A stretch of DNA of 64,000 nucleotides, taken from Synergistales bacterium (GTDB lineage Bacteria; Synergistota; Synergistia; Synergistales; JAFGMB01). The notes beneath the pieces were generated by a model. The model made no database searches. It had not been told where the DNA came from and saw only the letters and a program-made list of their open reading frames with translations. Within the stretch, counting starts at the first letter, position 1, and every line of letters begins with the position of its first letter. The stretch covers positions 1,056,001 through 1,120,000 of the forward strand of contig OY762654.1 of the NCBI GenBank assembly GCA_963666205.1, given 5' to 3'. Shown here piece by piece: positions 1 through 64,000 of this stretch. Position numbers and translations under genes: made by a program.

Positions 1-1
1 G

Positions 2-2044
2 GAAATAACCGGTCCAACCATAGACGGTTCCATATTCACCCCCGACAACCAGGGTCCCGGCCAGATCGAGTTCCTGGACATGACAGGTTCCCAGGTACAG
101 GACGCAACAGGACAGGTCCAGGCACCGGGCCAGCAGATGGGCGTTGATGACAGTAACAAAGACTACGTCTCGGGCGCCCTTCCGTCCGTTATCACCGATA
201 AGCTTCCCCGTTTCGGATATAACTTCTTCAGCAGACCCTCTACCGCCTTTGCACCCGTAAGGAATGTTCCGGTGGGACCCGATTACGTGGTCGGACCCGG
301 TGACACCGTCCGCATCGACATCTGGGGGCTTGAAGAGGGCCATTACACCGTACCCGTTGACCGAAACGGTAACCTTTCCCTTCCCAGGGCAGGCGTTGTA
401 GGTGTTACAGGCCTCACCTTCGACCAGGTGAAAATGGCCGTCACAAGTGCCTATTCCCGCTACTACAGCAATTTCCAGATAAATATAACCATGGGTCAGC
501 TGAGGACCATAACCGTCTACGTTGTTGGCCAGACCAACCGGCCAGGCGCCTATACCCTTTCATCCATGTCCACAGTGATCAATGCCCTTATCGCATCTGG
601 AGGTCCCAGCTTTTCCGGAAGCCTGAGGAACATCCAGGTCAAACGCAACGAACGGATAGTGTCCCGGTTCGACGCCTATGAACTTCTCCTCCAGGGCAGC
701 AAGAAAAAAGACATCCGCCTCATGGACGGCGACGTGCTCTTCATCCCCACCGTGGGTCCCCTGGTGGGCATTACCGGCGACATAAAGAACCCTGCCTACT
801 ACGAACTCAATGGGCAGGCAAGGATCTCCGATCTTGTGGAGATGGCGGGAGGGTTCACCAACCGCTACTTCAAGGGCCGGGTCCAGGTTGACCGCACCAT
901 GGGCAACGAATACCGCACATCCTTCGAGAACGACCTCGCAGGGCTCAAGGAGAATCCTGCAAAGAACATACCCCTGGAGAACGGCGACCTCGTCAAGATC
1001 TACTCCGTTTCCGTCCAGGAATCCAAGATATACCTTTCCGGTGCCGTCGCCCGTCCGGGCCAGTACTCCATCCAGCTGGGCAGAACCAGGGTCGGCGATG
1101 TACTTCGCCGCGCAGGAGGCCTTCTCTACATGGCATCCAATGAGGGCGAGCTCACCCGGGTAAAGGTCACACAGGCCGGCCCCGAAACAAGCCGTTTCCG
1201 CTTCGACATATCAAAGGCCATGGCCGGGGATCCCCAGAGCAACATGATCCTCGATGTCAACGACTACATAACCATCCGCACCGTACCCGACTGGACCCTC
1301 TACCGTACCGTAAGGGTACAGGGAGAGGTGAAGTATCCCGGCGTATACACCATCCAGAAGGGCGAAAGGCTCACAGACCTCATCGAGCTTGCTGGAGGAT
1401 ACACGGATGAGTCTTTCCTTCCCGGTGCGACCTTCACTCGTGCCAGCGTACAGCGCAAGCAGCAGCAAAGGATCGACGAAATGATCGACCGCCTGGAGAA
1501 ACAGCTTTACGGCGCATCCGTTGAAGGTACAGCAACAGCCCTCACAGAAGGGGATGCCCGCATGACCCAGATGGAGACCCAGCAGCGCCAGCGATTCCTC
1601 GACAGGCTCAGGGAAACAAAGGGAACGGGCCGCATAGTGGTGAAACTGCCCGAGAACCCCAGGATGCTCAAGGGAACACCCTATGATATAGAACTCGACC
1701 AGGGAGATACCCTGGTTATTCCTAAAAGGCCCCAGACCGTACAGGTGGTGGGTTCCGTCTATAACCCCATGGCCTTCGTGTACCGTCCCGACCAGCCCTT
1801 CACATACTACGTGAAGCAGGCCGGCGGATATTCATACAATGCCGATACAAAGAGGATCTACATCATCAAGGCCGATGGAACGGCAACGAGGTCCTTTGTG
1901 AACAAGAAACCTGTGACCATCGAAGATGGAGACAGCGTGATCGTGCCGGAGAAGATCGATGTCAAGGGCAAGCTGAGGGATACCAGGGACATCGTGGACA
2001 TCGTGTACAAGGTCGCCGTCGGCGCCGCCGTGTTACTCGACTAA
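2..2044 (+). CDS. Polysaccharide export protein with multiple SLBB domains (Wza/KpsD-like), 5' end outside window
   Basis: Poly_export motif (DYVVGPGDTVRI) plus repeated SLBB units (V.V.G.V..PG.Y); frame is open from base 2 to ATG 80, so the true start lies upstream. Confidence 0.9.
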   Translation, partial: EITGPTIDGSIFTPDNQGPGQIEFLDMTGSQVQDATGQVQAPGQQMGVDDSNKDYVSGALPSVITDKLPRFGYNFFSRPSTAFAPVRNVPVGPDYVVGPGDTVRIDIWGLEEGHYTVPVDRNGNLSLPRAGVVGVTGLTFDQVKMAVTSAYSRYYSNFQINITMGQLRTITVYVVGQTNRPGAYTLSSMSTVINALIASGGPSFSGSLRNIQVKRNERIVSRFDAYELLLQGSKKKDIRLMDGDVLFIPTVGPLVGITGDIKNPAYYELNGQARISDLVEMAGGFTNRYFKGRVQVDRTMGNEYRTSFENDLAGLKENPAKNIPLENGDLVKIYSVSVQESKIYLSGAVARPGQYSIQLGRTRVGDVLRRAGGLLYMASNEGELTRVKVTQAGPETSRFRFDISKAMAGDPQSNMILDVNDYITIRTVPDWTLYRTVRVQGEVKYPGVYTIQKGERLTDLIELAGGYTDESFLPGATFTRASVQRKQQQRIDEMIDRLEKQLYGASVEGTATALTEGDARMTQMETQQRQRFLDRLRETKGTGRIVVKLPENPRMLKGTPYDIELDQGDTLVIPKRPQTVQVVGSVYNPMAFVYRPDQPFTYYVKQAGGYSYNADTKRIYIIKADGTATRSFVNKKPVTIEDGDSVIVPEKIDVKGKLRDTRDIVDIVYKVAVGAAVLLD

Positions 2045-2060
2045 AACCAAGAGCTGTTTT

Positions 2061-2094
2061 ACCGCAGAGGTCGCAGAGAGCGCAGAGGAAACCG
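2061..2094 (+). repeat. Type-A tandem repeat ACCGCAGAG-GTCGCAGAG-AGCGCAGAG-GAAACCG
   Basis: Exact reverse complement at 2416-2449; one-mismatch reverse complement at 3140-3173. Confidence 0.95.
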
Positions 2095-2362
2095 AAAGGC
2101 AGGCATAAAAATTTCGCTGTGTAGGTTTTTATTAATCTCCTGTTTTATACATGCATGACTTGATCCTACTAAGATAAAGGTTGATGTACTTTTGTGCCAT
2201 GGGCATAAAGAAAATCATCAATTCTAAGAGCAAAACATGTAGTTACCTCAGAGGACGCATCGGAAAATTATAAAGAATGCAATGTTGTTTACTCTTTTGA
2301 CCGTTTATTATTCTAGAAGGTTTTGGCGGATTTCATGTAGACAGGAAGTTCTAGGGGGCTAA

Positions 2363-2451
2363 TCGTGAAAAATCTAGTCTGATTTTTCGCAGTAATACAG
2401 ATTTTACAGGTTTAACGGTTTCCTCTGCGCTCTCTGCGACCTCTGCGGTTA
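2363..2451 (-). repeat. 89-bp direct repeat copy 1 (palindrome B + type-A tandem)
   Basis: 88/89 identical to 3087-3175. Confidence 0.95.
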
Positions 2452-2498
2452 GCTAAGGGGTTTAGGTTTCACGGTCGAGAAGGGGTTTTATTCAATTT

Positions 2499-2876
2499 AT
2501 GGAAATTAATGAAATTAGCAAAACAATTATCGACAGTGCTTTCCAAGTTCACAAAGCATTAGGACCAGGTCTCCTCGAAAGTGCATATGAAGCCTGCCTC
2601 TGCTACGAACTCAAGAAAAGAGGATTTACAGTAGAATCCCAGAAAGTTCTCCCGATAATTTACGATGGACAACAAATTGATGTTGGTTATCGCCTGGATC
2701 TTCTTGTACAAGATCAGGTCATAGTAGAACTCAAATCTGTTGAACATATAAATGAGGTACATAAAGCACAGATACTCTCGTATCTCAAACTTGGTAATAA
2801 GAAACTCGGACTACTTATCAATTTCAACGTAGCCAAAATCAAGGACGGGATAACCCGTATCGTCAACGGTTTGTAG
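2499..2876 (+). CDS. GxxExxY family protein (PD-(D/E)XK nuclease-like fold)
   Basis: 125 aa with GPGLLESAYE, YRLDLLV, IVELK and GLLINFN motifs typical of the family. Confidence 0.92.
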   Translation: MEINEISKTIIDSAFQVHKALGPGLLESAYEACLCYELKKRGFTVESQKVLPIIYDGQQIDVGYRLDLLVQDQVIVELKSVEHINEVHKAQILSYLKLGNKKLGLLINFNVAKIKDGITRIVNGL

Positions 2877-3086
2877 GTTTTTTCGTCTTATAATATCAAG
2901 GTTTTGATTTACAAAGAAAATTGTTAATTAGGTTTTATCTAGTTATGCATATTTGAGGGTTTAGTCGGTCAAAATGGGTTGATCATTTTGACCAGTAGAG
3001 ATTTTTATACAAAAAAGATGTTTTTAGGTTTTCTCTGCGCTCTCTGCGGTTAGACAGGATTTAGACTTTAGGGTTGCCGGTTTTAT

Positions 3087-3175
3087 TCGTGAAAAATCTA
3101 GTCTGATTTTTCGCAGTAATACAGATTTTACAGGTTTAACGGTTCCCTCTGCGCTCTCTGCGACCTCTGCGGTTA
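3087..3175 (-). repeat. 89-bp direct repeat copy 2
   Basis: 88/89 identical to 2363-2451; a shorter type-A copy lies at about 3031-3052 and a palindrome variant at 2965-2995. Confidence 0.95.
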
Positions 3176-3212
3176 AACAGTATTTGATTTTAATAGATTT
3201 TGAGGGGTAAAC

Positions 3213-4442
3213 ATGACACCAGAAGAACAACTCGCACAACAAAACAACCAGCAATATTACTACGAAGACGACGAGATCGACATCCTCGATCTGCTCATTG
3301 TCCTTGCCAAACACAAAAAACTCATCCTTGGCCTCACTACCCTATTTGCGGTTCTTTCCATCGCCTATGCCCTCCTGGCCACACCCATCTACCGGGCAAC
3401 CACAAAGATACTGCCCCCCATGGCTGGCAAACAGAGCATGGCCATGAGCATGATCGCCCAGGCAGGCGTACCCGGCTTTGCCGCCGATGCCCTTGGCATC
3501 AAGACCCCCGGAGACCTTGTGGTGGGTATCGTCAAAAGCCGTACAATCATGGATAAACTGATAAATAAATTCGACCTTCAGGCCAGGTATGAATCCGAAA
3601 ACATGGATCTCACCAGAGAGACTCTTTCCACCTCCACTTCTGCCGCAACCGATGCAAAAACGGGCCTTGTTTCCATTTCCATTGAAGACAAAGACCCTGC
3701 CTTTGCTGCCCAGCTTGCCAACAGCTACGTGGAGGAACTGCAGAACTTCATCCAGCAATTAGCCATAAGCGATGCCGCCCAGCAGCGTCTGTTCCTGGAA
3801 GAACAGGTAAAGGAAACCCAGGTAAACCTTTTGAAGGCCGAAAATGAACTTACCGAATACCAGAAAAAAACGGGGATCCTCAATGCCGGCCAGCAGGCAT
3901 CGTCCCTTATGTCTGCCATCGCCACCTTCCGGGCCCGCATATCCGCCAAGGAAGTGGAACTCCAGGCAGCAGAGACCTTTGCCTCTCCAAACAACCCCAG
4001 GATCCAGAAACTCAGGGCCGAGGTCAAGGGCCTTAAAGAACAGATCCAGAAACTGGAAGCCCAGGCAACGGAGGGCAGCGAAGAATCCTTCAACCTAAGC
4101 GAACTTCCAGATGCAGGCATGGAATACCTCCGTAAGATGAGGGACCAGAAGTTCTACGAGACCTTATACGGCATGCTCCTGAGCCAGTTCGAGCAGGCAA
4201 AGATGGCCGAAGCCCAGGAACCTGCCATCATACAGGTTATAGATGAGGCAGTGCCTCCACAGCTCAAGGCAAAACCAAAACGGAAACAGGTTGTGATCCT
4301 TGCCACGGTTCTCGGATTTTTCCTGTCCATATTTATGAGTTTTGTGATGGAATTTATTGAGAATGCAACAACGGATAACGAACGCAATGAAAAATTAAAA
4401 CTGTTAAAAAAACATTTGAGTTTAAGAAAACAGCAGAACTAA
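3213..4442 (+). CDS. Polysaccharide chain-length determinant / co-polymerase (Wzz/GumC-like, no kinase domain)
   Basis: DEIDILDL N-terminus, two TM helices, coiled coil, VIDEAVPP..K.KPKR motif. Confidence 0.88.
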   Translation: MTPEEQLAQQNNQQYYYEDDEIDILDLLIVLAKHKKLILGLTTLFAVLSIAYALLATPIYRATTKILPPMAGKQSMAMSMIAQAGVPGFAADALGIKTPGDLVVGIVKSRTIMDKLINKFDLQARYESENMDLTRETLSTSTSAATDAKTGLVSISIEDKDPAFAAQLANSYVEELQNFIQQLAISDAAQQRLFLEEQVKETQVNLLKAENELTEYQKKTGILNAGQQASSLMSAIATFRARISAKEVELQAAETFASPNNPRIQKLRAEVKGLKEQIQKLEAQATEGSEESFNLSELPDAGMEYLRKMRDQKFYETLYGMLLSQFEQAKMAEAQEPAIIQVIDEAVPPQLKAKPKRKQVVILATVLGFFLSIFMSFVMEFIENATTDNERNEKLKLLKKHLSLRKQQN

Positions 4443-4547
4443 AGTCTGAGAGTAAAAAGTTTTGAATATCATTTCCAGAAGAATCCAAGGATAAGAGCCA
4501 TATTTCACTCGATTCAACGAATACTATCGAGAAAGGAACGTGTACTC

Positions 4548-6011
4548 ATGAATGGCTCAACATATGCAATAAAGAAGGAAGAACATGTTTTTTCGGGGTC
4601 AAGGTATGGCTATCTTCAGCAATGGATGATGCCCTTCACTTTATTGTCTTCAGATATTATGGCTTTCTTCTTCTCATGGGCAATAGCGATAGTTGTTGCG
4701 ACCCTTATGGGTAAAAACATTGCTTTAGCAGACTATCTGAATTTCCTTTATTTCATACCACTATTTCTCTTTGCCTTTTTGCTAAGCGGACTCTATTCCA
4801 GAACAAGTACAAACCCTGTAGAAGAGATCAGAAAATTATCATTGATAACGTCCTTTTCATTCTTTTTTTTGATCACAGGCATATTTATCATGCATCGGGA
4901 AAGCCTCTTCTTTTACTCAAGGTTTACAATTTCCCTGGCAGGGCTCTCATCTCTGGCAATTATTCCTCTATTGCGAAGCTTTACAAGACATCTTTGCGCC
5001 CATAACGCATGGTGGGGGACTCCAGTCCTGATCCTGGGTGCTGGAAAAACTGGACAGATGATCGCCAGAAAAATAAATGAAACACCATCTTTAGGTTTGA
5101 AATTGATTACTATTCTGGATGACGATCATGATAAACAGCTTGATACACTGTATTTCCCTGCATCAGGTCCCATTTCTGATATGCGAAATATAGCTATAAA
5201 CAACAGGCTCTGTAAAGTGCTTATTTGCATGCCTGGAGTGAGTAAAGAAAAAGTCATCTCCATCATGGACGAATGCACCAGGTATTTTAACCATGTGACA
5301 GTGATTCCGGACCTTTTTGGTATGTCTTCTCTCTGGGTAAACGCAAAAGATATTGGAGGGGTATTAGCCCTTGATATACAGAATTCTTCTCTCTCCACCA
5401 GTGCTCAGTTTATTAAGAGGACTGTGGATGTATTTTTGGTACTAACGGGTGGATTTTTGATTCTCCCTCTAATTTTAATTGTCTCTTTATTTGTAAAACT
5501 GGACTCACCTGGTCGTATCTTTTATGGCAATAAACGAGTTGGAAAGAATGGAAAAAACTTTCTTTGCTGGAAATTTCGAAGTATGAAACAAAATGCAGAT
5601 GAATTACTCAATTCCTATTTAGCTAAAGATCCCACGCTTCAAAAAGAATGGGATAAAACACAGAAACTTCAGAATGACCCTCGCATAACAAAGATCGGGA
5701 AATCGCTAAGGAAATGGAGCATTGATGAACTACCCCAACTCTGGAATGTTTTAAAAGGAGAAATGAGTCTGGTTGGACCCAGGCCATGTTTTGAAGAACA
5801 GTTGAAGATGTACGGGAATAATCAACATCTTTATACCAGCGTTAAGCCAGGTATCACAGGGTATTGGCAGATATCTGGAAGAAACTCTCTTAACTTTGAA
5901 GATCGAGTCAGACTTGAGAGATATTACGTAAGCAACTGGTCAATATGGCTTGATATATATATCCTCGCCAAAACGATAATGGTTGTAATTAAAGGCGAAG
6001 GGGCTTATTAA
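4548..6011 (+). CDS. wbaP: Undecaprenyl-phosphate hexose-1-phosphate transferase (WbaP family)
   Basis: N-terminal TMs, GAGKTG domain, KFRSM, DPRIT, DELPQLWNVLKGEMSLVGPRP, KPGITGYWQISGR, C-terminal GAY. Confidence 0.92.
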   Translation: MNGSTYAIKKEEHVFSGSRYGYLQQWMMPFTLLSSDIMAFFFSWAIAIVVATLMGKNIALADYLNFLYFIPLFLFAFLLSGLYSRTSTNPVEEIRKLSLITSFSFFFLITGIFIMHRESLFFYSRFTISLAGLSSLAIIPLLRSFTRHLCAHNAWWGTPVLILGAGKTGQMIARKINETPSLGLKLITILDDDHDKQLDTLYFPASGPISDMRNIAINNRLCKVLICMPGVSKEKVISIMDECTRYFNHVTVIPDLFGMSSLWVNAKDIGGVLALDIQNSSLSTSAQFIKRTVDVFLVLTGGFLILPLILIVSLFVKLDSPGRIFYGNKRVGKNGKNFLCWKFRSMKQNADELLNSYLAKDPTLQKEWDKTQKLQNDPRITKIGKSLRKWSIDELPQLWNVLKGEMSLVGPRPCFEEQLKMYGNNQHLYTSVKPGITGYWQISGRNSLNFEDRVRLERYYVSNWSIWLDIYILAKTIMVVIKGEGAY

Positions 6012-6052
6012 GACGTCGCCCTCAATTAATTAAGGCTACATGGTGAACTTAC

Positions 6053-6610
6053 TTGAATAAAAAAATTATAGATTTAAGTCAAGCTGGATATGGGAAATTT
6101 AAAAGGACGAGATCCAAATGGATTGAGGCTTTATGGATTATAGTGGAATTTTGCTTTGTAACAAATCCCATACAAGTTTCAAGTAAATTACGTATTCTGC
6201 TTATCAGGATGTTTGGAGGAAAAATCGATAAAAATGTAATCATGAGGCCCAGAGTTCGGATCAAGTTTCCTTGGAATCTGGAAATCGGAAATAACTGCTG
6301 GATTGGTGAAGGTGTTTGGATACATAACCAGGATAAGGTCTACATTGGCAATAATACAGTTATTTCACAAGAGGCATTTATAACAACTGGTTCCCATGAT
6401 CATTACAAAACCATGGATTTGATCACAAAACCAGTCAGGATTGGTTCTGGTGTCTGGATAACCTCCAGAGCAATGATATTGCTAGGTGTTTCAATAGCTG
6501 ATAATGCAATAATTACACCCAACAGTGTTGTACATCGAAACATAGAAAAAGCCGGAATTTATTGCGGAAATCCTGCTGTTTTGATAAAAGAGAGGAAGAT
6601 CACAGATTAA
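6053..6610 (+). CDS. WcaF-like acetyltransferase (hexapeptide repeat)
   Basis: IKFPWNLEIGNNCWIGEGV, SQEAFITTGSHD, GNPA motifs. Confidence 0.85.
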   Translation: MNKKIIDLSQAGYGKFKRTRSKWIEALWIIVEFCFVTNPIQVSSKLRILLIRMFGGKIDKNVIMRPRVRIKFPWNLEIGNNCWIGEGVWIHNQDKVYIGNNTVISQEAFITTGSHDHYKTMDLITKPVRIGSGVWITSRAMILLGVSIADNAIITPNSVVHRNIEKAGIYCGNPAVLIKERKITD

Positions 6611-7853
6611 TCTTCTTGTAATAAGTCTTAATTATGCACCGGAACTTGTTGGTGTTGGAAAGTATTCTTCGGAAATGTGTTCCTGGTTTGTATCGAGGGG
6701 GCATTCAGTAGATGTCATAGCCGGATTACCACATTACCCCGAGTGGGAAATACATCAAGAATACAAGAATAAAGGATTCTACACAGAAGCGATTGATGGA
6801 GTAAATATTTTAAGAGTACCCCATTTTGTTCCTCCAGCAGATAGAGTTAATGCTAAAACCAGAATTAAACTTGAAACAAGCTTTCATTTAAAATCATTGA
6901 GATATGCGTTGCCAATTTTATTCAAAAAGAAGAAATACGATGCTGTTATAGCAGTCTGCCCTCCAATGCAGTCAGGTTTGTTCCCAATGATATACAAGAT
7001 CTTTAGAAATGTCCCATGGATATTTCATGTACAGGACCTCCAGGTAGATGCCGCCCTAAATCTTGGTATTTTAAAAAATCACACTATCATTAGAAAAATG
7101 CTATTTGGGATTGAAAAAATGCTTTTTAAAAATGCTACAAAGGTTTCAACGATCACTGATGCGATGAAACAGAAGATCATTAATAAAGGTATTGATCCAA
7201 ACAAAATGGTTCTTTTCCCAAATTGGGCTGATCTGGATTTTATTAAACCTATGGATAGAAATAATCCCTTAAGAAAAGAATTTGGCTATACAGAAGACGA
7301 TACTGTAATCATGTATGCCGGTAATATGGGTGAAAAACAGGGACTCGAAATAATTATTGATGCAGCATGTCATTTTACACAAGATTCAAACATCCAGTTT
7401 GCCATGGTTGGCGACGGGACTGCAAAAAAAAGGTTAACTAAATTAACTCGAGACAAAGGGCTTACCAACCTTCATTTTTTCCCATTGCAACCTCTTCAGA
7501 AATTACCGAATCTCCTAGCCATGGCAGATATTCATCTGGTTATCCAAAAAAGGGAGGCTTGTGACTTAGTTATGCCATCGAAATTAACTAATATTTTGGC
7601 TGCTGGAAGACCTATTATAGCAACTGCAAAATATGGAAGCCACTTATATCAAGTTATTGTTGAAAACCAATGTGGTTTGGTTTTAAAGTCACACAGGACA
7701 GTTGAACTAATTGAAGGCATCAAAAATCTCACCAATCAAGCCCTGATGGTAGAACAAATGGGACAAAAATCTCGATTTTATGCCATAAACTATTTTGATA
7801 AAGAAAAGATCCTCCAAGAAATGGTATATAACATAAATCGGATAATGACCTAA
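6606..7853 (+). CDS. WcaI-like GT4 glycosyltransferase, probable ATT start
   Basis: In-frame extension INLLVISLNYAPELVGVGKY matches the WcaI N-terminus; HVQDLQVDA, YAGNMGEKQGLE and MPSKLTNILA motifs; ORF track starts at 6675. Confidence 0.85.
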   Translation: MNLLVISLNYAPELVGVGKYSSEMCSWFVSRGHSVDVIAGLPHYPEWEIHQEYKNKGFYTEAIDGVNILRVPHFVPPADRVNAKTRIKLETSFHLKSLRYALPILFKKKKYDAVIAVCPPMQSGLFPMIYKIFRNVPWIFHVQDLQVDAALNLGILKNHTIIRKMLFGIEKMLFKNATKVSTITDAMKQKIINKGIDPNKMVLFPNWADLDFIKPMDRNNPLRKEFGYTEDDTVIMYAGNMGEKQGLEIIIDAACHFTQDSNIQFAMVGDGTAKKRLTKLTRDKGLTNLHFFPLQPLQKLPNLLAMADIHLVIQKREACDLVMPSKLTNILAAGRPIIATAKYGSHLYQVIVENQCGLVLKSHRTVELIEGIKNLTNQALMVEQMGQKSRFYAINYFDKEKILQEMVYNINRIMT

Positions 7854-8006
7854 TTGTGATGGATACATAAATATAGATAAAAATGCAAATTATCCCTGCT
7901 AGGAATTGGTAACTTATTTCCCTAAAAGAATATGAATTGACCTTAGGTTTTACTATTTGTAAACACAAGATTTCTCGTAGTATTAAATTATTAGTATGAG
8001 AAAGGA

Positions 8007-9125
8007 ATGGAAATGAAAGAAGAAGACGGCCGCGTAAAGATCGTGTTATTATCACCTCTCCCACCTCCATCCGGAGGTATTGCTACTTGGACAAGCTCTA
8101 TCTTAAGAAGCAGATTGACCAAGCACTATAAATATATTCTTGTTAATACCAGGATAACAAGTCAAAGAGGGACGAGTGAATCATGTTGGCAATTTCCTTT
8201 TAGTGAATTAGCTAGAAATGGAAAGATAATCTTTAATTTTCTTTATGCTATTTTTTATCATTCACCTAAGCTTGTCCATATAAACAACGCTTCATGGAGT
8301 TTTGGTGGTATTTTCAGGGATTTACTCTTAGCTACCATATCAATAATTTTTAGGAAAAAAGTAATCATTCATTTTCATGATTGTTTAGTGTATCGACCAA
8401 AGTCTTTGTTCTATAGATTTTTATTAACTCAGTTAATTAAAACTTCAACTCTGATTATCACCTTAGACAAAAAATCAGAGAAATTTATAGAGAATCTTTC
8501 GATAAAACATAAGAATTATAGTTTCTCTCTATGTAACATTCCAAATTTTATTGACAATAACAAAATATTACTAGATTCAGAAAATATGCATTCAATAAAG
8601 AATGTCAAAGTTTTATTTGTTGGAAGTATAACAAAAAACAAAGGATGTCGCGACATCCTTGAAGTTGCAAGATCATTACCAGAGATACAGTTTACGCTTA
8701 TTGGTAAGGTCCAGTCAGATATGATCGAATTGGTCAGAAAAATAGCTGAGCCCAACATTAAGTTTATCTCTGAAATATCGAATCGAGAAGTATTGAAAGA
8801 AATGCAAAAAGCCAATATTTTTTTGTTACCTTCATATAAAGAAGGATTCCCATTAGTTATTCTTGAAGCAATGGCAAACAGATTACCTGTAATAGCAACA
8901 AATGTAGGAGCTATACCTGAAGTTATCATTCAAAACAAGGGTGGATATGTGCTTAAACCAGGTGATGTTCAATCGATGAAAGAATTGTTAACAAAACTTA
9001 GATTAAACCTAGATTTAAGGTTGGAAATGGGTGAGTTTAATTTTGACTTTGTTTCTAAGAAGTTTCTTCTGTCAAACATTGAAAAATACCTTTACGAAGC
9101 ATATCAGAAAGTCCTCTCGAAATAA
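8007..9125 (+). CDS. GT4 family glycosyltransferase
   Basis: SPLPPPSGGIATW N-terminus; EGFPLVILEAMA (EX7E) motif. Confidence 0.88.
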   Translation: MEMKEEDGRVKIVLLSPLPPPSGGIATWTSSILRSRLTKHYKYILVNTRITSQRGTSESCWQFPFSELARNGKIIFNFLYAIFYHSPKLVHINNASWSFGGIFRDLLLATISIIFRKKVIIHFHDCLVYRPKSLFYRFLLTQLIKTSTLIITLDKKSEKFIENLSIKHKNYSFSLCNIPNFIDNNKILLDSENMHSIKNVKVLFVGSITKNKGCRDILEVARSLPEIQFTLIGKVQSDMIELVRKIAEPNIKFISEISNREVLKEMQKANIFLLPSYKEGFPLVILEAMANRLPVIATNVGAIPEVIIQNKGGYVLKPGDVQSMKELLTKLRLNLDLRLEMGEFNFDFVSKKFLLSNIEKYLYEAYQKVLSK

Positions 9126-9231
9126 AAGCTAAGTACAGAGAAAATAGGTTTTCAAGAACCTTTTGGATTATAACATTGATTGATTGATTGATTTCTTGAA
9201 CAGTACCAAGAGATCGGATTAATAAAATTGG

Positions 9232-10359
9232 ATGGTGAAAGATTTGCGAAAAGTCCTCTTTTATACTGGGAGTCTGGCATCAGGGGGGGCAGAGAGACAG
9301 TTGATATACACTGCGCTATCCGCTCAATTAAATGGTTATAAGGTGCTTATAGTAATCGATCATGACCACTGCGACTACACCAAAATGTTGGAAGGTACAA
9401 ATATTGAAATCTATTGCACTCATTCGAACAAGTACAATCCAATAAAACGTTATATTAAATTAAATGGAATAATACAAGAATTTAAGCCTGAAATTTTCCA
9501 TTCATTCCTAGCAAACAAAAATTTATGGGGTATGTTATTAGCATATTTGAACAAAGTTCCGATTAAAATTGCCTCGATAAGAAACACTAATTCTTCAGCT
9601 TTTAAGGGAATTCAATTCTACAACAAATGGGCAGACAAGATAATATGCAATTCAAGGTTTGCATATGAAATTGCTCATTCCACATACGGAGTCCCAAGAA
9701 AAAAATTGGAAGTCATCTATAATTGCATCGATATGGATCGCTTCAACAATACAATGATCTCTCTAGATATAAAACATAATTTGGGACTTTTGGACAACAC
9801 CAAACTTGGTATAACTGTAGCTCGTTTTTCCAAACAGAAAAATCATCTGGGTTTTGTCAAAGCTTTTAGTAATTTTGTTGGAGAAAATTCAAGTGTTTGT
9901 CTGCATCATTTGTTTGTAGGCAATCAAAAAGATATAAAAATAGTGCAGCCGGTAAGAGCAACCGTTGATACCTTGAATTTATCTGAAAACATAACCTTTT
10001 GGGATACCAGAGAAGATATTCCAGAAATAATAAAAGCCTGCGATTTTCTTATACTCCCTTCTCTATATGAAGGTTTTCCAAATGTTGTTATGGAAGCGAT
10101 GGCTTCAAAAACATTTGTAATTGCAACAGCAGTAGGGGGTATACCAGAACTGGTTAAGCATATGGAAAATGGAATCTTAATTCCTAGCCCACGTGCAAAA
10201 GATATTGCAAAATCAATTGAATTATATCTCTCTCTTTCTGCTGAAAAAAAAGAACGAATAATTAATCAAGCATATATCGATATACAAAGCTACGGTATTG
10301 AAAACATGTTTAGACAAACTGAAGAGCTCTACACAGTATTTAATTTCTCCATAGGATAG
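9232..10359 (+). CDS. GT4 family glycosyltransferase
   Basis: GGAERQL N-terminus; EGFPNVVMEAMA motif. Confidence 0.88.
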   Translation: MVKDLRKVLFYTGSLASGGAERQLIYTALSAQLNGYKVLIVIDHDHCDYTKMLEGTNIEIYCTHSNKYNPIKRYIKLNGIIQEFKPEIFHSFLANKNLWGMLLAYLNKVPIKIASIRNTNSSAFKGIQFYNKWADKIICNSRFAYEIAHSTYGVPRKKLEVIYNCIDMDRFNNTMISLDIKHNLGLLDNTKLGITVARFSKQKNHLGFVKAFSNFVGENSSVCLHHLFVGNQKDIKIVQPVRATVDTLNLSENITFWDTREDIPEIIKACDFLILPSLYEGFPNVVMEAMASKTFVIATAVGGIPELVKHMENGILIPSPRAKDIAKSIELYLSLSAEKKERIINQAYIDIQSYGIENMFRQTEELYTVFNFSIG

Positions 10360-10418
10360 CGCTGTCATAATCTCCCCCAAAAGGAACTTACCTAATCAAT
10401 AGCAACATTAGGAGGATT

Positions 10419-11339
10419 TTGCTCATGCCCAGAACCTTCATAAAATCACCAAAGAATCATAAAAGTCTAATCGCTATGCTTTTCAGCTATATAAAACCTT
10501 CTATTTGGCATATTTGCGAAATGCTACCAGATAGACTTTTTATTTCGCTTATATTTAGGAAGTCAATGGGTTATTTTCCGAACTTAAATCAACCCAAAAC
10601 ATATAACGAAAAGATTCAATGGTTAAAGTTAAATGACCGGAAACCTGAATATCATGAGATGGTTGATAAATACGAGGTTAGGAAGTTTGTTTCAGAAAGA
10701 ATAGGAAGCAAATATTTAATTGACTTGTATGGGTTATATAACTCTTCTGAAGAAATAGATTTTTGCCAGTTACCCAACCAATTCGTTATGAAATCGACAC
10801 ATGGCTCTCATTCAGTCTACATTTGCAAGAATAAAACTGAAGAGGATTACAACAAGATAAGAAATTTGAGCAAAGATTGGTTTAATCAAGACATTTATAC
10901 AAGATATAGAGAATGGGCCTACAAAGGTCTTAAAAAAAGAATAATTGCGGAAAAGTTATTAGTCGATTCAGAAGGGAAAACCCCAGATGATTATAAAATA
11001 ATGTGTTTTAATGGAAAACCAATGGTAATACAACATCATCAGAATCGTTTTGGGAACTATACCTTGGATTATTATGATTGTAATTGGAAACGATTAAGTG
11101 TTTATAGACCATATGCCCCAAATTCTTCGAACCCCAAACCTAAACCAATCAATCTAGAGAATATGGTGAACATAGCTAAATCTCTATCCAAAGGAATCAA
11201 GTTCGTTAGGGTAGATCTTTACAATTTAGGAGGAATAATTAAGTTTGGGGAAATGACTTTTTATCCAACAAGCGGTCTGACCCCATTAGAACCACCAGAA
11301 TGGGATATCTTATGGGGACAGTTAATTGATATTAGTTAA
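10419..11339 (+). CDS. TupA-like ATP-grasp amidoligase
   Basis: PKTYNEKIQWLKL, VDKYEVR, KSTHGS, DYKIMCFNG, FVRVDLY, FGEMTFYP. Confidence 0.85.
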   Translation: MLMPRTFIKSPKNHKSLIAMLFSYIKPSIWHICEMLPDRLFISLIFRKSMGYFPNLNQPKTYNEKIQWLKLNDRKPEYHEMVDKYEVRKFVSERIGSKYLIDLYGLYNSSEEIDFCQLPNQFVMKSTHGSHSVYICKNKTEEDYNKIRNLSKDWFNQDIYTRYREWAYKGLKKRIIAEKLLVDSEGKTPDDYKIMCFNGKPMVIQHHQNRFGNYTLDYYDCNWKRLSVYRPYAPNSSNPKPKPINLENMVNIAKSLSKGIKFVRVDLYNLGGIIKFGEMTFYPTSGLTPLEPPEWDILWGQLIDIS

Positions 11340-11371
11340 TGGTCCCTTCTCAAAATTCAGAAGGGACCATT
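11338..11371 (+). terminator. Hairpin after first ATP-grasp gene
   Basis: AATGGTCCCTTCT-N8-AGAAGGGACCATT perfect stem. Confidence 0.55.
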
Positions 11372-11470
11372 GTTGATGCCATACTTCTTGTATATGGAAG
11401 CGGGAGAGTTGCTTTATGCTTCAGCAATAATAGCCACCTTTTGATCTTGATTATAGTTTCGTAACTGTAG
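11372..11470 (-). pseudogene. Possible IS3-family OrfA (HTH) fragment
   Basis: Translates as RNYNQDQKVAIIAEA*SNSPASIYKKYGIN, resembling a transposase OrfA N-terminus with a stop. Confidence 0.35.
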
Positions 11471-11663
11471 CCTTGTTGGCCTTATTATAATTTTTCGAAT
11501 GATTTAGTACAACTCTTCTGGTGATCAGGAAGTATCAGTAATTATCAACTTCGAAATACATTTTTTCTTGAAAGCATAAGGATTCACAAAGATTTGACAT
11601 TCGAGAATTAGCTAATCAGCACTTCCTCATGTATAGGAAGCTTACCGAGAGGAGTAAGACGAA

Positions 11664-12995
11664 ATGGTAATATCCCTTTTCCAGAATTGTATAGTTTTAT
11701 TATGGTTTTCAATTGGTATATACCAGGTATACACAGGAAACAAGAACTTTTTACTTATTGGAATGCTAATAAGTTTAATTATCCCTAGATTTGTGTTAAA
11801 CGCAAATATAAAGATACCACCGCATTATTTCGTTTTTTTGCTCCTGGCAATCTGGACATTTTTCAATTTCATAATAAAAAAACAAAAAACCTCATTAGAG
11901 ATAGGATTTTTCATATTACCAATAACATATTTTTTCTTATTATGCCTTGTTTTTACAGGTTCATTAAATGGAATTTTATCAGTGGAACAAAGAGAATTTT
12001 TTGGAGCATCTCTATTTGGCCTGTTCATCTTTGTAGTAGAATTATTGTTATTTTCCTTATTTATATCCGAGTTTAGGCATCAGTATTATTGTCTGGTTAA
12101 ATCAATAGATATTATTTTTTTTACTTTGGTACTAGCCAATTTAGGCACTGCTATTTTTCAACTGTTTTTTGGCCAAATTAATATTTTCCAAAACCTTTAC
12201 AGCAGTCAGACTAATAATGTATTAGGTATAATGAGTAGAATGGGTGGTTTCCACAGAGCTACAGGCCTATTTCCAAGTCCCGTTAACCTAGGCGTTTTTA
12301 CGCTGCTAAGTTTTGCATATTTTATATATAGAAAGCAGTTTTATATCTCCTTATTATCTTGCTCTTTAGGTATATTGGCAGCTAGCAAAACCGCCATCAT
12401 TGGAATTCCTTGTCTCTCAATCCTTGTCTTGGTATTTATTTCCATAAAAAAAGTAACTACATTCACCACAAAAAAAAGCTCGATTAGATTTGCTATCTTT
12501 CTCAGTTTTACTTGCCCCATTTTATTAGTCTTAATTTATTTTTTGGGCCAAAGCAAGGGTGTGTATATAAATTATTACTTGAAATATTTAATAAAACCTT
12601 TCGATGCACTACATAGTCGATACACTGGTGACATCACTTTTCTAAAAATAACATATGAATCAATTAAACAACATTGGCTAATAGGATCAGGCTTTACATT
12701 TCTCCCGAGAGAAAATCTTGGTGACTCCATGTATATTTTTTGGTTGAAAACAACTGGTATTCTTGGTATGTGCATATTATTTACAGGCATTCTCACTCTG
12801 TTACACCATTTTCTCAACGGGGAAACCGGGATATTGATTTTTATTCTAGCTTTCCTGTTTAGTGGACTTGCACTTACTAATACAGATTTTTTTAGTAATT
12901 CAATTATGTCAGCCCTACTCGTAACAAGCAGTTCTAATAAACATAAAAACCTGCTTACAAACATTCATGTTGTTACGACATCTGATCAAAATTAG
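11664..12995 (+). CDS. Putative Wzy polysaccharide polymerase
   Basis: Many TM segments, RATGLFPSPVNLG motif, AT-rich, inside a wzx-containing cluster. Confidence 0.65.
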   Translation: MVISLFQNCIVLLWFSIGIYQVYTGNKNFLLIGMLISLIIPRFVLNANIKIPPHYFVFLLLAIWTFFNFIIKKQKTSLEIGFFILPITYFFLLCLVFTGSLNGILSVEQREFFGASLFGLFIFVVELLLFSLFISEFRHQYYCLVKSIDIIFFTLVLANLGTAIFQLFFGQINIFQNLYSSQTNNVLGIMSRMGGFHRATGLFPSPVNLGVFTLLSFAYFIYRKQFYISLLSCSLGILAASKTAIIGIPCLSILVLVFISIKKVTTFTTKKSSIRFAIFLSFTCPILLVLIYFLGQSKGVYINYYLKYLIKPFDALHSRYTGDITFLKITYESIKQHWLIGSGFTFLPRENLGDSMYIFWLKTTGILGMCILFTGILTLLHHFLNGETGILIFILAFLFSGLALTNTDFFSNSIMSALLVTSSSNKHKNLLTNIHVVTTSDQN

Positions 12996-13109
12996 ACATG
13001 CTTTAAACAATACCAAATATATTTAATTATTTATTAATATTTTTTCATAGATTTATCTGAACACAATATCTTATTGAACAAGTGACAAACAGGGGATATC
13101 TATTTCTAA

Positions 13110-14118
13110 TGACCTGCTCCCAGAAAAGTGGTCCAGTTGAAATGCGAGAAAGTTGCTAAAATTGGGCCCCTCGAGAAGGAATATTCATGAAGAAGAGATT
13201 TTGGAGAGGAATAGATCGTCTCCATATTGAAAGAACACAAAACAGGAATACCCGGTAAAGAGCTGGCAAGATACGGATTCAGTGAAAGACGGACGTGCGG
13301 GCTACTGAAAATACACTGAACGACATTGAGATACAACAGCAGGAAAGACAGGCAGGATGGACAGGAAAGGACAAGGTTTAAAGAACTCCCCTAGTATGGA
13401 AACGCGATCACTACATAAGGCTTCATACCCTGATTTACAGGTAAGGTTATGAGATAAACCATAAGAAGGGTGACCGGCTGTACTGTGAGGAAGATCTCAG
13501 GTTCAGGAAGAGAAGGAAGAAACGGTTGGCAAGACCACGATTATCAGAACCACTCGTTCTGGATAGAGCCAACCAGAGATGGTCGTTGGATTTTGTTTCC
13601 CATAACACAGCCATAGGGAGCAGGATCAGGATATTGACAGTAATAGATACATTTACGAGAAAATATCTTGCACTGGAAATGGAAACATACATAAGGAGAA
13701 GCCGTGTTTCCACGGTATTGGACCGGATAAGTATGAAGAGAGGTTATCCTGAAGAGATCCTTACCGACAAGGGACCAGAATTCACAAGTAAAGTAATGGA
13801 TGCCTGGGCTTATATCAGAGGAATAACCCACAGGTTTATAGAACCTGAGAAACCGTCACAGAACGGATATAGAGAGTTTCAACGGTAAGTTACGTTATGA
13901 ATGTCTAAACGAACAATGGTTTTTTAACCTTAAAGATACCATGAATATCATTGGCGAATGGAAGAAGACCTATAACGCGGAAAGACGTGACAACTTATTT
14001 GATAATATGACACCGTCGGAATTTGCTAAGAAAATAACGGTAAAAGAAGAAGCCCTCTGTGCTTAAAGATGTCAGGAAACTCGCATAGAAACTGGACCTA
14101 ATGCAGGAGGACAGGTCA
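13110..14118 (+). mobile_element. Degraded IS3-family element (IS407-like)
   Basis: TG...CA ends with imperfect IRs (TGACCTGCTCCCAGAAAAGTGGTCCAGTT vs reverse complement TGACCTGTCCTCCTGCATTAGGTCCAGTT); orfA start MKKRF at 13187; integrase-core remnant. Confidence 0.85.
13187..14066 (+). pseudogene. IS3 transposase orfA/orfB pseudogene
   Basis: WSLDFV, LTVIDTFTR, TDKGPEF, FIEPEKPSQNG motifs, with multiple frameshifts and stops. Confidence 0.85.
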
Positions 14119-14347
14119 GGTCATCAAGAGGAGAATCTAAAATGAGAAGATTCTCTATTATTAGTCGATTTTTTATTCCTTCTGAATTCGCTCTGAAATA
14201 TGAAGGGGGAAAAGAAGTCACTGTTACATAGCAAGAATAAGAAACTTGTATCTATACTTACTTAAACATAAAAAGCAGATAATAGTGGCATGTCTCTTGC
14301 ATTATCTAATATCTAAGAAATAATATTTATCCTACAAATCGAAAGAG

Positions 14348-15613
14348 TTGACAAATTTAATGAAAAAGCTATCAAGTTTTTTGAAGATACGAAAAACTTT
14401 TATTTTATATGCATTACTTAAACTATTAATAATGGTTCTAGGCTTAATTACAAATATCTTCATTGTTAGGAAATTAAGCGTTAATGATTATGGAGTATTT
14501 TCAGTTGCACTTATGTTAATTGGCTTAATAACAACATTTGGATTTAGCTGGAGTTCGTCCTCGATACTGTATTATGGGAGCAAAGAAAAAACTAGGTATG
14601 GAAATATAAATAAGACATTTTGGACTAGGAACATAATTATATTTTTCAGCTTAATCATAATTACTACTATATTTATCTTATATTGGGAACAAATTAATAA
14701 TTACATAGGAATGAGAGTTTCTTTTGTAATACTAATTTGGCTATATGTAAGTGTCACAGAAGATTACTTAAGTCAATATTTTCTAGCTGTTAAAAGACAA
14801 TTATTGTCCAGCATGCTTTCGGTTACAGCAAAGATTATTTATATTGTTTTGATAATATTTATCCCATTTGATTTAGTTACACTTATCAAACTTAACATTA
14901 TCAGTCATGCTACAGTATTATTGTATATTTTTGGAATAAACAGAAAAGATGTAGGACGTTTTGATTTCGATAAAGAGTGGTTTAAAGAAGTGCTAAACTT
15001 TTCTTTGTGGCAATTATTTGGTTTTTCTGGGCTTTACCTGATAAATTTTGGTGATACGGCAGTTATAAAGTATTTTATGACAACTGAAGACGTAGGTATA
15101 TATAACGCTGCATATAAATTATTCATCGCAGTTGCTGGATTTGCATTTGTTATTTCTAGTTATTATGCATCCAACGTGTCAGAGTACTTTGTTAAAAATG
15201 AGCATGAAAAAATAAAGAACTTTTATTATCGAGAAAGGTTTTATATTTTTGCCCTAAGTACAATATTACATATTTTAGTCATGATTTTTGCTAAGCCTAT
15301 TATTTCAACTTTATACGGTGAAAGATATATTCAATCTGTGCCAATATTTAACATACTTATGGTCGGTAGTATGGCAAGATACTTCTCAGTGTTTTACATG
15401 TTATATTTCAACACAAATGGGAAATATAGAATCCAACAAGGCATTAATATTCTAAGAGCACTATTGAATCTGGTTTTAGATGTCATATTTATTAATATAT
15501 TTGGACTTATTGGACCAGCTTTAGCTACTACAATAGCAATCATAATCTCATTTATTTTTTCAATGGCTTACTGCGAAAAACAAATAATTACAAGCTCTCA
15601 GGGAGGGGAATAG
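14348..15613 (+). CDS. wzx: Wzx-type oligosaccharide flippase
   Basis: About 12 TM, RKLSVNDYGVFS, VGIYNAAYKL, FGLIGPALAT motifs. Confidence 0.85.
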   Translation: MTNLMKKLSSFLKIRKTFILYALLKLLIMVLGLITNIFIVRKLSVNDYGVFSVALMLIGLITTFGFSWSSSSILYYGSKEKTRYGNINKTFWTRNIIIFFSLIIITTIFILYWEQINNYIGMRVSFVILIWLYVSVTEDYLSQYFLAVKRQLLSSMLSVTAKIIYIVLIIFIPFDLVTLIKLNIISHATVLLYIFGINRKDVGRFDFDKEWFKEVLNFSLWQLFGFSGLYLINFGDTAVIKYFMTTEDVGIYNAAYKLFIAVAGFAFVISSYYASNVSEYFVKNEHEKIKNFYYRERFYIFALSTILHILVMIFAKPIISTLYGERYIQSVPIFNILMVGSMARYFSVFYMLYFNTNGKYRIQQGINILRALLNLVLDVIFINIFGLIGPALATTIAIIISFIFSMAYCEKQIITSSQGGE

Positions 15614-16542
15614 TGAACACATCTTTAAGAGAATTGTTAAAGAATAGTGATTTGATAGTCAACCTATATGATTTCATACAAGAATTGTATTATAAACATT
15701 TCATCTCAGATGTTGGCTTAATTAAAAAAAGATTTAAAGAATCAGTCGGCAGGGAAGTAGAGCTTAACAATCCCATTAGATTTACAGACAAACAACAGTG
15801 GTTAAAGTTGAATTGGTATGATCCTTTAGCAGTAAAGTGCGCGGATAAGTATGCAGTAAGAGAATTTATAAAAGAAAGGATAGGGCAAAAATATTTAAAT
15901 GACCTGTACGGAATTTATGAATCAGTCAATGACATTGATATAGATAAATTACCTAATGCATTTGTTCTAAAGGGAACTCATGGTTCAGGTTTCAACATTA
16001 TCTGTAAAGATAAAACCCAAATGAATTGGCATGAAGAATTCAAAAAGATAAAAAGATGGCTTAAGAAAAATTATTATTGGCAAAACCGTGAATGGGTGTA
16101 CAAGAACATTAAACCTCGAATCGTCTGTGAGAAATATTTAACGGAGGAGAATTACTACAATAGCCTAACTGATTACAAAATATATTGTTTTAATGGAATA
16201 CCAAAATATTGTCAAGTAATTAGAGGACGAGGAGTTAATGAAACAATAGATTTTTATGATACTGAATGGGGTCATATGCCTTTTACAGGGTTAAGACCAT
16301 TGACTATGTCAGATAAAAACTACACAAAACCTAAAAAATATGAAAAGATGCTCGATCTAGCAAAAAGATTATCCGAAAACTTTCCATTTGTACGAGTAGA
16401 TTTTTATTATATTAAAGATAAGATTTATTTTGGAGAATTAACATTCTTCCCACTTAGTGGAATAGGGAGATTTGAACCACCAGAGTGGGATTTAATCGTT
16501 GGAAATCTGTTACAACTCCAAAAGCTCGATAAGTCGGGCTAG
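15613..16542 (+). CDS. Second TupA-like ATP-grasp amidoligase
   Basis: QWLKL, ADKYAVR, KGTHGSG, DYKIYCFNG, FVRVDFY, FGELTFFP. Confidence 0.85.
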   Translation: MNTSLRELLKNSDLIVNLYDFIQELYYKHFISDVGLIKKRFKESVGREVELNNPIRFTDKQQWLKLNWYDPLAVKCADKYAVREFIKERIGQKYLNDLYGIYESVNDIDIDKLPNAFVLKGTHGSGFNIICKDKTQMNWHEEFKKIKRWLKKNYYWQNREWVYKNIKPRIVCEKYLTEENYYNSLTDYKIYCFNGIPKYCQVIRGRGVNETIDFYDTEWGHMPFTGLRPLTMSDKNYTKPKKYEKMLDLAKRLSENFPFVRVDFYYIKDKIYFGELTFFPLSGIGRFEPPEWDLIVGNLLQLQKLDKSG

Positions 16543-16669
16543 TGTTTAAGATGTTAGCACAAATGGGTTCAGGCCTTGCATGAACAGTTTGACACAAGAA
16601 TTGGGGTCTACTATTGAAATCGTAGATAATTGTAGCCCCAGGTGATACCCCGGAAAAGGACTTAACTAC

Positions 16670-17533
16670 ATGAGAGATTATTTGCAGTTGATGAGAATCC
16701 AACAGTGGATGAAGAACCTTTTTATTTTCACTCCAGTAATATTTGCATTTCAGCTTTTTGATCTGCCTTCCCTTTTTTCAGCACTAGTAGCCTTTATTTC
16801 CTTTTCTCTTACCGCGAGCAGCCTGTATATTTATAACGACATTCATGATATACAGATGGACAAGCTTCATCCCCGAAAAAGATCCCGTCCCATTGCCTCA
16901 GGGAAAATAGATATTAAGCAGGCGCACAGGATCTCTGTAGTCCTTGCCGTTAGCGGCCTTGCTCTCGCAACTTTCCTTGGTGCAGGCTGCATGGCCGTTA
17001 TTCTTGTTTATCTCGTGATAAATATTGCCTATACTTTGAAGCTGAAACATATAGCCCTTATTGACATTTTCTGCATAGCCACAGGGTTTGTGCTGAGAAT
17101 ATTAATGGGAGGTTATGCAACTTCCATAGCCCTGTCTCAATGGATAATAGTGATCACCTTTCTCCTTGCTGTTTTCCTTGCCCTTTCGAAGCGAAGAGAT
17201 GACATGCTCATCTTCATCAATGGGGGAAAGGTGCGAAAATCCATTGAGGGTTACAACATCAAAATGATAGACTATGCCATGGCAATTTCAGCTGCAATGG
17301 TTCTGGCTGCTTACCTGATGTATTGCATCTCGCCAGAAGTTACATCCAGAATAGGCAGCTCATACGTATATATTACTTTCCCCTTTGTTCTCCTGGGACT
17401 GATGAGGTATCTTCAGATCACTTTTGTACTTGAAGATTCCGGTTGTCCTACGGAGATACTTCTGAAGGACAGATTTATACAGTCTACCCTGGTCGGCTGG
17501 CTTATGACTTTTCTTTTACTCATATATAAATAG
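16670..17533 (+). CDS. UbiA-family polyprenyl-phosphate phosphoribosyltransferase (DPPR synthase-like)
   Basis: R..QW.KN, NDIHDIQMDKLHPRKRSRPIASG, KLKHIALIDIF, GFVLR, SKRR motifs. Confidence 0.85.
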   Translation: MRDYLQLMRIQQWMKNLFIFTPVIFAFQLFDLPSLFSALVAFISFSLTASSLYIYNDIHDIQMDKLHPRKRSRPIASGKIDIKQAHRISVVLAVSGLALATFLGAGCMAVILVYLVINIAYTLKLKHIALIDIFCIATGFVLRILMGGYATSIALSQWIIVITFLLAVFLALSKRRDDMLIFINGGKVRKSIEGYNIKMIDYAMAISAAMVLAAYLMYCISPEVTSRIGSSYVYITFPFVLLGLMRYLQITFVLEDSGCPTEILLKDRFIQSTLVGWLMTFLLLIYK

Positions 17534-17554
17534 GTTTTACCTGGAGGATCCTTA

Positions 17555-17929
17555 ATGATAGACAGATTTGCATTTACCATTCTCTGCGGAGCCATCTTTT
17601 TTAATGCAGCTGCAAACATTCTGATAAAGTTGGGGATGCTCAACAAGGCAGACCTCTTTGATGATGGTTCGATCAGCGCTTTTGCAAGGATCCTGACAAA
17701 CCCCTTTGCCTTAATGGGCATTACGAGTTTTGGTATAGCCTTTGTGCTTTACAGCGGGGTTTTGTCGAAACTGGACCTTTCCATAGCTTACCCGATCATG
17801 ACAGGTGTGGGATTTCTCCTGGTTCTCCTGGCTTCTATTCTGTTCTTCAGAGAACAGGTTAATATTTACAGGCTCGCAGGCAGTATGGCAATTATCCTCG
17901 GGATCTGCCTGATATACATTAAGGGATAG
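17555..17929 (+). CDS. SMR/EamA-type small transporter (ArnE/ArnF-like flippase subunit)
   Basis: 124 aa, 4 [13 protein letters not shown] motif. Confidence 0.7.
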
Positions 17930-17966
17930 GTCTTACTCTATATTTCGAAGAAGGTGTTCCTGCGAA

Positions 17967-19013
17967 ATGGCAGATAAAAGGGTACTTGTTACCGGCGGCT
18001 CAGGTTTTTTGGGCATAAATCTTATTCGGCACCTTTTTGAACAGGGATACGACATTTCAGTAATTGACTTTGCCCCCTTCACTTATGAAGACTGTAAAGG
18101 CCGGATCAGGATGATAGATGGTGACATCCGGGACATTGAAAAGGTCATGGAAGCTATGGCAGATGTGGATATGGTTGTTCACTGCGCGGCAGCCCTGCCC
18201 CTCTACAGCGAGGAAGACATATTATCCACCGACGTGCAGGGAACCAGAAATCTTATTTCCACGGCTCACAGTTATGGGATTAAGAGGTTCGTTCATATTT
18301 CATCCACGGCTGTTTACGGAGTTCCAGACACCCACCCCATATACGAATATCACCCTGTGGTCGGCGTTGGCCCTTATGGAAAGGCAAAGATCCGGGCCGA
18401 AGAGATATGCCGGGAGTTTCGCAGAGAAGGAATGACCGTACCTGTTATCAGGCCTAAATCATTCGTCGGGCCCGAAAGGCTGGGCGTATTTGCCATGCTC
18501 TACGACTGGGCTTATACGGGTCATAACTTCCCTATCCTGGGCAAGGGAAATAACCTTTACCAGCTTATGGATGTTGCTGACCTTTGTAGAGCCATATATT
18601 TTTGCCTCACCCTTCCCGATGATCAGGTAAACGATGAATTCAACATTGGTGCCAGAGAATTCACCACCCTTAAAGAGGATTTTCAGGCTGTTCTGGATGA
18701 GGCAGGTCACAGCAGAAAAATGATATCCATTCCAGTTAGACCAGCTATAGCGATCTTGAAACTTCTGGAAAAGATGGGCATGTCTCCCCTTTATGGATGG
18801 ATCTATGACACCGTGTTCAGGGAATCCTTTGTATCCATAGAAAGGGCCGAACAAAAACTGGGCTTCAACCCCAAATACTCCAATAAGGAAGCTCTGGTCA
18901 GAAATTATCGCTGGTATGTTGACCATCTGGACGATTTTAAGGGAGAGGCCGGTGTTTCACACAGGGTTCCATGGAAACAGGGGGCATTGAAAATTGCTAA
19001 ACTTTTCTTTTAA
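17967..19013 (+). CDS. NAD-dependent epimerase/dehydratase (extended SDR)
   Basis: [20 protein letters not shown] motifs. Confidence 0.85.
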
Positions 19014-20253
19014 GTCTGAGAGCGACAAGAAGACGGCCATAAGGGATAAAAAGGGGATTCACAACTCGAGTGCGTCAGAAGAACTCGAGTCCATACCGAT
19101 CCAGGAAACGAAGAGAATCTCTTTCGAGAAGGTGGGTTCTTCCATTTCAGTAAGGATGGAAAAGTCAGTTTTTCTGATCCTTTCTCTGGCGGCTTCGGTC
19201 ATTGGCATGTATGTGGATAATCTGGATCTGGCAAATGGTATCACTCCTGTAGGAGATTGGAAATTTGCCCAGTTCGTTCTGTCTTTTCAGGAATGGGGTT
19301 TCTTGAAAAGAGGCGCTGTAGGGTCCCTGATGAAAGGTTTTCATGTACCGGCAACGAATTTATCCGTATTCGCTGTATCCTGCCTGATATTGCCTGGCTT
19401 TATATATTGCTGCATGTCCTATGTATTTTTAAAGAAAGAGCAGTTATCGAAAGATTTTTATTTCTTCTGTCTGCTGATACTGCTGAGCCCTGCTGTTTTC
19501 CTTCAGGCTGGCTATGATCTGGGACGTTATGACTATATCAATTACATTATTTTCTTTCTCTCCCTGCACTTTGCACGAAGAGGCAATATGATAATATGCG
19601 GTCTTCTCTCATCTCTGGCAATTCTTTTTATTCATGAGACTTACATATTTTTATGGTTACCGGTAATTATCTGCTACTTTATTGCTCATGATAAGAATTT
19701 ATGGTTTCGGGTTTTATGTTTTATTGTTATCCCTTCATTCATCGCCCTGATGGTGGTGATAGGATTCGGGGGATTGGACGACCAGGCAATAGTCGCAATT
19801 TATAACAAATATCCGGTTTTAGGAATGGGAAACACTCCTTCTTCTCCACTTTATGTCTGGAAATCGACCTTAATCCAAAACCTGAAGTTTACCCTTGATC
19901 ACTGGTGGAGTGCGAAACAGGTGATCAGATTCTTTATAGGAACAACTTATCCCATATTTGTGTTTGTTTATCTGCGAAAAATATACAAAGCGAATTCATT
20001 GGCGATTGACCTGTTCCTGTTATCTCCTTTTTTCTGTATTCCCTTATTTTTCGTAGGTATTGACTTTTATCGATGGATGGCAATACTTTCCTTCAACCTG
20101 ATCATTGTGGGTATTGAAAGATTAGATATGCATCAAAAAGCAACTGCCCGCCCTTTGAACATTCCACACTCTAAAAAACTCTACCTGGTTCTGATATTTT
20201 TCTTTCTGACCGGCCCTTTGGGAATTGACTGCCCATTCCCACTGCTGTTCTAA
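18994..20253 (+). CDS. Polytopic membrane protein, possible GT-C-type glycosyltransferase (start may be ATG 19156)
   Basis: About 10 TM segments with GFLKRG, GRYD, IHE and DFYRW motifs; last gene of the UbiA/SMR/SDR module. Confidence 0.5.
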
Positions 20254-20370
20254 ACAGCACCTTAATAAAATGGGGTCAGACCTTGATTTTAACCGTATGT
20301 ATTCAGTATTATGTAAATATTTTAGCCCTGCGAAAACCATGAAACCATAAAATCCAACCATCACCCTTTC

Positions 20371-21264
20371 TCACCACGGAGGTCACGGAGGAAGTTCGGA
20401 GGAAACACTGGAGCAAGACCAAAAGACATATTTTACCGCAGGGACTCTCCGAGTCCGCGCAGAGGCCGCAGAGAGGAGCACGCAGAGGGGATCGTTATCC
20501 TTTAACCCAGGACATCTGAGCAATCTGGAGCCATTGCTCATCTCGCAATAATAAATTTCCAGGCAAAATATAGATATTTCCCCTGTTCATTGTTTTATTG
20601 CCTTGAAAAATATACTTCATATTTTTCATTATTGTCCTAGGCTTTCAAATGCAAGGAGATGAAAAAAAATTTAGAAACAGGAGGCTTTGGCAATCTTTCC
20701 CGTGAATTTATCCATTACCTGGAAAATGATTTCATCATTTTCCTAATGTCCCGGGTTTTCAAGAAAACCTATTTACAAAGGAAAACTACAGGGACCATTA
20801 CACCCAAACCATAAATCCTGGGTGGTTAATGAACCCATGACATCTTCCAAGGGCATTTCGATGCGTTGAAGTCCGCCGCAAATCCGTCAAAGATCTTCCA
20901 AAAACTTAAAGCAGGATGGCCGGACATTCTGCCCTTTCATATAAAACCGTCAGGCCCGAGTAGTGGCGGACTTTCAGCGCGGGTCTAGAAGATCAAGAAA
21001 TAGGCCACTTTGTCGGCTGCGAAAAATAAGACTAGATTTTTCACGAATAAAACACCGGGAAAAGTTTAAGATGCGCTGAAGCACATCCTATGGATTGCTG
21101 TCGCGTAGGAAGGCACAAACCTTGAGGTAACTGTTCAGGAGTAACATCCTATTTTCGTCCGGACAGACTATCGGTGCGCTGAAGCACACCCTATGACCAA
21201 GGTTTTGGGGAATAAACATAAAAATATTATTGAGCGTTTTGGTGCGCTGAAGCGGCACCCTATG
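20371..21264. repeat. Intergenic repeat cluster 2
   Basis: CACGGAG tandem at 20373, GCAGAG tandem at 20435-20488, GGCGGACTT pair at 20863/20964, palindrome B at 21017-21046, three GRTGCGCTGAAGCRCAYCC hairpins at 21070, 21173, 21241. Confidence 0.9.
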
Positions 21265-21280
21265 GAGGGAGAACTACGAG

Positions 21281-21316
21281 AAAAAAAGAACCTGCTCCCA
21301 TCGGGGGGAGCAGGTT
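21281..21316 (-). terminator. Intrinsic terminator of the etf-oxidoreductase operon
   Basis: AACCTGCTCCC/GGGAGCAGGTT stem followed by a U-run on the minus strand. Confidence 0.75.
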
Positions 21317-21328
21317 AAAGTCTGGAGT

Positions 21329-22753
21329 TCAGCAGGAACAGCTGATGTCGAAGATCTTGCCGGGGTTCATGATGTTGTTGGGATCCAGAGCCTGCTTGAT
21401 CTTCCGCATCATTTCAACCTCTGCTTCGCTTGTTACTATGTTCAGGTATTTTTTACGTTTACATCCTATGCCATGTTCTCCAGTTATCTTTCCTCCGAGC
21501 TTTTTACAGAGGGTGTAGATGTCACGCAATGCCTGTTCTTCCGTTTCAAACCACTCTTCCATGGTGGAGTCGGGGTTTTTCAGCAGGGTCGGATGAAGAT
21601 TTCCGTCGCCTGCATGTCCAAATATAGGTATCAGGATATCGTGTTTTTCAGCGATCTTTTCCATTCCCTCTACAAATTCTGTTATGGCCGCAATGGGAAC
21701 TACCGTGTCCTCGTCTGTCATTACAGGGCTAAATACCCGGAAGGCTTCATCGATGTTCCTTCTTACGCTCCAGATCCTCTCCCTCGTGGTGTTGTTATCT
21801 GCAACATAGACTTCTATGGCATCGTTCTGGAAGCAGAGCTCACCGATAAGATCGGCATCAGCATCCACCTGCTCTTCCCGGTTGCCGTCAACTTCGATGA
21901 GGAGCATGGCTCCGGCATTATGATAGGGAAGGCTTTCATTCAGGTATTCACATGTGGTTTTCACTGAAAGATGGTCCATGTACTCTATGGATGTGGGTGT
22001 TATTCCGCATTCCATCATTATTTTGGGAACTACGCTTATGGCAGACCGGGTGTCCTTGAAGAGTACGAGAAGGTCCACCATATACCTGGGCATGGGGGAT
22101 AGCTTGAGTATTATTTTGGTCACTATTCCCAGCGTTCCCTCTGAGCCGACTATGAGCTGTTTGAGGTTATAACCGGTAACATCCTTTACCAGTTTTCCAC
22201 CCAGTTGAAGGATCTCTCCCGTTGGCGTGACTATTTCTAGGCCTATGACATATCTGCTTGTGACTCCGTACTTGATGGCTTTGCCGCCTCCTGCATCTTC
22301 GGCGACATTACCGCCGATGAAACATGACTGCAGGCTCATGGGGTAACCTGCATAAAACAATCCGCTTCCTTCTAGGGCAACATTGATCTCACTGGTAACT
22401 AAGCCTGGTTCCACCACAATTAGCATATTGTTGTAATCGATCTCCAGGATGCTGTTCATTCTTTCAAAGGAGATGACAATTCCTCCAAAGGAGGGTATGG
22501 ATCCGCCGGAAAGACCCGTCCCCCCTCCGCGGGGGGTTATGGGTATTAGCTCACGATTGGCAAGCTTTACAATTTCTGCGATCTCTTCAGCCTTTCGTGG
22601 AATTACTACGACTTCAGGCATGTGGGCATATTGAGGAGGGGTTTCGTCATGAGAATAGGTCGACATTTTCTCTTCATCGGTGATGACATATTTTTTCCCG
22701 ACTATGTCAGAAAGCTGCGACAGTATTGCAGGGGTCACCTGGTTGTATTTCAT
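21329..22753 (-). CDS. FAD-linked 2-hydroxyacid dehydrogenase (LctD/GlcD family)
   Basis: [47 protein letters not shown]. Confidence 0.9.
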
Positions 22754-23775
22754 CTGGATCGGACCTCCTCAAGTTTTTCGTTCAGGGATGGGAGTACTTC
22801 AAAAAGGTCTCCCACGATCCCGAAATCGGCAACTTTGAAGATCTGTGCTTCAGGATCGGAATTTATGGCAACGATGATATCTGCGGTCTTCATACCGGCC
22901 AGATGCTGGATGGCACCCGATATGCCCACTGCAAGGTATAGTTTTGGCGTCACGGTTTTACCGCTTAACCCGACCTGATGGGGATAGCTTATCCATCCCC
23001 TGTCAACTGCATCCCTGCTTCCGCCAACTACCCCATCTAGCCTGGCTGCCAGGTCCCGAATCAGCGCGAAGTTCTCTTTCTTCTTCAATCCCTTCCCGCC
23101 TGATACGACCACGTCGGCTGACTGTATGTCGATATCCTGGTCATCATTCTTCCTGAAACCGATCCTCCGAACCCGTTTATCTTCAAGGTCCTCTTTGAAT
23201 TTCACCCTGATGATCCTGCCTGCATTGTTTTCATCAAGGGGTGCGGGCCTGGTCGAACGGGGTCTGACCGTTGCCATCTGAGGCCGGTGTTCAGGGGTCT
23301 TTATGGTGGCGAGGATATTGCCGCCGATGGCAGGCCTGGTCTGCAGGAGGTTACCGGTGTCGCCTTCGATCTCCAGACCGGTGCAGTCTGCCGTAAGGCC
23401 TGTATTGGCCCTTATGGAGACATGGGGCATAAGGGTCCTTCCCGTTGTTGTTGCTGCAGCGATAAGTATCTCCGGCTTGTATTGTTTTATCAGGTCCAGC
23501 AGTACATTGCTGTGAGTTTCAACTGTAAAATTCTCGAGTACAGGGGCTTCAACCACATAGACCTTGTCTGCGCCTCTTTTTATAAGCTGCTCCAGATCCT
23601 CATCTGACATGCTGCCGGTAAGGAGCACTGAACATAACTGTGTTTTCAGCTGGTCTGCCAGCTTTCTTCCTCTTGAAAGCAGTTCAAAGGATACCTGGCG
23701 GAGTTTTCCTTCTCCGGCTTCGGCAAGGGTCCATACTTCTCTATGGGACATTGAAAGATCCTCCTTCTGATACAT
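22750..23775 (-). CDS. etfA: Electron transfer flavoprotein alpha subunit
   Basis: [38 protein letters not shown]. Confidence 0.92.
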
Positions 23776-24573
23776 CTAGATCAGTTCCTTCATGACCAGG
23801 AAATCCACAAGTTCATGTACGGCTCTGTCCAGGCTTTCTTCATCCTTTGCTGCAAAGATCTTTCCACCCCTTGTAACCTTTGGGGTTTCGATCTTCACCA
23901 CCCGGGTGGGCGATCCGTTCAGGCCGATCCGATTTGTATCAAGGCCTACAGAATCGACTGACCATCGGGGCACTTCTGTGAGTCTGGCCTTCTGTTTTCC
24001 TCTAAGGGTGGGCAGACGGGGATAGCTTATCTCCTTTACCACTGTAAGAAGGGCGGGGAGTTCCATCTGGAGTTTTTCATAACCACCTTCGACAAGACGT
24101 TCTACCACCATGAAGCCATTATCGATCTCCTCGACAGAGCTCACATATGTCGCAAGGGATATGTCCAGAAAGGATGCTATTCCAGGGCCGACCTGCCCTG
24201 TGTCTCCGTCGGTAGCCCTTTCACCACATAGGACAAGATCATAGGTTCCGATCTTTCTGATGGCCTCCGAGAGGGCATAAGAGGTAGCCCACGTATCTGA
24301 CCCGGCAAATTCTTTCCCGGTAAGAACGATACCCCTGTCGCAACCCATGGCCATTGCTTCCTTAACTGCTTTTTCAGCTGCAGGGGGGCCCATTGATATT
24401 ACAGTTACAAGGCCTCCGAATTTCTCCTTCAGCTGAATGCCCGTTTCTATGGCGTAAAGATCAAGGGGGTTGATTATGCTTTCAACACCATCTCTTATCA
24501 TGGTTCCTGTTTTTTCATCCATTTTTACGTTGCTGGTCTCCGGTACCTGTTTGACCGGGATAATAATGTTCAA
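23776..24573 (-). CDS. etfB: Electron transfer flavoprotein beta subunit
   Basis: KQVPET, SMGPP, GSDTWATS, DGDTGQVGP, GSPTRV. Confidence 0.92.
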   Translation of the reverse strand: MNIIIPVKQVPETSNVKMDEKTGTMIRDGVESIINPLDLYAIETGIQLKEKFGGLVTVISMGPPAAEKAVKEAMAMGCDRGIVLTGKEFAGSDTWATSYALSEAIRKIGTYDLVLCGERATDGDTGQVGPGIASFLDISLATYVSSVEEIDNGFMVVERLVEGGYEKLQMELPALLTVVKEISYPRLPTLRGKQKARLTEVPRWSVDSVGLDTNRIGLNGSPTRVVKIETPKVTRGGKIFAAKDEESLDRAVHELVDFLVMKELI

Positions 24574-24696
24574 ACTCCATTCACCTCCAGAACTCTGATG
24601 GAAAGGGTCTCGATGGTTCTGTTAATAAAGAGATTATACCGGACGGGGGGAAGATATGAGGAAAACAGGTCAAAAACAAAATCAAAGTCAAGATAT

Positions 24697-24990
24697 GTTT
24701 TACCGCAGAGGACGCAGAGTAACGCAGAGGAAATCAAACATGAGGGAACCCATGCTGCGAAAAATCAGACTCGATTTTTCACGAATAACCCCCGAATCAT
24801 AGCCCATAAAACTGTTTACCACGGAGGGACACGGAGGAAGGCATAAAGAATGGTGTGCTGCGCAAAATGATGGACCTATTTTGCACGATTAGAACCGTAA
24901 ACCTTGTAACCCTGTCTAACCGCAGAGGGCGCAGAGGAAAAGAAAATCGCACATTAACAATAGAATGATGCGCTGAAGCACATCCTATGG
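24697..24990 (+). repeat. Intergenic repeat cluster 3
   Basis: Tandems at 24702, 24818, 24919; palindrome B at 24755-24784 and 24858-24888; hairpin E at 24967-24990. Confidence 0.92.
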
Positions 24991-25085
24991 AAAACTAACA
25001 TCAAGATAATATAGAGTTATAGGTGCTCTGAAACCCACACCAACAGGAGACGCTACCTGAAACCCGAAATCCTGACAGGAATTTT

Positions 25086-26012
25086 TCAGAAATGAAGGAT
25101 ATTACAGGCCCGCTTAAGACCATAGAGGATGGCTGCTCCGGGATGGCGGTAACAGTAGCGGAGAGCCTGGTAAAACCATGTGGTCCGGCCAACATCTTTC
25201 CAGGGGCCCTTTTGACGGTATTGAAGGTATTCTTCGGCAAAGGTGATCTTTTTCGTACTGAATAGCCAGGGTTTTCTGTTGGTAGTGAAATGAACTATGA
25301 CCGGGTCGGGCATGGGAAGATCTTTCTGGCCTGTTTCCCGGGATAAGTCGTCAAAAATATGGGTTATGAAGTTCCACCTGTTTTCGACATATAAAACATC
25401 ATTTTTAAGGATATTGTTCAAAATATCCTGGTCGTGAAAGGGCGTATCAGCAAGAAAGGTCCTATCCAGGTTAAAGGCTTTATTCTCATAGTCCTTTTCA
25501 CGCCACTGTTTAAGGTCAAAAAGAATAACCCCGGAGTTGAAATACTTGTCACAACCGGGCAAACTCTTGTATTTTTTACAAAGAAAAGGACTATCTTCGA
25601 CAGCTGCAATGGTTTTACCCTGGAGATCGAGGTCCCAGAGATCTTTCAGACTTCCCCGAACTATAGTGTCACAGTCAAGATAAAGGGCCCGGTCGATCTC
25701 TGGAAGGAGTGAGCCTATTTTGAGGCGGAAGTATGTAGGAATGCTAACATGGGTCGAAGAGGGATCCAGTGAAGATATGTGTAAGAATCCGTCTATAGAG
25801 GTTATGGAAATGTGGGTGAAGTCGAAATCCCTTATGCTCCTGAGGCTCAGGATCCTTTGCTTTTCCAGTTCGGGGAGGGATTCGGAAAGTACAAAAAAGT
25901 GTATCCTGTCATCACGGGCAGTATTTGTGAGAATTGAGGTCATGGTGACCCCCATATGGGGTATGAATGTCTGGTCTGTTGAAAAAACTATATTCATACT
26001 TGGACACACCAC
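25086..26012 (-). CDS. GT8 family glycosyltransferase
   Basis: TYFRL, LYLDCD, YFNSGV, DQDILN, IVHFT..KPW. Confidence 0.9.
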   Translation of the reverse strand: MVCPSMNIVFSTDQTFIPHMGVTMTSILTNTARDDRIHFFVLSESLPELEKQRILSLRSIRDFDFTHISITSIDGFLHISSLDPSSTHVSIPTYFRLKIGSLLPEIDRALYLDCDTIVRGSLKDLWDLDLQGKTIAAVEDSPFLCKKYKSLPGCDKYFNSGVILFDLKQWREKDYENKAFNLDRTFLADTPFHDQDILNNILKNDVLYVENRWNFITHIFDDLSRETGQKDLPMPDPVIVHFTTNRKPWLFSTKKITFAEEYLQYRQKGPWKDVGRTTWFYQALRYCYRHPGAAILYGLKRACNILHF

Positions 26013-26110
26013 CTGTTTCCGGGAGTTCGGAGATTCGACTGCTGAGCATTTAACCTTGATCAGTTTAGCATAGACTTTAACGAGGGCAGGGCAAAATCAG
26101 GATCAAGACA

Positions 26111-26545
26111 TATTTTACCGCAGAGGAAACCGAAAGACTGAGAACCGTAAACCAAAAAACCTGTTTCACCACGGAGGACACGGAGGAGGATCTGAGGAAA
26201 ACCAGATCAAAATCAAAACACGTTTTACCGCAGAGGGCGCAGAGAGCGCAAAGGAAAGCATGAACCCTTGGTTAGAACAGACTGTTTCTGAATTCTGAAT
26301 GAGGTATGTTCGGATGATATGCTACTTTACCGATAGGTTGTTGGATGTCACGAAATCGGAGATTTGTGCCATGGAAACCCGTAAAGCCCAAACGCTAAAA
26401 CCCTTTCACCACGGAGGACACGGAGGTACACGGAGGAGACCGTTAAACCAATAAATCCTTGTGTTACTGCGCAAAATGATGGACCTATTTTGCACGATTA
26501 GAACCGTAAACCGTTTAACCCTGTCTAACTGCAGAAGGCGTAGGG
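26111..26545 (+). repeat. Intergenic repeat cluster 4
   Basis: Tandems near 26117, 26168, 26227, 26408, 26528; palindrome B at 26467-26497; 26227-26371 matches 29331-29475 with 2 mismatches. Confidence 0.92.
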
Positions 26546-26605
26546 GACAAAAACCTGGAGGTAAGGGAACCGGTTGAAATCTGCTGGCCTGCTTCGCCGA
26601 ACTCC

Positions 26606-27613
26606 TTAGACTTTGTAATAATCCCGGTACCAGGAAACGAACCTTTCAAGGCCAACTTCTATGGGGGTGTCTGGCCTATAGCCCACTTCTGCTGCGAGAT
26701 CATCGATATCTGCAAAGGTTTCCACCACGTCTCCGGGCTGCATGGGAAGAAATTCCTTTTTTGCTTCCCTGCCTGTACACTTTTCAAGAGTTGTTATGAA
26801 ATCCATAAGCTTTACGGGTTTATTATTACCTATGTTATACACCCTGTAGGGAGCATAGCTTTTTCCTGGTTCAGGAGAATTGCCGCTCCAGTCGGGATCG
26901 GGCTGGGGAGGCCTGTTCATTGTCCTTACAACACCTTCGACGATATCATCGATCCAGGTGAAGTCCCTTTTCATTTCTCCGTTGTTGAAAACCTTTATGG
27001 GCCGGTCTTCAAGGATGGCTTTGGTGAAGAGGAAATAGGCCATGTCGGGTCTGCCCCAGGGTCCATATACGGTAAAGAACCGGAGTCCGGTGCAGGGAAG
27101 TCCATATAGGTGGCTGTAGGAATGGGCCATTAGTTCGTTTGCCTTCTTGGTGGCAGCGTAAAGACTTACAGGGTGGTCTACGTTGTCTGATACCCTAAAG
27201 GGTTTGCTGGTATTTGCTCCATATACTGAACTGGAGGAAGCATAAACCATGTGCTCTACTCCATTATGGCGGCATGCTTCAAGGATGTTGAGGAACCCTG
27301 TCAGATTGCTCTGGCCGTAGGCCTGGGGGTTGGTTATGGAATACCTTACTCCGGCCTGGGCGGCAAGGTGGATAACCCTCCGGGGTCTGTCATTACTGAA
27401 CAGGCTGCTGACTGCCATGCTGTCTGAAATATCCATTCTGTGGAAGGTGAACTCCGGATAGTTTTTAAGGACTCCGAGGCGATCTTCCTTGAGGGTCACG
27501 TCGTAGTAATCGTTGAGATTGTCGATGGCCGTGATCTTGTGTCCTTCCTGCAGGAGTTTCAGAGAAACATGGTATCCGATAAAACCGGCGGCACCGGTGA
27601 CAAGTATTTGCAT
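26606..27613 (-). CDS. UDP-glucuronate 4-epimerase (Uge/LpsL-type)
   Basis: TGAAGFIG, HLAAQAGVRYS, YAATKKANE, GPWGRPDMA, MQPGDV. Confidence 0.88.
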   Translation of the reverse strand: MQILVTGAAGFIGYHVSLKLLQEGHKITAIDNLNDYYDVTLKEDRLGVLKNYPEFTFHRMDISDSMAVSSLFSNDRPRRVIHLAAQAGVRYSITNPQAYGQSNLTGFLNILEACRHNGVEHMVYASSSSVYGANTSKPFRVSDNVDHPVSLYAATKKANELMAHSYSHLYGLPCTGLRFFTVYGPWGRPDMAYFLFTKAILEDRPIKVFNNGEMKRDFTWIDDIVEGVVRTMNRPPQPDPDWSGNSPEPGKSYAPYRVYNIGNNKPVKLMDFITTLEKCTGREAKKEFLPMQPGDVVETFADIDDLAAEVGYRPDTPIEVGLERFVSWYRDYYKV

Positions 27614-27754
27614 GGGTTCCTCCTGGAAATTAAAGCATTATTGTTTATTGTAATGCATTTTGAAGAGGAAAATGAAGATTTTACCTTATTGAAACGGTTT
27701 TAATAATATAATATTACAGTTAAGGTAGTAATGGAAAACCGAAGAAAATTGAGT

Positions 27755-27776
27755 GGTGCGCTGAAGCGCACCCTGC
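27755..27776 (-). repeat. Isolated REP-like hairpin E
   Basis: GGTGCGC-TGAA-GCGCACC perfect stem, same family as 21173. Confidence 0.8.
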
Positions 27777-27829
27777 TCTAAAAGTTGTAGACCATATTAT
27801 GAAATCTTAATTTTTCTGGGGGGATAGAT

Positions 27830-29161
27830 TTGAACAGTATGAAAATAGGTGTAATAGGGACAGGTTATGTGGGGCTGGTTTCAGGACTTTGCCTGGCAGA
27901 CTTCGGCTTCACCGTTACCTGCGGTGATATAGATGTTTCAAAGATCGAGAGGCTCAACAGTGGAGAGATTCCCATATACGAGCCAGGGCTCAAGTCCGTT
28001 TACGATCGGGTAACCGAGCTCGGGAGAGTTACCTTTACCACTAATATCGATACCCTGGTAAACGACAGCGATGTGATCTTCATCTGCGTCGGAACTCCTC
28101 CTGAAGAAGACGGTTCCGCTGACCTCAAGTACGTCTGGCAGGTAGCAGAGACCATAGGAAAGAACCTGGAAACTTACAAGGTCATAGTAGATAAATCTAC
28201 CGTTCCAGTTGGTACGGCCCGAAAGGTTTATGACATCATCAAAGGTCAACTGGCTGAAAGAAATATGGATTCTGCCTTCGATGTGGTTTCAAATCCGGAA
28301 TTTCTCAGGGAAGGGAAAGCCGTCCATGATTTCACCCATCCGGACAGGATAGTTATAGGTTCCGATTCAGAGAGGGCCTGTGAGATCATGAAAAAGGTTT
28401 ACAGTCCCTTGAAGCTCAATGAGGTTCCCTTCGTGCTGACAAATCCCGAGACGGCGGAATTGATAAAATATGCCTCCAACGCTTTTCTGGCCACAAAGAT
28501 CGGTTTTATAAACGAAATAGCAAACCTGTGCGAGGCTGTTGGTGCAGATGTCCATAAGGTGGCAAAATCCATGGGTATGGACGGACGGATAAGCAGCAAG
28601 TTCCTCCACCCTGGCCCCGGTTACGGCGGCAGCTGTTTTCCCAAGGACACCATGGCCCTGGTGAATATGGCCAGAGAAAATGGTGTGGACTCCCTGGTGG
28701 TTTCTGCCGTGGTGGACTCCAATATCAGGCAAAAGGTCAGAATGGCAGAGAAGATAAAAAAGGCCTTTGGCGGAGATGTAGCAGGAAAGCAGATAGCGAT
28801 CCTGGGTTTGAGTTTCAAGCCGGAGACGGATGACGTTAGGGAATCCCCTGCCCTGGTAATAATCCCCGAGCTTCTGCAGAGGGGTGCTTTGGTACACGCC
28901 TACGATCCCCAGGGGATCGGTGAAACAAAGAAGGCTCTTACTGAGAGTGATGCAGATATTCTGTACACTGCTGATGAATATGACGCGTGCAAGGGTGCGG
29001 ATGCTGTTGTTATACTCACCGACTGGAACCAGTTCCGCAGGCTCGATCTTCAGAGGCTTAAAGACCTTATGAAAGGGAACAGGTTCTTCGACTTCAGGAA
29101 CATCTACGACCGGGAAGAGGTTGAAGGTATGGGGTTCTATTATGAAGGGGTGGGAAGGTAG
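27830..29161 (+). CDS. ugd: UDP-glucose 6-dehydrogenase
   Basis: GTGYVG, KSTVPVGT, SNPEFLREG, GYGGSCFPKD, FKPETDD.RESP. Confidence 0.92.
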   Translation: MNSMKIGVIGTGYVGLVSGLCLADFGFTVTCGDIDVSKIERLNSGEIPIYEPGLKSVYDRVTELGRVTFTTNIDTLVNDSDVIFICVGTPPEEDGSADLKYVWQVAETIGKNLETYKVIVDKSTVPVGTARKVYDIIKGQLAERNMDSAFDVVSNPEFLREGKAVHDFTHPDRIVIGSDSERACEIMKKVYSPLKLNEVPFVLTNPETAELIKYASNAFLATKIGFINEIANLCEAVGADVHKVAKSMGMDGRISSKFLHPGPGYGGSCFPKDTMALVNMARENGVDSLVVSAVVDSNIRQKVRMAEKIKKAFGGDVAGKQIAILGLSFKPETDDVRESPALVIIPELLQRGALVHAYDPQGIGETKKALTESDADILYTADEYDACKGADAVVILTDWNQFRRLDLQRLKDLMKGNRFFDFRNIYDREEVEGMGFYYEGVGR

Positions 29162-29163
29162 TT

Positions 29164-29907
29164 CGATTTTAGATTGGGGATTTTGGATTAAAAGATAGAA
29201 AACAACACCCAGAGCTTAAAAACTGTTTTACCGCAGAGAACGCAGAGGAAATCCTCAAATCTTTTTTTACTGCACAAAATGATGCACCAGTTTTGCACGA
29301 TTAGAACCGTAAACCTTTTAACCCTGTCTAACCGCAGAGGGCGCAGAGAGCGCAGAGGGAAGCATGAACCCTTGGTTAGAACAGACTGTTTCTGAATTCT
29401 GAATGAGGTATGTTCGGATGATATGCTACTTTACCGATAGGTTGTTGGATGTCACGAAATCGGAGATTTGTGCCAGGAGTCTAACTTCTAACCTGGAGGA
29501 CACAGAGGAAAACATAAAACCTAAGTCAAAATCTATTTTACTGCAGAGGATCCGCCGTAAACCATCGTATAAAACCATTAGACCCAAGTAGTGGCGGACT
29601 TTCAGCGCAGAGGAAAGCATGAACCCTTGGATTTGAAAATCTACTGCGCAAAACGGTGATACTATTTTGCTCGAGTTAAACCTAAGAACCGTAAAGCTGA
29701 ACTGTTTAAACCTTTCACCACGGAGGGCACGGAGTGCCACGGAGGTAAACCAGGTCAAAATCAAAAGCTGTTTTACCGCAGAGGGCGCAGAGGAAGGCGT
29801 AAGCCCTTGGGGTAACTGTTCAGGGATAACATCCCATATACATCCGGACAGATCATATCCTACTATGATAAAGGTTTTGGGGAGGCACAAAATCGGAGAT
29901 TTGTGAC
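29164..29907 (+). repeat. Intergenic repeat cluster 5 (longest mosaic)
   Basis: Heptamer run 29164-29189; tandems at 29230, 29331, 29540, 29717, 29775; palindrome B at 29270 and 29644; element D 29546-29608; palindrome F at 29451 and 29884. Confidence 0.92.
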
Positions 29908-30043
29908 ATGCTAAAGACTGGACCGGGATGTGGGGGAGAAAAACAATGACCGCCTGGAATTTCATGTTGAAGAATGTCACGTTAGGGTACACAATATAAG
30001 ATGATCTGCCTGAAAATACTATTTTTGAACATTTCATATAGAG

Positions 30044-31447
30044 GTGACTGATTTGAATAACCTGTACACCCTTATTCTTGCGGGGGGAAGCGGGACCCGG
30101 CTGTGGCCCCTTTCCCGTGAGGAACTGCCCAAGCAGTTCCTGTATCTTACCAATCACTCTACCCTCCTTCAGAATACAGTAACAAGAACCCTCGAATTTA
30201 CAGATTCCAACAAGCTTTTTGTCGTGGCTGGCCAGAACTGGAGAGCCCTGGTGGACCACCAGGTCAGACAGGCCGGCAATTTTAAAGAAAGTATAGTAAT
30301 TACCGAGCCATTGGGCCGGAATACGGGACCAGCCATCGCACTGGGTATTTCCTACCTCCTCGACAGGGCTGGAGCCAAGAAAGAAGACTCTGTCCTGATC
30401 TGTCCAAGCGACCATATCATCAATGATGTACCAGCATTTTCTTCAGCTGTGGGAAATGCTGTCAAGGCAAGCGAGAAGGGCTATATTTCCACCTTCGGCA
30501 TTGTGCCTACAGGACCGGAAACGGGCTTTGGATACCTTCATGCCGGGGACATCAACGGTGAAGGTTACTCCGAACTTGAGGAGTTCGTGGAAAAACCGGA
30601 TCTCGAAAGGGCAAAGAGCTACTTGGAGGACGGGAATTATTACTGGAACAGCGGCATGTTCGTCTTCCGGATCGGCGACATGATGGATGCCCTGAAAAAA
30701 CATATGCCCCAGCTGGGTGAAGCGGCGGAAAGGGGTTACGAGTTTCTTCTTGGTTCCTTCGAGGATATGCCCTCCATTTCCATAGATTATGGCGTTATGG
30801 AAAAACTTGAGAAGACTGCCATGGTTCCCCTGGATGCGGGATGGTCCGATGTGGGTTCCTGGGATGCGGTATATGACATTTCTGAAAAGGAGACTTCGGG
30901 CAATGCTGTTCATGGCGATGCCATTCTCAAGGACAGCACCAACAATCTGATGTTTTCCAGGGAAAGGCTGCTGGTGGGTGTGGATCTCCATGACATGCTT
31001 GTTGTGGATACACCAGATGCCCTTTTTGTAGCCCCCAAGGGAAGTTCCCAGAAGGTTCGGGATGTGGTAAAGGAACTGAGGTCAATGGGACGGAAGGAAG
31101 CAACAGAAGCACCTGAAAGCGCAAGGCCCTGGGGGACATACAAGGTCCTTACAGAGGCAGATAGGTACAAGATCAAGAAAATAGCAATTGAACCCGGCAA
31201 GAGATTGAGCCTGCAGTATCACCATCATAGAAGTGAACACTGGGTGGTTGTAAGGGGTACTGCCCTGGTCACCCTGGATGATAATGAAGTTTTTGTCCAT
31301 GAGGGAGAGAGCATCTTTGTTCCCAAGGACAGTCATCACAGGCTGGCAAACCCCGGCAAGATCCCCCTGGAGATAATCGAGGTCCAGAACGGGGAATACC
31401 TGGGCGAGGATGACATTGTCCGCATTCAGGACGATTACAAGCGCTGA
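30044..31447 (+). CDS. manC: Mannose-1-phosphate guanylyltransferase / mannose-6-phosphate isomerase
   Basis: ILAGGSGTRLWPLSR..PKQF, EP.GRNT, FVEKP, WNSGMF, GWSDVGSW, C-terminal cupin RPWG. Confidence 0.93.
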   Translation: MTDLNNLYTLILAGGSGTRLWPLSREELPKQFLYLTNHSTLLQNTVTRTLEFTDSNKLFVVAGQNWRALVDHQVRQAGNFKESIVITEPLGRNTGPAIALGISYLLDRAGAKKEDSVLICPSDHIINDVPAFSSAVGNAVKASEKGYISTFGIVPTGPETGFGYLHAGDINGEGYSELEEFVEKPDLERAKSYLEDGNYYWNSGMFVFRIGDMMDALKKHMPQLGEAAERGYEFLLGSFEDMPSISIDYGVMEKLEKTAMVPLDAGWSDVGSWDAVYDISEKETSGNAVHGDAILKDSTNNLMFSRERLLVGVDLHDMLVVDTPDALFVAPKGSSQKVRDVVKELRSMGRKEATEAPESARPWGTYKVLTEADRYKIKKIAIEPGKRLSLQYHHHRSEHWVVVRGTALVTLDDNEVFVHEGESIFVPKDSHHRLANPGKIPLEIIEVQNGEYLGEDDIVRIQDDYKR

Positions 31448-31474
31448 AGAAAAACCAGGTCAAAGTCAGAACCT

Positions 31475-31545
31475 TTTTCACCACGGAGTATTACAGAAGA
31501 AAACATGGGGTCTAATCGAAAATCGCAAATCTAAAATCTAAAATT
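31475..31545 (+). repeat. Repeat cluster 6: short CACGGAG unit plus AAAATCT-type heptamer run
   Basis: TTTTTCACCACGGAG near 31475; AATCGAAAATCGCAAATCTAAAATCTAAAATT at 31514-31545. Confidence 0.75.
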
Positions 31546-31612
31546 CTCAGGTGGGTATTTTTTTGAGTGAATTTGCTTTAACCTTGAGAGGGAATAATTC
31601 CTCGATGGGTGG

Positions 31613-32245
31613 TTGACCATGAATCTGAAGTCTCTGATGTACCGGATGCTGGATTTTATACATATTCCTGAGGAGATAAGGGATCTCCGGGGTAAGGTGA
31701 TCCTCCATGTTTCTGATACTCCTTCCTCCTTCTACCAGGCTCTTGATCGGCTGATCAAGGTGCTCGATCCGCCCTGGGTCATCCACACAGGTGACCTGGC
31801 CGACCAGATAAAGCTGGAGATCCGTCCAAACCAGAAAGAGCTTTATGCGCTGAAGCTGAGACGGCTTCGCAGCATCCTTGAATACGGCGTACATAATGAA
31901 AAACGCGAAAGTATTCTTGTTATGGGAAACCATGACTGTGAAGAGATAGTAAGGAGCCTGTTCCGAAGGAGCAGGATAATAAGCCAGACTGGAGAGGCTC
32001 ACATCGGAAATCTGAAACTTAACCTGAGCCATTACTATTTTCTCCTGGAGGGTGGAGATGGCACCTTTAACCTTTATGGGCACGATACCTTCTATCCCTC
32101 TGATGAGGAACGGGTAAAGGGCGTTTTTCTCAACGGTCTTCTGGCGATCAACCTTATCCATATGGACACAGGGGAGGTTTATTCCCTGCCCTATCCACGG
32201 TATGTGGACGACAACAGGTTACTGAAACACAAGACAGGCATTTAA
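31613..32245 (+). CDS. Metallophosphoesterase family protein
   Basis: HVSD, HTGDL, GNHD, SH and GH calcineurin-like motifs. Confidence 0.75.
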   Translation: MTMNLKSLMYRMLDFIHIPEEIRDLRGKVILHVSDTPSSFYQALDRLIKVLDPPWVIHTGDLADQIKLEIRPNQKELYALKLRRLRSILEYGVHNEKRESILVMGNHDCEEIVRSLFRRSRIISQTGEAHIGNLKLNLSHYYFLLEGGDGTFNLYGHDTFYPSDEERVKGVFLNGLLAINLIHMDTGEVYSLPYPRYVDDNRLLKHKTGI

Positions 32246-32260
32246 CCCAACAGAAACGAT

Positions 32261-32293
32261 AAGGGCCCGCTTATAAACCGCGGGCCCTTTCTT
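32261..32293. terminator. Terminator between convergent genes
   Basis: AAGGGCCCGC/GCGGGCCCTT stem. Confidence 0.7.
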
Positions 32294-32323
32294 TATAAAA
32301 TATTCCGGTAGGAGGTGAGAGTT

Positions 32324-33226
32324 TTATCTTCTGCCAGGATGACCCTGGAATGTTCCGTGATGAGGTTCTCTGTCCCATAAGCTGTATCTCATGTCCTGGA
32401 ACTGTTCCTTCTGATCTTCGTTCAGAACCTCCATTATTTCCGCATTCAACGCTTTTCTCTCGCTGATCCTGGTTACCATTTCCTCAGCCATGGAAGAAGC
32501 AATTTCTCTTGCTTTTGTTTCGTTAAAGGTGGCTGCAGATACCAGATCATGAAGTTCTTTCATCTTTTCTCTACCCTGTCTCTGACTTTTATCGCCATCC
32601 CTGTGCTTTTCCACAATACTCATGATCTTCTCTTTCTGGCTGAAAGTAAGGTCAAGTTTCTCTTCCAGGTCAGATATTCCATCTTTTCTGTCCCTGTCAA
32701 AATTCATTTTTTGAAGTTTTGCCTGCTGGCTGGAAGTCAGGTCGAGTTCACGGATAAGCTTTTGGTTGAACCTGTTCCGGCGATTTTCCCTTATATCTTT
32801 TCTATCACCCTTGTTTTCTGTTCTTTTTTCTTCCAGTTTCTGACGCTGTTCAGGAGTAAGCACCTGGAAGACCTGGTATTGGGTTTGCATTCCCTTATAT
32901 GTCATTTCGGCCATTTTGCTTTTTATTCCGGCGATCTCTTCCGCTGTCAGGTCGCTTTCATAATCCCTTATGCTGTCCCTAAAAGCCCTTCCTTCTTCCC
33001 TGGCCTTTTCCCTTAGTCCTTTAAAGATTTCCCTTATCTGTTCCTTCTGGCTCTCTGACAGATCCAGCCCTCTCATCATTGCGGGTCCCCCGTTGCCCGG
33101 GAACATCCCATCTCTCTGCATTGCACTGGAAGTTCCTGCATTTCCTAACGATATGGCTCCAACCAACGCAAAGACTGTCAATGCCATAATTCCTCTTTTC
33201 ATACTGCAGTTCTTCATTATCTTCAA
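32324..33226 (-). CDS. Spy/CpxP-family periplasmic chaperone, extended multi-LTxxQ form
   Basis: Signal peptide; LSESQ, LTAEE, LTPEQ, LTSSQ, LTFSQ, LNEDQ motifs. Confidence 0.8.
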   Translation of the reverse strand: MKIMKNCSMKRGIMALTVFALVGAISLGNAGTSSAMQRDGMFPGNGGPAMMRGLDLSESQKEQIREIFKGLREKAREEGRAFRDSIRDYESDLTAEEIAGIKSKMAEMTYKGMQTQYQVFQVLTPEQRQKLEEKRTENKGDRKDIRENRRNRFNQKLIRELDLTSSQQAKLQKMNFDRDRKDGISDLEEKLDLTFSQKEKIMSIVEKHRDGDKSQRQGREKMKELHDLVSAATFNETKAREIASSMAEEMVTRISERKALNAEIMEVLNEDQKEQFQDMRYSLWDREPHHGTFQGHPGRR

Positions 33227-33364
33227 CTCCTTCTTAAAATCATTTGTCCGAAAGCCCGGCGCTTCGAAATGATTTTAGTCTCATTTCTGTAAAGGTGCGG
33301 TTCAGAAATGTTAAGAAAGATTAACAGGGGTTATACATTTCATCAGACAAGGAATAGTCAGAAT

Positions 33365-33396
33365 AAAAAAAGCCCCAGGGAAAGATCCCTGGGGCT
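33365..33396 (-). terminator. Intrinsic terminator after aminotransferase
   Basis: AGCCCCAGGG/CCCTGGGGCT stem plus U-run on the minus strand. Confidence 0.8.
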
Positions 33397-33417
33397 GAAA
33401 TGCTGTCTTATCCGGTT

Positions 33418-34599
33418 TTAAACGAACTCTGCCATTACATCTCCGAGTATCTTGATGCCCTCACGGATCTTTTCAGGAGACATGTTGGAGAAATTGAGCC
33501 TCAGGGTATTTTCGTGTCCGCCATTGGGATAGAATGCTCCACCGGGTACGAAGGCGACTTTATTTTCGATGGCCCTGGCAAACAGTTCCCTTCCATTCAC
33601 ACCTTCGGGCATTTCGACCCAGGTGAAAAGGCCGCCTTCGGGCCTTAGAAATTTAACCCCTGCGGGGAAATATTCTTCCATGGCCTGAACCATCACCTTT
33701 GCCCTTTCGCCATAGACCTGGATCAACTTTTCCACGTGGACATCGATGTCGTTCATTTCCATGAAGGCATCGATGTGGTACTGGCTTATGGTCGATGTAT
33801 GAAGGTCGGATGCCTGTTTGAGGTATATAAACTTCAACAGGAGGTCTTCATTGCCTGCTATCCATGCAATACGCATTCCCGGGCTGAGGATCTTGGAGAA
33901 TGTTCCGAAAAGAAGGATGCTGTCGTTGGTGTCCATGGATTTAAGAGAAGGGGGGACTTCCCCGGTAAATCGAAGTTCTCCATAGGGGTTGTCCTCTATA
34001 ACGGGTACAGAATACCTGTTGACGACCTCCATGAAGGCCTTTCTTCTTTCAATGGTCCAGGTCTTTCCGGTGGGATTCTGGAAATCTGGTATTACGTAAA
34101 TGAGTTTGACCTTTTCTCCCTGGATCTTTTTCTCCAGGTCTTCGGGGACCATTCCCTCATCGTCGGTCTCCACCTCTACGAACTTCGGGCGATAGGCCTT
34201 GAAGGCATCAAGAGCTCCGAGGTAGGTGGGACTTTCACATAAGACCACATCTCCCTCATCGAGAAATAGTTTGCCCGCAAGATCGAGGGCCTGCTGAGAG
34301 CCTGTGACGATAAGGATGTTGTCAAGGGTCACGGATGTTCCAAACTTCCTGTTCATCCGGGAAGCTATCTTTTCCCTGAGAGAGGGAAGTCCTTCTGTCT
34401 TGTAGTACTGAAGAGCCTTCATGCCCGCTGTATCGAGGGCTTTAACACATGCTTCCTTCATTCCCTCCACGGGGAAAAGCTCGGGTGCGGGAAGACCGCC
34501 CGCAAAGGAAATGATCTCCGGATCGGCAATAACTTTCATTATTTCCGCAAGATCGGATGATTCAAACTCTACCATTCTGCTGGCAAATTTCATTGACAT
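33418..34599 (-). CDS. PLP-dependent aminotransferase class I/II (LysN/ARO8-like)
   Basis: ISFAGGLP, GSQQAL, FQNPTG, EDNPY, GTFSK; ATG 34599 follows GGAGG. Confidence 0.9.
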   Translation of the reverse strand: MSMKFASRMVEFESSDLAEIMKVIADPEIISFAGGLPAPELFPVEGMKEACVKALDTAGMKALQYYKTEGLPSLREKIASRMNRKFGTSVTLDNILIVTGSQQALDLAGKLFLDEGDVVLCESPTYLGALDAFKAYRPKFVEVETDDEGMVPEDLEKKIQGEKVKLIYVIPDFQNPTGKTWTIERRKAFMEVVNRYSVPVIEDNPYGELRFTGEVPPSLKSMDTNDSILLFGTFSKILSPGMRIAWIAGNEDLLLKFIYLKQASDLHTSTISQYHIDAFMEMNDIDVHVEKLIQVYGERAKVMVQAMEEYFPAGVKFLRPEGGLFTWVEMPEGVNGRELFARAIENKVAFVPGGAFYPNGGHENTLRLNFSNMSPEKIREGIKILGDVMAEFV

Positions 34600-34628
34600 A
34601 AAAAAACCTCCCAAGTATGTAGTGATCT

Positions 34629-34669
34629 AAAAACAAAAAGGCCGGAACCTCTGAAAAAGGCTCCGGCCT
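34629..34669 (-). terminator. Attenuator terminator in aminotransferase leader
   Basis: AGGCCGGAGCCT...AGGTTCCGGCCT stem followed by TTTTGTTTTT on the minus strand, about 30 nt before the start codon. Confidence 0.8.
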
Positions 34670-34682
34670 GGACCTTCAGCGC

Positions 34683-34769
34683 TTATGCGCCAACATAAGC
34701 TCCAGGGGGAAACCCGCAGCGGGATAGAATGTCTATAATGTAAATAAAGACGATAAACAGGACTTGCAT
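34683..34769 (-). CDS. Putative leader peptide MQVLFIVFIYIIDILSRCGFPPGAYVGA
   Basis: 28 codons after a G-rich SD; 12 of residues 3-15 are I/V/L/F/Y; ends just before the terminator. Confidence 0.65.
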   Translation of the reverse strand: MQVLFIVFIYIIDILSRCGFPPGAYVGA

Positions 34770-34973
34770 TTTACTATTCCCCCCCCACTCGTTAAGCTTG
34801 TCGGCTAATTTAAAAATATTGAGAATAATTCTAACCTTCCAGACATGGGGTGTCAAACCTGCACCATTAAATAAGGCTTCTTCAGGTAAATAAAGCTTTC
34901 TTTACAATTCTTAACTCTTTTTTGTTCTCTTTTTCGGATAAAATAAAGAAAATTACTTCTAAAAACAACAGGG

Positions 34974-35729
34974 ATGATGGAAATGACTCGGATATTAGCA
35001 ATTGAAGATGATGTGGAGCTCTGCGAACTTCTTTCGGAATACCTGGGATCGGAAGGTTTCTGCTTCAGTTCCGTACACTCAGGAAAGAAGGGTGTTGAGG
35101 CCGCTCTCAAGGGAGAACATGACATTGTGGTACTGGATGTCATGCTTCCTGAAATGAACGGTTTCGATGTCCTGAGGAGTATTCGGGCGGAATCGGCCGT
35201 ACCTGTAATAATGCTCACTGCCAGGGGCGACGATGTGGACAGGATAGTAGGCCTGGAGATCGGGGCTGACGATTACGTTCCCAAACCTTTCAATCCCCGG
35301 GAACTGATAGCCAGGATAAAGGCGGTACTTCGAAGGTATGAGGGAGGAGTTAAGAATACACCCTCCGTGGTTGGTGAACCCATCCTCCAGGTAGCTGATA
35401 TAGAGCTTGATCCTCGATCACATGTGGTGAAAAGGGAGGGAGAGGTAGTTGAACTTACTTCCCTGGAATTCAGGCTGCTGGAGACTTTCCTTGAAAAGGC
35501 CGGAGAGGTAATAAAAAGACAGGATCTCGTGAGAAAGGTCCTGGAGAGGTCCTATTCTCCCTTCGACAGGAGCATTGACGTTCATATCAGCAATCTCCGG
35601 AAAAAGATCGGTCCGGGAAATGATGGCACAGAGAGAATAAAGACAATAAGGGGAGAAGGTTACCTTTATTCATGCCCCTCCAGCCCTGGTGATGAGAAAA
35701 GGGATGTCCGGGAAAGGACAGGTCAGTGA
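34974..35729 (+). CDS. OmpR-family response regulator (CpxR-like)
   Basis: Receiver LDVMLP, GADDY.PKPF; winged helix PFDRSIDVHISNLRKK as in CpxR. Confidence 0.88.
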   Translation: MMEMTRILAIEDDVELCELLSEYLGSEGFCFSSVHSGKKGVEAALKGEHDIVVLDVMLPEMNGFDVLRSIRAESAVPVIMLTARGDDVDRIVGLEIGADDYVPKPFNPRELIARIKAVLRRYEGGVKNTPSVVGEPILQVADIELDPRSHVVKREGEVVELTSLEFRLLETFLEKAGEVIKRQDLVRKVLERSYSPFDRSIDVHISNLRKKIGPGNDGTERIKTIRGEGYLYSCPSSPGDEKRDVRERTGQ

Positions 35730-37209
35730 AAATATGATACTGAATGAAACCACCAGGGGAAAGATGTTCAGGAAGATCTTCCTCTGGTTCATGGCTGCCC
35801 TTGCAATAATATTTGTAGTAGGTATCAGTTCTGCCTATTTTGCCCACCAGGGTTTTACAAGGACAGAACTTCGCTCTGAATTTGGCGAAGCCCTGGATGA
35901 ATATGGACCCCAGGCGGTGGAGACCTACGAAAACCAGGGAAAAGAAGGCCTCGACAGTTTTCTGAAACTTTCAAACCGGAAGGTCCGGGGAAGGATGATG
36001 CTTTTCACCTCTGATGGCAAGGCCATTCTGAGGCTCTTCCGCCAGGATCGACAGGACAAGGATCAGGAAGAGGACCAGGGCAGACTTGAAAAGTTTTTAA
36101 TGGAGACCTTGAGAGAAAACGGAACCAGATTCACTTTTATCGGCCCCCTGGGGATCCTGGCCAGAAAGATAAGTTCCGAAAAGGGAAATGACTATGTCTT
36201 CGCTGCCTTCAGATTTGTTCCGCCTCCCTTTCCCTCCAGAGAAAATGCAGGAACAATGATCTTCAGGCTGCTGGCAGTCCTGGCAGCAGGAGCTGCAGCA
36301 TGTTACTGGCTGGCAAACAATATGGCAGTTCCAATAAGAAAACTTCGGGAGGCAACGCAGAAACTGGCCCAGGGTGATCTAGGGGTCAGGGTTGAAGAAA
36401 AACTTACCTTCAGGAATGATGAAATTGGAGACCTGGGGAAGGGTTTCAACATTATGGCTGAACATCTTGAAGATCTTATCGGGGCCCAGAAAAGGCTTAT
36501 CGGGGATATTTCCCATGAGCTTAGGACACCCCTGGCCAGGCTCAATATAGCCCTTGGCCTTGCCCGGAAACGCTCCGGGACGGAAGCTGAAACTGCCCTT
36601 AACAGGATCGAACTCGAGACTGAACGACTGAACGATATGATAGGCCAGCTGCTTTCCCTTTCCCGTTTTGAGACAGATATGACAAATATGCAGAAGATCA
36701 GGATCAATCTGACTGAACTTGTGGGAGATATAGTAATAGATGCCAGGTTCGAGGCAGAATGTAAGAACTGCGACGTAAAATTCGATCCGGTGAAGGATAT
36801 TTACATCTACGGCGACCCGACCCTGATCTCGCGAGCCACAGAAAATGTTGTACGGAACGCTCTCAAACATAACCTGGAAAACAGAGATGTTGAGATCACC
36901 CTTGAAGATCCTTATTCAACGACAAAGGGGAATATGGCGGTGATAAGGGTAAAGGACCACGGAGAGGGAATCGATGAGAAGGAACTGGAAAATATATTCA
37001 AACCCTTTTACCGTCTGGACTCGGCAAGGGACAGGAAAACAGGAGGTACCGGTCTGGGACTGTCCATAGCGGAACGGGCGGTCAAACTCCACGGGGGTTA
37101 TATCAGGGCTTGTAATTCTCCCGGCGGGGGGTTGACGGTGGAGATAGGGCTGCCGATGGGGAATATAAAACCAGTAAAACCCTGTTTTACCGGCAGAGAA
37201 AAACAGTAG
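35689..37209 (+). CDS. HAMP-domain sensor histidine kinase (CpxA-like)
   Basis: Two TMs, HAMP, DISHELRTPLARL, ENVVRNA, GGTGLGL. Confidence 0.88.
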   Translation: MMRKGMSGKGQVSENMILNETTRGKMFRKIFLWFMAALAIIFVVGISSAYFAHQGFTRTELRSEFGEALDEYGPQAVETYENQGKEGLDSFLKLSNRKVRGRMMLFTSDGKAILRLFRQDRQDKDQEEDQGRLEKFLMETLRENGTRFTFIGPLGILARKISSEKGNDYVFAAFRFVPPPFPSRENAGTMIFRLLAVLAAGAAACYWLANNMAVPIRKLREATQKLAQGDLGVRVEEKLTFRNDEIGDLGKGFNIMAEHLEDLIGAQKRLIGDISHELRTPLARLNIALGLARKRSGTEAETALNRIELETERLNDMIGQLLSLSRFETDMTNMQKIRINLTELVGDIVIDARFEAECKNCDVKFDPVKDIYIYGDPTLISRATENVVRNALKHNLENRDVEITLEDPYSTTKGNMAVIRVKDHGEGIDEKELENIFKPFYRLDSARDRKTGGTGLGLSIAERAVKLHGGYIRACNSPGGGLTVEIGLPMGNIKPVKPCFTGREKQ

Positions 37210-37540
37210 ATCCTCTCCTCCAACGGCTGAGATCCATAAACCTAAAACCTTTTTCACCATGGAGGATCCGCCGTAAACCATCGTATAAAACATTCAGACC
37301 CAAGTAGTGGCGGACTTTCAGCGCTGAGGTTGCGCAGAGTAACGCAGAGGTAAAACATACCCCCTTCTGTGCCATAAAAATGGTGTGCTGCGCAAAATGA
37401 TGGACCTATTTTGCACGATTAGAACCGTAAACCTTTTAACCCTGTCTAACCGCAGAGGGCGCAGAGGACACAGAGGAAACCCAGTCAAGGTCAAAACGTT
37501 AAGGCGGACTGTAAGCGCAGAGGAAACATGTAACCGCAAA
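37165..37540 (+). repeat. Intergenic repeat cluster 7
   Basis: Element D 37262-37324; 37374-37468 nearly identical to 24843-24938; tandems at 37332 and 37449. Confidence 0.92.
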
Positions 37541-37573
37541 GACACAGGCAGGGCGGATGCCCTGCCTGTGTCT
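37540..37573. terminator. Hairpin between kinase and panE
   Basis: AGACACAGGCAGGGC/GCCCTGCCTGTGTCT perfect 15-bp stem. Confidence 0.7.
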
Positions 37574-37602
37574 AATATCTATACTCATTCAGGAAAGAGA
37601 CT

Positions 37603-38514
37603 CTATTTCAGTGCTTTGTAGACCCCTTCATAGGCTGGAACACTGATACCCAGTTCTGCCGCTTTTTTAACCACATAGCCGATAAAGAGTTCGAGTTCGT
37701 TATTCCCACCCTTTTCTACATCGAGCTGCATGGAGGATTTGGTTTGAGGAGGGAAGTTCTTTCCCACATTTATGGAGTCCTGTACTATCCCTGGTGGAAG
37801 TTGAACTCCCAGGGTTCTACCGATCTGTTCGAGCTCGGTTATCATATTTACGAGAAGTTCAAAACTCTCCTGATCTGAGAGGACTTCTCCGAAGGTCTGT
37901 CCCTTTACGGATGTTACCCCTGCATAGGGACTCATGAACATGAACTTTTTCCATGCATCAAGGGTTATATTATCTGAAAGGACAGAATTGATCCCAGCCT
38001 CGGTAAAGAGTTTCTGTATGGGCTCATAAAGGTCAACCCCTGCATTTTCTGGTCCCCAGACAAATTTACCGGCACCGCCAACCTGCCTTACGACTCCGGG
38101 TTCCTCTATCCTGGCCGATATGTAGACACAGCCGTTCATGATCCTGCATTTCGGGAGAACTGCCTCCAGGATCTGGCTGTTATTAACTCCGTTGAGAAAG
38201 GGAATGACCACAGTTTTTTCAGTTACTGTGCATGAGGCCATTCTGGCGGCTTCCTTCAGCCCATATCCCTTGACAGCAAAAACAAGGAGATCCACCTTGC
38301 CCAGGTCACCCGGGTCTGCCGTTGCCACATCAGGTCTTACCGTAAATTCCTCTTCCGGCGTGATTATCTTCAATCCATCTTTCTTTATCTTTTCAAGGTG
38401 GTTGCCCCTGCAGATAAAACATACTTCATGATCTCCAGGACCTGCATATTTCCGGGCCAGTTTTCCTCCGAAGAAACCACCTATGCCTCCTATACCCATC
38501 ACAGCTATTTTCAT
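37603..38514 (-). CDS. panE: 2-dehydropantoate 2-reductase family
   Basis: GIGGIGG, AVK, LNG, WKK, SSMQLD, ELE motifs. Confidence 0.85.
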   Translation of the reverse strand: MKIAVMGIGGIGGFFGGKLARKYAGPGDHEVCFICRGNHLEKIKKDGLKIITPEEEFTVRPDVATADPGDLGKVDLLVFAVKGYGLKEAARMASCTVTEKTVVIPFLNGVNNSQILEAVLPKCRIMNGCVYISARIEEPGVVRQVGGAGKFVWGPENAGVDLYEPIQKLFTEAGINSVLSDNITLDAWKKFMFMSPYAGVTSVKGQTFGEVLSDQESFELLVNMITELEQIGRTLGVQLPPGIVQDSINVGKNFPPQTKSSMQLDVEKGGNNELELFIGYVVKKAAELGISVPAYEGVYKALK

Positions 38515-38628
38515 TATCCAACCTCCTGATCCTTATGTTATAGCAATTTCCAGAACCGGTTAAAAACTGAAAGAGATGTTCACAGAGAACATCCTTTTCA
38601 TTTTCTCAGGATTGAACATAATTTCCCA

Positions 38629-39315
38629 TTATCCTGTTTTCTCTTCAGGAAGGACCCAGACAGCGAGGGCTTCTTTCATGTTCATGACCGCCGGTGTCCC
38701 GTTCAGGCTGACCTCGATGAGCTGCTCTTCACAACTGTGGTTTATGCACTGGACATGGGAACCCGGGGAAAAGCCCGAATCAAGAAGTCTTTTTCTTAGA
38801 AGTTCCCTTGCGGTTATACGCACCACTCTCCCGTTCTCTCCTTCTTCAAGCATTAATAGAGGGCGGGACAGATCCTCGGGATTATCAAGTCCGCTCTGCA
38901 GTCTTGCGACCCACTGTCTCTCTTCTTTCATGGAAACACAGTAAAAGTCTACAAAAGCAGCAAGCCTTTTTTCACTCTCCGGATCAAGGACATGTTCCAT
39001 TGCACATGCGATTTCACTGGCAACATCCGGCTTTATCCCTATTATCTCCCTTAGGAGATAGGAAAGATGCTGATGACGCCGGAAGATCTTCAAGGCCCGT
39101 TCCTTACCCTTTTCAGTAAGATTGGGAGTTCCGTATTTTTCCTGAACAAGAAAACCTTCCCCACACAGTTTTTTGAGGGCAGAAACAACGGAAGCCTTTG
39201 AGACATGCAGATTTTTTGCAAGGGCCGTTACAGAAGGTTCCTGGCTTTCCATTTCCAGGGAAAATATCTCTTCGAGATAATCTTCAGTTCTTTCAGAAAG
39301 AGCCATTATTCTCAC
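38629..39315 (-). CDS. DtxR/MntR-family metal-dependent repressor with C-terminal FeoA domain
   Basis: EDYLEEIF, HTH VSKASV, RRH, ACAMEH, FeoA-like RLLDSGFSPG. Confidence 0.88.
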   Translation of the reverse strand: MRIMALSERTEDYLEEIFSLEMESQEPSVTALAKNLHVSKASVVSALKKLCGEGFLVQEKYGTPNLTEKGKERALKIFRRHQHLSYLLREIIGIKPDVASEIACAMEHVLDPESEKRLAAFVDFYCVSMKEERQWVARLQSGLDNPEDLSRPLLMLEEGENGRVVRITARELLRKRLLDSGFSPGSHVQCINHSCEEQLIEVSLNGTPAVMNMKEALAVWVLPEEKTG

Positions 39316-39649
39316 TCCAATTGTTAGGTCTTTCGAACTATTTTACAACAAAATCTCATCTTAAGCTATATTACCAGTTTAATTTTTCTAACAGATCCAT
39401 TACATGGAAGTCCTACAACACATATTGAGTATACAAAACTTATGCTTGCATATTTGAAATGACTATAATATAATATAACTAACAATATGTTAGAGCTTTC
39501 TAAAGATACCTCCCCTAAGGTTCATTTAGCGAGCATATTGTAGACCTGGGAAAAGGGATGTACGTAGAAATACCTACATTTTTTACAGCACTTTTTCCCA
39601 GGTATTTTTTTTGTATCAGGGTAGAATTACCCCATGGAGGTGTTTTCAT

Positions 39650-39952
39650 TTGAAAATAAGATCAATATTTTTTCTACTGGTAATAGCATTTATGGCTCTT
39701 TCATTACTTTCCACGACAGCCTTTGCCGCGGAGGCTCTATATATATGCCGTCCATGCAGCAGAAGCTTTATCCCTGAAGCAAAGAGCGTCCTGGAGGAAC
39801 TCGATCTTGAAGACAAGGTCAGGATAAAGACCACTTCATGTCTTGGAGACTGTGACAAGCCCGTGGTTCTTAAGTTTCAGAATAAAATATATACAAGTAT
39901 GGATAGAGAGAAACTGAAAATGCTCCTTATGGAAGTATTTGATCTTTCCTGA
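39650..39952 (+). CDS. Exported thioredoxin-like (2Fe-2S ferredoxin-type) small protein
   Basis: TTG 39650 after GGAGG; signal peptide ending AFA; ICRPC and TSCLGDC motifs. Confidence 0.55.
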   Translation: MKIRSIFFLLVIAFMALSLLSTTAFAAEALYICRPCSRSFIPEAKSVLEELDLEDKVRIKTTSCLGDCDKPVVLKFQNKIYTSMDREKLKMLLMEVFDLS

Positions 39953-39977
39953 AAATCAGGAAAAGGAGGAATATGAT

Positions 39978-40640
39978 ATGAGATCGGTATCCTTTAAAAA
40001 AATATTGCTGGCCATAATGGTCCTGTTTACTGCTTTATCAGTATTTTCCCCTTCTGCAAAGGCCGTAGACGTACTGGAAATGGAAAAGCAGGAACTTTCC
40101 AGAAATGAAATTGAAGGGATTCTTCTGATGAGAGAAGAGGAAAAACTGGCCAGAGACGTATATCTGACCCTTGGAGAAAAGTGGGATCTGAAACCTTTTT
40201 TTAATATAGCCGAAAGCGAGCAGAAACATATGGATGAGATGGGATCCCTGGTAACAAAATATGACCTGGAAGATCCCGTAAAGGATGATACAAGGGGCGT
40301 ATTTACAAACCCGGAAATGAAAAAACTCTACGACGAACTTCTTGCCAAAGGGCAGAAATCCAGACTTGATGCCTTTAAAGTGGGAACAATGATCGAAGAC
40401 CTGGACATCGCAGATCTTGAGGCGCTTCTTAAGGAAACGGATAACGATGATATAAGGATCGTTTATCTGAACCTAGTAAAGGGATCCAGAAACCATCTGA
40501 GAACCTTTCATTTTCAGATTGAAAAATCCGGAGGCACCTACAAGGCACAATATATCACCGATGATATGTATAATAAGATCACAGGATCTCAGAAGGAACA
40601 GTACGAAATATCCGATCCGGATTTCAAGTATGAATATTAG
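39978..40640 (+). CDS. DUF2202 ferritin-like domain protein with signal peptide
   Basis: MREEEKLARDVY, SEQKHMD, IEDLDIADL, GSRNHLR; ATG 39978 after AGGAGG. Confidence 0.82.
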   Translation: MRSVSFKKILLAIMVLFTALSVFSPSAKAVDVLEMEKQELSRNEIEGILLMREEEKLARDVYLTLGEKWDLKPFFNIAESEQKHMDEMGSLVTKYDLEDPVKDDTRGVFTNPEMKKLYDELLAKGQKSRLDAFKVGTMIEDLDIADLEALLKETDNDDIRIVYLNLVKGSRNHLRTFHFQIEKSGGTYKAQYITDDMYNKITGSQKEQYEISDPDFKYEY

Positions 40641-40649
40641 ATAATTCAT

Positions 40650-40693
40650 TAAAAAGGGGAGGGGCCCGGAAAACAGAGCCTCTCCCCTTTTTA
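40650..40693. terminator. Bidirectional terminator
   Basis: TAAAAAGGGGAG...CTCCCCTTTTTA between convergent genes. Confidence 0.75.
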
Positions 40694-40724
40694 ATGATAA
40701 TATCAGGGTCCAGGATAAAAAGGA

Positions 40725-41477
40725 CTAATAACCTGAAAGGAACATTTTCATTATAAGACTTGCTGACAGAAGTGATACCACTTCTCCCATCTCGCACAGA
40801 ATCCCGTAGCCATCATCTGTCAGTCCACCCCTCATTCTGGTAAAGACCCATGACAGCAGGAAGACCGAACCTCCTGTAAAGAAAAGGAAGACCAGACCAT
40901 ATGTACCTGCAAGGAGAATAGCCAGCGTCAAGGCTGATATCGTTCCGATTACAAATTCCCTGTTGGTACAGCTTTTCCTGAAGGTATCTACCGTACCATC
41001 CGATACTGCACATGGAAAGAAGCGAATTGCCAGAACCATTGCCCAGCATCCCAGGATGGGCGCCAGTATAAGGGCCTTGGAAAAGAACTGCCATTTAAGT
41101 TCATTCAAAGCAGCGAACTTTACCAGAAGGACGCATACCAGGGCCAGGGCTCCGAGGCTTCCAAGCCGGCTATGTTTCATTATGGGAAGCCTGATCTCCC
41201 CGCCCCCATTCTCTCCGATTTTTTCAAAGGAACTTCCATAACCATCCAGGTGAAAAGCCCTTGTGACAAGAACCCAGATGGTCACAGTCAGAGCTGTGGA
41301 AAGCATAGGCTGAAAGAGGAAACCCATAAGACCATGGATAAACAGCAGCATTCCCCCGATCACTGCACCTACAAGGGGGAACCATGCTATCGATCTTCCA
41401 AGATCCTGGAGGGAAACATTCTCATCTCCAGGGACCGGGATGATGGTCAGAAAGCGAAGGGCATTGAGAAATTCCAA
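40725..41477 (-). CDS. cobS: Adenosylcobinamide-GDP ribazoletransferase-like protein (divergent)
   Basis: ALRFLTIIP, WFPLVG, FHLDG, GGLT motifs; several conserved Asp residues appear replaced. Confidence 0.7.
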   Translation of the reverse strand: MEFLNALRFLTIIPVPGDENVSLQDLGRSIAWFPLVGAVIGGMLLFIHGLMGFLFQPMLSTALTVTIWVLVTRAFHLDGYGSSFEKIGENGGGEIRLPIMKHSRLGSLGALALVCVLLVKFAALNELKWQFFSKALILAPILGCWAMVLAIRFFPCAVSDGTVDTFRKSCTNREFVIGTISALTLAILLAGTYGLVFLFFTGGSVFLLSWVFTRMRGGLTDDGYGILCEMGEVVSLLSASLIMKMFLSGY

Positions 41478-41718
41478 ATTATGGCCTCCTTAAGTCCGGA
41501 TATTCCGGTACTCATAAAAATCATTATTTCATCAAATATCTTAACAGAAGATACAACTGTTGTGACTATCAGGCCAACCCTTCAGTCCCGAAAGAAAATC
41601 TTTACATACTTCAACAATAATAAAATACCCCTTGACTCCATTCATAGTTAATATTATAATTAATATTGTTAGATGTACTTAACATATTATTTAGTATCTC
41701 ACTCAAGGAGGTTTTAAA

Positions 41719-42369
41719 ATGGACGCAGAGATCAGAATGCCCCTCATAGGGGATCCCATGCCGCTAATGGAAGTTAATACAACGAGGGGAAAGATGGTCC
41801 TACCTGACTCTTACAAGGGTAAATGGTTCGTACTTTTCAGCCATCCTGCGGATTTCACTCCCGTCTGTACAACAGAATTTGTAGCATTTCAGAAGAGATA
41901 CCAGGAGTTCAAGGATCTTGACTGTGAACTCATAGGGTTGAGTATTGACCAGGTTTTCTCACATATTAAATGGACAGAATGGATAAAAGAAAAGCTTGAT
42001 GTAGAAATAGAATTTCCAATAATTGCGGATAACGGTGAAGTGGGATATATCATGGGAATGGTCCATCCCGGCAAAGGATCCAATACTGTAAGAGCAGTAT
42101 TTATCGTTGACCCTGAGGGTATTGTAAGGGCTATACTCTACTATCCCCAGGAACTGGGACGTAATTTTGACGAGATACTGAGAATGGTCAAGGGGCTTCA
42201 GACTTCAGACGCAGAGGGAGTAGCTCTTCCTGCGAACTGGCCTGACAACGAGCTTATAGGCGAAAATGTCATAGTACCACCCGCATCGAATGTGGATGAC
42301 GCCAGGGAAAGACTGGAAAGCAGGGAACACACCTGTTTCGACTGGTGGTTCTGTCATAAAAAGCTTTAA
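41719..42369 (+). CDS. Peroxiredoxin (Prx6/TDXH type)
   Basis: [34 protein letters not shown]. Confidence 0.92.
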
Positions 42370-42398
42370 CCTCTCTCCCCCTTAATACATATACACAT

Positions 42399-42451
42399 AC
42401 AACACAGCGAAGGGACTGACCTCTGCAGGTTCAGTCCCTTCGCTGTGTTGT
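42399..42451 (+). terminator. Long hairpin after peroxiredoxin
   Basis: ACAACACAGCGAAGGGACTGA / TCAGTCCCTTCGCTGTGTTGT 21-bp perfect stem. Confidence 0.7.
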
Positions 42452-42538
42452 AATGAAGTTTTCAGCTTCTGTCTCATTGTGCTGATGTATTGGTTATAAT
42501 GGGAGAATATGTAATTTCATAATAAGGGGGATGACCAG

Positions 42539-43060
42539 ATGCAAGAGAAGGGTTTCATACAGATCTACACCGGAACGGGAAAAGGCAAGACCACAGCCGC
42601 CCTTGGTCTTGCCATGAGAGCCGTTGGAGCCGGCTTCAGAATCTTTATCGGACAATTCCTGAAACAGGAGAAATACAGTGAACATAGGGCAATAAAACTT
42701 ATGGGGAGTTCCGTGACCCTGAGAACTTTCGGAGGAGACCGGTTTATTGGAGATACCCCCTCCGAAGGGGATATAGCCCTGGCAGAAAAGGGGCTGGAGG
42801 AGTTGAGACAGGCCCTTGTCAGCGAAGTTTATGATCTTGTCATAGCAGATGAGATCATTGTGGCAGTTCATCTCGGCCTGTTGAAAGAGGAAGATGTCCT
42901 CAGCCTGATGAGGCAGAAACCTGAAAATGTAGAACTGGTCCTTACAGGCCGTTATGCAACAGAGAAGATGATAGCCATGGCAGACCTGGTAACGAAAATG
43001 GTGGAAAACAAACATTATTATGATAAGGGAATACAGGCAAGAGAAGGGATCGAAAAATAA
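42539..43060 (+). CDS. cobO: Cob(I)alamin adenosyltransferase (CobA/CobO/BtuR)
   Basis: YTGTGKGKTTAALG, QFLK, ELVLTGR, AREGIE. Confidence 0.9.
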   Translation: MQEKGFIQIYTGTGKGKTTAALGLAMRAVGAGFRIFIGQFLKQEKYSEHRAIKLMGSSVTLRTFGGDRFIGDTPSEGDIALAEKGLEELRQALVSEVYDLVIADEIIVAVHLGLLKEEDVLSLMRQKPENVELVLTGRYATEKMIAMADLVTKMVENKHYYDKGIQAREGIEK

Positions 43061-43218
43061 TATATTTCCACGTCATCATGGGCACCATTCTTCTGTCTAA
43101 GATACAGGAAATGGACCAGGGGCTGAATAAGATAATCAACATTATTCCTTTATGGCTTATATCGGTTTTATTTTATTGGCGTTTGGAACTTTAAAAGAGG
43201 AAAGGAACTGATCCAAAA

Positions 43219-43824
43219 ATGGAAAGAACGATTTATCTGGTCAGGCATGGAAGACCGGCCCTCCCGGATCATGAACTTCGTTTTCTGGGCAGGACAGATC
43301 TTCCCCTTTCGGAGGAAGGCATGGACCAGGCCCTGAAACTTGGAGAAATATTTAAGGGACATAATTTCGAAGATGTTTTTCACAGCGGGATGAAGAGGAC
43401 ATCCCAGACGGCATACCTCATCTTCAAGGACAGGCCTGTAGAAATGGAAACAGTGCCCCAATTCAGAGAGATCGCCTTTGGTGAATGGGAAACCCTTTCC
43501 ATGAAGGAACTTTCGATAAAGGATCCTGAAGCATTCAAGGCAAGGGGACGGGACTTCGGGAACTTCAGACCCCCTGGAGGAGAAAACTTCGACGATCTGC
43601 AGAAAAGAGTATACCCTGCCTTCGAAAAGATTCTATCCAGAACAACTGGAGATATTATGATAGTCGGCCATGCCGGGGTGTTCAAGACCATCATAATGAA
43701 AATACTTGGTCTATCTTTTCAGCAGCTTTTTTCCTTCCGCCAGGAATATTGCGGGGTAAATGTAATTTCTCAGGTAGACGGGTCTCTTTCAGTACTAAAA
43801 CTGAACTGGACACCCGAAATCTGA
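43219..43824 (+). CDS. Histidine phosphatase family (CobC/alpha-ribazole phosphatase-like)
   Basis: LVRHG, REIAFGEWE, PPGGE, GHAG; adjacent to cobO. Confidence 0.75.
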   Translation: MERTIYLVRHGRPALPDHELRFLGRTDLPLSEEGMDQALKLGEIFKGHNFEDVFHSGMKRTSQTAYLIFKDRPVEMETVPQFREIAFGEWETLSMKELSIKDPEAFKARGRDFGNFRPPGGENFDDLQKRVYPAFEKILSRTTGDIMIVGHAGVFKTIIMKILGLSFQQLFSFRQEYCGVNVISQVDGSLSVLKLNWTPEI

Positions 43825-43872
43825 TTTTCAGACATGTGAAAAATACAAAGACAGATCTTTTTTCAACAAGAA

Positions 43873-44475
43873 TCAGAAATGGTCTTTTATAAGGACCTCT
43901 TCCTTTGGCAGCTGACCTGCACGGGGCCAGGCTTCTTTAGTTCCCTTGCCAACCACAACGAACATGGCAATAACATGGTCTTCGGGAAGGTTTATGAGCT
44001 TTGCAACTGCATCGAAATCAAAACCGTCCATGGGACATGAATCATAGCCCATTTCCTTCGCTGCCAGCATCAGAGTCTGGGCAGCTATCCCGCATGACCT
44101 CATGGCCTCGTCCCTCTGGACCTGATCTTTCCCCCGGTAGTACTGATCTATGGCAGTGAGGATGAAATCCTGAACCTGCTGAGGAGCATTTCTCCACTTC
44201 CGGGGAACATCTTTTTCCCAGGCCTTTAGATCGGCGCAAAGAACGATGAGCAGCGAAGCATCCGTTACCTGCTCCTGATCCCAGGCAACTTTCCGTATTT
44301 CCTTACGAAGCTCGGGATCCTGAACCAGAACAAATTTCCAGTTCTGAATGTTGAATGCTGTGGGGGACAACATGGCGAGAGAAAAAAGCTGGTTTATCTC
44401 TTCATCACTCATCCTGTGCTTTGGATCATAGTGCTTGACAGCTCTTCTCTTTTCGATAGCTACGAGGGTATTCAT
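43873..44475 (-). CDS. Nitroreductase family protein
   Basis: RRAVKHY, SPTAFNIQNW, GYDSCPMDGFD. Confidence 0.88.
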   Translation of the reverse strand: MNTLVAIEKRRAVKHYDPKHRMSDEEINQLFSLAMLSPTAFNIQNWKFVLVQDPELRKEIRKVAWDQEQVTDASLLIVLCADLKAWEKDVPRKWRNAPQQVQDFILTAIDQYYRGKDQVQRDEAMRSCGIAAQTLMLAAKEMGYDSCPMDGFDFDAVAKLINLPEDHVIAMFVVVGKGTKEAWPRAGQLPKEEVLIKDHF

Positions 44476-44645
44476 TAAACATCCACCTCCCTGGTTATTT
44501 ATAGTGTTATTTTCAAAAAACGGACTTCATTCTATAATACATCCTTTAACGAATTGAGCAAATAGCTGACTATTGCTCAACTGAACAGATCTTAACAGGG
44601 TTATATCCTCATATCAGAGACAGATCCAATGGATAGTTCACTAAA

Positions 44646-44680
44646 AAACCAGGGGTCACGTAAATCGTGACCCCTGGTTT
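44646..44680. terminator. Probable terminator
   Basis: AAACCAGGGGTCACG/CGTGACCCCTGGTTT stem. Confidence 0.65.
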
Positions 44681-44754
44681 GAATTAAGCTCTTCTTTCAA
44701 AAAATGAAAATATAGATCTCAAACCCGAGAGGAACCCTCTCAGCAGGTTGAGCT

Positions 44755-45588
44755 TCAGGAGCCTCCACTTGCGCCACCGCCGGATCCGGAACTCCCGGAT
44801 CCTCCGGAACCGCTATTATCTCCGCCATTACCGGAAGAACCATTCCTGTTCACCCTTGTAATAGAACCATTCACTGTATCCCATCCGTAGTAGGAATTAT
44901 TCCTGGTGATCCTGCCCTCTTTATTGAGGTTTACCAATCCTTCTGTCTTCCTGGATACAGATGGACTTACCCCGTCGGCTGTATACCCAAGCCTGGCCAG
45001 ATTCAATGGAAGACTTCTTTCCTGGGGATCTTTCCACATGGTACTGTTATTTGACAGCAGATCAAAAAGGTCTCTTGTCTGGGTAAGAGTCCGGTTCAGT
45101 TGATCATATTCCCCTTGATCCACTACACCTGCCATCTCCCTGAAGGCTGTGGATCGATCCAGACCTTTAAAGATATCATGGGCCAGCCATAAAGCTCCGG
45201 GCTCTCTTATATCAACCAGAAAAGATATGGCCGCCAGAGAAGATTCTATGGCAAGAACCTGTTTCGGAAGATTCTCATCCGCTCCTATAAAACCTTCCAC
45301 TCCATCAAGGTTGGCTGGATCTCCATCGGGTAAAAGGATCTCCATCAGCTGAAGGGATCTCGAGGCTCCCTCACGGGCATTCGTACTCTTCCAGACCATA
45401 TCCCGTACCGCCTGGGGATCTTGTGAAACCTGACTGGAAAGAAGCTCCTTCCTGAGTTCCTGGCCACTTTCCTTCTGGAGACAGAAATTAATGTAGTCGT
45501 CCTTATCTCCTGCAAATGATACCGATGTAATAACCATCAGAACTGCTGAAATACATAAAATGGGTAAAAGTAATCCAGTTCTTTTCAA
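44755..45588 (-). CDS. Hypothetical exported protein with Gly/Ser-rich tail
   Basis: TTG after GGGAG SD, signal peptide, no recognised domain; paralog of the upstream gene. Confidence 0.7.
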   Translation of the reverse strand: MKRTGLLLPILCISAVLMVITSVSFAGDKDDYINFCLQKESGQELRKELLSSQVSQDPQAVRDMVWKSTNAREGASRSLQLMEILLPDGDPANLDGVEGFIGADENLPKQVLAIESSLAAISFLVDIREPGALWLAHDIFKGLDRSTAFREMAGVVDQGEYDQLNRTLTQTRDLFDLLSNNSTMWKDPQERSLPLNLARLGYTADGVSPSVSRKTEGLVNLNKEGRITRNNSYYGWDTVNGSITRVNRNGSSGNGGDNSGSGGSGSSGSGGGASGGS

Positions 45589-45941
45589 TTCTTGTATTCT
45601 CCCTTCAAATGCACAAATTGAGTTATAACTATCCCTTAAAGGAATGGTTTACGTTGAATACTCCAGAAATATCCTCATTATCTTAAAGATATGAGAAGGC
45701 ACATATCCATCGATCAGTTACGGAGAAAATATGCAGGATCTGAAAAAGAAAGGCTGGCATAAAGAAAAGCTATTGGAAAAAAGATCAAGGGGCAAAGTGA
45801 CCATGGAGAACATATAGTAACATCTGATCCTTATCCTGTGTTATATAAATACTAAACAGGCAGCCCAGTGAAATCTTAAACCATTTTATCTACTTGTTTT
45901 ATAAGCATAGGGAAACTTCCCTATCTGCCTGACCTGGGCCC

Positions 45942-46817
45942 TCAGGTACAGGGTGTCCCTTCCGAAAGGCGAAGGGGAACCTGCGATCTCCGGGAAGGGG
46001 ATAATCCAGATGTTTCAACAGACCACTTACCCCGACTGGTAAAGGGATGGACCTTTCCACTAAGCAAGTTGAACACCCGGGGTCCGGAAATATTATTCAG
46101 GATGCCCCTGGTACTTATATACAGAACAGGAAGATCCCTGAGATCTTCTGCGTTCATATTTTCTTCACTGTAGCCTGATAACTTGCGTAATCCGAGGGGA
46201 AGAACTCCTCCGCCCGGATCAGCTCAGGTAAAATCTCCCTTAAAGACCTTTTCAAACAAAGCCCTGGAAGTAGAAAAATGTTCGGACAGGACCTGAAGGT
46301 CTTTTCCTCCGTTAGGGGATGGCAGGGATCTCATTACATCGGTTTTCTCAAGGGAAAGGAATATCTCCTGTGCCAGACCGAGAGATTCCGGTTCTCCTAT
46401 CCGGCAGAGAGAAGCCATGGACGCAAGGAAAACCTCCAAAAGGACAAGCTGTTTTGATATCCCCGGCTCTGGCGGAAAGGAGTGGAGATCCAGGAAGGAA
46501 TTTTCAGTAATGAATCCAGAAATTTCGTCCAGCCTGGAAATCTCTTTTCCTTCCAGTAGATACCTGGCCATGGTAAAACTCTGAGAAGCCTTGATCCGGT
46601 CGTTTTCACCGGTACTCATGATCTCCCAGCGTTCTGCAAGGGATCTGCTTCCTGCCATTTTCAAAAGATCCTCTTCATATCGGTCATTAAGTTTCATCCT
46701 CATAAGGAAATCAATATAATCCATATCTTCTGCCTTTGAACAGGAAGAGAGAATGCTCAGAAGAAACAGACAACAGAGACATAATAGGGCTATTCTTTTA
46801 AATGACAATAGAATCAC
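45942..46817 (-). pseudogene. Paralog of 44755-45588 split by one in-frame TGA at 46224-46226
   Basis: ORFs 46224-46817 and 45942-46157 share a frame; similarity to the paralog continues across the TGA. Confidence 0.7.
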
Positions 46818-46989
46818 CTCCTATTGATTTACTATACTATCATAGTGAATCGAAGAAAAGAGATCCAGAAAAAATATCTGTTTATTTGTTACAATCAGGT
46901 TAAGGGATCCTGATAATCCATTGCATAGCAAGAAAATTGAAATATAATCGAAAGGATCGACAAAGATCTTGATCAAGGGAGGGGTAAAC

Positions 46990-47859
46990 ATGATAAGCGA
47001 AGAAATGAGACAAAAACTGCTCAGGCTTCAGAAAGCAGAGATAACCCAGCATCACATATACCTGCGCCTTTCCAGTCAGGTAGGGGGTGAGAACGGTGAA
47101 ATTCTTGCCCAGGTCGCCAATGACGAATTCCGCCATTATATGGCCCTTGAAGTTTTTACAAGGGAAGTCATAAATCCCTCTTTTTTCACCATCTGGTTCT
47201 ATCTTCTGCTCGGAAAGATATTCGGGATCACTTTCGTTATCAAGTACCTGGAGCAGGGAGAGGAAGAAGCAGAAAAGATCTATGATGAGCTTGCAGCAGA
47301 GATACCCGAGGCGGCTGCAATAAAAGAAGACGAAGAAAGGCACGAACATGAGCTTATTGCCCTTATAGATGAGGAAAGACTATCCTACATCAGCTCCATG
47401 GTGCTGGGTGTTAATGATGCACTGGTAGAGCTTACAGGAGCCCTGGCCGGTCTGACCTTCGTTCTCGGAAGTACCAGGATAACGGGCACTGCAGGGTTGA
47501 TAACGGGAATATCGGCATCTCTCTCCATGGCTGCATCGGAATACCTTTCCCAGAAAAGTGAGATACAGACAGATACTGATCCCCTGAAAGCCTCCATATA
47601 CACGGGGATAATGTACGTAGCGGCTACCCTGATCCTTATAATTCCCTATTTTGTCTTTACCATCCCCCTGGCAGCCCTTTTCTTTACCCTGTTCAACGCA
47701 GCCCTGATAATAGTTGTTTTCACTTTTTTCCTTTCAGTGGTAAAGGAAACATCCTTCAGAAGATCCTTTACCGAAATGATCATGCTCAGTTTCGGAGTAG
47801 CTGGAATATCATTCCTCATAGGAATATTTGCCCGGACCATCCTTAAAGTTGGCATCTGA
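46990..47859 (+). CDS. VIT1/CCC1-family transporter with rubrerythrin-like N-terminal domain
   Basis: DEFRH and DEERHE motifs; VLGVNDALVELTG, SLSMAASEYLS; ATG 46990 after GGAGGGG. Confidence 0.85.
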   Translation: MISEEMRQKLLRLQKAEITQHHIYLRLSSQVGGENGEILAQVANDEFRHYMALEVFTREVINPSFFTIWFYLLLGKIFGITFVIKYLEQGEEEAEKIYDELAAEIPEAAAIKEDEERHEHELIALIDEERLSYISSMVLGVNDALVELTGALAGLTFVLGSTRITGTAGLITGISASLSMAASEYLSQKSEIQTDTDPLKASIYTGIMYVAATLILIIPYFVFTIPLAALFFTLFNAALIIVVFTFFLSVVKETSFRRSFTEMIMLSFGVAGISFLIGIFARTILKVGI

Positions 47860-48253
47860 GTCCAGGGTCTTTATCCGTTAATACCCGGGATACACTCAAG
47901 GGTGTGGGGGAAAGGTTATATTTTCTGCCCCGCACCCTTTTTTCCTGGCCCGTATTTTTACCTTGATTTGAAGGCCCATAATCTGTATAATCTCACGAAC
48001 AGGTTTATCCAGAATCAATCCATCACTCTATTCCTGACTTTATCTTCCTGATGTTCCCCTTAATGTTTATTCTTATCCTTTATTCTTATCCTTATTGATC
48101 TGCAAATAAATGCTTACGCTGAATTGTTTATGCTGATCTGTTCAGGTGATGATTCCTGAAAAGGGGGGAGAGTCATACCTGCTTTGTTCATGGTTGTTTG
48201 AGAATGTCCTGTTCCGTTAGAAAAAATAATTATCAAGAAGGAGTTGAAGCTTA

Positions 48254-49039
48254 ATGAGAATTAGAGACATCATATCCATACGAAACGTCCTGATCATCTT
48301 TGTATTCTGCGCTATAGTTGCAGGACCTACGGCTGTCCAGGCAGCTACCATTCTGAATGAAAACTTTGATGCCAGCTGCTGAGGGGTTCCTCCCGGAATG
48401 CCCACAGGCTGGGGGCGTCAGACAGTAAGCGGAAGTTCAAACTGGTACACAAATTCTTCTTCCTATTCCGTCACACCTCACAATAATTCCATCCGTCTCA
48501 TCTACATGAACAGCGGAAGTACTGAAGGTCGGGCCAGGCTTTACCATACCAACAGCCTTGATCTGAGCAAGTACAACAAGGTGACACTAACTTTCTGGAT
48601 GTACAAGGATCCTGTTCTGGAACAACTGGATGACCGGATCCAGGTCCAGGTCAGAAAGGGCAGTTCATGGGTCAATGCCGGAGATCCCCTTTCCCGCTAT
48701 GCTTCATCCTACGGATGGAGGCAGCAGACTGTAGATCTTTCCGAATTCGGCGGCGGAACGATCCTGATCGGGTTTCTTGGCATAGGAGAAGGCGGAAATG
48801 ATCTCAGGATAGATGATGTCTCGATTACCGGGGAATGGGTCGATGATCCCGACCCGGTAGATGATACGGACAATTCAGATCCTCCTGCAGACAATGACCC
48901 TGACGAAGGGAACTCCGATACAGCTTCGGATGGAGGGGGCGGAGGATGCACTACAGGACTGTTACCCCTTTCTGCCCTCCTTCTGCTTATCCCTCTATTT
49001 CTTATGGGAACAGGCAGTTTATCAGGAAGATCCAGATAA
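48254..49039 (+). pseudogene. SYNERG-CTERM surface protein with in-frame TGA at 48380-48382
   Basis: Signal peptide from ATG 48254 is in frame with ORF 48398-49039; beta-sandwich-like body, D/P-rich linker, GGGGGC + hydrophobic tail. Confidence 0.7.
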
Positions 49040-49042
49040 GGG

Positions 49043-49087
49043 AATATAAAAAGGCCCCTCGGTTTTCCCGAGGGGCCTTTTTATATT
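49043..49087. terminator. Bidirectional terminator
   Basis: AATATAAAAAGGCCCCTCGG/CCGAGGGGCCTTTTTATATT. Confidence 0.85.
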
Positions 49088-49095
49088 CAACTGTT

Positions 49096-50376
49096 TTAAC
49101 CTCCCAGTACATTGGGAAGGAACATTATGATATCCGGGAAATAGGTAAGTATAAGGAGATCTGCCAGAAGCACAAGCAGATAGGGCATGACCTCCCGGGT
49201 CACGGTTTCAATGGGGATCCTGGTTATACTGGAAACAACGAAAAGATCAAGACCTACCGGCGGCGTAATACAGCCTATGGCAAGGTTGACCACCATCATT
49301 ACTCCAAAGAATATGGGATTGATACCCATGGTCAGGGCGACGGGCAACAGTATGGGCGTTAGAATTACCACCGCAGCTGAAGCATTGACCAGTGTTCCCA
49401 TAAAAAGGAGCAGTAGGTTCACCAGCATCAGGAAAACTATGGGACTGTCAGTAAGATTGGCGAAAGCAATCCCAAGCTTGTGAGGTACCTGGGCATTGGT
49501 AAGGATCCATCCAAAAAGATTGGCCCCGCCGACAACGAACATTATCATAGTGGTGCTGACTGCTGCCTTGAAAATCACTTTGGGTATATCCTTAAGCTTA
49601 AGTTCCCTGTATACGAACATTCCCACAAAGGCACCATATACTGCCGCTACTGCGGCTGCCTCGGTGGGTGTAAAGATACCGCCATAGATGCCTCCTATTA
49701 TTATTACAGGCATCATAAGAGCCCAGAAACAGTCCTTAAAGGACTTGAGAATATTCTTGAGGGAAATGGTCCCCGTACCCTTATAACCTCTCTTTTTCGA
49801 AATGAACCAGCTTACGATACACATGGATATTCCCATAAGAATTCCGGGGGCAAACCCGCCAAGGAAAAGATCCGCTATGGATGCATCTGCCACTACTCCA
49901 TATACAACCATGGTTATACTCGGAGGAATGACTATCCCTACAGTACCTCCGCTAGCTACCACTGCCGCCGCAAAGGATTTTTTATAGCCCCGGTTCTCCA
50001 TTTCATCGATAAGGGCCGTTCCTATAGCAGCTGTAGTTGCTGCAGAAGACCCGGAAAGAGCTGCAAAGAACATTCCGGAAACTGCTACCACAAGGGCCAG
50101 ACCGCCTGCAAGGGCACCTACCAGGGAATTGGCAAAATCGACGATACGCCTGGTAACTCCTCCTGAGGACATGAAGGCTCCTGCAAGCATAAAGAAAGGG
50201 ACTGCCATGAAAGAGAAGGAATCCACAGAGGTGAACATTCTCTGGGCAACTACCACAAGGGGGAGTTTGAGCATTCCGTAAAGGATTATGGCAGAGGAAA
50301 GTCCAAGGCCAGTAGCTATGGGGGCACCAGTAAGAAGTACGACAAAGAAAGAACCCAGCATTATCCACAATAACAT
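49096..50376 (-). CDS. dctM: TRAP transporter large permease
   Basis: AVPFFMLAG, SGSSAA, IPPSI, FTPTEAA, ITPPVG. Confidence 0.92.
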   Translation of the reverse strand: MLLWIMLGSFFVVLLTGAPIATGLGLSSAIILYGMLKLPLVVVAQRMFTSVDSFSFMAVPFFMLAGAFMSSGGVTRRIVDFANSLVGALAGGLALVVAVSGMFFAALSGSSAATTAAIGTALIDEMENRGYKKSFAAAVVASGGTVGIVIPPSITMVVYGVVADASIADLFLGGFAPGILMGISMCIVSWFISKKRGYKGTGTISLKNILKSFKDCFWALMMPVIIIGGIYGGIFTPTEAAAVAAVYGAFVGMFVYRELKLKDIPKVIFKAAVSTTMIMFVVGGANLFGWILTNAQVPHKLGIAFANLTDSPIVFLMLVNLLLLFMGTLVNASAAVVILTPILLPVALTMGINPIFFGVMMVVNLAIGCITPPVGLDLFVVSSITRIPIETVTREVMPYLLVLLADLLILTYFPDIIMFLPNVLGG

Positions 50377-50388
50377 GAAAGCCCCTCC

Positions 50389-50895
50389 TTACTCTACACC
50401 CAGTTCCGGCCGGGTTTCTGATGCCGGAGTGCTGAGGGTCTTGAGAAGATCTTCAATGGTATTGAGGATCATGGCCATGGAACCGATGGGCAGCACGTAG
50501 TAAATATAGGACATTGTTATCTGCATGGCCGGGGAGGTCTGGAAAACTGTCCTCTGAACCATGAGAATACCGTTTTTGAAGATTATGATCATGAAAACCA
50601 CAGTAAGAATGTTTGCTATTATCCTCAGCACTTTCAGAGGCATACCGGAGATCCTCTCCGTGATAACCCCCACTGTCATATGCCCCCCCATCCTCTGAAC
50701 TACAGGGATACCGAGGAATACTGTCCAGACGAACAGGTAGCGGGCAAGTTCTTCTGAAAAGGAAAGGGAATTGTGAAAAACATATCTGGAAACAACCTGG
50801 ACAAATATGAGGGCAAGCATTGTTCCCAGAGTGATGGTGATAATAAACCTTAAAAACCTGTCTATGATCGAATTGATCCTGGTTAGTACCTGCAC
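50389..50895 (-). CDS. dctQ: TRAP transporter small permease
   Basis: QVVSRY, SEELARY, 4 TM. Confidence 0.9.
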   Translation of the reverse strand: MQVLTRINSIIDRFLRFIITITLGTMLALIFVQVVSRYVFHNSLSFSEELARYLFVWTVFLGIPVVQRMGGHMTVGVITERISGMPLKVLRIIANILTVVFMIIIFKNGILMVQRTVFQTSPAMQITMSYIYYVLPIGSMAMILNTIEDLLKTLSTPASETRPELGVE

Positions 50896-50977
50896 AAGGT
50901 TAACCTCCTAAGTTTAAAAAGGTAGCGGGTCCTGTTCAAGAGCCCGCTACCAGGTGGAAAATAGATCTGTAAGGTAA

Positions 50978-51958
50978 TTACTTGGTGTTTACGATAGCTT
51001 CGATGGTATCAGCACCAACGGTTTTCTCAAACATATCCCATACGGGCTTGGTTGCTTTCTTGAAGGCTTCCTTGTCCACATCTACAAGGATCTCGCTCTT
51101 TCCGCTCTCGCGGATCTTATCCCAGTAGCCGTTCTCAAGGTCGATGGCAAGCTGGCGCTGCCAGTCACGGGCCTCATCGGAAGCTTCCTGGAGAACCTTC
51201 TTCTGATCGTCATTGAGCTTGTTCCAGGAGATCATGCTTATAAGCATAGGTTCTGCTGAATAGGTATGCTCGGTAAGAGAAATGTATTTCTGGACTTCAA
51301 AGAATCTCTTTGTGTAGATATGAGCTGCAGGATTCTCCTGGCCATCAACTACTCCCTGCTGAAGAGCTGTGAAAAGTTCTCCGAATGCCATGGGAGTGGG
51401 ATTCCCGCCAAGGGATTTGATCATCTCGATATAAACGGGCTGCTCCATTACCCGTATCTTGAGTCCCTTTACATCTTCAGGTTTGGTTATGGGCCTGACG
51501 TTATTGGTCATGTTACGGACACCGTTCTCGAAGTATCCAAGAACCTTGATGCCCCTGGGCTCAAGACCTTTGGCGATCTCCATGCCTATACCGTCAAGGA
51601 CCTTGAAGGTGTGAGCTCTGTCCCTGAAAATAAAGGGAAGATCGAAAACTGCTACCTTGGGAAGGAAATTACCAAGGACTGCGCTACTGCTCATGCACAT
51701 ATCGACGGTTCCAAGGGTAAGACCCTCAACCAGGTCCCTCTGGTTACCAAGCTGGCTGCTTGGGAAAACCTGTATTTCCATGGTACCGCCTGATTTTTCA
51801 TTTACCAGATCGGCAAATTTCTGGGCACCCTGGGCATAGGGATTCTTGGGATCGGCAATATGACCCAGTTTGAGAGTCACATCAGCAGCGAGAGCCACAG
51901 TTCCAAAAGCAAAAAGAGCTACAAGGGCAATACATACTATCCTGGAAAATCTGTTCAT
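50978..51958 (-). CDS. dctP: TRAP substrate-binding protein
   Basis: Signal peptide, FPSSQLG, GLKIRV, ALQQGVVDGQENP; ATG 51958 after AGGGGG. Confidence 0.92.
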   Translation of the reverse strand: MNRFSRIVCIALVALFAFGTVALAADVTLKLGHIADPKNPYAQGAQKFADLVNEKSGGTMEIQVFPSSQLGNQRDLVEGLTLGTVDMCMSSSAVLGNFLPKVAVFDLPFIFRDRAHTFKVLDGIGMEIAKGLEPRGIKVLGYFENGVRNMTNNVRPITKPEDVKGLKIRVMEQPVYIEMIKSLGGNPTPMAFGELFTALQQGVVDGQENPAAHIYTKRFFEVQKYISLTEHTYSAEPMLISMISWNKLNDDQKKVLQEASDEARDWQRQLAIDLENGYWDKIRESGKSEILVDVDKEAFKKATKPVWDMFEKTVGADTIEAIVNTK

Positions 51959-52021
51959 AAACAATAACCCCCTAAAAGATTTTTTACTGCTTTTTACCAA
52001 TAAACCCGGCATTTCCGGGTA

Positions 52022-53212
52022 CTAGCCTATTCTGGCGACTCCAGTCTTTATGGCTGCTTCAGCAACACCCTTTGCGACCGCTGGAACTACCCTGTCATCA
52101 AGAGCTTCGGGAATTATTCTCTCGGCACAGAGCTCATCATCAGATATCAGTGACGCGAGGGCCCTGGATGCTGCGAGTTTCATTTCCTCGTTGATCTCAC
52201 TGGCCCTGACATCAAGGGCTCCCCTGAATATTCCGGGAAATCCCAGACAGTTGTTGATCTGGTTGGGGAAATCGCTCCGACCCGTTGCTATTACTGCCGC
52301 TCCTGCCTCTCTGGCTTCGTCGGGGAAGATCTCAGGGGTGGGGTTGGCCATGGCGAATACTATTGCATCCTTCGCCATGGTGCTGACCATTTCCTTCGTC
52401 AGGACTCCTGGTGCAGATATGCCAAGGAATACGTCCGCATCCTTTATCACTGATCCAAGGGGACCCTGTTCCTTATGGGGATTGGTATCCTTTGATATCT
52501 CCTCCTTGGCCCAGTTCATATGATCCTTCCTGCCTTCATAGATGGCTCCGGCACGGTCAAGGAGTATGACATTCTTAGCTCCTGCGGAAAGAAGGAATCT
52601 GCATATGGCAGTCCCGGCTGCTCCGGCTCCGCTCATGACTATCTTGCAGTCCTCTATCTTTTTGTTCACCAGCTTCAGCGCATTCCACAGTCCTGCAAGG
52701 ACGATAACAGCTGTTCCATGCTGGTCATCGTGGAATACGGGTATATCGGATATCTCCTTAAGCTTCCGCTCCACCTCAAAACAGCGGGGTGCTGCTATAT
52801 CCTCAAGATTGATACCTCCGAAAGAGGATGTTATCTGGGCAGTAACATTGACTATCTCGTCAACATCCTGGGATTTTATGCAGATGGGGAACGCATCAAT
52901 TCCGGCGAATCTCTTGAAAAGGACGCTCTTTCCTTCCATGACCGGAAGAGAGGCATCTGCACCTATGTTTCCGAGTCCCAGAACTGCACTTCCATCAGAA
53001 ACAACTGCCACCATATTGGCTTTGGAAGTCACTTCGTAGATGGACTCCGGATTTCTTTCAATCTCCCGGCATGGTTCCGCTACTCCAGGCGTATAGACCA
53101 GAGACAGGTCTCGCATGGTTTCTACAGGAAGCTTGCTTATCACTTCAAGCTTTCCGCAGGATTTTCTGTGAAGCTCAAGGGATTCCTGAAATATCTCTTC
53201 TTTCTTTGCCAT
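52022..53212 (-). CDS. NAD(P)-dependent malic enzyme (small MaeE/YtsJ type)
   Basis: YTPGVA, DGSAVLGLG, NLEDI, FHDDQHGT, GAGAAG, ANPTPEI, GRSDFPNQINN; ATG 53212 after AGGAGG. Confidence 0.92.
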   Translation of the reverse strand: MAKKEEIFQESLELHRKSCGKLEVISKLPVETMRDLSLVYTPGVAEPCREIERNPESIYEVTSKANMVAVVSDGSAVLGLGNIGADASLPVMEGKSVLFKRFAGIDAFPICIKSQDVDEIVNVTAQITSSFGGINLEDIAAPRCFEVERKLKEISDIPVFHDDQHGTAVIVLAGLWNALKLVNKKIEDCKIVMSGAGAAGTAICRFLLSAGAKNVILLDRAGAIYEGRKDHMNWAKEEISKDTNPHKEQGPLGSVIKDADVFLGISAPGVLTKEMVSTMAKDAIVFAMANPTPEIFPDEAREAGAAVIATGRSDFPNQINNCLGFPGIFRGALDVRASEINEEMKLAASRALASLISDDELCAERIIPEALDDRVVPAVAKGVAEAAIKTGVARIG

Positions 53213-53412
53213 TAACGTTCCTCCTGGTTTGGTCACCCCTGGAAACATGCCCCAGAGGAGGAATAGATTTGATTAAAAAACAAATGGAAAGGGAAGGTCT
53301 GTCTGAAAGATAACCCAATTGAAGAATCTTATTCAAGAATTAGGACATAAAGAAAGGATATGTACATTTTTAGAAAGGTTTTTGGTCACTGGCTCTGTTC
53401 AAAAAAGGGTAT

Positions 53413-54096
53413 TCAATGAAGCAGCTTATATTTGTTAACGGGACGCCCTATCTCCCTGTAGGAAGGTTCTACTACCCCTTTCCCTGTGGATACTATGTAC
53501 TCGAGATATCTTCTGGCCGTAACACGGGATACACCTGCGAGTTCCGCAGTTTCATCCGCAGAGAGGGGGACTCCCTTTTTTTTCATAAGCTCCATTATTC
53601 TGTCGAGCTTACTTGAATTAAGTCCCTTTGGAAGGGCTCTTCTGTTTTCAACTTCTCTCCTCATGGAAAAAATGGAATCAATTTCTTCCTGGCTCAGGGC
53701 ACTTGACATGGCCTTGTGATGATAGGCACGAAAGGAATCAAGGGCCCTCCTGAATCTTTCATATGTAAAGGGTTTAACGATATAATCAAAAGCACCGTAT
53801 CTGATCACTTTTTTTATTGTTTCCGATTCATGGGCAGCAGAAACCATGATTATATCCACGTTCTTCCGGGCCTGGCGTATTTTTCTCAAAGTTTCTATCC
53901 CATCCAGTTCGGGCATGAAAATATCCAGGATAACAAGGTCTACAGCAGCCTCTTTATCCTCAAGATACCTTATTGCCTGAAGTCCGTCACAGGCAGTACC
54001 TGCGATGGAATACCCTTCAGTGGAAAGAACAAATCGTTTATGGATCTCCATTACCATGGGATCATCCTCGACTATAAGAACCGAAACAGGCTTCAT
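53413..54096 (-). CDS. CitB/DcuR/MalR-family response regulator
   Basis: EDDPMV, DYIVKPF, SRVTARRYLEY, GRP. Confidence 0.88.
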   Translation of the reverse strand: MKPVSVLIVEDDPMVMEIHKRFVLSTEGYSIAGTACDGLQAIRYLEDKEAAVDLVILDIFMPELDGIETLRKIRQARKNVDIIMVSAAHESETIKKVIRYGAFDYIVKPFTYERFRRALDSFRAYHHKAMSSALSQEEIDSIFSMRREVENRRALPKGLNSSKLDRIMELMKKKGVPLSADETAELAGVSRVTARRYLEYIVSTGKGVVEPSYREIGRPVNKYKLLH

Positions 54097-55694
54097 CAGG
54101 CTTCTCCTCCATTGGGAAGATTAACGACAAATTCAGTGAAATGGTCTTCATCCGAGACCACGTTGATTTCTCCATGGTAAGAATCTACCAGTGATTTTAC
54201 ACTGAAAAGACCATAACCTCTTTTACCCTCCGTCTTTGTAGTAAATCCTTTTTCAAATATCCTGTCAATACTTGCGGAGGGGATACCCTTGCCGGTATCC
54301 CTGACACTTATGAGGATCCTGCCGGATTCATCAAAAAGAGACAGGTCTATTTTCCGTCTTTCCCTTGAGACTTCGAGAACCGATTCCATGGCGTTTTCCA
54401 GAAGGTTGCCTATTATTACAACCAGTGCATTGCCGGAAACAGATCCATGTTCAGCCAGGTAACTGTCAGGATCTACACAAAGGTCTATCCCGAGCTCTCT
54501 GCATCTTCCCATTTTGCCAAGAAGCAATCCTCCCACAGCAGGGTTCCTGAACCTGTGTGTAACAAGTGATAATACGGTCTGCTGAGCATCTACGACCCCT
54601 GAAATATACTCGACAGCCCTATGGTACTCGCCAAGCTGTATCAGTCCTGAAATAGTCTGCAGTTTGTTGAGAAACTCATGATTCCTGACCCTGAGAGCCT
54701 CCAGGTACTTCTTCACTCCTGTCAGTTCCTCAGCCAGATCCTGTACAACTGACATATCCCTGAAACTTGCAATTGCACCGATCTTCCTTCCCTTCTCCAC
54801 CAGGGGGATCCTGTTGGTCAGTATCCGGCTGTTCAGAAGGATCTGCTCCTGATCATATTCTGCTTCTCCCGTTCTGATGACTTCAGGAAGTCTTGTATTC
54901 GGGATATGCTTCTCTGCCGATCTTCCCAGAACCTCTTTTCCTTCAATCCCGAGAAGTTTTCTGGCCGTATTGTTTATGAGGCTGATATTTCCTCCTTCAT
55001 CAACAGCAAGGATACCTTCAGGAATGGAATCCAGTATTACTTCCCTCTCCTTGAGTATCCTTACTATTTCGTAAGGTTCCAGCCCTCTGTTAGCCTTTTT
55101 TATATTCCAGGCAAGAAGCTGGGCTCCCAGCAGACCAACTATAAGCCCCAGAAAAAGAGCAAAAATGAGTCGTTGAGTTAATTCCCGCCTGAGGGCTCTT
55201 ATATCGTCCAGAAGGACACCGACGGAAACTGCACCCACCTGTTCCCCCTCATAAAAAAGAGGGACAAAGGCCCTCATGGAAGGCCCCAGGGTTCCCACGG
55301 CTTTGGAGATATACTGTTTACCCTCCAGCACTTCCTTTTCATCTCCACCAACAAACTTTCTGCCTATCCTGTCCTTGACAGGATGGGAATAGCGGATACT
55401 GTTGTTATCGAATACAACCACATATTCAGCGCCGGTTTTTTTCCTGATACCATCTGCTATGGGATCGATTATCTCTTCTCCTCCTGCCTTCCCCACATTC
55501 TTCTGGATGGCAGGAATGGATGCTACCGAGAGAGCGATATCCATGGCATTTTCACTCATCCGATGCTCAAAGGGTGCTACCACTGTAGTTTCAACTACCA
55601 GGCCAACGATGAACAGGCTGACAAAGAAGATGGCAAAAGCCAGCAGCGTGATCTTGGTTTTTATTGAGGTATGTCTATCGGGTTTTATACCCAA
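54096..55694 (-). CDS. CitA/DcuS/MalK-family sensor kinase
   Basis: sCache RYSHP..IG, GTLGPSMR, PAS, HEFLNKL, GNLLENA. Confidence 0.9.
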   Translation of the reverse strand: MGIKPDRHTSIKTKITLLAFAIFFVSLFIVGLVVETTVVAPFEHRMSENAMDIALSVASIPAIQKNVGKAGGEEIIDPIADGIRKKTGAEYVVVFDNNSIRYSHPVKDRIGRKFVGGDEKEVLEGKQYISKAVGTLGPSMRAFVPLFYEGEQVGAVSVGVLLDDIRALRRELTQRLIFALFLGLIVGLLGAQLLAWNIKKANRGLEPYEIVRILKEREVILDSIPEGILAVDEGGNISLINNTARKLLGIEGKEVLGRSAEKHIPNTRLPEVIRTGEAEYDQEQILLNSRILTNRIPLVEKGRKIGAIASFRDMSVVQDLAEELTGVKKYLEALRVRNHEFLNKLQTISGLIQLGEYHRAVEYISGVVDAQQTVLSLVTHRFRNPAVGGLLLGKMGRCRELGIDLCVDPDSYLAEHGSVSGNALVVIIGNLLENAMESVLEVSRERRKIDLSLFDESGRILISVRDTGKGIPSASIDRIFEKGFTTKTEGKRGYGLFSVKSLVDSYHGEINVVSDEDHFTEFVVNLPNGGEA

Positions 55695-55853
55695 AGATCG
55701 CGGCCTCCCCTTCAGAAGGAAAAATGGCTATCTTAATATATGGATAATATTTCCAAGAATGCTTCCAGAGGTAACATAACATCATAAAAAAGGGGGGTCA
55801 AATCCCTCAATGATGTATAATTAAATTACTGACGTAAGAAAGGAGGAAGTAAA

Positions 55854-56315
55854 ATGGCTTCAGCACTAGTTGCCATCGACCAGAGCAGTATCAGCAGAGA
55901 CCTTATCCATTATGCCTTTCAGTTTGCCCGCATGGAGAAGATAGACCATCTTGATTTCATACATGTCACCCCGGAAAAGGAAAAACCAATGATCATATCC
56001 GACCCTGACCATCCTGCGGATCTTCCCGAAGTTGAAAGTATCCAGATCCGCGATGAACTCTTTTCACTATTAACTTCCGCAGTCAGAAATCCTGAACAGC
56101 CGGAAATAACCTTCGATCTTATCGTTAACACGGGTACCCCATATGAGGAGATAATTCTCCAGGCAGATAAGGGGGATTACGATTTTATTCTCATAGGACA
56201 CAGAGGAATGAGCAATGTCAAACGATTTTTCATAGGCAGCGTTGCGGCAAAAGTGGTAAGACATGCTCCATGCTCGATCCTTGTTTTTCACCCCCAGGAA
56301 AAGGGTTCTCTATAG
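55854..56315 (+). CDS. Universal stress protein
   Basis: G.RG.S...IGSVA.KVVRHAPCSIL. Confidence 0.88.
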   Translation: MASALVAIDQSSISRDLIHYAFQFARMEKIDHLDFIHVTPEKEKPMIISDPDHPADLPEVESIQIRDELFSLLTSAVRNPEQPEITFDLIVNTGTPYEEIILQADKGDYDFILIGHRGMSNVKRFFIGSVAAKVVRHAPCSILVFHPQEKGSL

Positions 56316-56352
56316 AAAAACCAGGGAGGACAGTCCCCCCTGGTTTTTCTAT
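56312..56352. terminator. Bidirectional terminator
   Basis: ATAGAAAAACCAGGG/CCCTGGTTTTTCTAT. Confidence 0.8.
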
Positions 56353-56433
56353 CTCTTATTCAATTAATTTTTTCAAACGAAGCATCTTTATAAGAAAATG
56401 GAATTTGTCATGGAAATAGTTATCAAAAGATCT

Positions 56434-56742
56434 TCAACGTTCCAGTGATTCCTCTGTCAAAGACACACCCCGCCTGAAAGCAATATAATCCTTGATAAAC
56501 ATTCCGCTCTCGGAAGGTTCTATATACGAATATGCAGCATCATTATTTATCTCCCCATGAACCACCAGATCAAAATAAGTTATCTTCCCTTTTTCAGTTG
56601 TGGCTTTGTATGTAGGATCAGTTCTGAGATATTCCATTTTTACGGAACGGGCCGGGAAATAAACCACACCTTCCATTTTCTTCACATCCCTGCTTTCAGC
56701 AATTACTTCTCCATTCCATATTGCCTTAACCATCATTATCAT
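56434..56742 (-). CDS. DUF427 domain protein
   Basis: KAIWNGEVIAES, YFP, KG..TY, AAYSY..P, IKDYIAF. Confidence 0.8.
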   Translation of the reverse strand: MIMMVKAIWNGEVIAESRDVKKMEGVVYFPARSVKMEYLRTDPTYKATTEKGKITYFDLVVHGEINNDAAYSYIEPSESGMFIKDYIAFRRGVSLTEESLER

Positions 56743-57173
56743 CTCCAGAAAATTTAATTTACGTAATCAGGAAACATTATCCATTGCCTGATCAGAGGAT
56801 CTCAAAGTTATGTTTCCAACAGGAAAACAGCTCGATCATAAATCTCAATATCCTGAACACATTCTGTAATTCCTGAAAAAGGGATAAATATTAGAAGGAA
56901 ATGATAAAGTAAACAAATTCGAAGAAATAAATCGACCGGGCAAATAAGAGAAAGGGCATGGAGGATCATGACAATTAACGGAATAACTGAACTGCAGGTA
57001 AACTCCAGATCATCTTTCTTTTCCTGACTACATCATTTAATTGCACTATTTAATTATATGTCCAGACGCTATTTTATCAATACATCCAGTAATAATATAC
57101 AATATTCGAATTAACATGACTGGACATTAAAAAACCCGGCAGGTTAATTACCGTACCGGGAAAATATCATTTT

Positions 57174-58400
57174 TCAAAGGGCCTTTTGCCGCAATTTCAA
57201 TTTAGAGCAGATGAGATTCCCCAATCTTTCTGCCCCGATCCTGATCTTTTCCGGACTAACTCCTCCGAAACTTATTCTCATGCAGTTATTGCCCATGCCT
57301 CCGCCTTCAATGAAAAAGCCTTCACCTGCAACATACGCAACTTTCACATCCGGATTTGTGGTTGATTCCACCAATAGTTCAGTGGTATTGATCCCTCCCG
57401 GCAACTCAGCCCATGTGAACAGTCCCCCATCAGGAAAGGTCCTCTTTGTCCCTTCAGGGAAGAACCTGTCGATGCATTCGATCATGGTGTCTCTTCTTTC
57501 CCTGTACAGATCACAGATCATCTTATGATGATCCGGATAATATCCTCTTTTAAAGAACTCTGCACAGACGACCTGAGGCAACATGGACGTATGGGAGTTT
57601 GTCGCTGTCTTGGCGTCGAAAAGTTTTGCTGTTATTTCATCGCTGGCAAGGATATATCCAAGTCTGCTGCCAGGAGAGAATATCTTGGAGAAACTGTTTG
57701 CCAGTACGGTATTACCAGTCTGGTCAAAGGCTTTGATGGGCTGCAGTTCTTTTCCGCTGTAGCGAATATCCCTGTAAGGATCGTCTTCCAGGATAATCAC
57801 ATCATATTCGCTCCCCAGGGCCGCGATCTTTTTCCTTCTGTCCAGCGAAAGGGTCCTGCCTGTGGGATTCTGGAAAGTGGGAATAACGTAAACGATCTTT
57901 GGTCTGTATTTTATGATCTTGGCTTCCAGATCTTCCGGAACCATTCCGTTGTCATCCATATTTACACTTATGCATTTCGCCTGGAACATTTCAAATATTT
58001 CCACACAGTGGACAAAAGTCGGCGACTCAACCAGGATCACATCACCCGGATCGATATAGAGCTGGCAGAGCAGGTTCATAGCTTCCAGACCACCGCTTGT
58101 GATGAGAAGGTTATCTACCTTTGCATCTACTCCCCGGGGAGACAACAGATCATTCGCAACAACTTCACGAAGATCCTGCAATCCCATGACACTTCCATAT
58201 TGAAGGGCTTCCACTCCACGACTGTCGATCCTCATGACTTCATTTGTAATTTCACGAACGATATCAACGGGAAGAGCTTCTTTTGCCGGGGCACCGCCCC
58301 CAAAGGAAATAAGATCCGGATCGTTCATCGCTCCGAACAGGTTTCGGATAATTGCTGCGGATTTCTCCATTGTCGTCATACGTTCTGCAAATTCCGACAT
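57174..58400 (-). CDS. PLP-dependent aminotransferase class I/II
   Basis: ISFGGGAP, FQNPTG, EDDPY, SFSK; ATG 58400 after GGGGG. Confidence 0.88.
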   Translation of the reverse strand: MSEFAERMTTMEKSAAIIRNLFGAMNDPDLISFGGGAPAKEALPVDIVREITNEVMRIDSRGVEALQYGSVMGLQDLREVVANDLLSPRGVDAKVDNLLITSGGLEAMNLLCQLYIDPGDVILVESPTFVHCVEIFEMFQAKCISVNMDDNGMVPEDLEAKIIKYRPKIVYVIPTFQNPTGRTLSLDRRKKIAALGSEYDVIILEDDPYRDIRYSGKELQPIKAFDQTGNTVLANSFSKIFSPGSRLGYILASDEITAKLFDAKTATNSHTSMLPQVVCAEFFKRGYYPDHHKMICDLYRERRDTMIECIDRFFPEGTKRTFPDGGLFTWAELPGGINTTELLVESTTNPDVKVAYVAGEGFFIEGGGMGNNCMRISFGGVSPEKIRIGAERLGNLICSKLKLRQKAL

Positions 58401-58480
58401 AACATAACCCCCCGATCTTGAACTGTATAAAATTATAGCAACCACTGCCCTGCTGTCCAGAATGGAGTTCAGTACAAATC

Positions 58481-58529
58481 AAAAAAAACTCCGTGTTATT
58501 TCGTGAATTATCAAGAAATAACACGGAGT
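58481..58529 (-). terminator. Terminator downstream of panB
   Basis: ACTCCGTGTTATTTC/GAAATAACACGGAGT stem plus U-run on the minus strand. Confidence 0.75.
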
Positions 58530-58655
58530 CAAGCTCTCATACCAAAGGATTTCATAGCTTAATCGCGGAAGATCTAACCATCTCCTGAGTCCTTCAGTAT
58601 TCAGACTTATAACTTTCTGTAAAATATCAGAAATATAGTTTATCCCTGAAGAATA

Positions 58656-59510
58656 CTATTCATACTCCTTCAGCATTTCCATGTATTCTTCTTCCCTGTC
58701 CTTAAGGATATGATAGCAATGGTCATCCGTGGGGAACTGACCAGTTTTAACATCATTGACATATTCCTTGAAGGCCTGGGTCTCGATCTCGGCAACATTG
58801 GCATATTTTTTGACGAATTTTGGCGTAAAGGCCTCGAACAGACCAAGCATATCTCCACATATAAGGAGCTGCCCATCACAGGGACCGCCTGCCCCGATAG
58901 AATATACGGGAATATCAAGCTTTTTGGTGATGAACTGGGTCAGTTCCGGTGGAACAGCTTCAAGAAGAAGGGCAAAAGCCCCGGCTTCCTGTATTGCAAG
59001 GGCGTCTTCGATCAGGAATCTGGCACTCTCAGGATCACGGCCCTGGGCCTTGAAACCGCCAAGGGGTCCTGAACTCTGGGGGGTAAGACCGATATGCCCT
59101 ATTACAAGAATACCTGCATCTACAATGGCCCGGATGCGGCTCAGTACTCTTTTGCCGCCCTCGAGCTTGACTGCGTCCATATCTGCTTCCTTGAGGAATC
59201 TTCCCGCATTGAAGACAGCATCTTCATCAGATACCTGGTAGGACATAAAGGGCATGTCTCCTACGCAGAAAGTATTTGGAGCACCCCTTCTGACCGCCTG
59301 ACAGTGGGAAATGCAGTCTTCCATGGTGACAGGGATGGTTCCCTGGTAGCCTAGCACTACCATGCCGAGGGAATCTCCTACAAGTATCATGTCCATTCCT
59401 GCCTGCTCGACGAAGGAAGCCGTCGGGAAATCATAAGCGGTTACCCATGCTACCTGTTCCCCTTCTTTCTTCATCTTAACAAATTCGAGTCTTCCTTTTT
59501 TCTTTGCCAA
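58656..59510 (-). CDS. panB: 3-methyl-2-oxobutanoate hydroxymethyltransferase
   Basis: TAYD, LVGDSLGM, DMPF, VKLEGG, GHIGLTPQ, IGAG..CDGQ, PKFVK. Confidence 0.92.
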   Translation of the reverse strand: MAKKKGRLEFVKMKKEGEQVAWVTAYDFPTASFVEQAGMDMILVGDSLGMVVLGYQGTIPVTMEDCISHCQAVRRGAPNTFCVGDMPFMSYQVSDEDAVFNAGRFLKEADMDAVKLEGGKRVLSRIRAIVDAGILVIGHIGLTPQSSGPLGGFKAQGRDPESARFLIEDALAIQEAGAFALLLEAVPPELTQFITKKLDIPVYSIGAGGPCDGQLLICGDMLGLFEAFTPKFVKKYANVAEIETQAFKEYVNDVKTGQFPTDDHCYHILKDREEEYMEMLKEYE

Positions 59511-59586
59511 TTTTATCTACCCCTCTTTCCTGAATTTGAATTTCATCTACACTCTTTCCTGCCACTGAATTTATTGTCCAATGGAT

Positions 59587-60372
59587 TTAATCGTTTACTC
59601 CACCCTCATAACCGAACTCTGCCGAGAGCCTTCTGGCTGCTTCCAGAAGGAGTTCCACCATGGATAACTCTTCTCTGCCTCCACTCTTATACCGGTAGCG
59701 GGGATAGGATATGCTGAGGGCGGCGACCGCATCTCCACTTCCCATTCTTACGGGAGATGCAACACAGGCCAGCCCTGGGATAAATTCCTGATCATCCACT
59801 GCATATCCCCTTCTATGGATGATCTTGAGCTCTGCAAGCAGTTCATCAAGAGATCCGATAGTATCAGGAGTAAATTTAGTAAACTCCTCTTTCTCGAAAA
59901 GACGGATCACTTTTTCCCTTGGAGTGTAGGCCAGCATCGCTTTGCCCAGGCTGGTGGCATAGGCAGGATAACTCCTTCCCACCCCTATATCCGCCTTTAT
60001 GACCTCCGTGCTCTCGATCTTCTCCACGTACATGGCACGTGGGCCGTCAAGAATAGCAAGGTTGACGGTCTCACGGGTTTTTGAAGCAAGATGTTCCAGA
60101 TAAGGATTGGCACGCCGGATGAGTCCCAGGCGGTCAATCTCTATGGTGCCCATCTCGAAAAGCTTGAAACTGTTCGAATATTTCTGAGTCACCGGATTCT
60201 GGTTAACATAACCCTTATACCTGAGAGTACTCACCAGACGATGGACCGTACTCTTATCCAGATCAAGGGCTTCCCCTATCTGCGTGACACCCTGTTCTTT
60301 CTTTTCGTTAAGAAACTCTATGATCTCAAGAGCCCTGATCACAGACTGTACGTGATTATCTTTTTTCGTCAT
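59587..60372 (-). CDS. IclR-family transcriptional regulator
   Basis: QSV.RAL, KSTVHRL HTH, ETVNLA, TSLGKA, GYAVDDQE. Confidence 0.9.
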   Translation of the reverse strand: MTKKDNHVQSVIRALEIIEFLNEKKEQGVTQIGEALDLDKSTVHRLVSTLRYKGYVNQNPVTQKYSNSFKLFEMGTIEIDRLGLIRRANPYLEHLASKTRETVNLAILDGPRAMYVEKIESTEVIKADIGVGRSYPAYATSLGKAMLAYTPREKVIRLFEKEEFTKFTPDTIGSLDELLAELKIIHRRGYAVDDQEFIPGLACVASPVRMGSGDAVAALSISYPRYRYKSGGREELSMVELLLEAARRLSAEFGYEGGVND

Positions 60373-60640
60373 GATACCTTACTACTCCTCGCTCAGTCTG
60401 TTTCGTATGACGAGATGCTTATTTCGTTTATTCAATTGAGATTTTACGAATTAAGGTATGATATGTCAATATAGAAAAGATATTTTTATCCGGGCAGAAT
60501 CAGAACTGCCCGCTATTACTACGTTAAATGCACTAATATGTTTGATCTGAAGGTTAAAGAAAAAACAAGTTTTACCAGGGTACTTGATTTTCCTTCTATT
60601 TTTTGATAAAAGAGACTATGTTCCATTTTTGATTATATGT

Positions 60641-60657
60641 GTTTCGTGATATGAAAC
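60641..60657. promoter_or_regulatory. Candidate IclR-type operator GTTTC-N7-GAAAC
   Basis: Palindrome just upstream of the fhs SD; related copy GTTTCGTATGACGAGAT at 60400-60416 upstream of the iclR-like gene. Confidence 0.5.
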
Positions 60658-60678
60658 GTAATAAAGGAGGAACCGAGA

Positions 60679-62346
60679 ATGTTAAGTGACATCGAGATCG
60701 CCCAGTCAGCGAAGATGCAGCCGGTAGTGGAGGTAGCTGAAGGGTTGGGAATAAAGGAAGAGGAGCTGGAGCTCTACGGGAGGTACAAGGCTAAGGTATC
60801 CTACGACCTGTGGGAAAGGGTCAAGGGGAACGAGGACGGCAAGCTGATCCTGGTGACGGCCATAACGCCCACCCCTGCAGGAGAGGGAAAGACCACCACC
60901 ACAGTGGGCCTCAGCCAGGGACTGGCAAAGATAGGAAAGAAAGTATCCATAGCCCTTCGTGAGCCCAGCCTCGGCCCCAGCTTCGGAGTCAAGGGAGGAG
61001 CAGCCGGAGGAGGCTACTCCCAGGTGGTGCCCATGGAGGACATAAACCTTCATTTCACAGGCGACATCCACGCCGTATCCACCGCCCACAACCTTCTGGC
61101 AGCCCTGCTTGACAACCATCTCCAGCAGGGTAACGAGCTGGGCATAGACCCCCGTCAGATAGTTCTGAGGCGGGTCATGGACATGAACGAGAGGGCCCTT
61201 CGCAACGTGATAGTGGGCCTTGGAGGCAAACCCCACGGAATACCGAGGGAATCGGGATTTGACATCACCGTAGCCAGTGAAGTGATGGCCATCCTCTGCC
61301 TTGCAGGGAGCATAGCCGACCTGAAGGAAAGGCTGTCCCGGATGGTAATAGCCTATACATACAGCGGAGAAGCCGTTACAGCAGGGGACCTGAAGGCCGA
61401 AGGCTCCATGGCAGTTCTGCTCAAGGATGCCCTGAAGCCCAACCTGGTCCAGACATTGGAAGGAGTGCCCGCCTTCGTCCACGGAGGCCCCTTCGCCAAC
61501 ATAGCCCACGGATGCAACAGCGTCCAGGCAACGAAGTACGGACTGAAGCTCTCGGACTACTTCGTCACCGAAGCGGGATTCGGAGCCGACCTTGGAGCGG
61601 AGAAGTTTCTGGACATCAAGTGCCGCATGGCAGGGCTCCATCCCAGCGCAGTGGTTCTCGTAGCCACAGTGAGGGCATTGAAGATGCACGGAGGCATGCC
61701 GAAGACCGACCTTGGCAGGGAGGACCTGAAGGCCCTTGAAGCAGGGATCCCCAACCTTGAGAAGCACATAGAGAACCTGAGCTCCTTCGGAGTACCCGTA
61801 GTGGTGGCCATAAACAGATTCCCCACCGACAGCGAAGCCGAGCTGAAGCTCGTGGAGGAACACTGCGTAAGGCTTGGAGCCACCGTATCCCTGTCCGAAG
61901 TATGGGCCAGAGGCGGGGAAGGAGCCGTAGACCTTGCGGAGAAAGTGGTAAGGGCATGCGAGAAGGAGAACAGCTTCCACTACCAGTACGACGCCAAGGC
62001 GACGCCAAAGGAGAAGATAGAAGCCATAGCGAAGAAGATCTACGGAGCAGGAGCCGTTACCTACACGGACAAAGCTGAGAAGGACCTTGCGGCCATCCAC
62101 GAACAGGGAATGGACGACCTTCTCATATGCATGGCCAAGACCCAGTCCTCCATATCTGATGATCCCGCCAAGCTGGGAAGGCCGGAAGGCTTCACCCTCA
62201 CGGTGAGGGAAGTGAGGCTTTCAGCAGGAGCCGGTTTCCTTGTACCCATAACGGGAAGCATAATGACCATGCCCGGCCTGCCGAAGAAACCCGCAGCCCT
62301 GAAGATAGACATAGACAACGAAGGTAACATCTCCGGTCTCTTCTAG
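60679..62346 (+). CDS. fhs: Formate--tetrahydrofolate ligase
   Basis: [44 protein letters not shown]. Confidence 0.96.
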
Positions 62347-62514
62347 GAAGAGCATGGACCATAGAGCAGCAGAAAGCGGACAGTAACAGAACAGAAACAG
62401 CAGCATAACATAACGAGCCATTACTGCGCAGGGAGATCCCCCGACCCCCCCTTCAAAGGATTACACCTCCTTAGGCGGATCTCCCCTTCCTTTATTAAAG
62501 AAGACAAAGGAGCA

Positions 62515-63060
62515 ATGAAAGAAGCCATGAAAAGAATGGACACCCACAGACTGGTGACCCTGGGGCTGCTGGTGGGTCTTAACATAATCCTGGTGAGGTT
62601 TGCCAGTGTGCGGATAAGCATAGGGGGAGTGGAAGGGATAAGGATAGGACTGGGAAGTTTTCCCGTGGTATTTGCGGGGCTCTTCCTCGGACCCGCGGCA
62701 GGAGGTATGGCAGGAGCCCTTGGAGACATACTGGGCTTCATCCTGAACCCCATGGGAGTCTACATGCCCCACTTCACCCTCAGCGCCGCCCTCACCGGAA
62801 TGATCCCCGGCCTCGTACTGACCCTTATGGGCAGGGAGAGGGTGACCTTTATCCGCCTGGCCATAGCCAGCGGAGCGGGCCTCTTCGTCACATCCATGGT
62901 ACTTGTGCCCTGTTTCCTGAAGATGCTCTTCGGCATACCCCTGTGGACCACCCTTCCGCCGAGGGCCATATCCTTCTGCTTCACCGTACCCCTCTATGCC
63001 CTCTTTGCAGAGAGGATAGCAGGAAAAGTGGCGTCACCCCTGAGGGGAACCACCAGCTGA
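62515..63060 (+). CDS. Folate-family ECF transporter S component (FolT-like)
   Basis: IRIG, GP..G...G...D.LG..P.G.Y.P.FTL motifs; between fhs and folD. Confidence 0.75.
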   Translation: MKEAMKRMDTHRLVTLGLLVGLNIILVRFASVRISIGGVEGIRIGLGSFPVVFAGLFLGPAAGGMAGALGDILGFILNPMGVYMPHFTLSAALTGMIPGLVLTLMGRERVTFIRLAIASGAGLFVTSMVLVPCFLKMLFGIPLWTTLPPRAISFCFTVPLYALFAERIAGKVASPLRGTTS

Positions 63061-63210
63061 AGGAGCCTCCTGGACCGGAGGGGAACATGAAAGAGCGGTC
63101 AGGGGAAACCGCAAAAAATAATAGAAGGACCAGAGAAAGAAGTAAGAAACCAGGAAAATAAGGAAAGAGATAACTGAAATACGAGGAAACTGAAAGGAAG
63201 TGTCTTTATA

Positions 63211-64000
63211 TTGACAGCCCGGCTTCTTGACGGAAAGAAAACAGCCGCCCTGGTAAGGGAGAAGATAGCGGCGGAAGTGGAAAGGCTAAGGGGAGAAGGC
63301 AGGGGAGTTCCCGGCCTTGCCGTAGTGATAGTGGGAGAGAACCCCGCATCCAGGGTATACGTGGGACAGAAGGAGAAGGCGTGCAAGGCAGCAGGTTTTG
63401 ACTCCATTCTACACCGCCTGCCCGAGGAGACCACCCAGGAGGAACTCCTATCCCTTGTGGAAGAGATGAACAACGACCCCCGCATAGACGGGATCCTGGT
63501 GCAGCTTCCCCTTCCCCGGCACATGGACAGCGACAGCATCATAGCCGCCATAAGGCCGGAAAAGGACGTGGACGGATTCCACCCCATAAACATGGGAAAG
63601 CTCGTTACGGGGCTTAAGGGGACGGAACCGTGCACCCCCAAGGGTATCATGTACCTTCTAAGGGAGTATGGGATAGAACTTGAAGGGAAAAGGGCCGTTG
63701 TGCTGGGCCGGAGCAACATAGTGGGCAAGCCCGTAGCCTCCATGCTCATGGCGCAGAATGCCACGGTGACCGTCTGTCACAGCAGGACGAAGGAAATGGC
63801 CAGTTACACGAAAGAGGCGGACATCATAGTGGCAGCCATAGGAAAGGCAAAGTTCCTCACCGCACCAATGGTCAAAGAGGGAGCAGTAATAGTTGATGTA
63901 GGAATAAACCGGCTGGAAGAGGGACTCGTGGGAGATGTGGACTTCGAGGCCCTGAAGGAAAAGGCCTCCTGGATAACACCTGTACCGGGGGGAATAGGAC
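63211..64000 (+). CDS. folD: Methylenetetrahydrofolate dehydrogenase/cyclohydrolase, runs off window end (absent from ORF track)
   Basis: From TTG 63211: LDGK, PGLAVVIVGENPASRVYV, GILVQLPLP, KDVDGFHP, PCTPKG, GRSNIVGKP, DVGIN, TPVPGG. Confidence 0.93.
   Translation, partial: MTARLLDGKKTAALVREKIAAEVERLRGEGRGVPGLAVVIVGENPASRVYVGQKEKACKAAGFDSILHRLPEETTQEELLSLVEEMNNDPRIDGILVQLPLPRHMDSDSIIAAIRPEKDVDGFHPINMGKLVTGLKGTEPCTPKGIMYLLREYGIELEGKRAVVLGRSNIVGKPVASMLMAQNATVTVCHSRTKEMASYTKEADIIVAAIGKAKFLTAPMVKEGAVIVDVGINRLEEGLVGDVDFEALKEKASWITPVPGGIG

What the first reader, a model, noticed from the sequence alone, without database searches (positions are those of the whole stretch)
2042..3192. GxxExxY nuclease-like gene in a repeat-bounded cassette: candidate autonomous member of an undescribed repeat system
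Seen: a lone GxxExxY gene sits between the wza-like stop codon and the wzz-like SD. It is enclosed by about 53-bp imperfect inverted repeats (2042-2094 / 3140-3192), the left one starting exactly at the TAA. It is also flanked by an 89-bp direct repeat (2363-2451 / 3087-3175, one mismatch), and a perfect 34-bp inverted pair lies at 2061/2416. The same motifs recur without any gene in six other intergenic clusters. Known: GxxExxY proteins have a PD-(D/E)XK-like fold and no established function; RAYT transposases flanked by the REPs they spread are the precedent for this layout. Inference: the protein may recognise, cut or propagate these repeats, and the gene-less clusters would be non-autonomous derivatives.
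Basis: partly seen in the sequence, partly recalled or inferred. Interest (0 to 1): 0.88.

Follow-up and report, generated by a model that had tools for sequence, protein, structure and literature searches.

The report
Small nuclease gene framed by heptamer arrays
A tiny nuclease gene wedged between two polysaccharide-export genes is an atypical local copy of a gene-plus-flanking-repeat cassette that recurs across bacteria and archaea and behaves like a very small, apparently undescribed kind of selfish DNA.

Summary
An intact GxxExxY (PF13366/TIGR04256) gene at 2499-2876 lies between wza-like and wzz-like genes. The reported inverted and direct repeats surround it.

The repeat arms are arrays of a heptamer, CGCAGAG, with a 9-nt period. 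Across 77 GxxExxY loci from at least 17 phyla, 71 carry such arrays (consensus C-R-C-N-R-A-G) within 120 nt of the gene. In 43 of them the arrays are sense upstream and antisense downstream. Between the two arms of one cassette the heptamers are kept and the spacers are not, and there is no G-U bias. That fits recognised sites rather than an RNA stem. Orthologous junctions in other genera are filled, empty, solo-arm or hold a different cassette, so the cassette is mobile.

- The arrays are not dispersed: 61 of 73 lie in one 65-kb EPS locus.
- They are mostly solo arms, in a region syntenic with the sister species, which carries 30 arms in the same polarity pattern.
- That species has the same framed wza-wzz junction but no gene in it.

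No biochemistry exists. This scan has noted the same layout before on other DNA: 121 notes in at least 113 genomes. My four literature searches found no description of it.

The parts
1..2044 (+). wza-like polysaccharide export gene (3' part; it starts about 172 nt before the window). Its TAA stop at 2042-2044 lies inside the left inverted-repeat arm.
   Evidence: (Poly_export, SLBB, SLBB_2).
2037..2094 (+). Left outer arm. The heptamer array is 3 x CGCAGAG at 2063-2087, preceded by TTTTACC. This is the sense ('upstream-type') orientation.
   Evidence: I1, I2.
2095..2362 (.). Gene-less interior of the 'empty bracket' 2061-2449. The stretch 2072-2188 is 87% identical to another intergenic copy at genome 1054316-1054431.
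   Evidence: RNA fold of 2036-2460 gives -154 kcal/mol, z -8.9.
2360..2451 (+). Direct-repeat unit, copy 1. It holds a stem-loop at about 2365-2393 and an antisense heptamer array at 2416-2449. The array is the perfect 34-nt partner of 2061-2094.
   Evidence: D2, I2.
2499..2876 (+). GxxExxY gene, 125 aa. It has the PD-(D/E)XK fold and keeps all 16 family-invariant residues, including D67, E77 and K79.
   Evidence: pLDDT 95..
3023..3058 (-). Two-unit antisense heptamer array, 147 nt after the stop codon.
   Evidence: I3, I4, D1.
3084..3175 (+). Direct-repeat unit, copy 2 (stem-loop plus antisense array), 724 nt after copy 1.
   Evidence: D2.
3140..3197 (-). Right outer arm (array 3147-3171). 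It ends 5 nt before the wzz Shine-Dalgarno sequence GAGGGG at 3202-3207.
   Evidence: I1.
3213..4442 (+). wzz-like chain-length determinant gene.
   Evidence: Wzz, GNVR.
20375..20473 (+). Gene-less solo arrays: one CACGGAG type and one CGCAGAG type.
24704..24936 (+). Gene-less solo arrays, all in + orientation.
26170..26434 (+). Gene-less solo arrays, all in + orientation.
29232..29792 (+). Gene-less solo arrays, all in + orientation.
37333..37475 (+). Gene-less solo arrays, all in + orientation.

Best explanation
The gene belongs to a cross-phylum family of roughly 0.5-kb selfish cassettes. Each cassette is one small PD-(D/E)XK nuclease gene (GxxExxY) framed by inverted arrays of two to four heptamers, C-R-C-N-R-A-G, at an 8-10 nt period. 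Cassettes sit between co-directional genes.

Inferred mechanism. The encoded nuclease, probably as an oligomer, recognises the heptamers on DNA at both ends of its own cassette. Its cuts drive copying or exchange of the cassette by recombination between array-bearing sites. This would be homing-like or TIR-like; I saw no target duplication.

In this Acetomicrobium genome the copy is atypical. The wza-wzz junction was already framed by arms. The gene with a 92-nt module was added or kept in this lineage and is absent from that junction in the sister species. The roughly 40 arms of the EPS locus are old, mostly solo relics that now change mainly by local recombination.

Shown: the anatomy, the family-wide association, heptamer-specific conservation, presence/absence polymorphism, and co-inheritance of arms with the gene. 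Inferred: that this protein binds or cuts the arrays, and how the cassette moves.
For: Family-wide association:
- 71 of 77 loci have a heptamer array within 120 nt of the gene. 43 of 77 have the sense-upstream / antisense-downstream layout. Density is 13.9 per kb near the gene and 0.42 per kb far from it.
- In 65 of 77 loci the flank-to-flank inverted repeat exceeds the 99th percentile of shuffles.

Sites rather than a stem:
- Between the two arms of one cassette, heptamer columns mismatch at 5.6% (62 of 1099; position 4 alone 40 of 157). Spacer columns mismatch at 34% (146 of 427).
- G-U-type mismatches number 90 and A-C-type 96.

Arms travel with the gene:
- Heptamer positions 2 and 5 change 10 and 6 times on the protein tree (shuffled means 20.2 and 19.5; minima 15 and 12). 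Host phylum changes 31 times over 17 phyla.
- One genome (G001) holds two cassettes with different arms, CGCAGAG and CGCAAAG, and proteins 62% identical.

Mobility:
- At one cobalamin-gene junction, relatives are filled (G032; G041 at 95%), empty with an overlapping stop/start (G036), hold a 75-nt solo-arm remnant (G037), or hold a different GxxExxY cassette (G042, G040).
- A second junction shows filled versus a 58-nt spacer.
- An internally deleted copy exists in G033.

Nuclease:
- D67, E77 and K79 are invariant in 74 sequences. The model has pLDDT 95, and the best fold matches are Cas4, lambda exonuclease and Hjc.

Local evidence:
- Both G000 genes lie between a + arm and a - arm.
- Arrays and genes co-occur only in G000 and G001 among 31 Synergistales genomes.
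- 44 of the 68 cassettes with two called neighbours are co-directional with both.
Against: - No activity of any GxxExxY protein is on record in the papers I could search. Recognition of the arrays by this protein is inferred only from constant neighbourhood.
- My test for an amino acid that tracks a heptamer base was inconclusive. There were only 5 independent changes, 2 on supported branches, p 0.5.
- Arms and gene are linked, so their co-clustering on the tree is expected even without any interaction.
- In this window the frame is non-canonical. The arms lie 405 nt and 147/264 nt from the gene, and the nearest upstream arm has the 'wrong' orientation.
- The local arrays are confined to one locus, are mostly solo and directly oriented, and have 30 counterparts with the same polarity pattern in the syntenic region of the sister species. 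That argues against recent spread here.
- The sister species keeps the framed junction without the gene.
- An unrelated four-helix-bundle gene (PF05635) in the same genome has a similar frame built of different 7-mers. The frame may therefore not depend on a nuclease.
- No target-site duplication or clean end was found.
Confidence: 0.55

Rival explanations
1. The arrays are resident, recombining intergenic repeats of the EPS locus (a BIME/BOX-like mosaic). The frame around this particular gene is a by-product of recombination among them. The gene is a passenger with no working relation to the local repeats.
For: - 61 of 73 arrays lie in 65 kb.
- The region is syntenic with G001, whose 30 arms show the same polarity pattern.
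- The G001 wza-wzz junction has the same outer arms but different contents and no gene.
- Outer arms and direct repeats share identical spacers (GT, AG), which points to recent copying or conversion.
- The interior is a patchwork of modules that are also found elsewhere in the locus.
Against: - The same heptamer frame abuts GxxExxY genes in 71 of 77 loci from many phyla, so the pairing is not a local accident.
- Arrays are 0 or 1 in the 29 Synergistales genomes without the gene.
- The second cassette is 98.3% identical between the two species, against about 90% for its flanks. That suggests it moves as a unit.
Confidence: 0.2
2. RNA-level element similar to an ORF-bearing intervening sequence. 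In the wza-wzz read-through transcript the arms pair into a long stem that RNase III cuts. This releases or silences the small ORF and separates the flanking messages. The repeats would be kept for pairing.
For: - A perfect 34-bp stem is predicted. RNA 2036-2460 folds at -154 kcal/mol, z -8.9, with 0 of 100 shuffles as stable.
- No promoter-like or terminator-like site lies on the + strand in 1900-3300.
- 44 of the 68 cassettes with two called neighbours are co-directional with both.
- The layout matches the 428-nt Coxiella IVS with its S23p ORF (abstract of PMC4990558, seen in the listing).
- That RNase III cleaves long dsRNA is established knowledge, recalled.
Against: - G-U-type mismatches (90) do not exceed A-C-type (96) in 65 arm pairs.
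- Spacers between heptamers are free to differ between arms (34% mismatch).
- Six of seven heptamer positions are conserved across phyla, which a stem alone does not need.
- Solo arms in this locus have no consistent orientation relative to the neighbouring genes' strand.
- There is no Rfam match.
Confidence: 0.1
3. A non-mobile, self-regulated DNA-binding or defence-type module. The arrays are operators through which the protein controls its own or its neighbours' expression. Patchy distribution would reflect ordinary horizontal transfer of operon segments.
For: - Heptamer-specific conservation fits protein binding sites.
- In canonical cassettes the upstream array ends 1-12 nt before the ATG, where an operator could act.
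- There is weak similarity to the Cas4 nuclease core (PADLOC E 0.0026).
Against: - A downstream mirror-image array is not needed for autoregulation.
- Filled, empty, solo-arm and replaced states occur at the same junction, and an internally deleted copy exists. These are hallmarks of an insertion element.
- 161 arrays for 2 genes in G033.
- PADLOC gave no hit below E 0.001.
Confidence: 0.1

Closest known systems
REP/REPIN elements with RAYT genes (REPtrons)
   Same: A single small gene is flanked by inverted copies of a short repeat that also occurs without the gene. There are few genes and, in some genomes, many gene-less doublets (G033: 161 arrays for 2 genes).
   Different: The protein has a PD-(D/E)XK fold, not a Y1 HUH fold. 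The repeats are tandem heptamer arrays, not single palindromes. In this genome they are confined to one locus and are mostly solo. The genome has a separate Y1_Tnp gene with its own palindromes, and none of those lies in the EPS locus.
ORF-bearing 23S rRNA intervening sequences (for example the Coxiella burnetii IVS with S23p; PMC4990558, abstract seen in the listing)
   Same: A roughly 0.4-0.5-kb insert holds one small ORF enclosed by inverted ends and sits inside a transcribed unit without destroying it. This genome's own PF05635 gene has such a frame, made of ATTTTAG 7-mers.
   Different: The host site is an mRNA operon junction, not an rRNA helix. The protein family is different. The arm comparison shows no RNA-pairing signature.
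TIR-bounded insertion sequences and their MITEs
   Same: Terminal inverted repeats, filled and empty orthologous sites, internally deleted gene-less copies and solo ends are all seen.
   Different: There is no DDE, serine or HUH transposase. No target-site duplication was seen at the one junction with a clean empty site. The total size is only about 500 bp.
Free-standing homing endonuclease genes of the PD-(D/E)XK class
   Same: A small nuclease gene shows presence/absence polymorphism at fixed sites. Distant fold matches include the I-Bth0305I catalytic domain (rank 36).
   Different: There is no intron or intein context. No long asymmetric target is known. Repeated heptamer arrays frame the gene. 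Nuclease activity and target are untested.

Membership tests
GxxExxY protein family (TIGR04256 / Pfam PF13366 PDDEXK_3) | Profile score above the curated cut-off over the full length. | tested here: met
   TIGR04256: 158 bits (cut-off 35), profile positions 1-116 of 116. PF13366: 152.8 bits (cut-off 22).
GxxExxY protein family (TIGR04256 / Pfam PF13366 PDDEXK_3) | GxxExxY motif and the PD-(D/E)XK catalytic residues D ... E-x-K. | tested here: met
   G24-L-L-E27-S-A-Y30, D67, E77 and K79 are present, and each is invariant in 74 aligned sequences.
GxxExxY protein family (TIGR04256 / Pfam PF13366 PDDEXK_3) | Restriction-endonuclease-like alpha/beta fold. | tested here: met
   AlphaFold2 model with pLDDT 95 and pTM 0.88. 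Foldseek's best matches are Cas4 SSO0001, 3ijm, lambda exonuclease and Hjc, but all are weak (best E 3.3e-3, TM about 0.5). There is no PDB sequence match at E up to 1.
Heptamer-array GxxExxY cassette (defined; I found no published definition) | Sense C-R-C-N-R-A-G arrays upstream and antisense arrays downstream, within about 120 nt of the ORF. | tested here: inconclusive
   The outer arms have the right type and orientation (2063-2087 sense; 3033-3048 and 3147-3171 antisense). However, they lie 405 nt and 147/264 nt from the ORF, and an antisense arm (2416-2449) sits between the sense arm and the ATG.
Heptamer-array GxxExxY cassette (defined; I found no published definition) | Fitted between co-directional genes, from the upstream stop to the downstream ribosome-binding site. 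| tested here: met
   The left arm includes the wza TAA. The right arm ends 5 nt before the wzz GAGGGG. All three genes are on the + strand.
REPtron (RAYT flanked by REP/REPIN) | The gene encodes a Y1 HUH transposase (RAYT). | tested here: not met
   The only Pfam hit is PF13366. A real Y1_Tnp gene lies elsewhere, at genome 2458047-2458595.
REPtron (RAYT flanked by REP/REPIN) | The flanking repeat is dispersed genome-wide, typically as inverted doublets. | tested here: not met
   61 of 73 arrays lie in 65 kb. They are mostly solo and directly oriented.
IS/MITE-type TIR transposon | A recognised transposase is present. | tested here: not met
   The 125-aa protein has no transposase family hit.
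IS/MITE-type TIR transposon | Target-site duplication at the ends. | tested here: inconclusive
   None is visible in the filled versus empty comparison for L023 and G036. At the window's own junction no clean empty site exists.
ORF-bearing rRNA intervening sequence | Inserted in an rRNA helix, with an ORF of family PF05635. | tested here: not met
   The site is a wza-wzz mRNA junction and the ORF is PF13366.
ORF-bearing rRNA intervening sequence | The ends pair in RNA and are excised by RNase III. | not testable with these tools
   A stem is predicted. The only runs holding the stretch are kept as contigs, which cannot show RNA ends.

The most novel reading that the evidence does not exclude
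GxxExxY cassettes may be a previously unrecognised class of minimal autonomous mobile elements of bacteria and archaea. Each would be a roughly 0.5-kb unit whose only gene is a PD-(D/E)XK nuclease that recognises the heptamer arrays at its own ends. The cassettes would colonise operon junctions without harm, because the arms supply a stop codon for the upstream gene and a ribosome-binding site for the downstream one, as seen in L023. They would leave behind solo arms and gene-less doublets, which would account for a share of unexplained intergenic repeats, including the mosaic repeats of this EPS locus.
Probability: 0.4. Interest if true: 0.9.

Novelty: new variant of a known kind. Interest (0 to 1): 0.72.

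Why it matters
GxxExxY (TIGR04256/PF13366) is a widespread family with no assigned function. It is listed as 'Unknown' in the 2012 PD-(D/E)XK survey (PMC3424549; passage seen).

Three things follow if its members are the engines of tiny array-framed cassettes:
- A very common 'hypothetical protein' gets a testable role.
- A class of intergenic repeats gets an origin.
- Mobile-DNA biology gains an element that is smaller than known insertion sequences and apparently uses a different enzyme.

For this organism, the finding explains why the polysaccharide locus is full of shuffling repeats that could help exchange gene blocks. The work here also yields concrete substrates for an assay: CGCAGAG arrays, and the D67/E77/K79 active site.

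Tried and rejected
- **Rfam:** no family matched the window at gathering threshold, nor 24 kb of repeat-rich flanks at E up to 1.
- **More alleles of the wza-wzz junction:** two metagenome scans, with Wzz and with the Wza C-terminal half, gave nothing usable. The only hit was 40% identical.
- **Excision or inversion in public reads:** the two runs that hold the stretch are kept as contigs that break at the repeats. The three 'joints' (2078/3116 on opposite strands, 2094/2423, 2094/3147) have sides of only 27-33 nt inside repeats, which the tool itself flags as unreliable. I draw nothing from them.
- **Residue-to-base co-variation:** residues 8 and 15 against heptamer position 5 gave suggestive raw tables. 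There were too few independent changes for a test.
- **Replication-linked polarity:** GC-skew extremes lie at about 0.06 and 1.70 Mb, not at the 1.057-Mb point where arm orientation flips.
- **Integron attC reading:** considered because some arms end in GTTAAAC or GTTAGAC. Rejected by inspection, because a single arm is not self-complementary. No integrase search was run.
- **Defence-system reading:** PADLOC gave only weak Cas4-core similarity (E 0.0026).
- **Clean empty site for the window's own cassette:** the G000 and G001 junctions share only the outer arm, one inner arm plus about 20 nt, and the SD region.
- **Not used:** Complex prediction, and structure-based dimer claims.
- **Not seen:** supplementary files of papers.
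Full report
**What is there**

The window is G000:C1:1056001-1120000, from a 2.95-Mb single-contig genome with 44% GC. Its sister genome G001 is titled Acetomicrobium hydrogeniformans.

- ORF 2499-2876 (+) encodes a 125-aa protein. It matches PF13366 (E 6.1e-45) and TIGR04256 'GxxExxY' (158 bits, cut-off 35).
- It lies between a wza-like gene (Poly_export plus SLBB; stop at 2042-2044) and a wzz-like gene (Wzz plus GNVR; start at 3213).
- All the reported repeats are present: inverted repeat 2037-2094 / 3140-3197 (58 nt, 86%); perfect 34-nt inverted pair 2061-2094 / 2416-2449; direct repeat 2360-2451 / 3084-3175 (92 nt, 98%).
- The core of every arm is a tandem heptamer, CGCAGAG, with a 9-nt period. 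The pattern CGCAGAGNNCGCAGAG (up to 1 mismatch) occurs 18 times in the window, against 0.00 expected.

**Where the repeats are in this genome**

The repeats are not dispersed.

- The exact pattern occurs 33 times, all between genome positions 1,031,992 and 1,093,466.
- With one mismatch there are 44 hits, 5 of them outside that interval.
- A generalised pattern, two C-R-C-N-R-A-G units 1-3 nt apart, gives 73 hits. Of these, 61 lie in 1,030,000-1,095,000. The pattern read backwards gives 3 hits.
- Two arm types occur in the locus: CGCAGAG (43 hits) and CACGGAG (17 hits).
- Merged into arms, there are 40 in the locus. Left of the wza operon they are nearly all in '-' orientation. Right of it all are '+'. 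The exceptions are the '+' arms of the two GxxExxY cassettes and one solo '+' arm at 1054316.
- The orientation switch is not at the replication origin or terminus. GC-skew extremes lie at about 0.06 and 1.70 Mb.
- Arm orientation does not follow the strand of the neighbouring genes.

The genome has only two GxxExxY genes. One is the window's gene. The other is at 1051150-1051527 (-); it is 74% identical in DNA and 78% in protein. Each lies between a '+' arm and a '-' arm.

**Comparison with relatives**

Among 31 Synergistales genomes, GxxExxY is found only in G000 and G001.

| Count | G000 | G001 | Others |
|---|---|---|---|
| Strict motif | 33 | 31 | 3 in G002, at most 2 in the other 28 |
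| Triple generalised arrays | 14 | 13 | 1 each in G002, G004, G013; 0 in 26 |

This is one lineage, so it counts as one event.

The whole region is syntenic with G001 contig C3, inverted. Conserved blocks are about 85-94% identical, and the central 17 kb is non-homologous.

- G001 has 30 arms in the syntenic region, with the same polarity pattern. The arms therefore look older than the split of the two species.
- The second cassette (1050948-1051756) is 98.3% identical between the species, while its flanks are about 90% identical. It was exchanged recently or is unusually constrained.
- The G001 wza-wzz junction is 1124 nt, against 1094 nt here. It begins with the same '+' arm directly after the wza stop and ends with '-' arms before the same SD, but it contains no GxxExxY gene.
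- The two junctions share only the outer arm, one inner arm with about 20 following bases, and the SD region.

The frame is therefore shared between the species, while its contents, including the gene, are not.

**The local copy is atypical**

The correctly oriented upstream arm is 405 nt from the ATG. The arm next to the ATG is antisense. The downstream arms lie 147 and 264 nt after the stop. The 92-nt direct repeat is a module (stem-loop plus antisense arm) present on both sides of the gene.

**Is the gene-repeat pairing general?**

An alignment of the four Acetomicrobium proteins retrieved 421 confirmed loci. The best 80 were kept, and they include Methanosarcinales archaea. Of these, 77 have at least 150 nt on both sides.

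- In 65 of 77, the best inverted repeat between the 150 nt before the ATG and the 150 nt after the stop exceeds the 99th percentile of shuffles. The median score is 19, against 7.5 for shuffled flanks and 8 for flanks paired across loci.
- The arms are two to four heptamers: CACAGAG, CGCAGAG, CGCCAAG, CACGAAG, CGCTAAG, CACAAAG and others. They are preceded on the outside by (A/T)ACC. The downstream arm is the reverse complement of the same type.
- 71 of 77 loci have an array within 120 nt of the gene. 43 of 77 are sense upstream and antisense downstream. 12 have an antisense array upstream and 9 a sense array downstream. 6 have none under my pattern; two of those have CACGACG-like units that the pattern does not cover.
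- Array density is 13.9 per kb near the gene and 0.42 per kb more than 300 nt away.
- 44 cassettes point the same way as both neighbours. 11, 7 and 6 show the other three combinations, and 9 lack a called neighbour. ORF calling here was crude.
- 4 of 77 genes carry an in-frame stop.

**Stem or sites?**

If the arms were kept for RNA pairing, G-U mismatches should outnumber A-C mismatches on the transcribed strand. They do not: 90 against 96 in 65 arm pairs.

Between the two arms of one cassette:
- Heptamer columns differ at 5.6% (62 of 1099).
- Position 4 alone differs at 25% (40 of 157). The other six positions differ at 5% or less.
- Spacer columns differ at 34% (146 of 427).

Six of seven heptamer positions are thus held constant, across phyla and between arms, while what lies between them drifts. 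That is the signature of an array of recognised sites. One caveat applies. Heptamer columns were defined on the upstream arm, but the mismatches are scored against the independent downstream arm.

**Do the arms travel with the gene?**

On a tree of 74 proteins:
- Heptamer position 2 changes 10 times (200 shuffles: mean 20.2, minimum 15).
- Heptamer position 5 changes 6 times (mean 19.5, minimum 12).
- Host phylum changes 31 times over 17 phyla (tree, with many unresolved forks).

G001 carries two cassettes with different arms, CGCAGAG and CGCAAAG, and proteins 62% identical.

Linkage alone predicts this pattern, so it shows transfer as a unit, not recognition. A direct residue-versus-base test was inconclusive.

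**Evidence of mobility**

The 503-nt cassette of L023 (positions 1436-1938) sits between two cobalamin-pathway genes. Relatives show several states at this junction:

| Genome | State of the junction |
|---|---|
| G041 | Same cassette, 95% identical |
| G036 | Empty; upstream stop overlaps the downstream start (ACATGACC) |
| G037 | 75-nt remnant containing one solo arm |
| G042, G040 | A different GxxExxY cassette with other arms; not alignable to L023 apart from 41 nt of arm |

In the filled L023 site, the upstream reading frame runs into the arm and stops at the TAA of the last heptamer, CGCTAAG. The cassette's far end supplies a GGAGG before the downstream ATG. I saw no target duplication.

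A second case, L059, has a roughly 590-nt cassette where a relative has a 58-nt spacer.

The host genome of L059 (G033) holds a copy whose two matches, query 1402-1519 and 1815-1954, abut. The gene's middle has been deleted. G033 also has 161 triple arrays for 2 genes, many listed as +/- pairs 100-195 nt apart. G035 has 28 arrays for 3 intact genes and one fragment.

Gene-less derivatives therefore exist, and in some genomes they are amplified genome-wide.

**The protein**

Sixteen residues are invariant in 74 sequences. They include G24, E27 and Y30 (the name-giving motif) and D67, E77 and K79 (the PD-(D/E)XK triad). The window's protein has all of them.

The AlphaFold2 model is confident (pLDDT 95.0, pTM 0.88). 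Foldseek finds only distant nuclease folds: Cas4 SSO0001 (E 3.3e-3), 3ijm, lambda exonuclease, Hjc and splicing endonucleases. None reaches E 0.001 or below. There is no PDB sequence match. PADLOC and PHROGs give only weak Cas4-core similarity.

**Literature**

- 'GxxExxY' occurs in 3 held papers, 2 of them listed. I read the passage in PMC8934634, which is an annotation remark only.
- PF13366 / PDDEXK_3 occurs in 2 papers. The passage in PMC3424549 lists its function as 'Unknown', with multiple transfers.
- 'PDDEXK' plus 'inverted repeats' plus 'selfish' gave 2 irrelevant papers.
- For the IVS precedent I saw only the abstract of PMC4990558, in the listing.
- Supplements were not seen.
- The TIGRFAM curators' notes, which I recall only vaguely, could not be checked.

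Earlier notes of this scan describe the same layout in many other genomes: 121 notes in at least 113 genomes. I treated them as leads and re-derived the points above from my own calls.

**Verdict**

The general idea, a nuclease gene partnered with its flanking repeats and with gene-less derivatives, is well supported at the level of comparative genomics. It appears to be undescribed in print.

For this window the wording must be narrowed. The element is a non-canonical copy sitting in an old, already framed junction. The surrounding gene-less arrays are locus-bound, mostly solo relics shared with the sister species, not a genome-wide family recently spread by this gene. RAYT/REP is an analogy of layout, not of enzyme.

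The mechanism is inferred. I consider DNA-level recognition of heptamer arrays, followed by recombination-mediated copying, the most likely (about 0.55). Three rivals remain: the gene is a passenger in resident mosaic repeats, the arms act at the RNA level like an IVS, or the arrays are operators.

Noticed in passing
Genome 2457915-2458788 (locus L113 2721-3594), outside the window: G001 has its second GxxExxY cassette between a gpsA-like gene and a ferredoxin gene. At the orthologous junction G000 instead has a 182-aa Y1_Tnp (IS200-like, RAYT-type) gene flanked by GGATGCGCT...AGCGCATC palindromes, plus a one-unit relic of the CGCAAAG arm. The palindrome core has 10 hits in the genome (up to 3 mismatches), 4 of them beside this gene and none in the EPS locus.
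   Followed up: partly
Genome 1514104-1514400 (locus L099 1481-1848): The genome's single PF05635 ('23S rRNA IVS protein', four-helix bundle) gene is framed by inverted arrays of a different 7-mer: ATTTTAG repeated at L099 1301-1331, and its complement at 2040-2070. GATTTTA-type runs also occur in the wza-wzz junctions of G000 and G001.
   Followed up: partly
Genome 1,031,992-1,093,475 (window up to about 37,475): Arm orientation is polar. Arms left of the wza operon are nearly all '-' and arms right of it are all '+'. G001 shows the same pattern. It is not tied to the replication origin or terminus, nor to the strand of neighbouring genes. Unexplained.
   Followed up: partly
Genome 1050948-1051756 (locus L002 4948-5756): The second GxxExxY cassette, arms included, is 98.3% identical to G001, while the adjacent genes are about 90% identical. 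The ORF block at 1044691-1046076 is likewise 98.1% identical. This suggests recent exchange between the two species.
   Followed up: no
Locus L002 5600-9400 (genome 1051600-1055400); window 20375, 24820, 26170, 26410, 29719: A second arm type, CACGGAG, gives 17 of the 61 array hits in the locus. It has no cognate GxxExxY gene in this genome. It is usually paired in series with a CGCAGAG arm.
   Followed up: no
Window 2365-2393 and 3089-3117; L002 about 5610-5640, 7050-7080, 8750-8780, 9300-9330: A stem-loop module, CGTG(A/C)AAAA-loop-TTTT(T/G)CGCAG, recurs with different but complementary stem bases. It has a U-G pair only on the strand that carries CTCTGCG, which would fit a single-stranded (RNA or ssDNA) role. 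No Rfam match.
   Followed up: no
G033 (host genome of locus L059): 161 triple heptamer arrays, mostly of CACAGAG type, occur genome-wide, often as +/- pairs 100-195 nt apart. There are only 2 GxxExxY genes, and the one examined (L059) has CACGAAG arms. C4:78522-78779 is an internally deleted copy of the L059 cassette.
   Followed up: partly
Loci L025 and L026: Two nearly identical cassettes, with identical upstream flanks, come from bins labelled Heliobacteriaceae and Blastocatellia. This is either very recent transfer or a binning error.
   Followed up: no
Window 4355-21329 (genome 1060355-1077329): The 17-kb centre of the EPS operon has 36.8% GC, against 44.5% for the genome. It has no homologue in the syntenic G001 region, which marks it as a swapped serotype-type block. 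It holds no arrays, though a pair lies at its right end (about 20.4 kb).
   Followed up: no

Follow-up and report, generated by a model that had tools for sequence, protein, structure and literature searches.

Tandem arrays in the window

What are the short, oriented arrays of a 9-nt unit that recur between the genes of an exopolysaccharide locus in this Synergistales genome, and are they read as DNA or as RNA? The initial annotation had counted about 25 copies in the window, which is the whole 64,000-nt stretch analysed. The window contains 21 instances of the exact pattern RCRGAG-N3-RCRGAG (RCRGAGNNNRCRGAG), whereas 100 dinucleotide shuffles gave 0.06 on average and never more than 1; with two mismatches allowed there were 84 matches versus 30 expected, and TRF called period-9 arrays at 10 of the places with an exact match. 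We listed 21 intergenic copies anchored by ACC, from 2061 to 37475 and each of one to three units. To these are added two arrays without an ACC head (20457-20489 and 37321-37351), plus some four degenerate single units, in agreement with the earlier count, and all the coordinates given earlier hold when an offset of a few bases is allowed. Also as described before, there are two sub-types, GCAGAG and ACGGAG, with TGTTTT, CTGTCTA or CCTTTC before the ACC and GAAA after the array. A three-unit array with its head can be written ACC(GCAGAGGNC)3; the 9-mer is purine-rich and not self-complementary.

At the left end of the window, a forward arm of three GCAGAG units (2061..2093, plus strand) begins 17 nt past the stop codon of a wza-type gene. 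A reverse arm, again of three GCAGAG units (2417..2449, minus strand), lies about 50 nt ahead of the start codon of a gene for a GxxExxY protein of 125 aa with a PD-(D/E)XK fold (2499..2876, plus strand). The two arms make a perfect 33-nt inverted repeat, which closes the predicted fold as a duplex of -73 kcal/mol, and the 323 nt between them are gene-less (longest ORF 33 aa). Downstream of the gene are two more reverse arms, one of two GCAGAG units (3031..3050, minus strand) and one of three (3141..3173, minus strand), the latter 32/33 identical to the arm at 2417-2449 and directly before a wzz-type gene. The repeats had been described as non-palindromic direct repeats that form no hairpin. 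This stands for the single array, which is no palindrome in itself, and for most copies, which are solo, but not for paired inverted arms, which form long hairpins; besides the pair at 2061 and 2417, two more forward/reverse pairs are situated just upstream of the window.

Every multi-unit copy between 20.3 and 37.5 kb is on the plus strand, the single orientation noticed at the outset. The series comprises a solo ACGGAG array with TCGGAG as third unit (20373..20401), a degenerate GCAGGG head followed by the headless GCAGAG array (20435..20489), a solo three-unit GCAGAG array antisense to both adjoining genes (24702..24729), a solo two-unit ACGGAG array (24818..24836) and a solo two-unit GCAGAG array with a CTGTCTA leader, 3' of a small hairpin module (24919..24936). 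A single GCAGAG unit with a TTTT-ACC leader and a GAAACC trailer (26117..26125) is followed by a composite (26168..26253) made of an ACGGAG array (26168-26185), a spacer and a GCAGAG array (26227-26253), by a solo three-unit ACGGAG array (26408..26435) and by a degenerate GCAGAA unit behind a CTGTCTA leader (26528..26536). Then come solo GCAGAG arrays of two units, 69 nt past the stop codon of a UDP-glucose dehydrogenase-type gene (29230..29247), and of three units (29331..29357), a single GCAGAG unit (29540..29548) and a second composite (29717..29792; ACGGAG array 29717-29744, spacer, GCAGAG array 29775-29792). One low-depth environmental contig carries an extra 9-nt unit behind 29355, at a depth of 3.8 of 9.4, which is a weak observation. 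A single ACGGAG unit with a degenerate one (31480..31498) lies 33 nt past the stop codon of a mannose-1-phosphate guanylyltransferase-type gene and is followed by a tandem of AATCYAAA units of about 8 nt (31510..31545), an arm type that elsewhere in the genome brackets its sole four-helix-bundle (PF05635) gene. The last members are the headless GCTGAG/GCAGAG array (37321..37351) and a three-unit array of GCAGAG, GCAGAG and ACAGAG (37449..37475), all on the plus strand. As had been seen, no multi-unit copy follows in the window beyond 37475; in the genome the following one is 326 kb away.

Distribution in the genome and its relatives

A clustering near envelope loci had been raised in the initial annotation. 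Our genome-wide scan places 34 of 41 array loci within one 62-kb stretch around the variable exopolysaccharide locus, 2% of the 2.95-Mb genome, and all copies are situated between protein-coding genes. The series extends 24 kb upstream of the window, chiefly on the minus strand, so that the left flank is minus and the right flank plus, a polarity which is retained in a congener. The composite of 26168..26253 is found again in each flank, and two further genera of the family also have it.

We define a GxxExxY cassette operationally here by a gene of the PF13366/TIGR04256 family, coding for about 125 aa, in or beside ACC-headed inverted arms of 2-4 units, the forward arm directly preceding the gene and the reverse arm directly following it. 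This full layout is found at a second PF13366/TIGR04256 copy upstream of the window (C1:1051150-1051527), whose arms are at 1050956 (plus) and 1051661 (minus), with spacers of 134 nt and about 160 nt. The window gene has inverted arms beside it and a different layout: because its upstream arm is a reverse one and two reverse arms stand downstream, we regard the window cassette as a rearranged copy. The genome thus contains a single complete cassette, immediately upstream of the window, the rearranged one at 2061-3173, one gene-less arm pair and about 30 solo arms.

A comparison of 31 genomes of the order shows high counts of the pattern in just two, this genome (36 matches) and its congener (21 matches), which are also the sole carriers of PF13366 genes among them. 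Arrays are also present in two genomes of the same family (completeness 97% and 86%), in neither of which a GxxExxY gene was found; together with the solo arms, this indicates that the persistence of arrays does not need the gene. Between the two congeners shared genes are 85-93% identical, and intergenic arrays have been gained, lost or swapped wholesale: the wza-wzz gap has arms in both genomes and the gene only in ours. Neither a target-site duplication nor a clean filled-versus-empty site was found.

The GxxExxY gene and its arms across phyla

The product of the window gene matches PF13366 (E 6e-45) and TIGR04256 (E 1e-46), and its structure model reaches a pLDDT of 95.8. In 53 GxxExxY sequences E27, D67, K79 and Q91 are invariant and E77 is nearly so. 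The protein retains the PD-(D/E)XK residues and is likely an active nuclease. A fold search returned only generic nuclease-fold matches, the best being Cas4 SSO0001 (E 1.4e-3, TM 0.56).

The exact 28-nt triple unit occurs at no fewer than 127 loci in many phyla, including Cyanobacteria, Verrucomicrobiota, Planctomycetota, Acidobacteriota, Chloroflexota, Gemmatimonadota, Nitrospirota, Spirochaetota, Myxococcota and others. Among the matches listed, 135 sites are unique; a reverse copy lies within 700 nt downstream in 43 and upstream in 11, and there is none within 700 nt at 84 of the 135. Where the arms are spaced by 384-412 nt the interior is a GxxExxY gene (L019, L042, L065), and among 90 neighbouring ORFs scanned around such sites only 3 are GxxExxY. 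Also among the matches listed, arrays adjoin unrelated housekeeping genes, and one Spirochaete chromosome carries head-to-tail arm-bounded units every 1.2-1.5 kb.

Concerning the strength of the gene link, an unbiased sample was obtained from 80 metagenomic GxxExxY loci picked by protein similarity alone. An upstream/downstream inverted-repeat score of at least 14 was reached in 50 of 78 loci (shuffled maximum 12), and a forward array upstream with a reverse array downstream accompanied 45 of 74 genes, versus 2 of 74 in the reversed-sequence control. Arm variants differ between cassettes (GCAGAG, ACAGAG, ACGGAG, GCGGAG, ACAAAG, ACGAAG, GCAAAG, ACCAAG and more), so the two sub-types of the window are merely two among many, and the cross-phylum consensus is ACC(RCNRAGNNC)n. 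Four-helix-bundle IVS-type genes likewise have tandem-array arms, at 13 of 17 loci, and the cyanobacterial ones in the sample are bracketed by inverted heptamer arrays, which we take to be the published STRR heptamers; Vioque is said to have reported in 1997 an STRR inside the RNase P RNA gene. As judged from these comparisons of sequence, the arrays are not lineage-specific iterons; they are the end arms of a cross-phylum cassette type built around a GxxExxY PD-(D/E)XK gene.

Pattern recognition or RNA pairing

Two arms of one cassette could be kept alike by pairing with each other in RNA or by matching a pattern that is read in each of them. Unit positions 2, 5 and 6 were fixed in advance by the search pattern, and position 9 is C in 83% of units. 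Agreement at the R positions is 78% for the arm pair of a single cassette and 49% for arms of different cassettes; at the three variable positions the figures are only 50% and 39%. The transitions in the arm alignments comprise 82 that would give G·U in sense RNA and 79 that would give A·C, no bias towards G·U, and there are 219 transversions. Since conserved positions match and variable ones barely do, with no G·U bias, recognition of a sequence pattern is favoured over RNA pairing, and the arms would be read as such a pattern by a mechanism that we infer. The suggestion of a protein-binding role made from the window is thereby the favoured one, as the conserved positions of the 9-mer are kept and the variable ones differ freely between the arms of one cassette. 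Arm class hardly tracks the protein tree (17 changes; shuffled mean 20.5, minimum 15), and therefore gives no support for a co-evolving specificity.

These numbers weigh upon the alternative that survives best, an RNA-level element of the 23S-rRNA intervening-sequence type, which we consider possible but doubtful. In read-through transcripts the arms would pair into a stem of about 30 bp enclosing the small ORF, hide the Shine-Dalgarno-like last unit (GAGG) and be cut by RNase III, solo arms being decayed halves. The perfect inverted repeat at 2061/2417 would suit such a stem, as would the tandem-array arms of four-helix-bundle IVS-type genes and the forward arms of other phyla, which end 5-10 nt ahead of the start codon and carry GAGG or AGGA in the last unit; in Coxiella, RNase III is described to cut an IVS whose terminal stem of 28 bp encloses a small ORF (PMC4990558). 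However, the mismatches just given show no excess compatible with G·U, variable positions are scarcely matched between arms, and we read eight multi-unit arrays of the window as antisense to the genes on either side. At 45 of 55 loci the cassette points the same way as its upstream neighbour, which counts in favour of this alternative, but co-orientation of 71-82% is about ordinary for any neighbouring bacterial genes.

A signal serving the host, as proposed for STRR and REP, appears quite improbable. The arrays would stabilise mRNA or couple translation, tandem Shine-Dalgarno-like GGAGG/GAGG words holding ribosomes or a regulator on the transcripts of the exopolysaccharide locus. Several sense arrays do begin 17-70 nt past a stop codon (2061, 29230, 31480), ACGGAG units contain GGAGG, and STRR hairpins have been proposed as transcript stabilisers or translation couplers (PMC2670836); against this, many arm variants elsewhere have no such word (CGCAGATGA, CACAGATAA, CGCGAAAAG), some copies in the window run antisense to the genes beside them, the arrays show no orthologous conservation between congeners, and in other phyla the same arrays stand next to unrelated housekeeping genes. 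Iterons, as considered in the initial annotation, or polar signals of the chromosome (for replication, partition or of a Chi/KOPS-like kind) would fit short oriented direct repeats with a strict regional polarity kept in the congener, but are largely refuted and scarcely credible, since both orientations are present and flip at about 1.06-1.076 Mb, which the GC-skew extremes at about 0.06 and 1.68 Mb place mid-replichore, the loci are concentrated in 2% of the genome, no replication or partition protein was found among the 56 proteins scanned in the region, and the motif is common to many phyla together with the nuclease gene.

Proposed explanation

We propose, with a probability of roughly 0.6, that the arrays form the arms at the two ends of a selfish type of small-gene cassette, and that solo and gene-less copies are its non-autonomous leftovers. 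A cassette would consist of a forward arm, a short cargo, typically the gene for the 125-aa GxxExxY nuclease, and a reverse arm, each arm having two to four tandem 9-mers of the form ACC(RCNRAGNNC)n. A protein that reads sequence, most likely the nuclease encoded by the cassette itself, would contact the conserved positions of the 9-mer and might act symmetrically on both ends, as transposases do with terminal inverted repeats. Solo and gene-less copies would be independent of the gene and a source of dispersed homology, and recombination and slippage at them may reshuffle the intergenic mosaics, and probably also the gene content, of the polysaccharide locus. What the data show is how the arrays are built and distributed, that they are tied to the gene family and turn over between congeners, and that pattern rather than pairing is conserved; binding, cleavage and mobility would be the presumed working of the cassette.

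Some observations sit less easily with a cassette. Most window copies are solo, without partner or gene, a PD-(D/E)XK protein of 125 aa is small for a transposase, and this reading leaves the strict polarity of both flanks unaccounted for. A bolder and rather improbable extension sees in GxxExxY proteins a new kind of nuclease that recognises ends and would read tandem 9-mers with one protomer per unit via the conserved C-RC...RAG positions, the arms bounding exchangeable "cargo slots" of a cross-phylum cassette-exchange machine that, in this Synergistota lineage, would have colonised a surface-polysaccharide locus and would drive its variation. If this were true, the mixing of the flanks and their conserved polarity would both follow from recurrent recombination of left with right arms in opposite orientation.

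Comparison with known systems

No description of GxxExxY cassettes with tandem-repeat inverted arms was found in our literature search, and Rfam gave neither a match relevant to the arrays nor an rRNA in window positions 1-40000. CRISPR arrays, already discounted from the sequence, have repeats of 24-48 nt, unique spacers of similar length and cas genes; here the units abut without spacers and none of the 56 region proteins is a Cas protein. Like integrons, the locus has oriented boundary repeats separating exchangeable gene slots, but the arms are tandem 9-mers rather than attC-type imperfect palindromes and neighbouring genes point both ways; the 56 proteins include no IntI tyrosine recombinase, only an rve fragment at 13526-13885, and attC membership was rejected.

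With REP/REPIN-RAYT systems and BIMEs the arrays share a small nuclease-type gene between inverted repeat copies, many gene-less copies and intergenic mosaics with other modules. They differ in that the unit is no palindrome, the gene encodes a PD-(D/E)XK protein and not a Y1 transposase, copies are clustered instead of dispersed, and the arm pattern is cross-phylum; REPs are, to our knowledge, species-specific. The three Y1_Tnp genes of the genome (1.557, 1.643 and 2.458 Mb) have other modules as flanks and no 9-mer arrays nearby, and membership in this class was discarded.

The intervening sequences of 23S rRNA in Coxiella, Leptospira and Salmonella have terminal inverted repeats of about 28 bp around an ORF of about 120 aa and are seen as selfish elements or remnants of transposition (PMC4990558). 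Inverted repeats enclosing a small ORF are common to both, and the PF05635 gene of this genome has tandem-repeat arms as well; however, our copies lie between protein-coding genes and not in a 23S rRNA helix, which excludes membership, the cargo is a PD-(D/E)XK protein, most copies are solo arms, and the arms consist of tandem 9-mers whose variable positions are mismatched.

The STRR of filamentous cyanobacteria are short head-to-tail intergenic units of no assigned function that form hairpins when arrays face each other (PMC2670836). No tie of STRR to the GxxExxY gene family was found in the literature searched. The arrays described here are likewise short intergenic tandems capable of hairpins; their unit, however, has 9 nt and not the 7 nt of the heptamer of heterocyst-forming cyanobacteria, and ACC(RCNRAGNNC)n is common to many phyla, Synergistota included, and tied to the GxxExxY family.

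Tandem 9-mer arrays in the window

On re-inspection, the window holds the tandem 9-mers at the coordinates and with the unit types that the initial annotation had reported. In the window, RCRGAG-N3-RCRGAG is matched exactly 21 times; 0.06 matches would be expected, and none of 100 shuffles gave more than one. Arrays of period 9 are also reported there by TRF. The earlier figure of about 25 copies is also reproduced, as 21 intergenic copies headed by ACC (1-3 units each, 2061-37475), two that lack the ACC head and a few single units in degenerate form. Between 20.3 and 37.5 kb every multi-unit copy lies on the '+' strand and, after about 37.6 kb, the rest of the window contains no multi-unit array, both as first described.

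A perfect 33-nt inverted repeat (2061-2093 with 2417-2449) constitutes an arm pair. Its interior (2094-2416) has no ORF longer than 33 aa; about 110 nt of it are common to the arm pair at C1:1054314-1054701 (C1 being the single contig of this genome), beyond which the two diverge. An Rfam E-value scan of window positions 1-40000 returned just two weak, irrelevant matches. RNA-library contigs from environmental runs overlap arrays at 24891-24994, 26165-26241 and 29331-29535, from which neither transcription nor ends follow; one low-depth environmental contig carries one extra 9-nt unit, a weak hint of variation in unit number.

Association with GxxExxY genes

It is well supported that the arrays are the end arms, mostly orphaned, of GxxExxY-type cassettes found across phyla, a complete cassette being a forward arm, a GxxExxY protein gene (PF13366, TIGR04256) and a reverse arm. 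One such gene is located in the window at 2499-2876, and a second copy, 4.5 kb upstream of the window, has a forward array on one side and a reverse array on the other and forms a complete cassette (locus L002, C1:1050942-1051756).

The exact 28-nt triple GCAGAG unit, scanned in one genome per species, occurs at at least 127 loci in many phyla. Among the matches listed, a reverse copy stands downstream within 100 nt, forming hairpins, at 29 of 135 unique sites, downstream at 101-700 nt at 14/135 and upstream at 11/135, and 84/135 have no reverse copy within 700 nt. Forward and reverse arms spaced by 384-412 nt enclose a GxxExxY gene. GxxExxY genes are also present in each of the five motif-bearing genomes searched from other phyla, flanked there by forward and reverse tandem 9-mer arrays whose sequence varies by locus.

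As an unbiased sample, 80 metagenomic loci were picked on protein similarity alone. The best upstream/downstream inverted-repeat score reached at least 14 in 50 of the 78 evaluable loci and at least 12 in 62 of them, while scores for shuffled flanks averaged 7.7 and never exceeded 12. Using a strict 9-nt regular expression, a forward array upstream together with a reverse array downstream was found at 45/74 loci, compared with 2/74 reversed sequences. In these arms, C stands at position 9 of the unit in 83%, and the bases at 3, 7 and 8 vary; the search pattern itself prescribed positions 2, 5 and 6 (C, A and mostly G) as well as the purines at 1 and 4. From this composition it follows that ACC(RCNRAGNNC)n comes in at least ten variants, of which GCAGAG and ACGGAG are two, so that both sub-types originally proposed are present without being the full set. 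Neighbouring genes are co-oriented with the cassettes in 45/55 cases upstream and 45/63 downstream, shares that do not clearly exceed the usual co-orientation of genes.

Some individual loci deserve mention. In Scytonema (L158/L163) and in a Verrucomicrobiae MAG (L019/L159), about 340 nt of inserted sequence interrupt one GxxExxY gene and another carries a frameshift, and decaying copies therefore occur within otherwise intact arm pairs. A Spirochaetaceae chromosome (L048-L052, L060-L061) carries units every 1.2-1.5 kb, each delimited by a reverse arm followed, after about 25 nt, by a forward arm, in a layout like that of a cassette array; some units contain ORFs of 234-250 aa belonging to no Pfam family and one contains a GxxExxY gene. 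At three loci of an Acidobacteria MAG (L022, L037, L039), the tandem 9-mers CGCTGATGA and CGCGAATGA lie just 3' of GCAGAG arrays, which places arms of different types next to one another.

The GxxExxY protein

E27, D67, K79 and Q91 do not vary across 53 GxxExxY sequences, and G24, Y30 and E77 hardly do. The structure of the window protein is predicted with confidence (pLDDT 95.8). A sequence search of the PDB found no relative, and Foldseek gave no match at E <= 0.001, the best being Cas4 SSO0001 (E 1.4e-3), ahead of lambda exonuclease, splicing endonucleases and Hjc. The predicted model thus resembles only generic PD-(D/E)XK nucleases and, the matches being generic, the fold provides no mechanistic lead. 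In its accessible text, a 2012 survey of the PD-(D/E)XK superfamily describes GxxExxY as of unknown function and subject to multiple horizontal transfers (PMC3424549).

Conservation of pattern or of pairing

Inverted arms could be read either as the two sides of an RNA stem or as sites on DNA recognized by a protein. Between-arm mismatches in 68 cassettes comprise 82 of G·U type in the sense RNA, 79 of A·C type and 219 transversions. At the two R positions the arms agree in 78% within one cassette and 49% between cassettes, and at the variable positions in 50% and 39%, respectively. What is conserved is a periodic pattern in mirror orientation, which would fit protein recognition sites at element ends and not a base-paired stem. 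The DNA/protein reading is ranked above the RNA-stem reading mainly because the pattern is kept and the pairing is not. Accepting protein recognition of DNA, the arms may act both as protein-read ends and as recombination substrates.

No target-site duplications or clean insertion boundaries were found in the gaps compared with the congener or in the flanks of hairpin copies; these gaps are alignable only at their gene-proximal ends, and the flanks of hairpin copies mostly prolong the inverted repeat (TTA-ACC...GGT-TAA). The idea that arm class and protein co-evolved was set aside as weak at best, since a quick tree of 79 proteins with 40 labelled tips required 17 state changes, against a shuffled mean of 20.5 (range 15-24).

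Genomic setting, polarity and turnover

The genome is a single 2.95-Mb contig, of which the window covers C1:1056001-1120000. Clustering near envelope loci, a check proposed by the initial annotation, was seen in a genome-wide scan, in which 34 of 41 array loci fall within 1,031,992-1,093,475, around polysaccharide genes. The polysaccharide core, all on the '+' strand, encodes a wza-type exporter, a wzz-type co-polymerase, a priming sugar transferase, glycosyltransferases and a flippase. This core (window 4356-21106) is not common to the congener, which has a different 15-kb set there, and this surface-polysaccharide locus is hypervariable. Within the cluster, an isolated fragment of an rve integrase core (120 aa, 13526-13885) is probably an IS remnant.

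To the left of the core 19/22 array loci are on the '-' strand, the three '+' loci each being the forward member of a forward/reverse pair, and to the right 12/12 are on the '+' strand. The congener has the same polarity, with '-' for 6/6 left arrays and '+' for 8/10 right arrays. Array direction is indeed independent of neighbouring genes, as had been noted: eight multi-unit arrays of the window are antisense to both neighbours, therefore gene direction does not set array orientation. Local duplication might also produce uniform orientation, and it is ruled out because the nearest relative by flank similarity lies on the same side for 18/32 copies, against 17.1 by chance; copies of the left and right flank are not separate lineages. 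Replichore polarity is excluded by GC skew, whose extremes fall near 0.06 and 1.68 Mb; the flip in orientation is therefore not a replichore boundary. As a candidate mechanism, left and right copies of opposite orientation may recombine, which would preserve polarity and mix the flanks.

Among 31 genomes of the order, RCRGAG-type matches number 36 in the genome under study, 21 in the congener and 7 and 6 in two other genera of the family; the pattern is essentially absent from the remaining genomes, and a reversed-pattern control gave about 0. Weak matches in G008 and G017, two genomes from another family, are in coding-like sequence and look like chance. In the two other genera the arrays sit in composites of the window type (ACGGAG array, spacer, GCNGAG array), while PF13366 genes were found, among the 31 genomes, only in the genome under study and its congener. 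These two are syntenic around the locus, with genes 85-93% identical, and nearly every gap has gained, lost or replaced arrays: the arrays sit in a fast-changing polysaccharide locus. The L002 cassette is 98% identical between them, compared with about 87-93% for neighbouring genes, which suggests recent exchange or strong constraint; a DUF4143 ATPase gene block (C1:1044691-1046084) is 97.9% identical.

Other modules of the intergenic gaps

The sole PF05635 four-helix-bundle gene of the genome, of the type found in intervening sequences (IVS) of 23S rRNA, lies within C1:1513900-1514680 between inverted tandems of the 8-nt unit AATCYAAA, which also occurs in the window (31510-31545) and at about a dozen other dispersed places. 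Inverted tandem arms with units of 6-9 nt flank 13/17 four-helix-bundle genes in five genomes of other phyla; in the sampled cyanobacteria they are heptamers, which we take to be of the short tandemly repeated repetitive kind (STRR).

A small GC-rich hairpin (21070-21093, 21174-21196, 21241-21265 and 24967-24990) also brackets a Y1_Tnp gene (PF01797, C1:2458242-2458547, region C1:2458019-2458768), which is the classical REP/RAYT layout and is distinct from the 9-mer arrays. A module of about 38 nt (20268-20305), with at least 13 further copies genome-wide, flanks another Y1_Tnp gene (C1:1557052-1557375, region C1:1555571-1557466) in inverted orientation, like IS200/IS605-type ends. No 9-mer arrays stand beside either of these Y1_Tnp genes, at 2.458 and 1.557 Mb. 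Since the other modules belong to other systems, the gaps are BIME-like mosaics in which the 9-mer arrays are the GxxExxY-linked component.

Significance and comparison with known systems

In the literature searched, that outside subscription journals, the accessible text of papers naming GxxExxY or PDDEXK_3 does not treat repeats, six 15-mers from the arrays occur in no paper, and family accessions and combined terms retrieved nothing relevant. It is unusual for a 28-nt non-coding sequence to be identical letter by letter from cyanobacteria to spirochaetes and Synergistota, and this one is linked to an orphan family of proteins that is very large. The arms are the first candidate nucleic-acid target for the GxxExxY family and make its function directly testable. 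The arrays also account for the repeat-rich intergenic gaps of the polysaccharide locus and for their rapid change between congeners. The arms join STRR repeats, ORF-bearing rRNA IVS and small 'hypothetical' genes wedged in operons into one small-gene cassette architecture with tandem-repeat arms. As far as the accessible text of the respective papers describes those systems, the array-bearing cassettes are similar in build to STRR (PMC2670836) and to IVS (PMC4990558).
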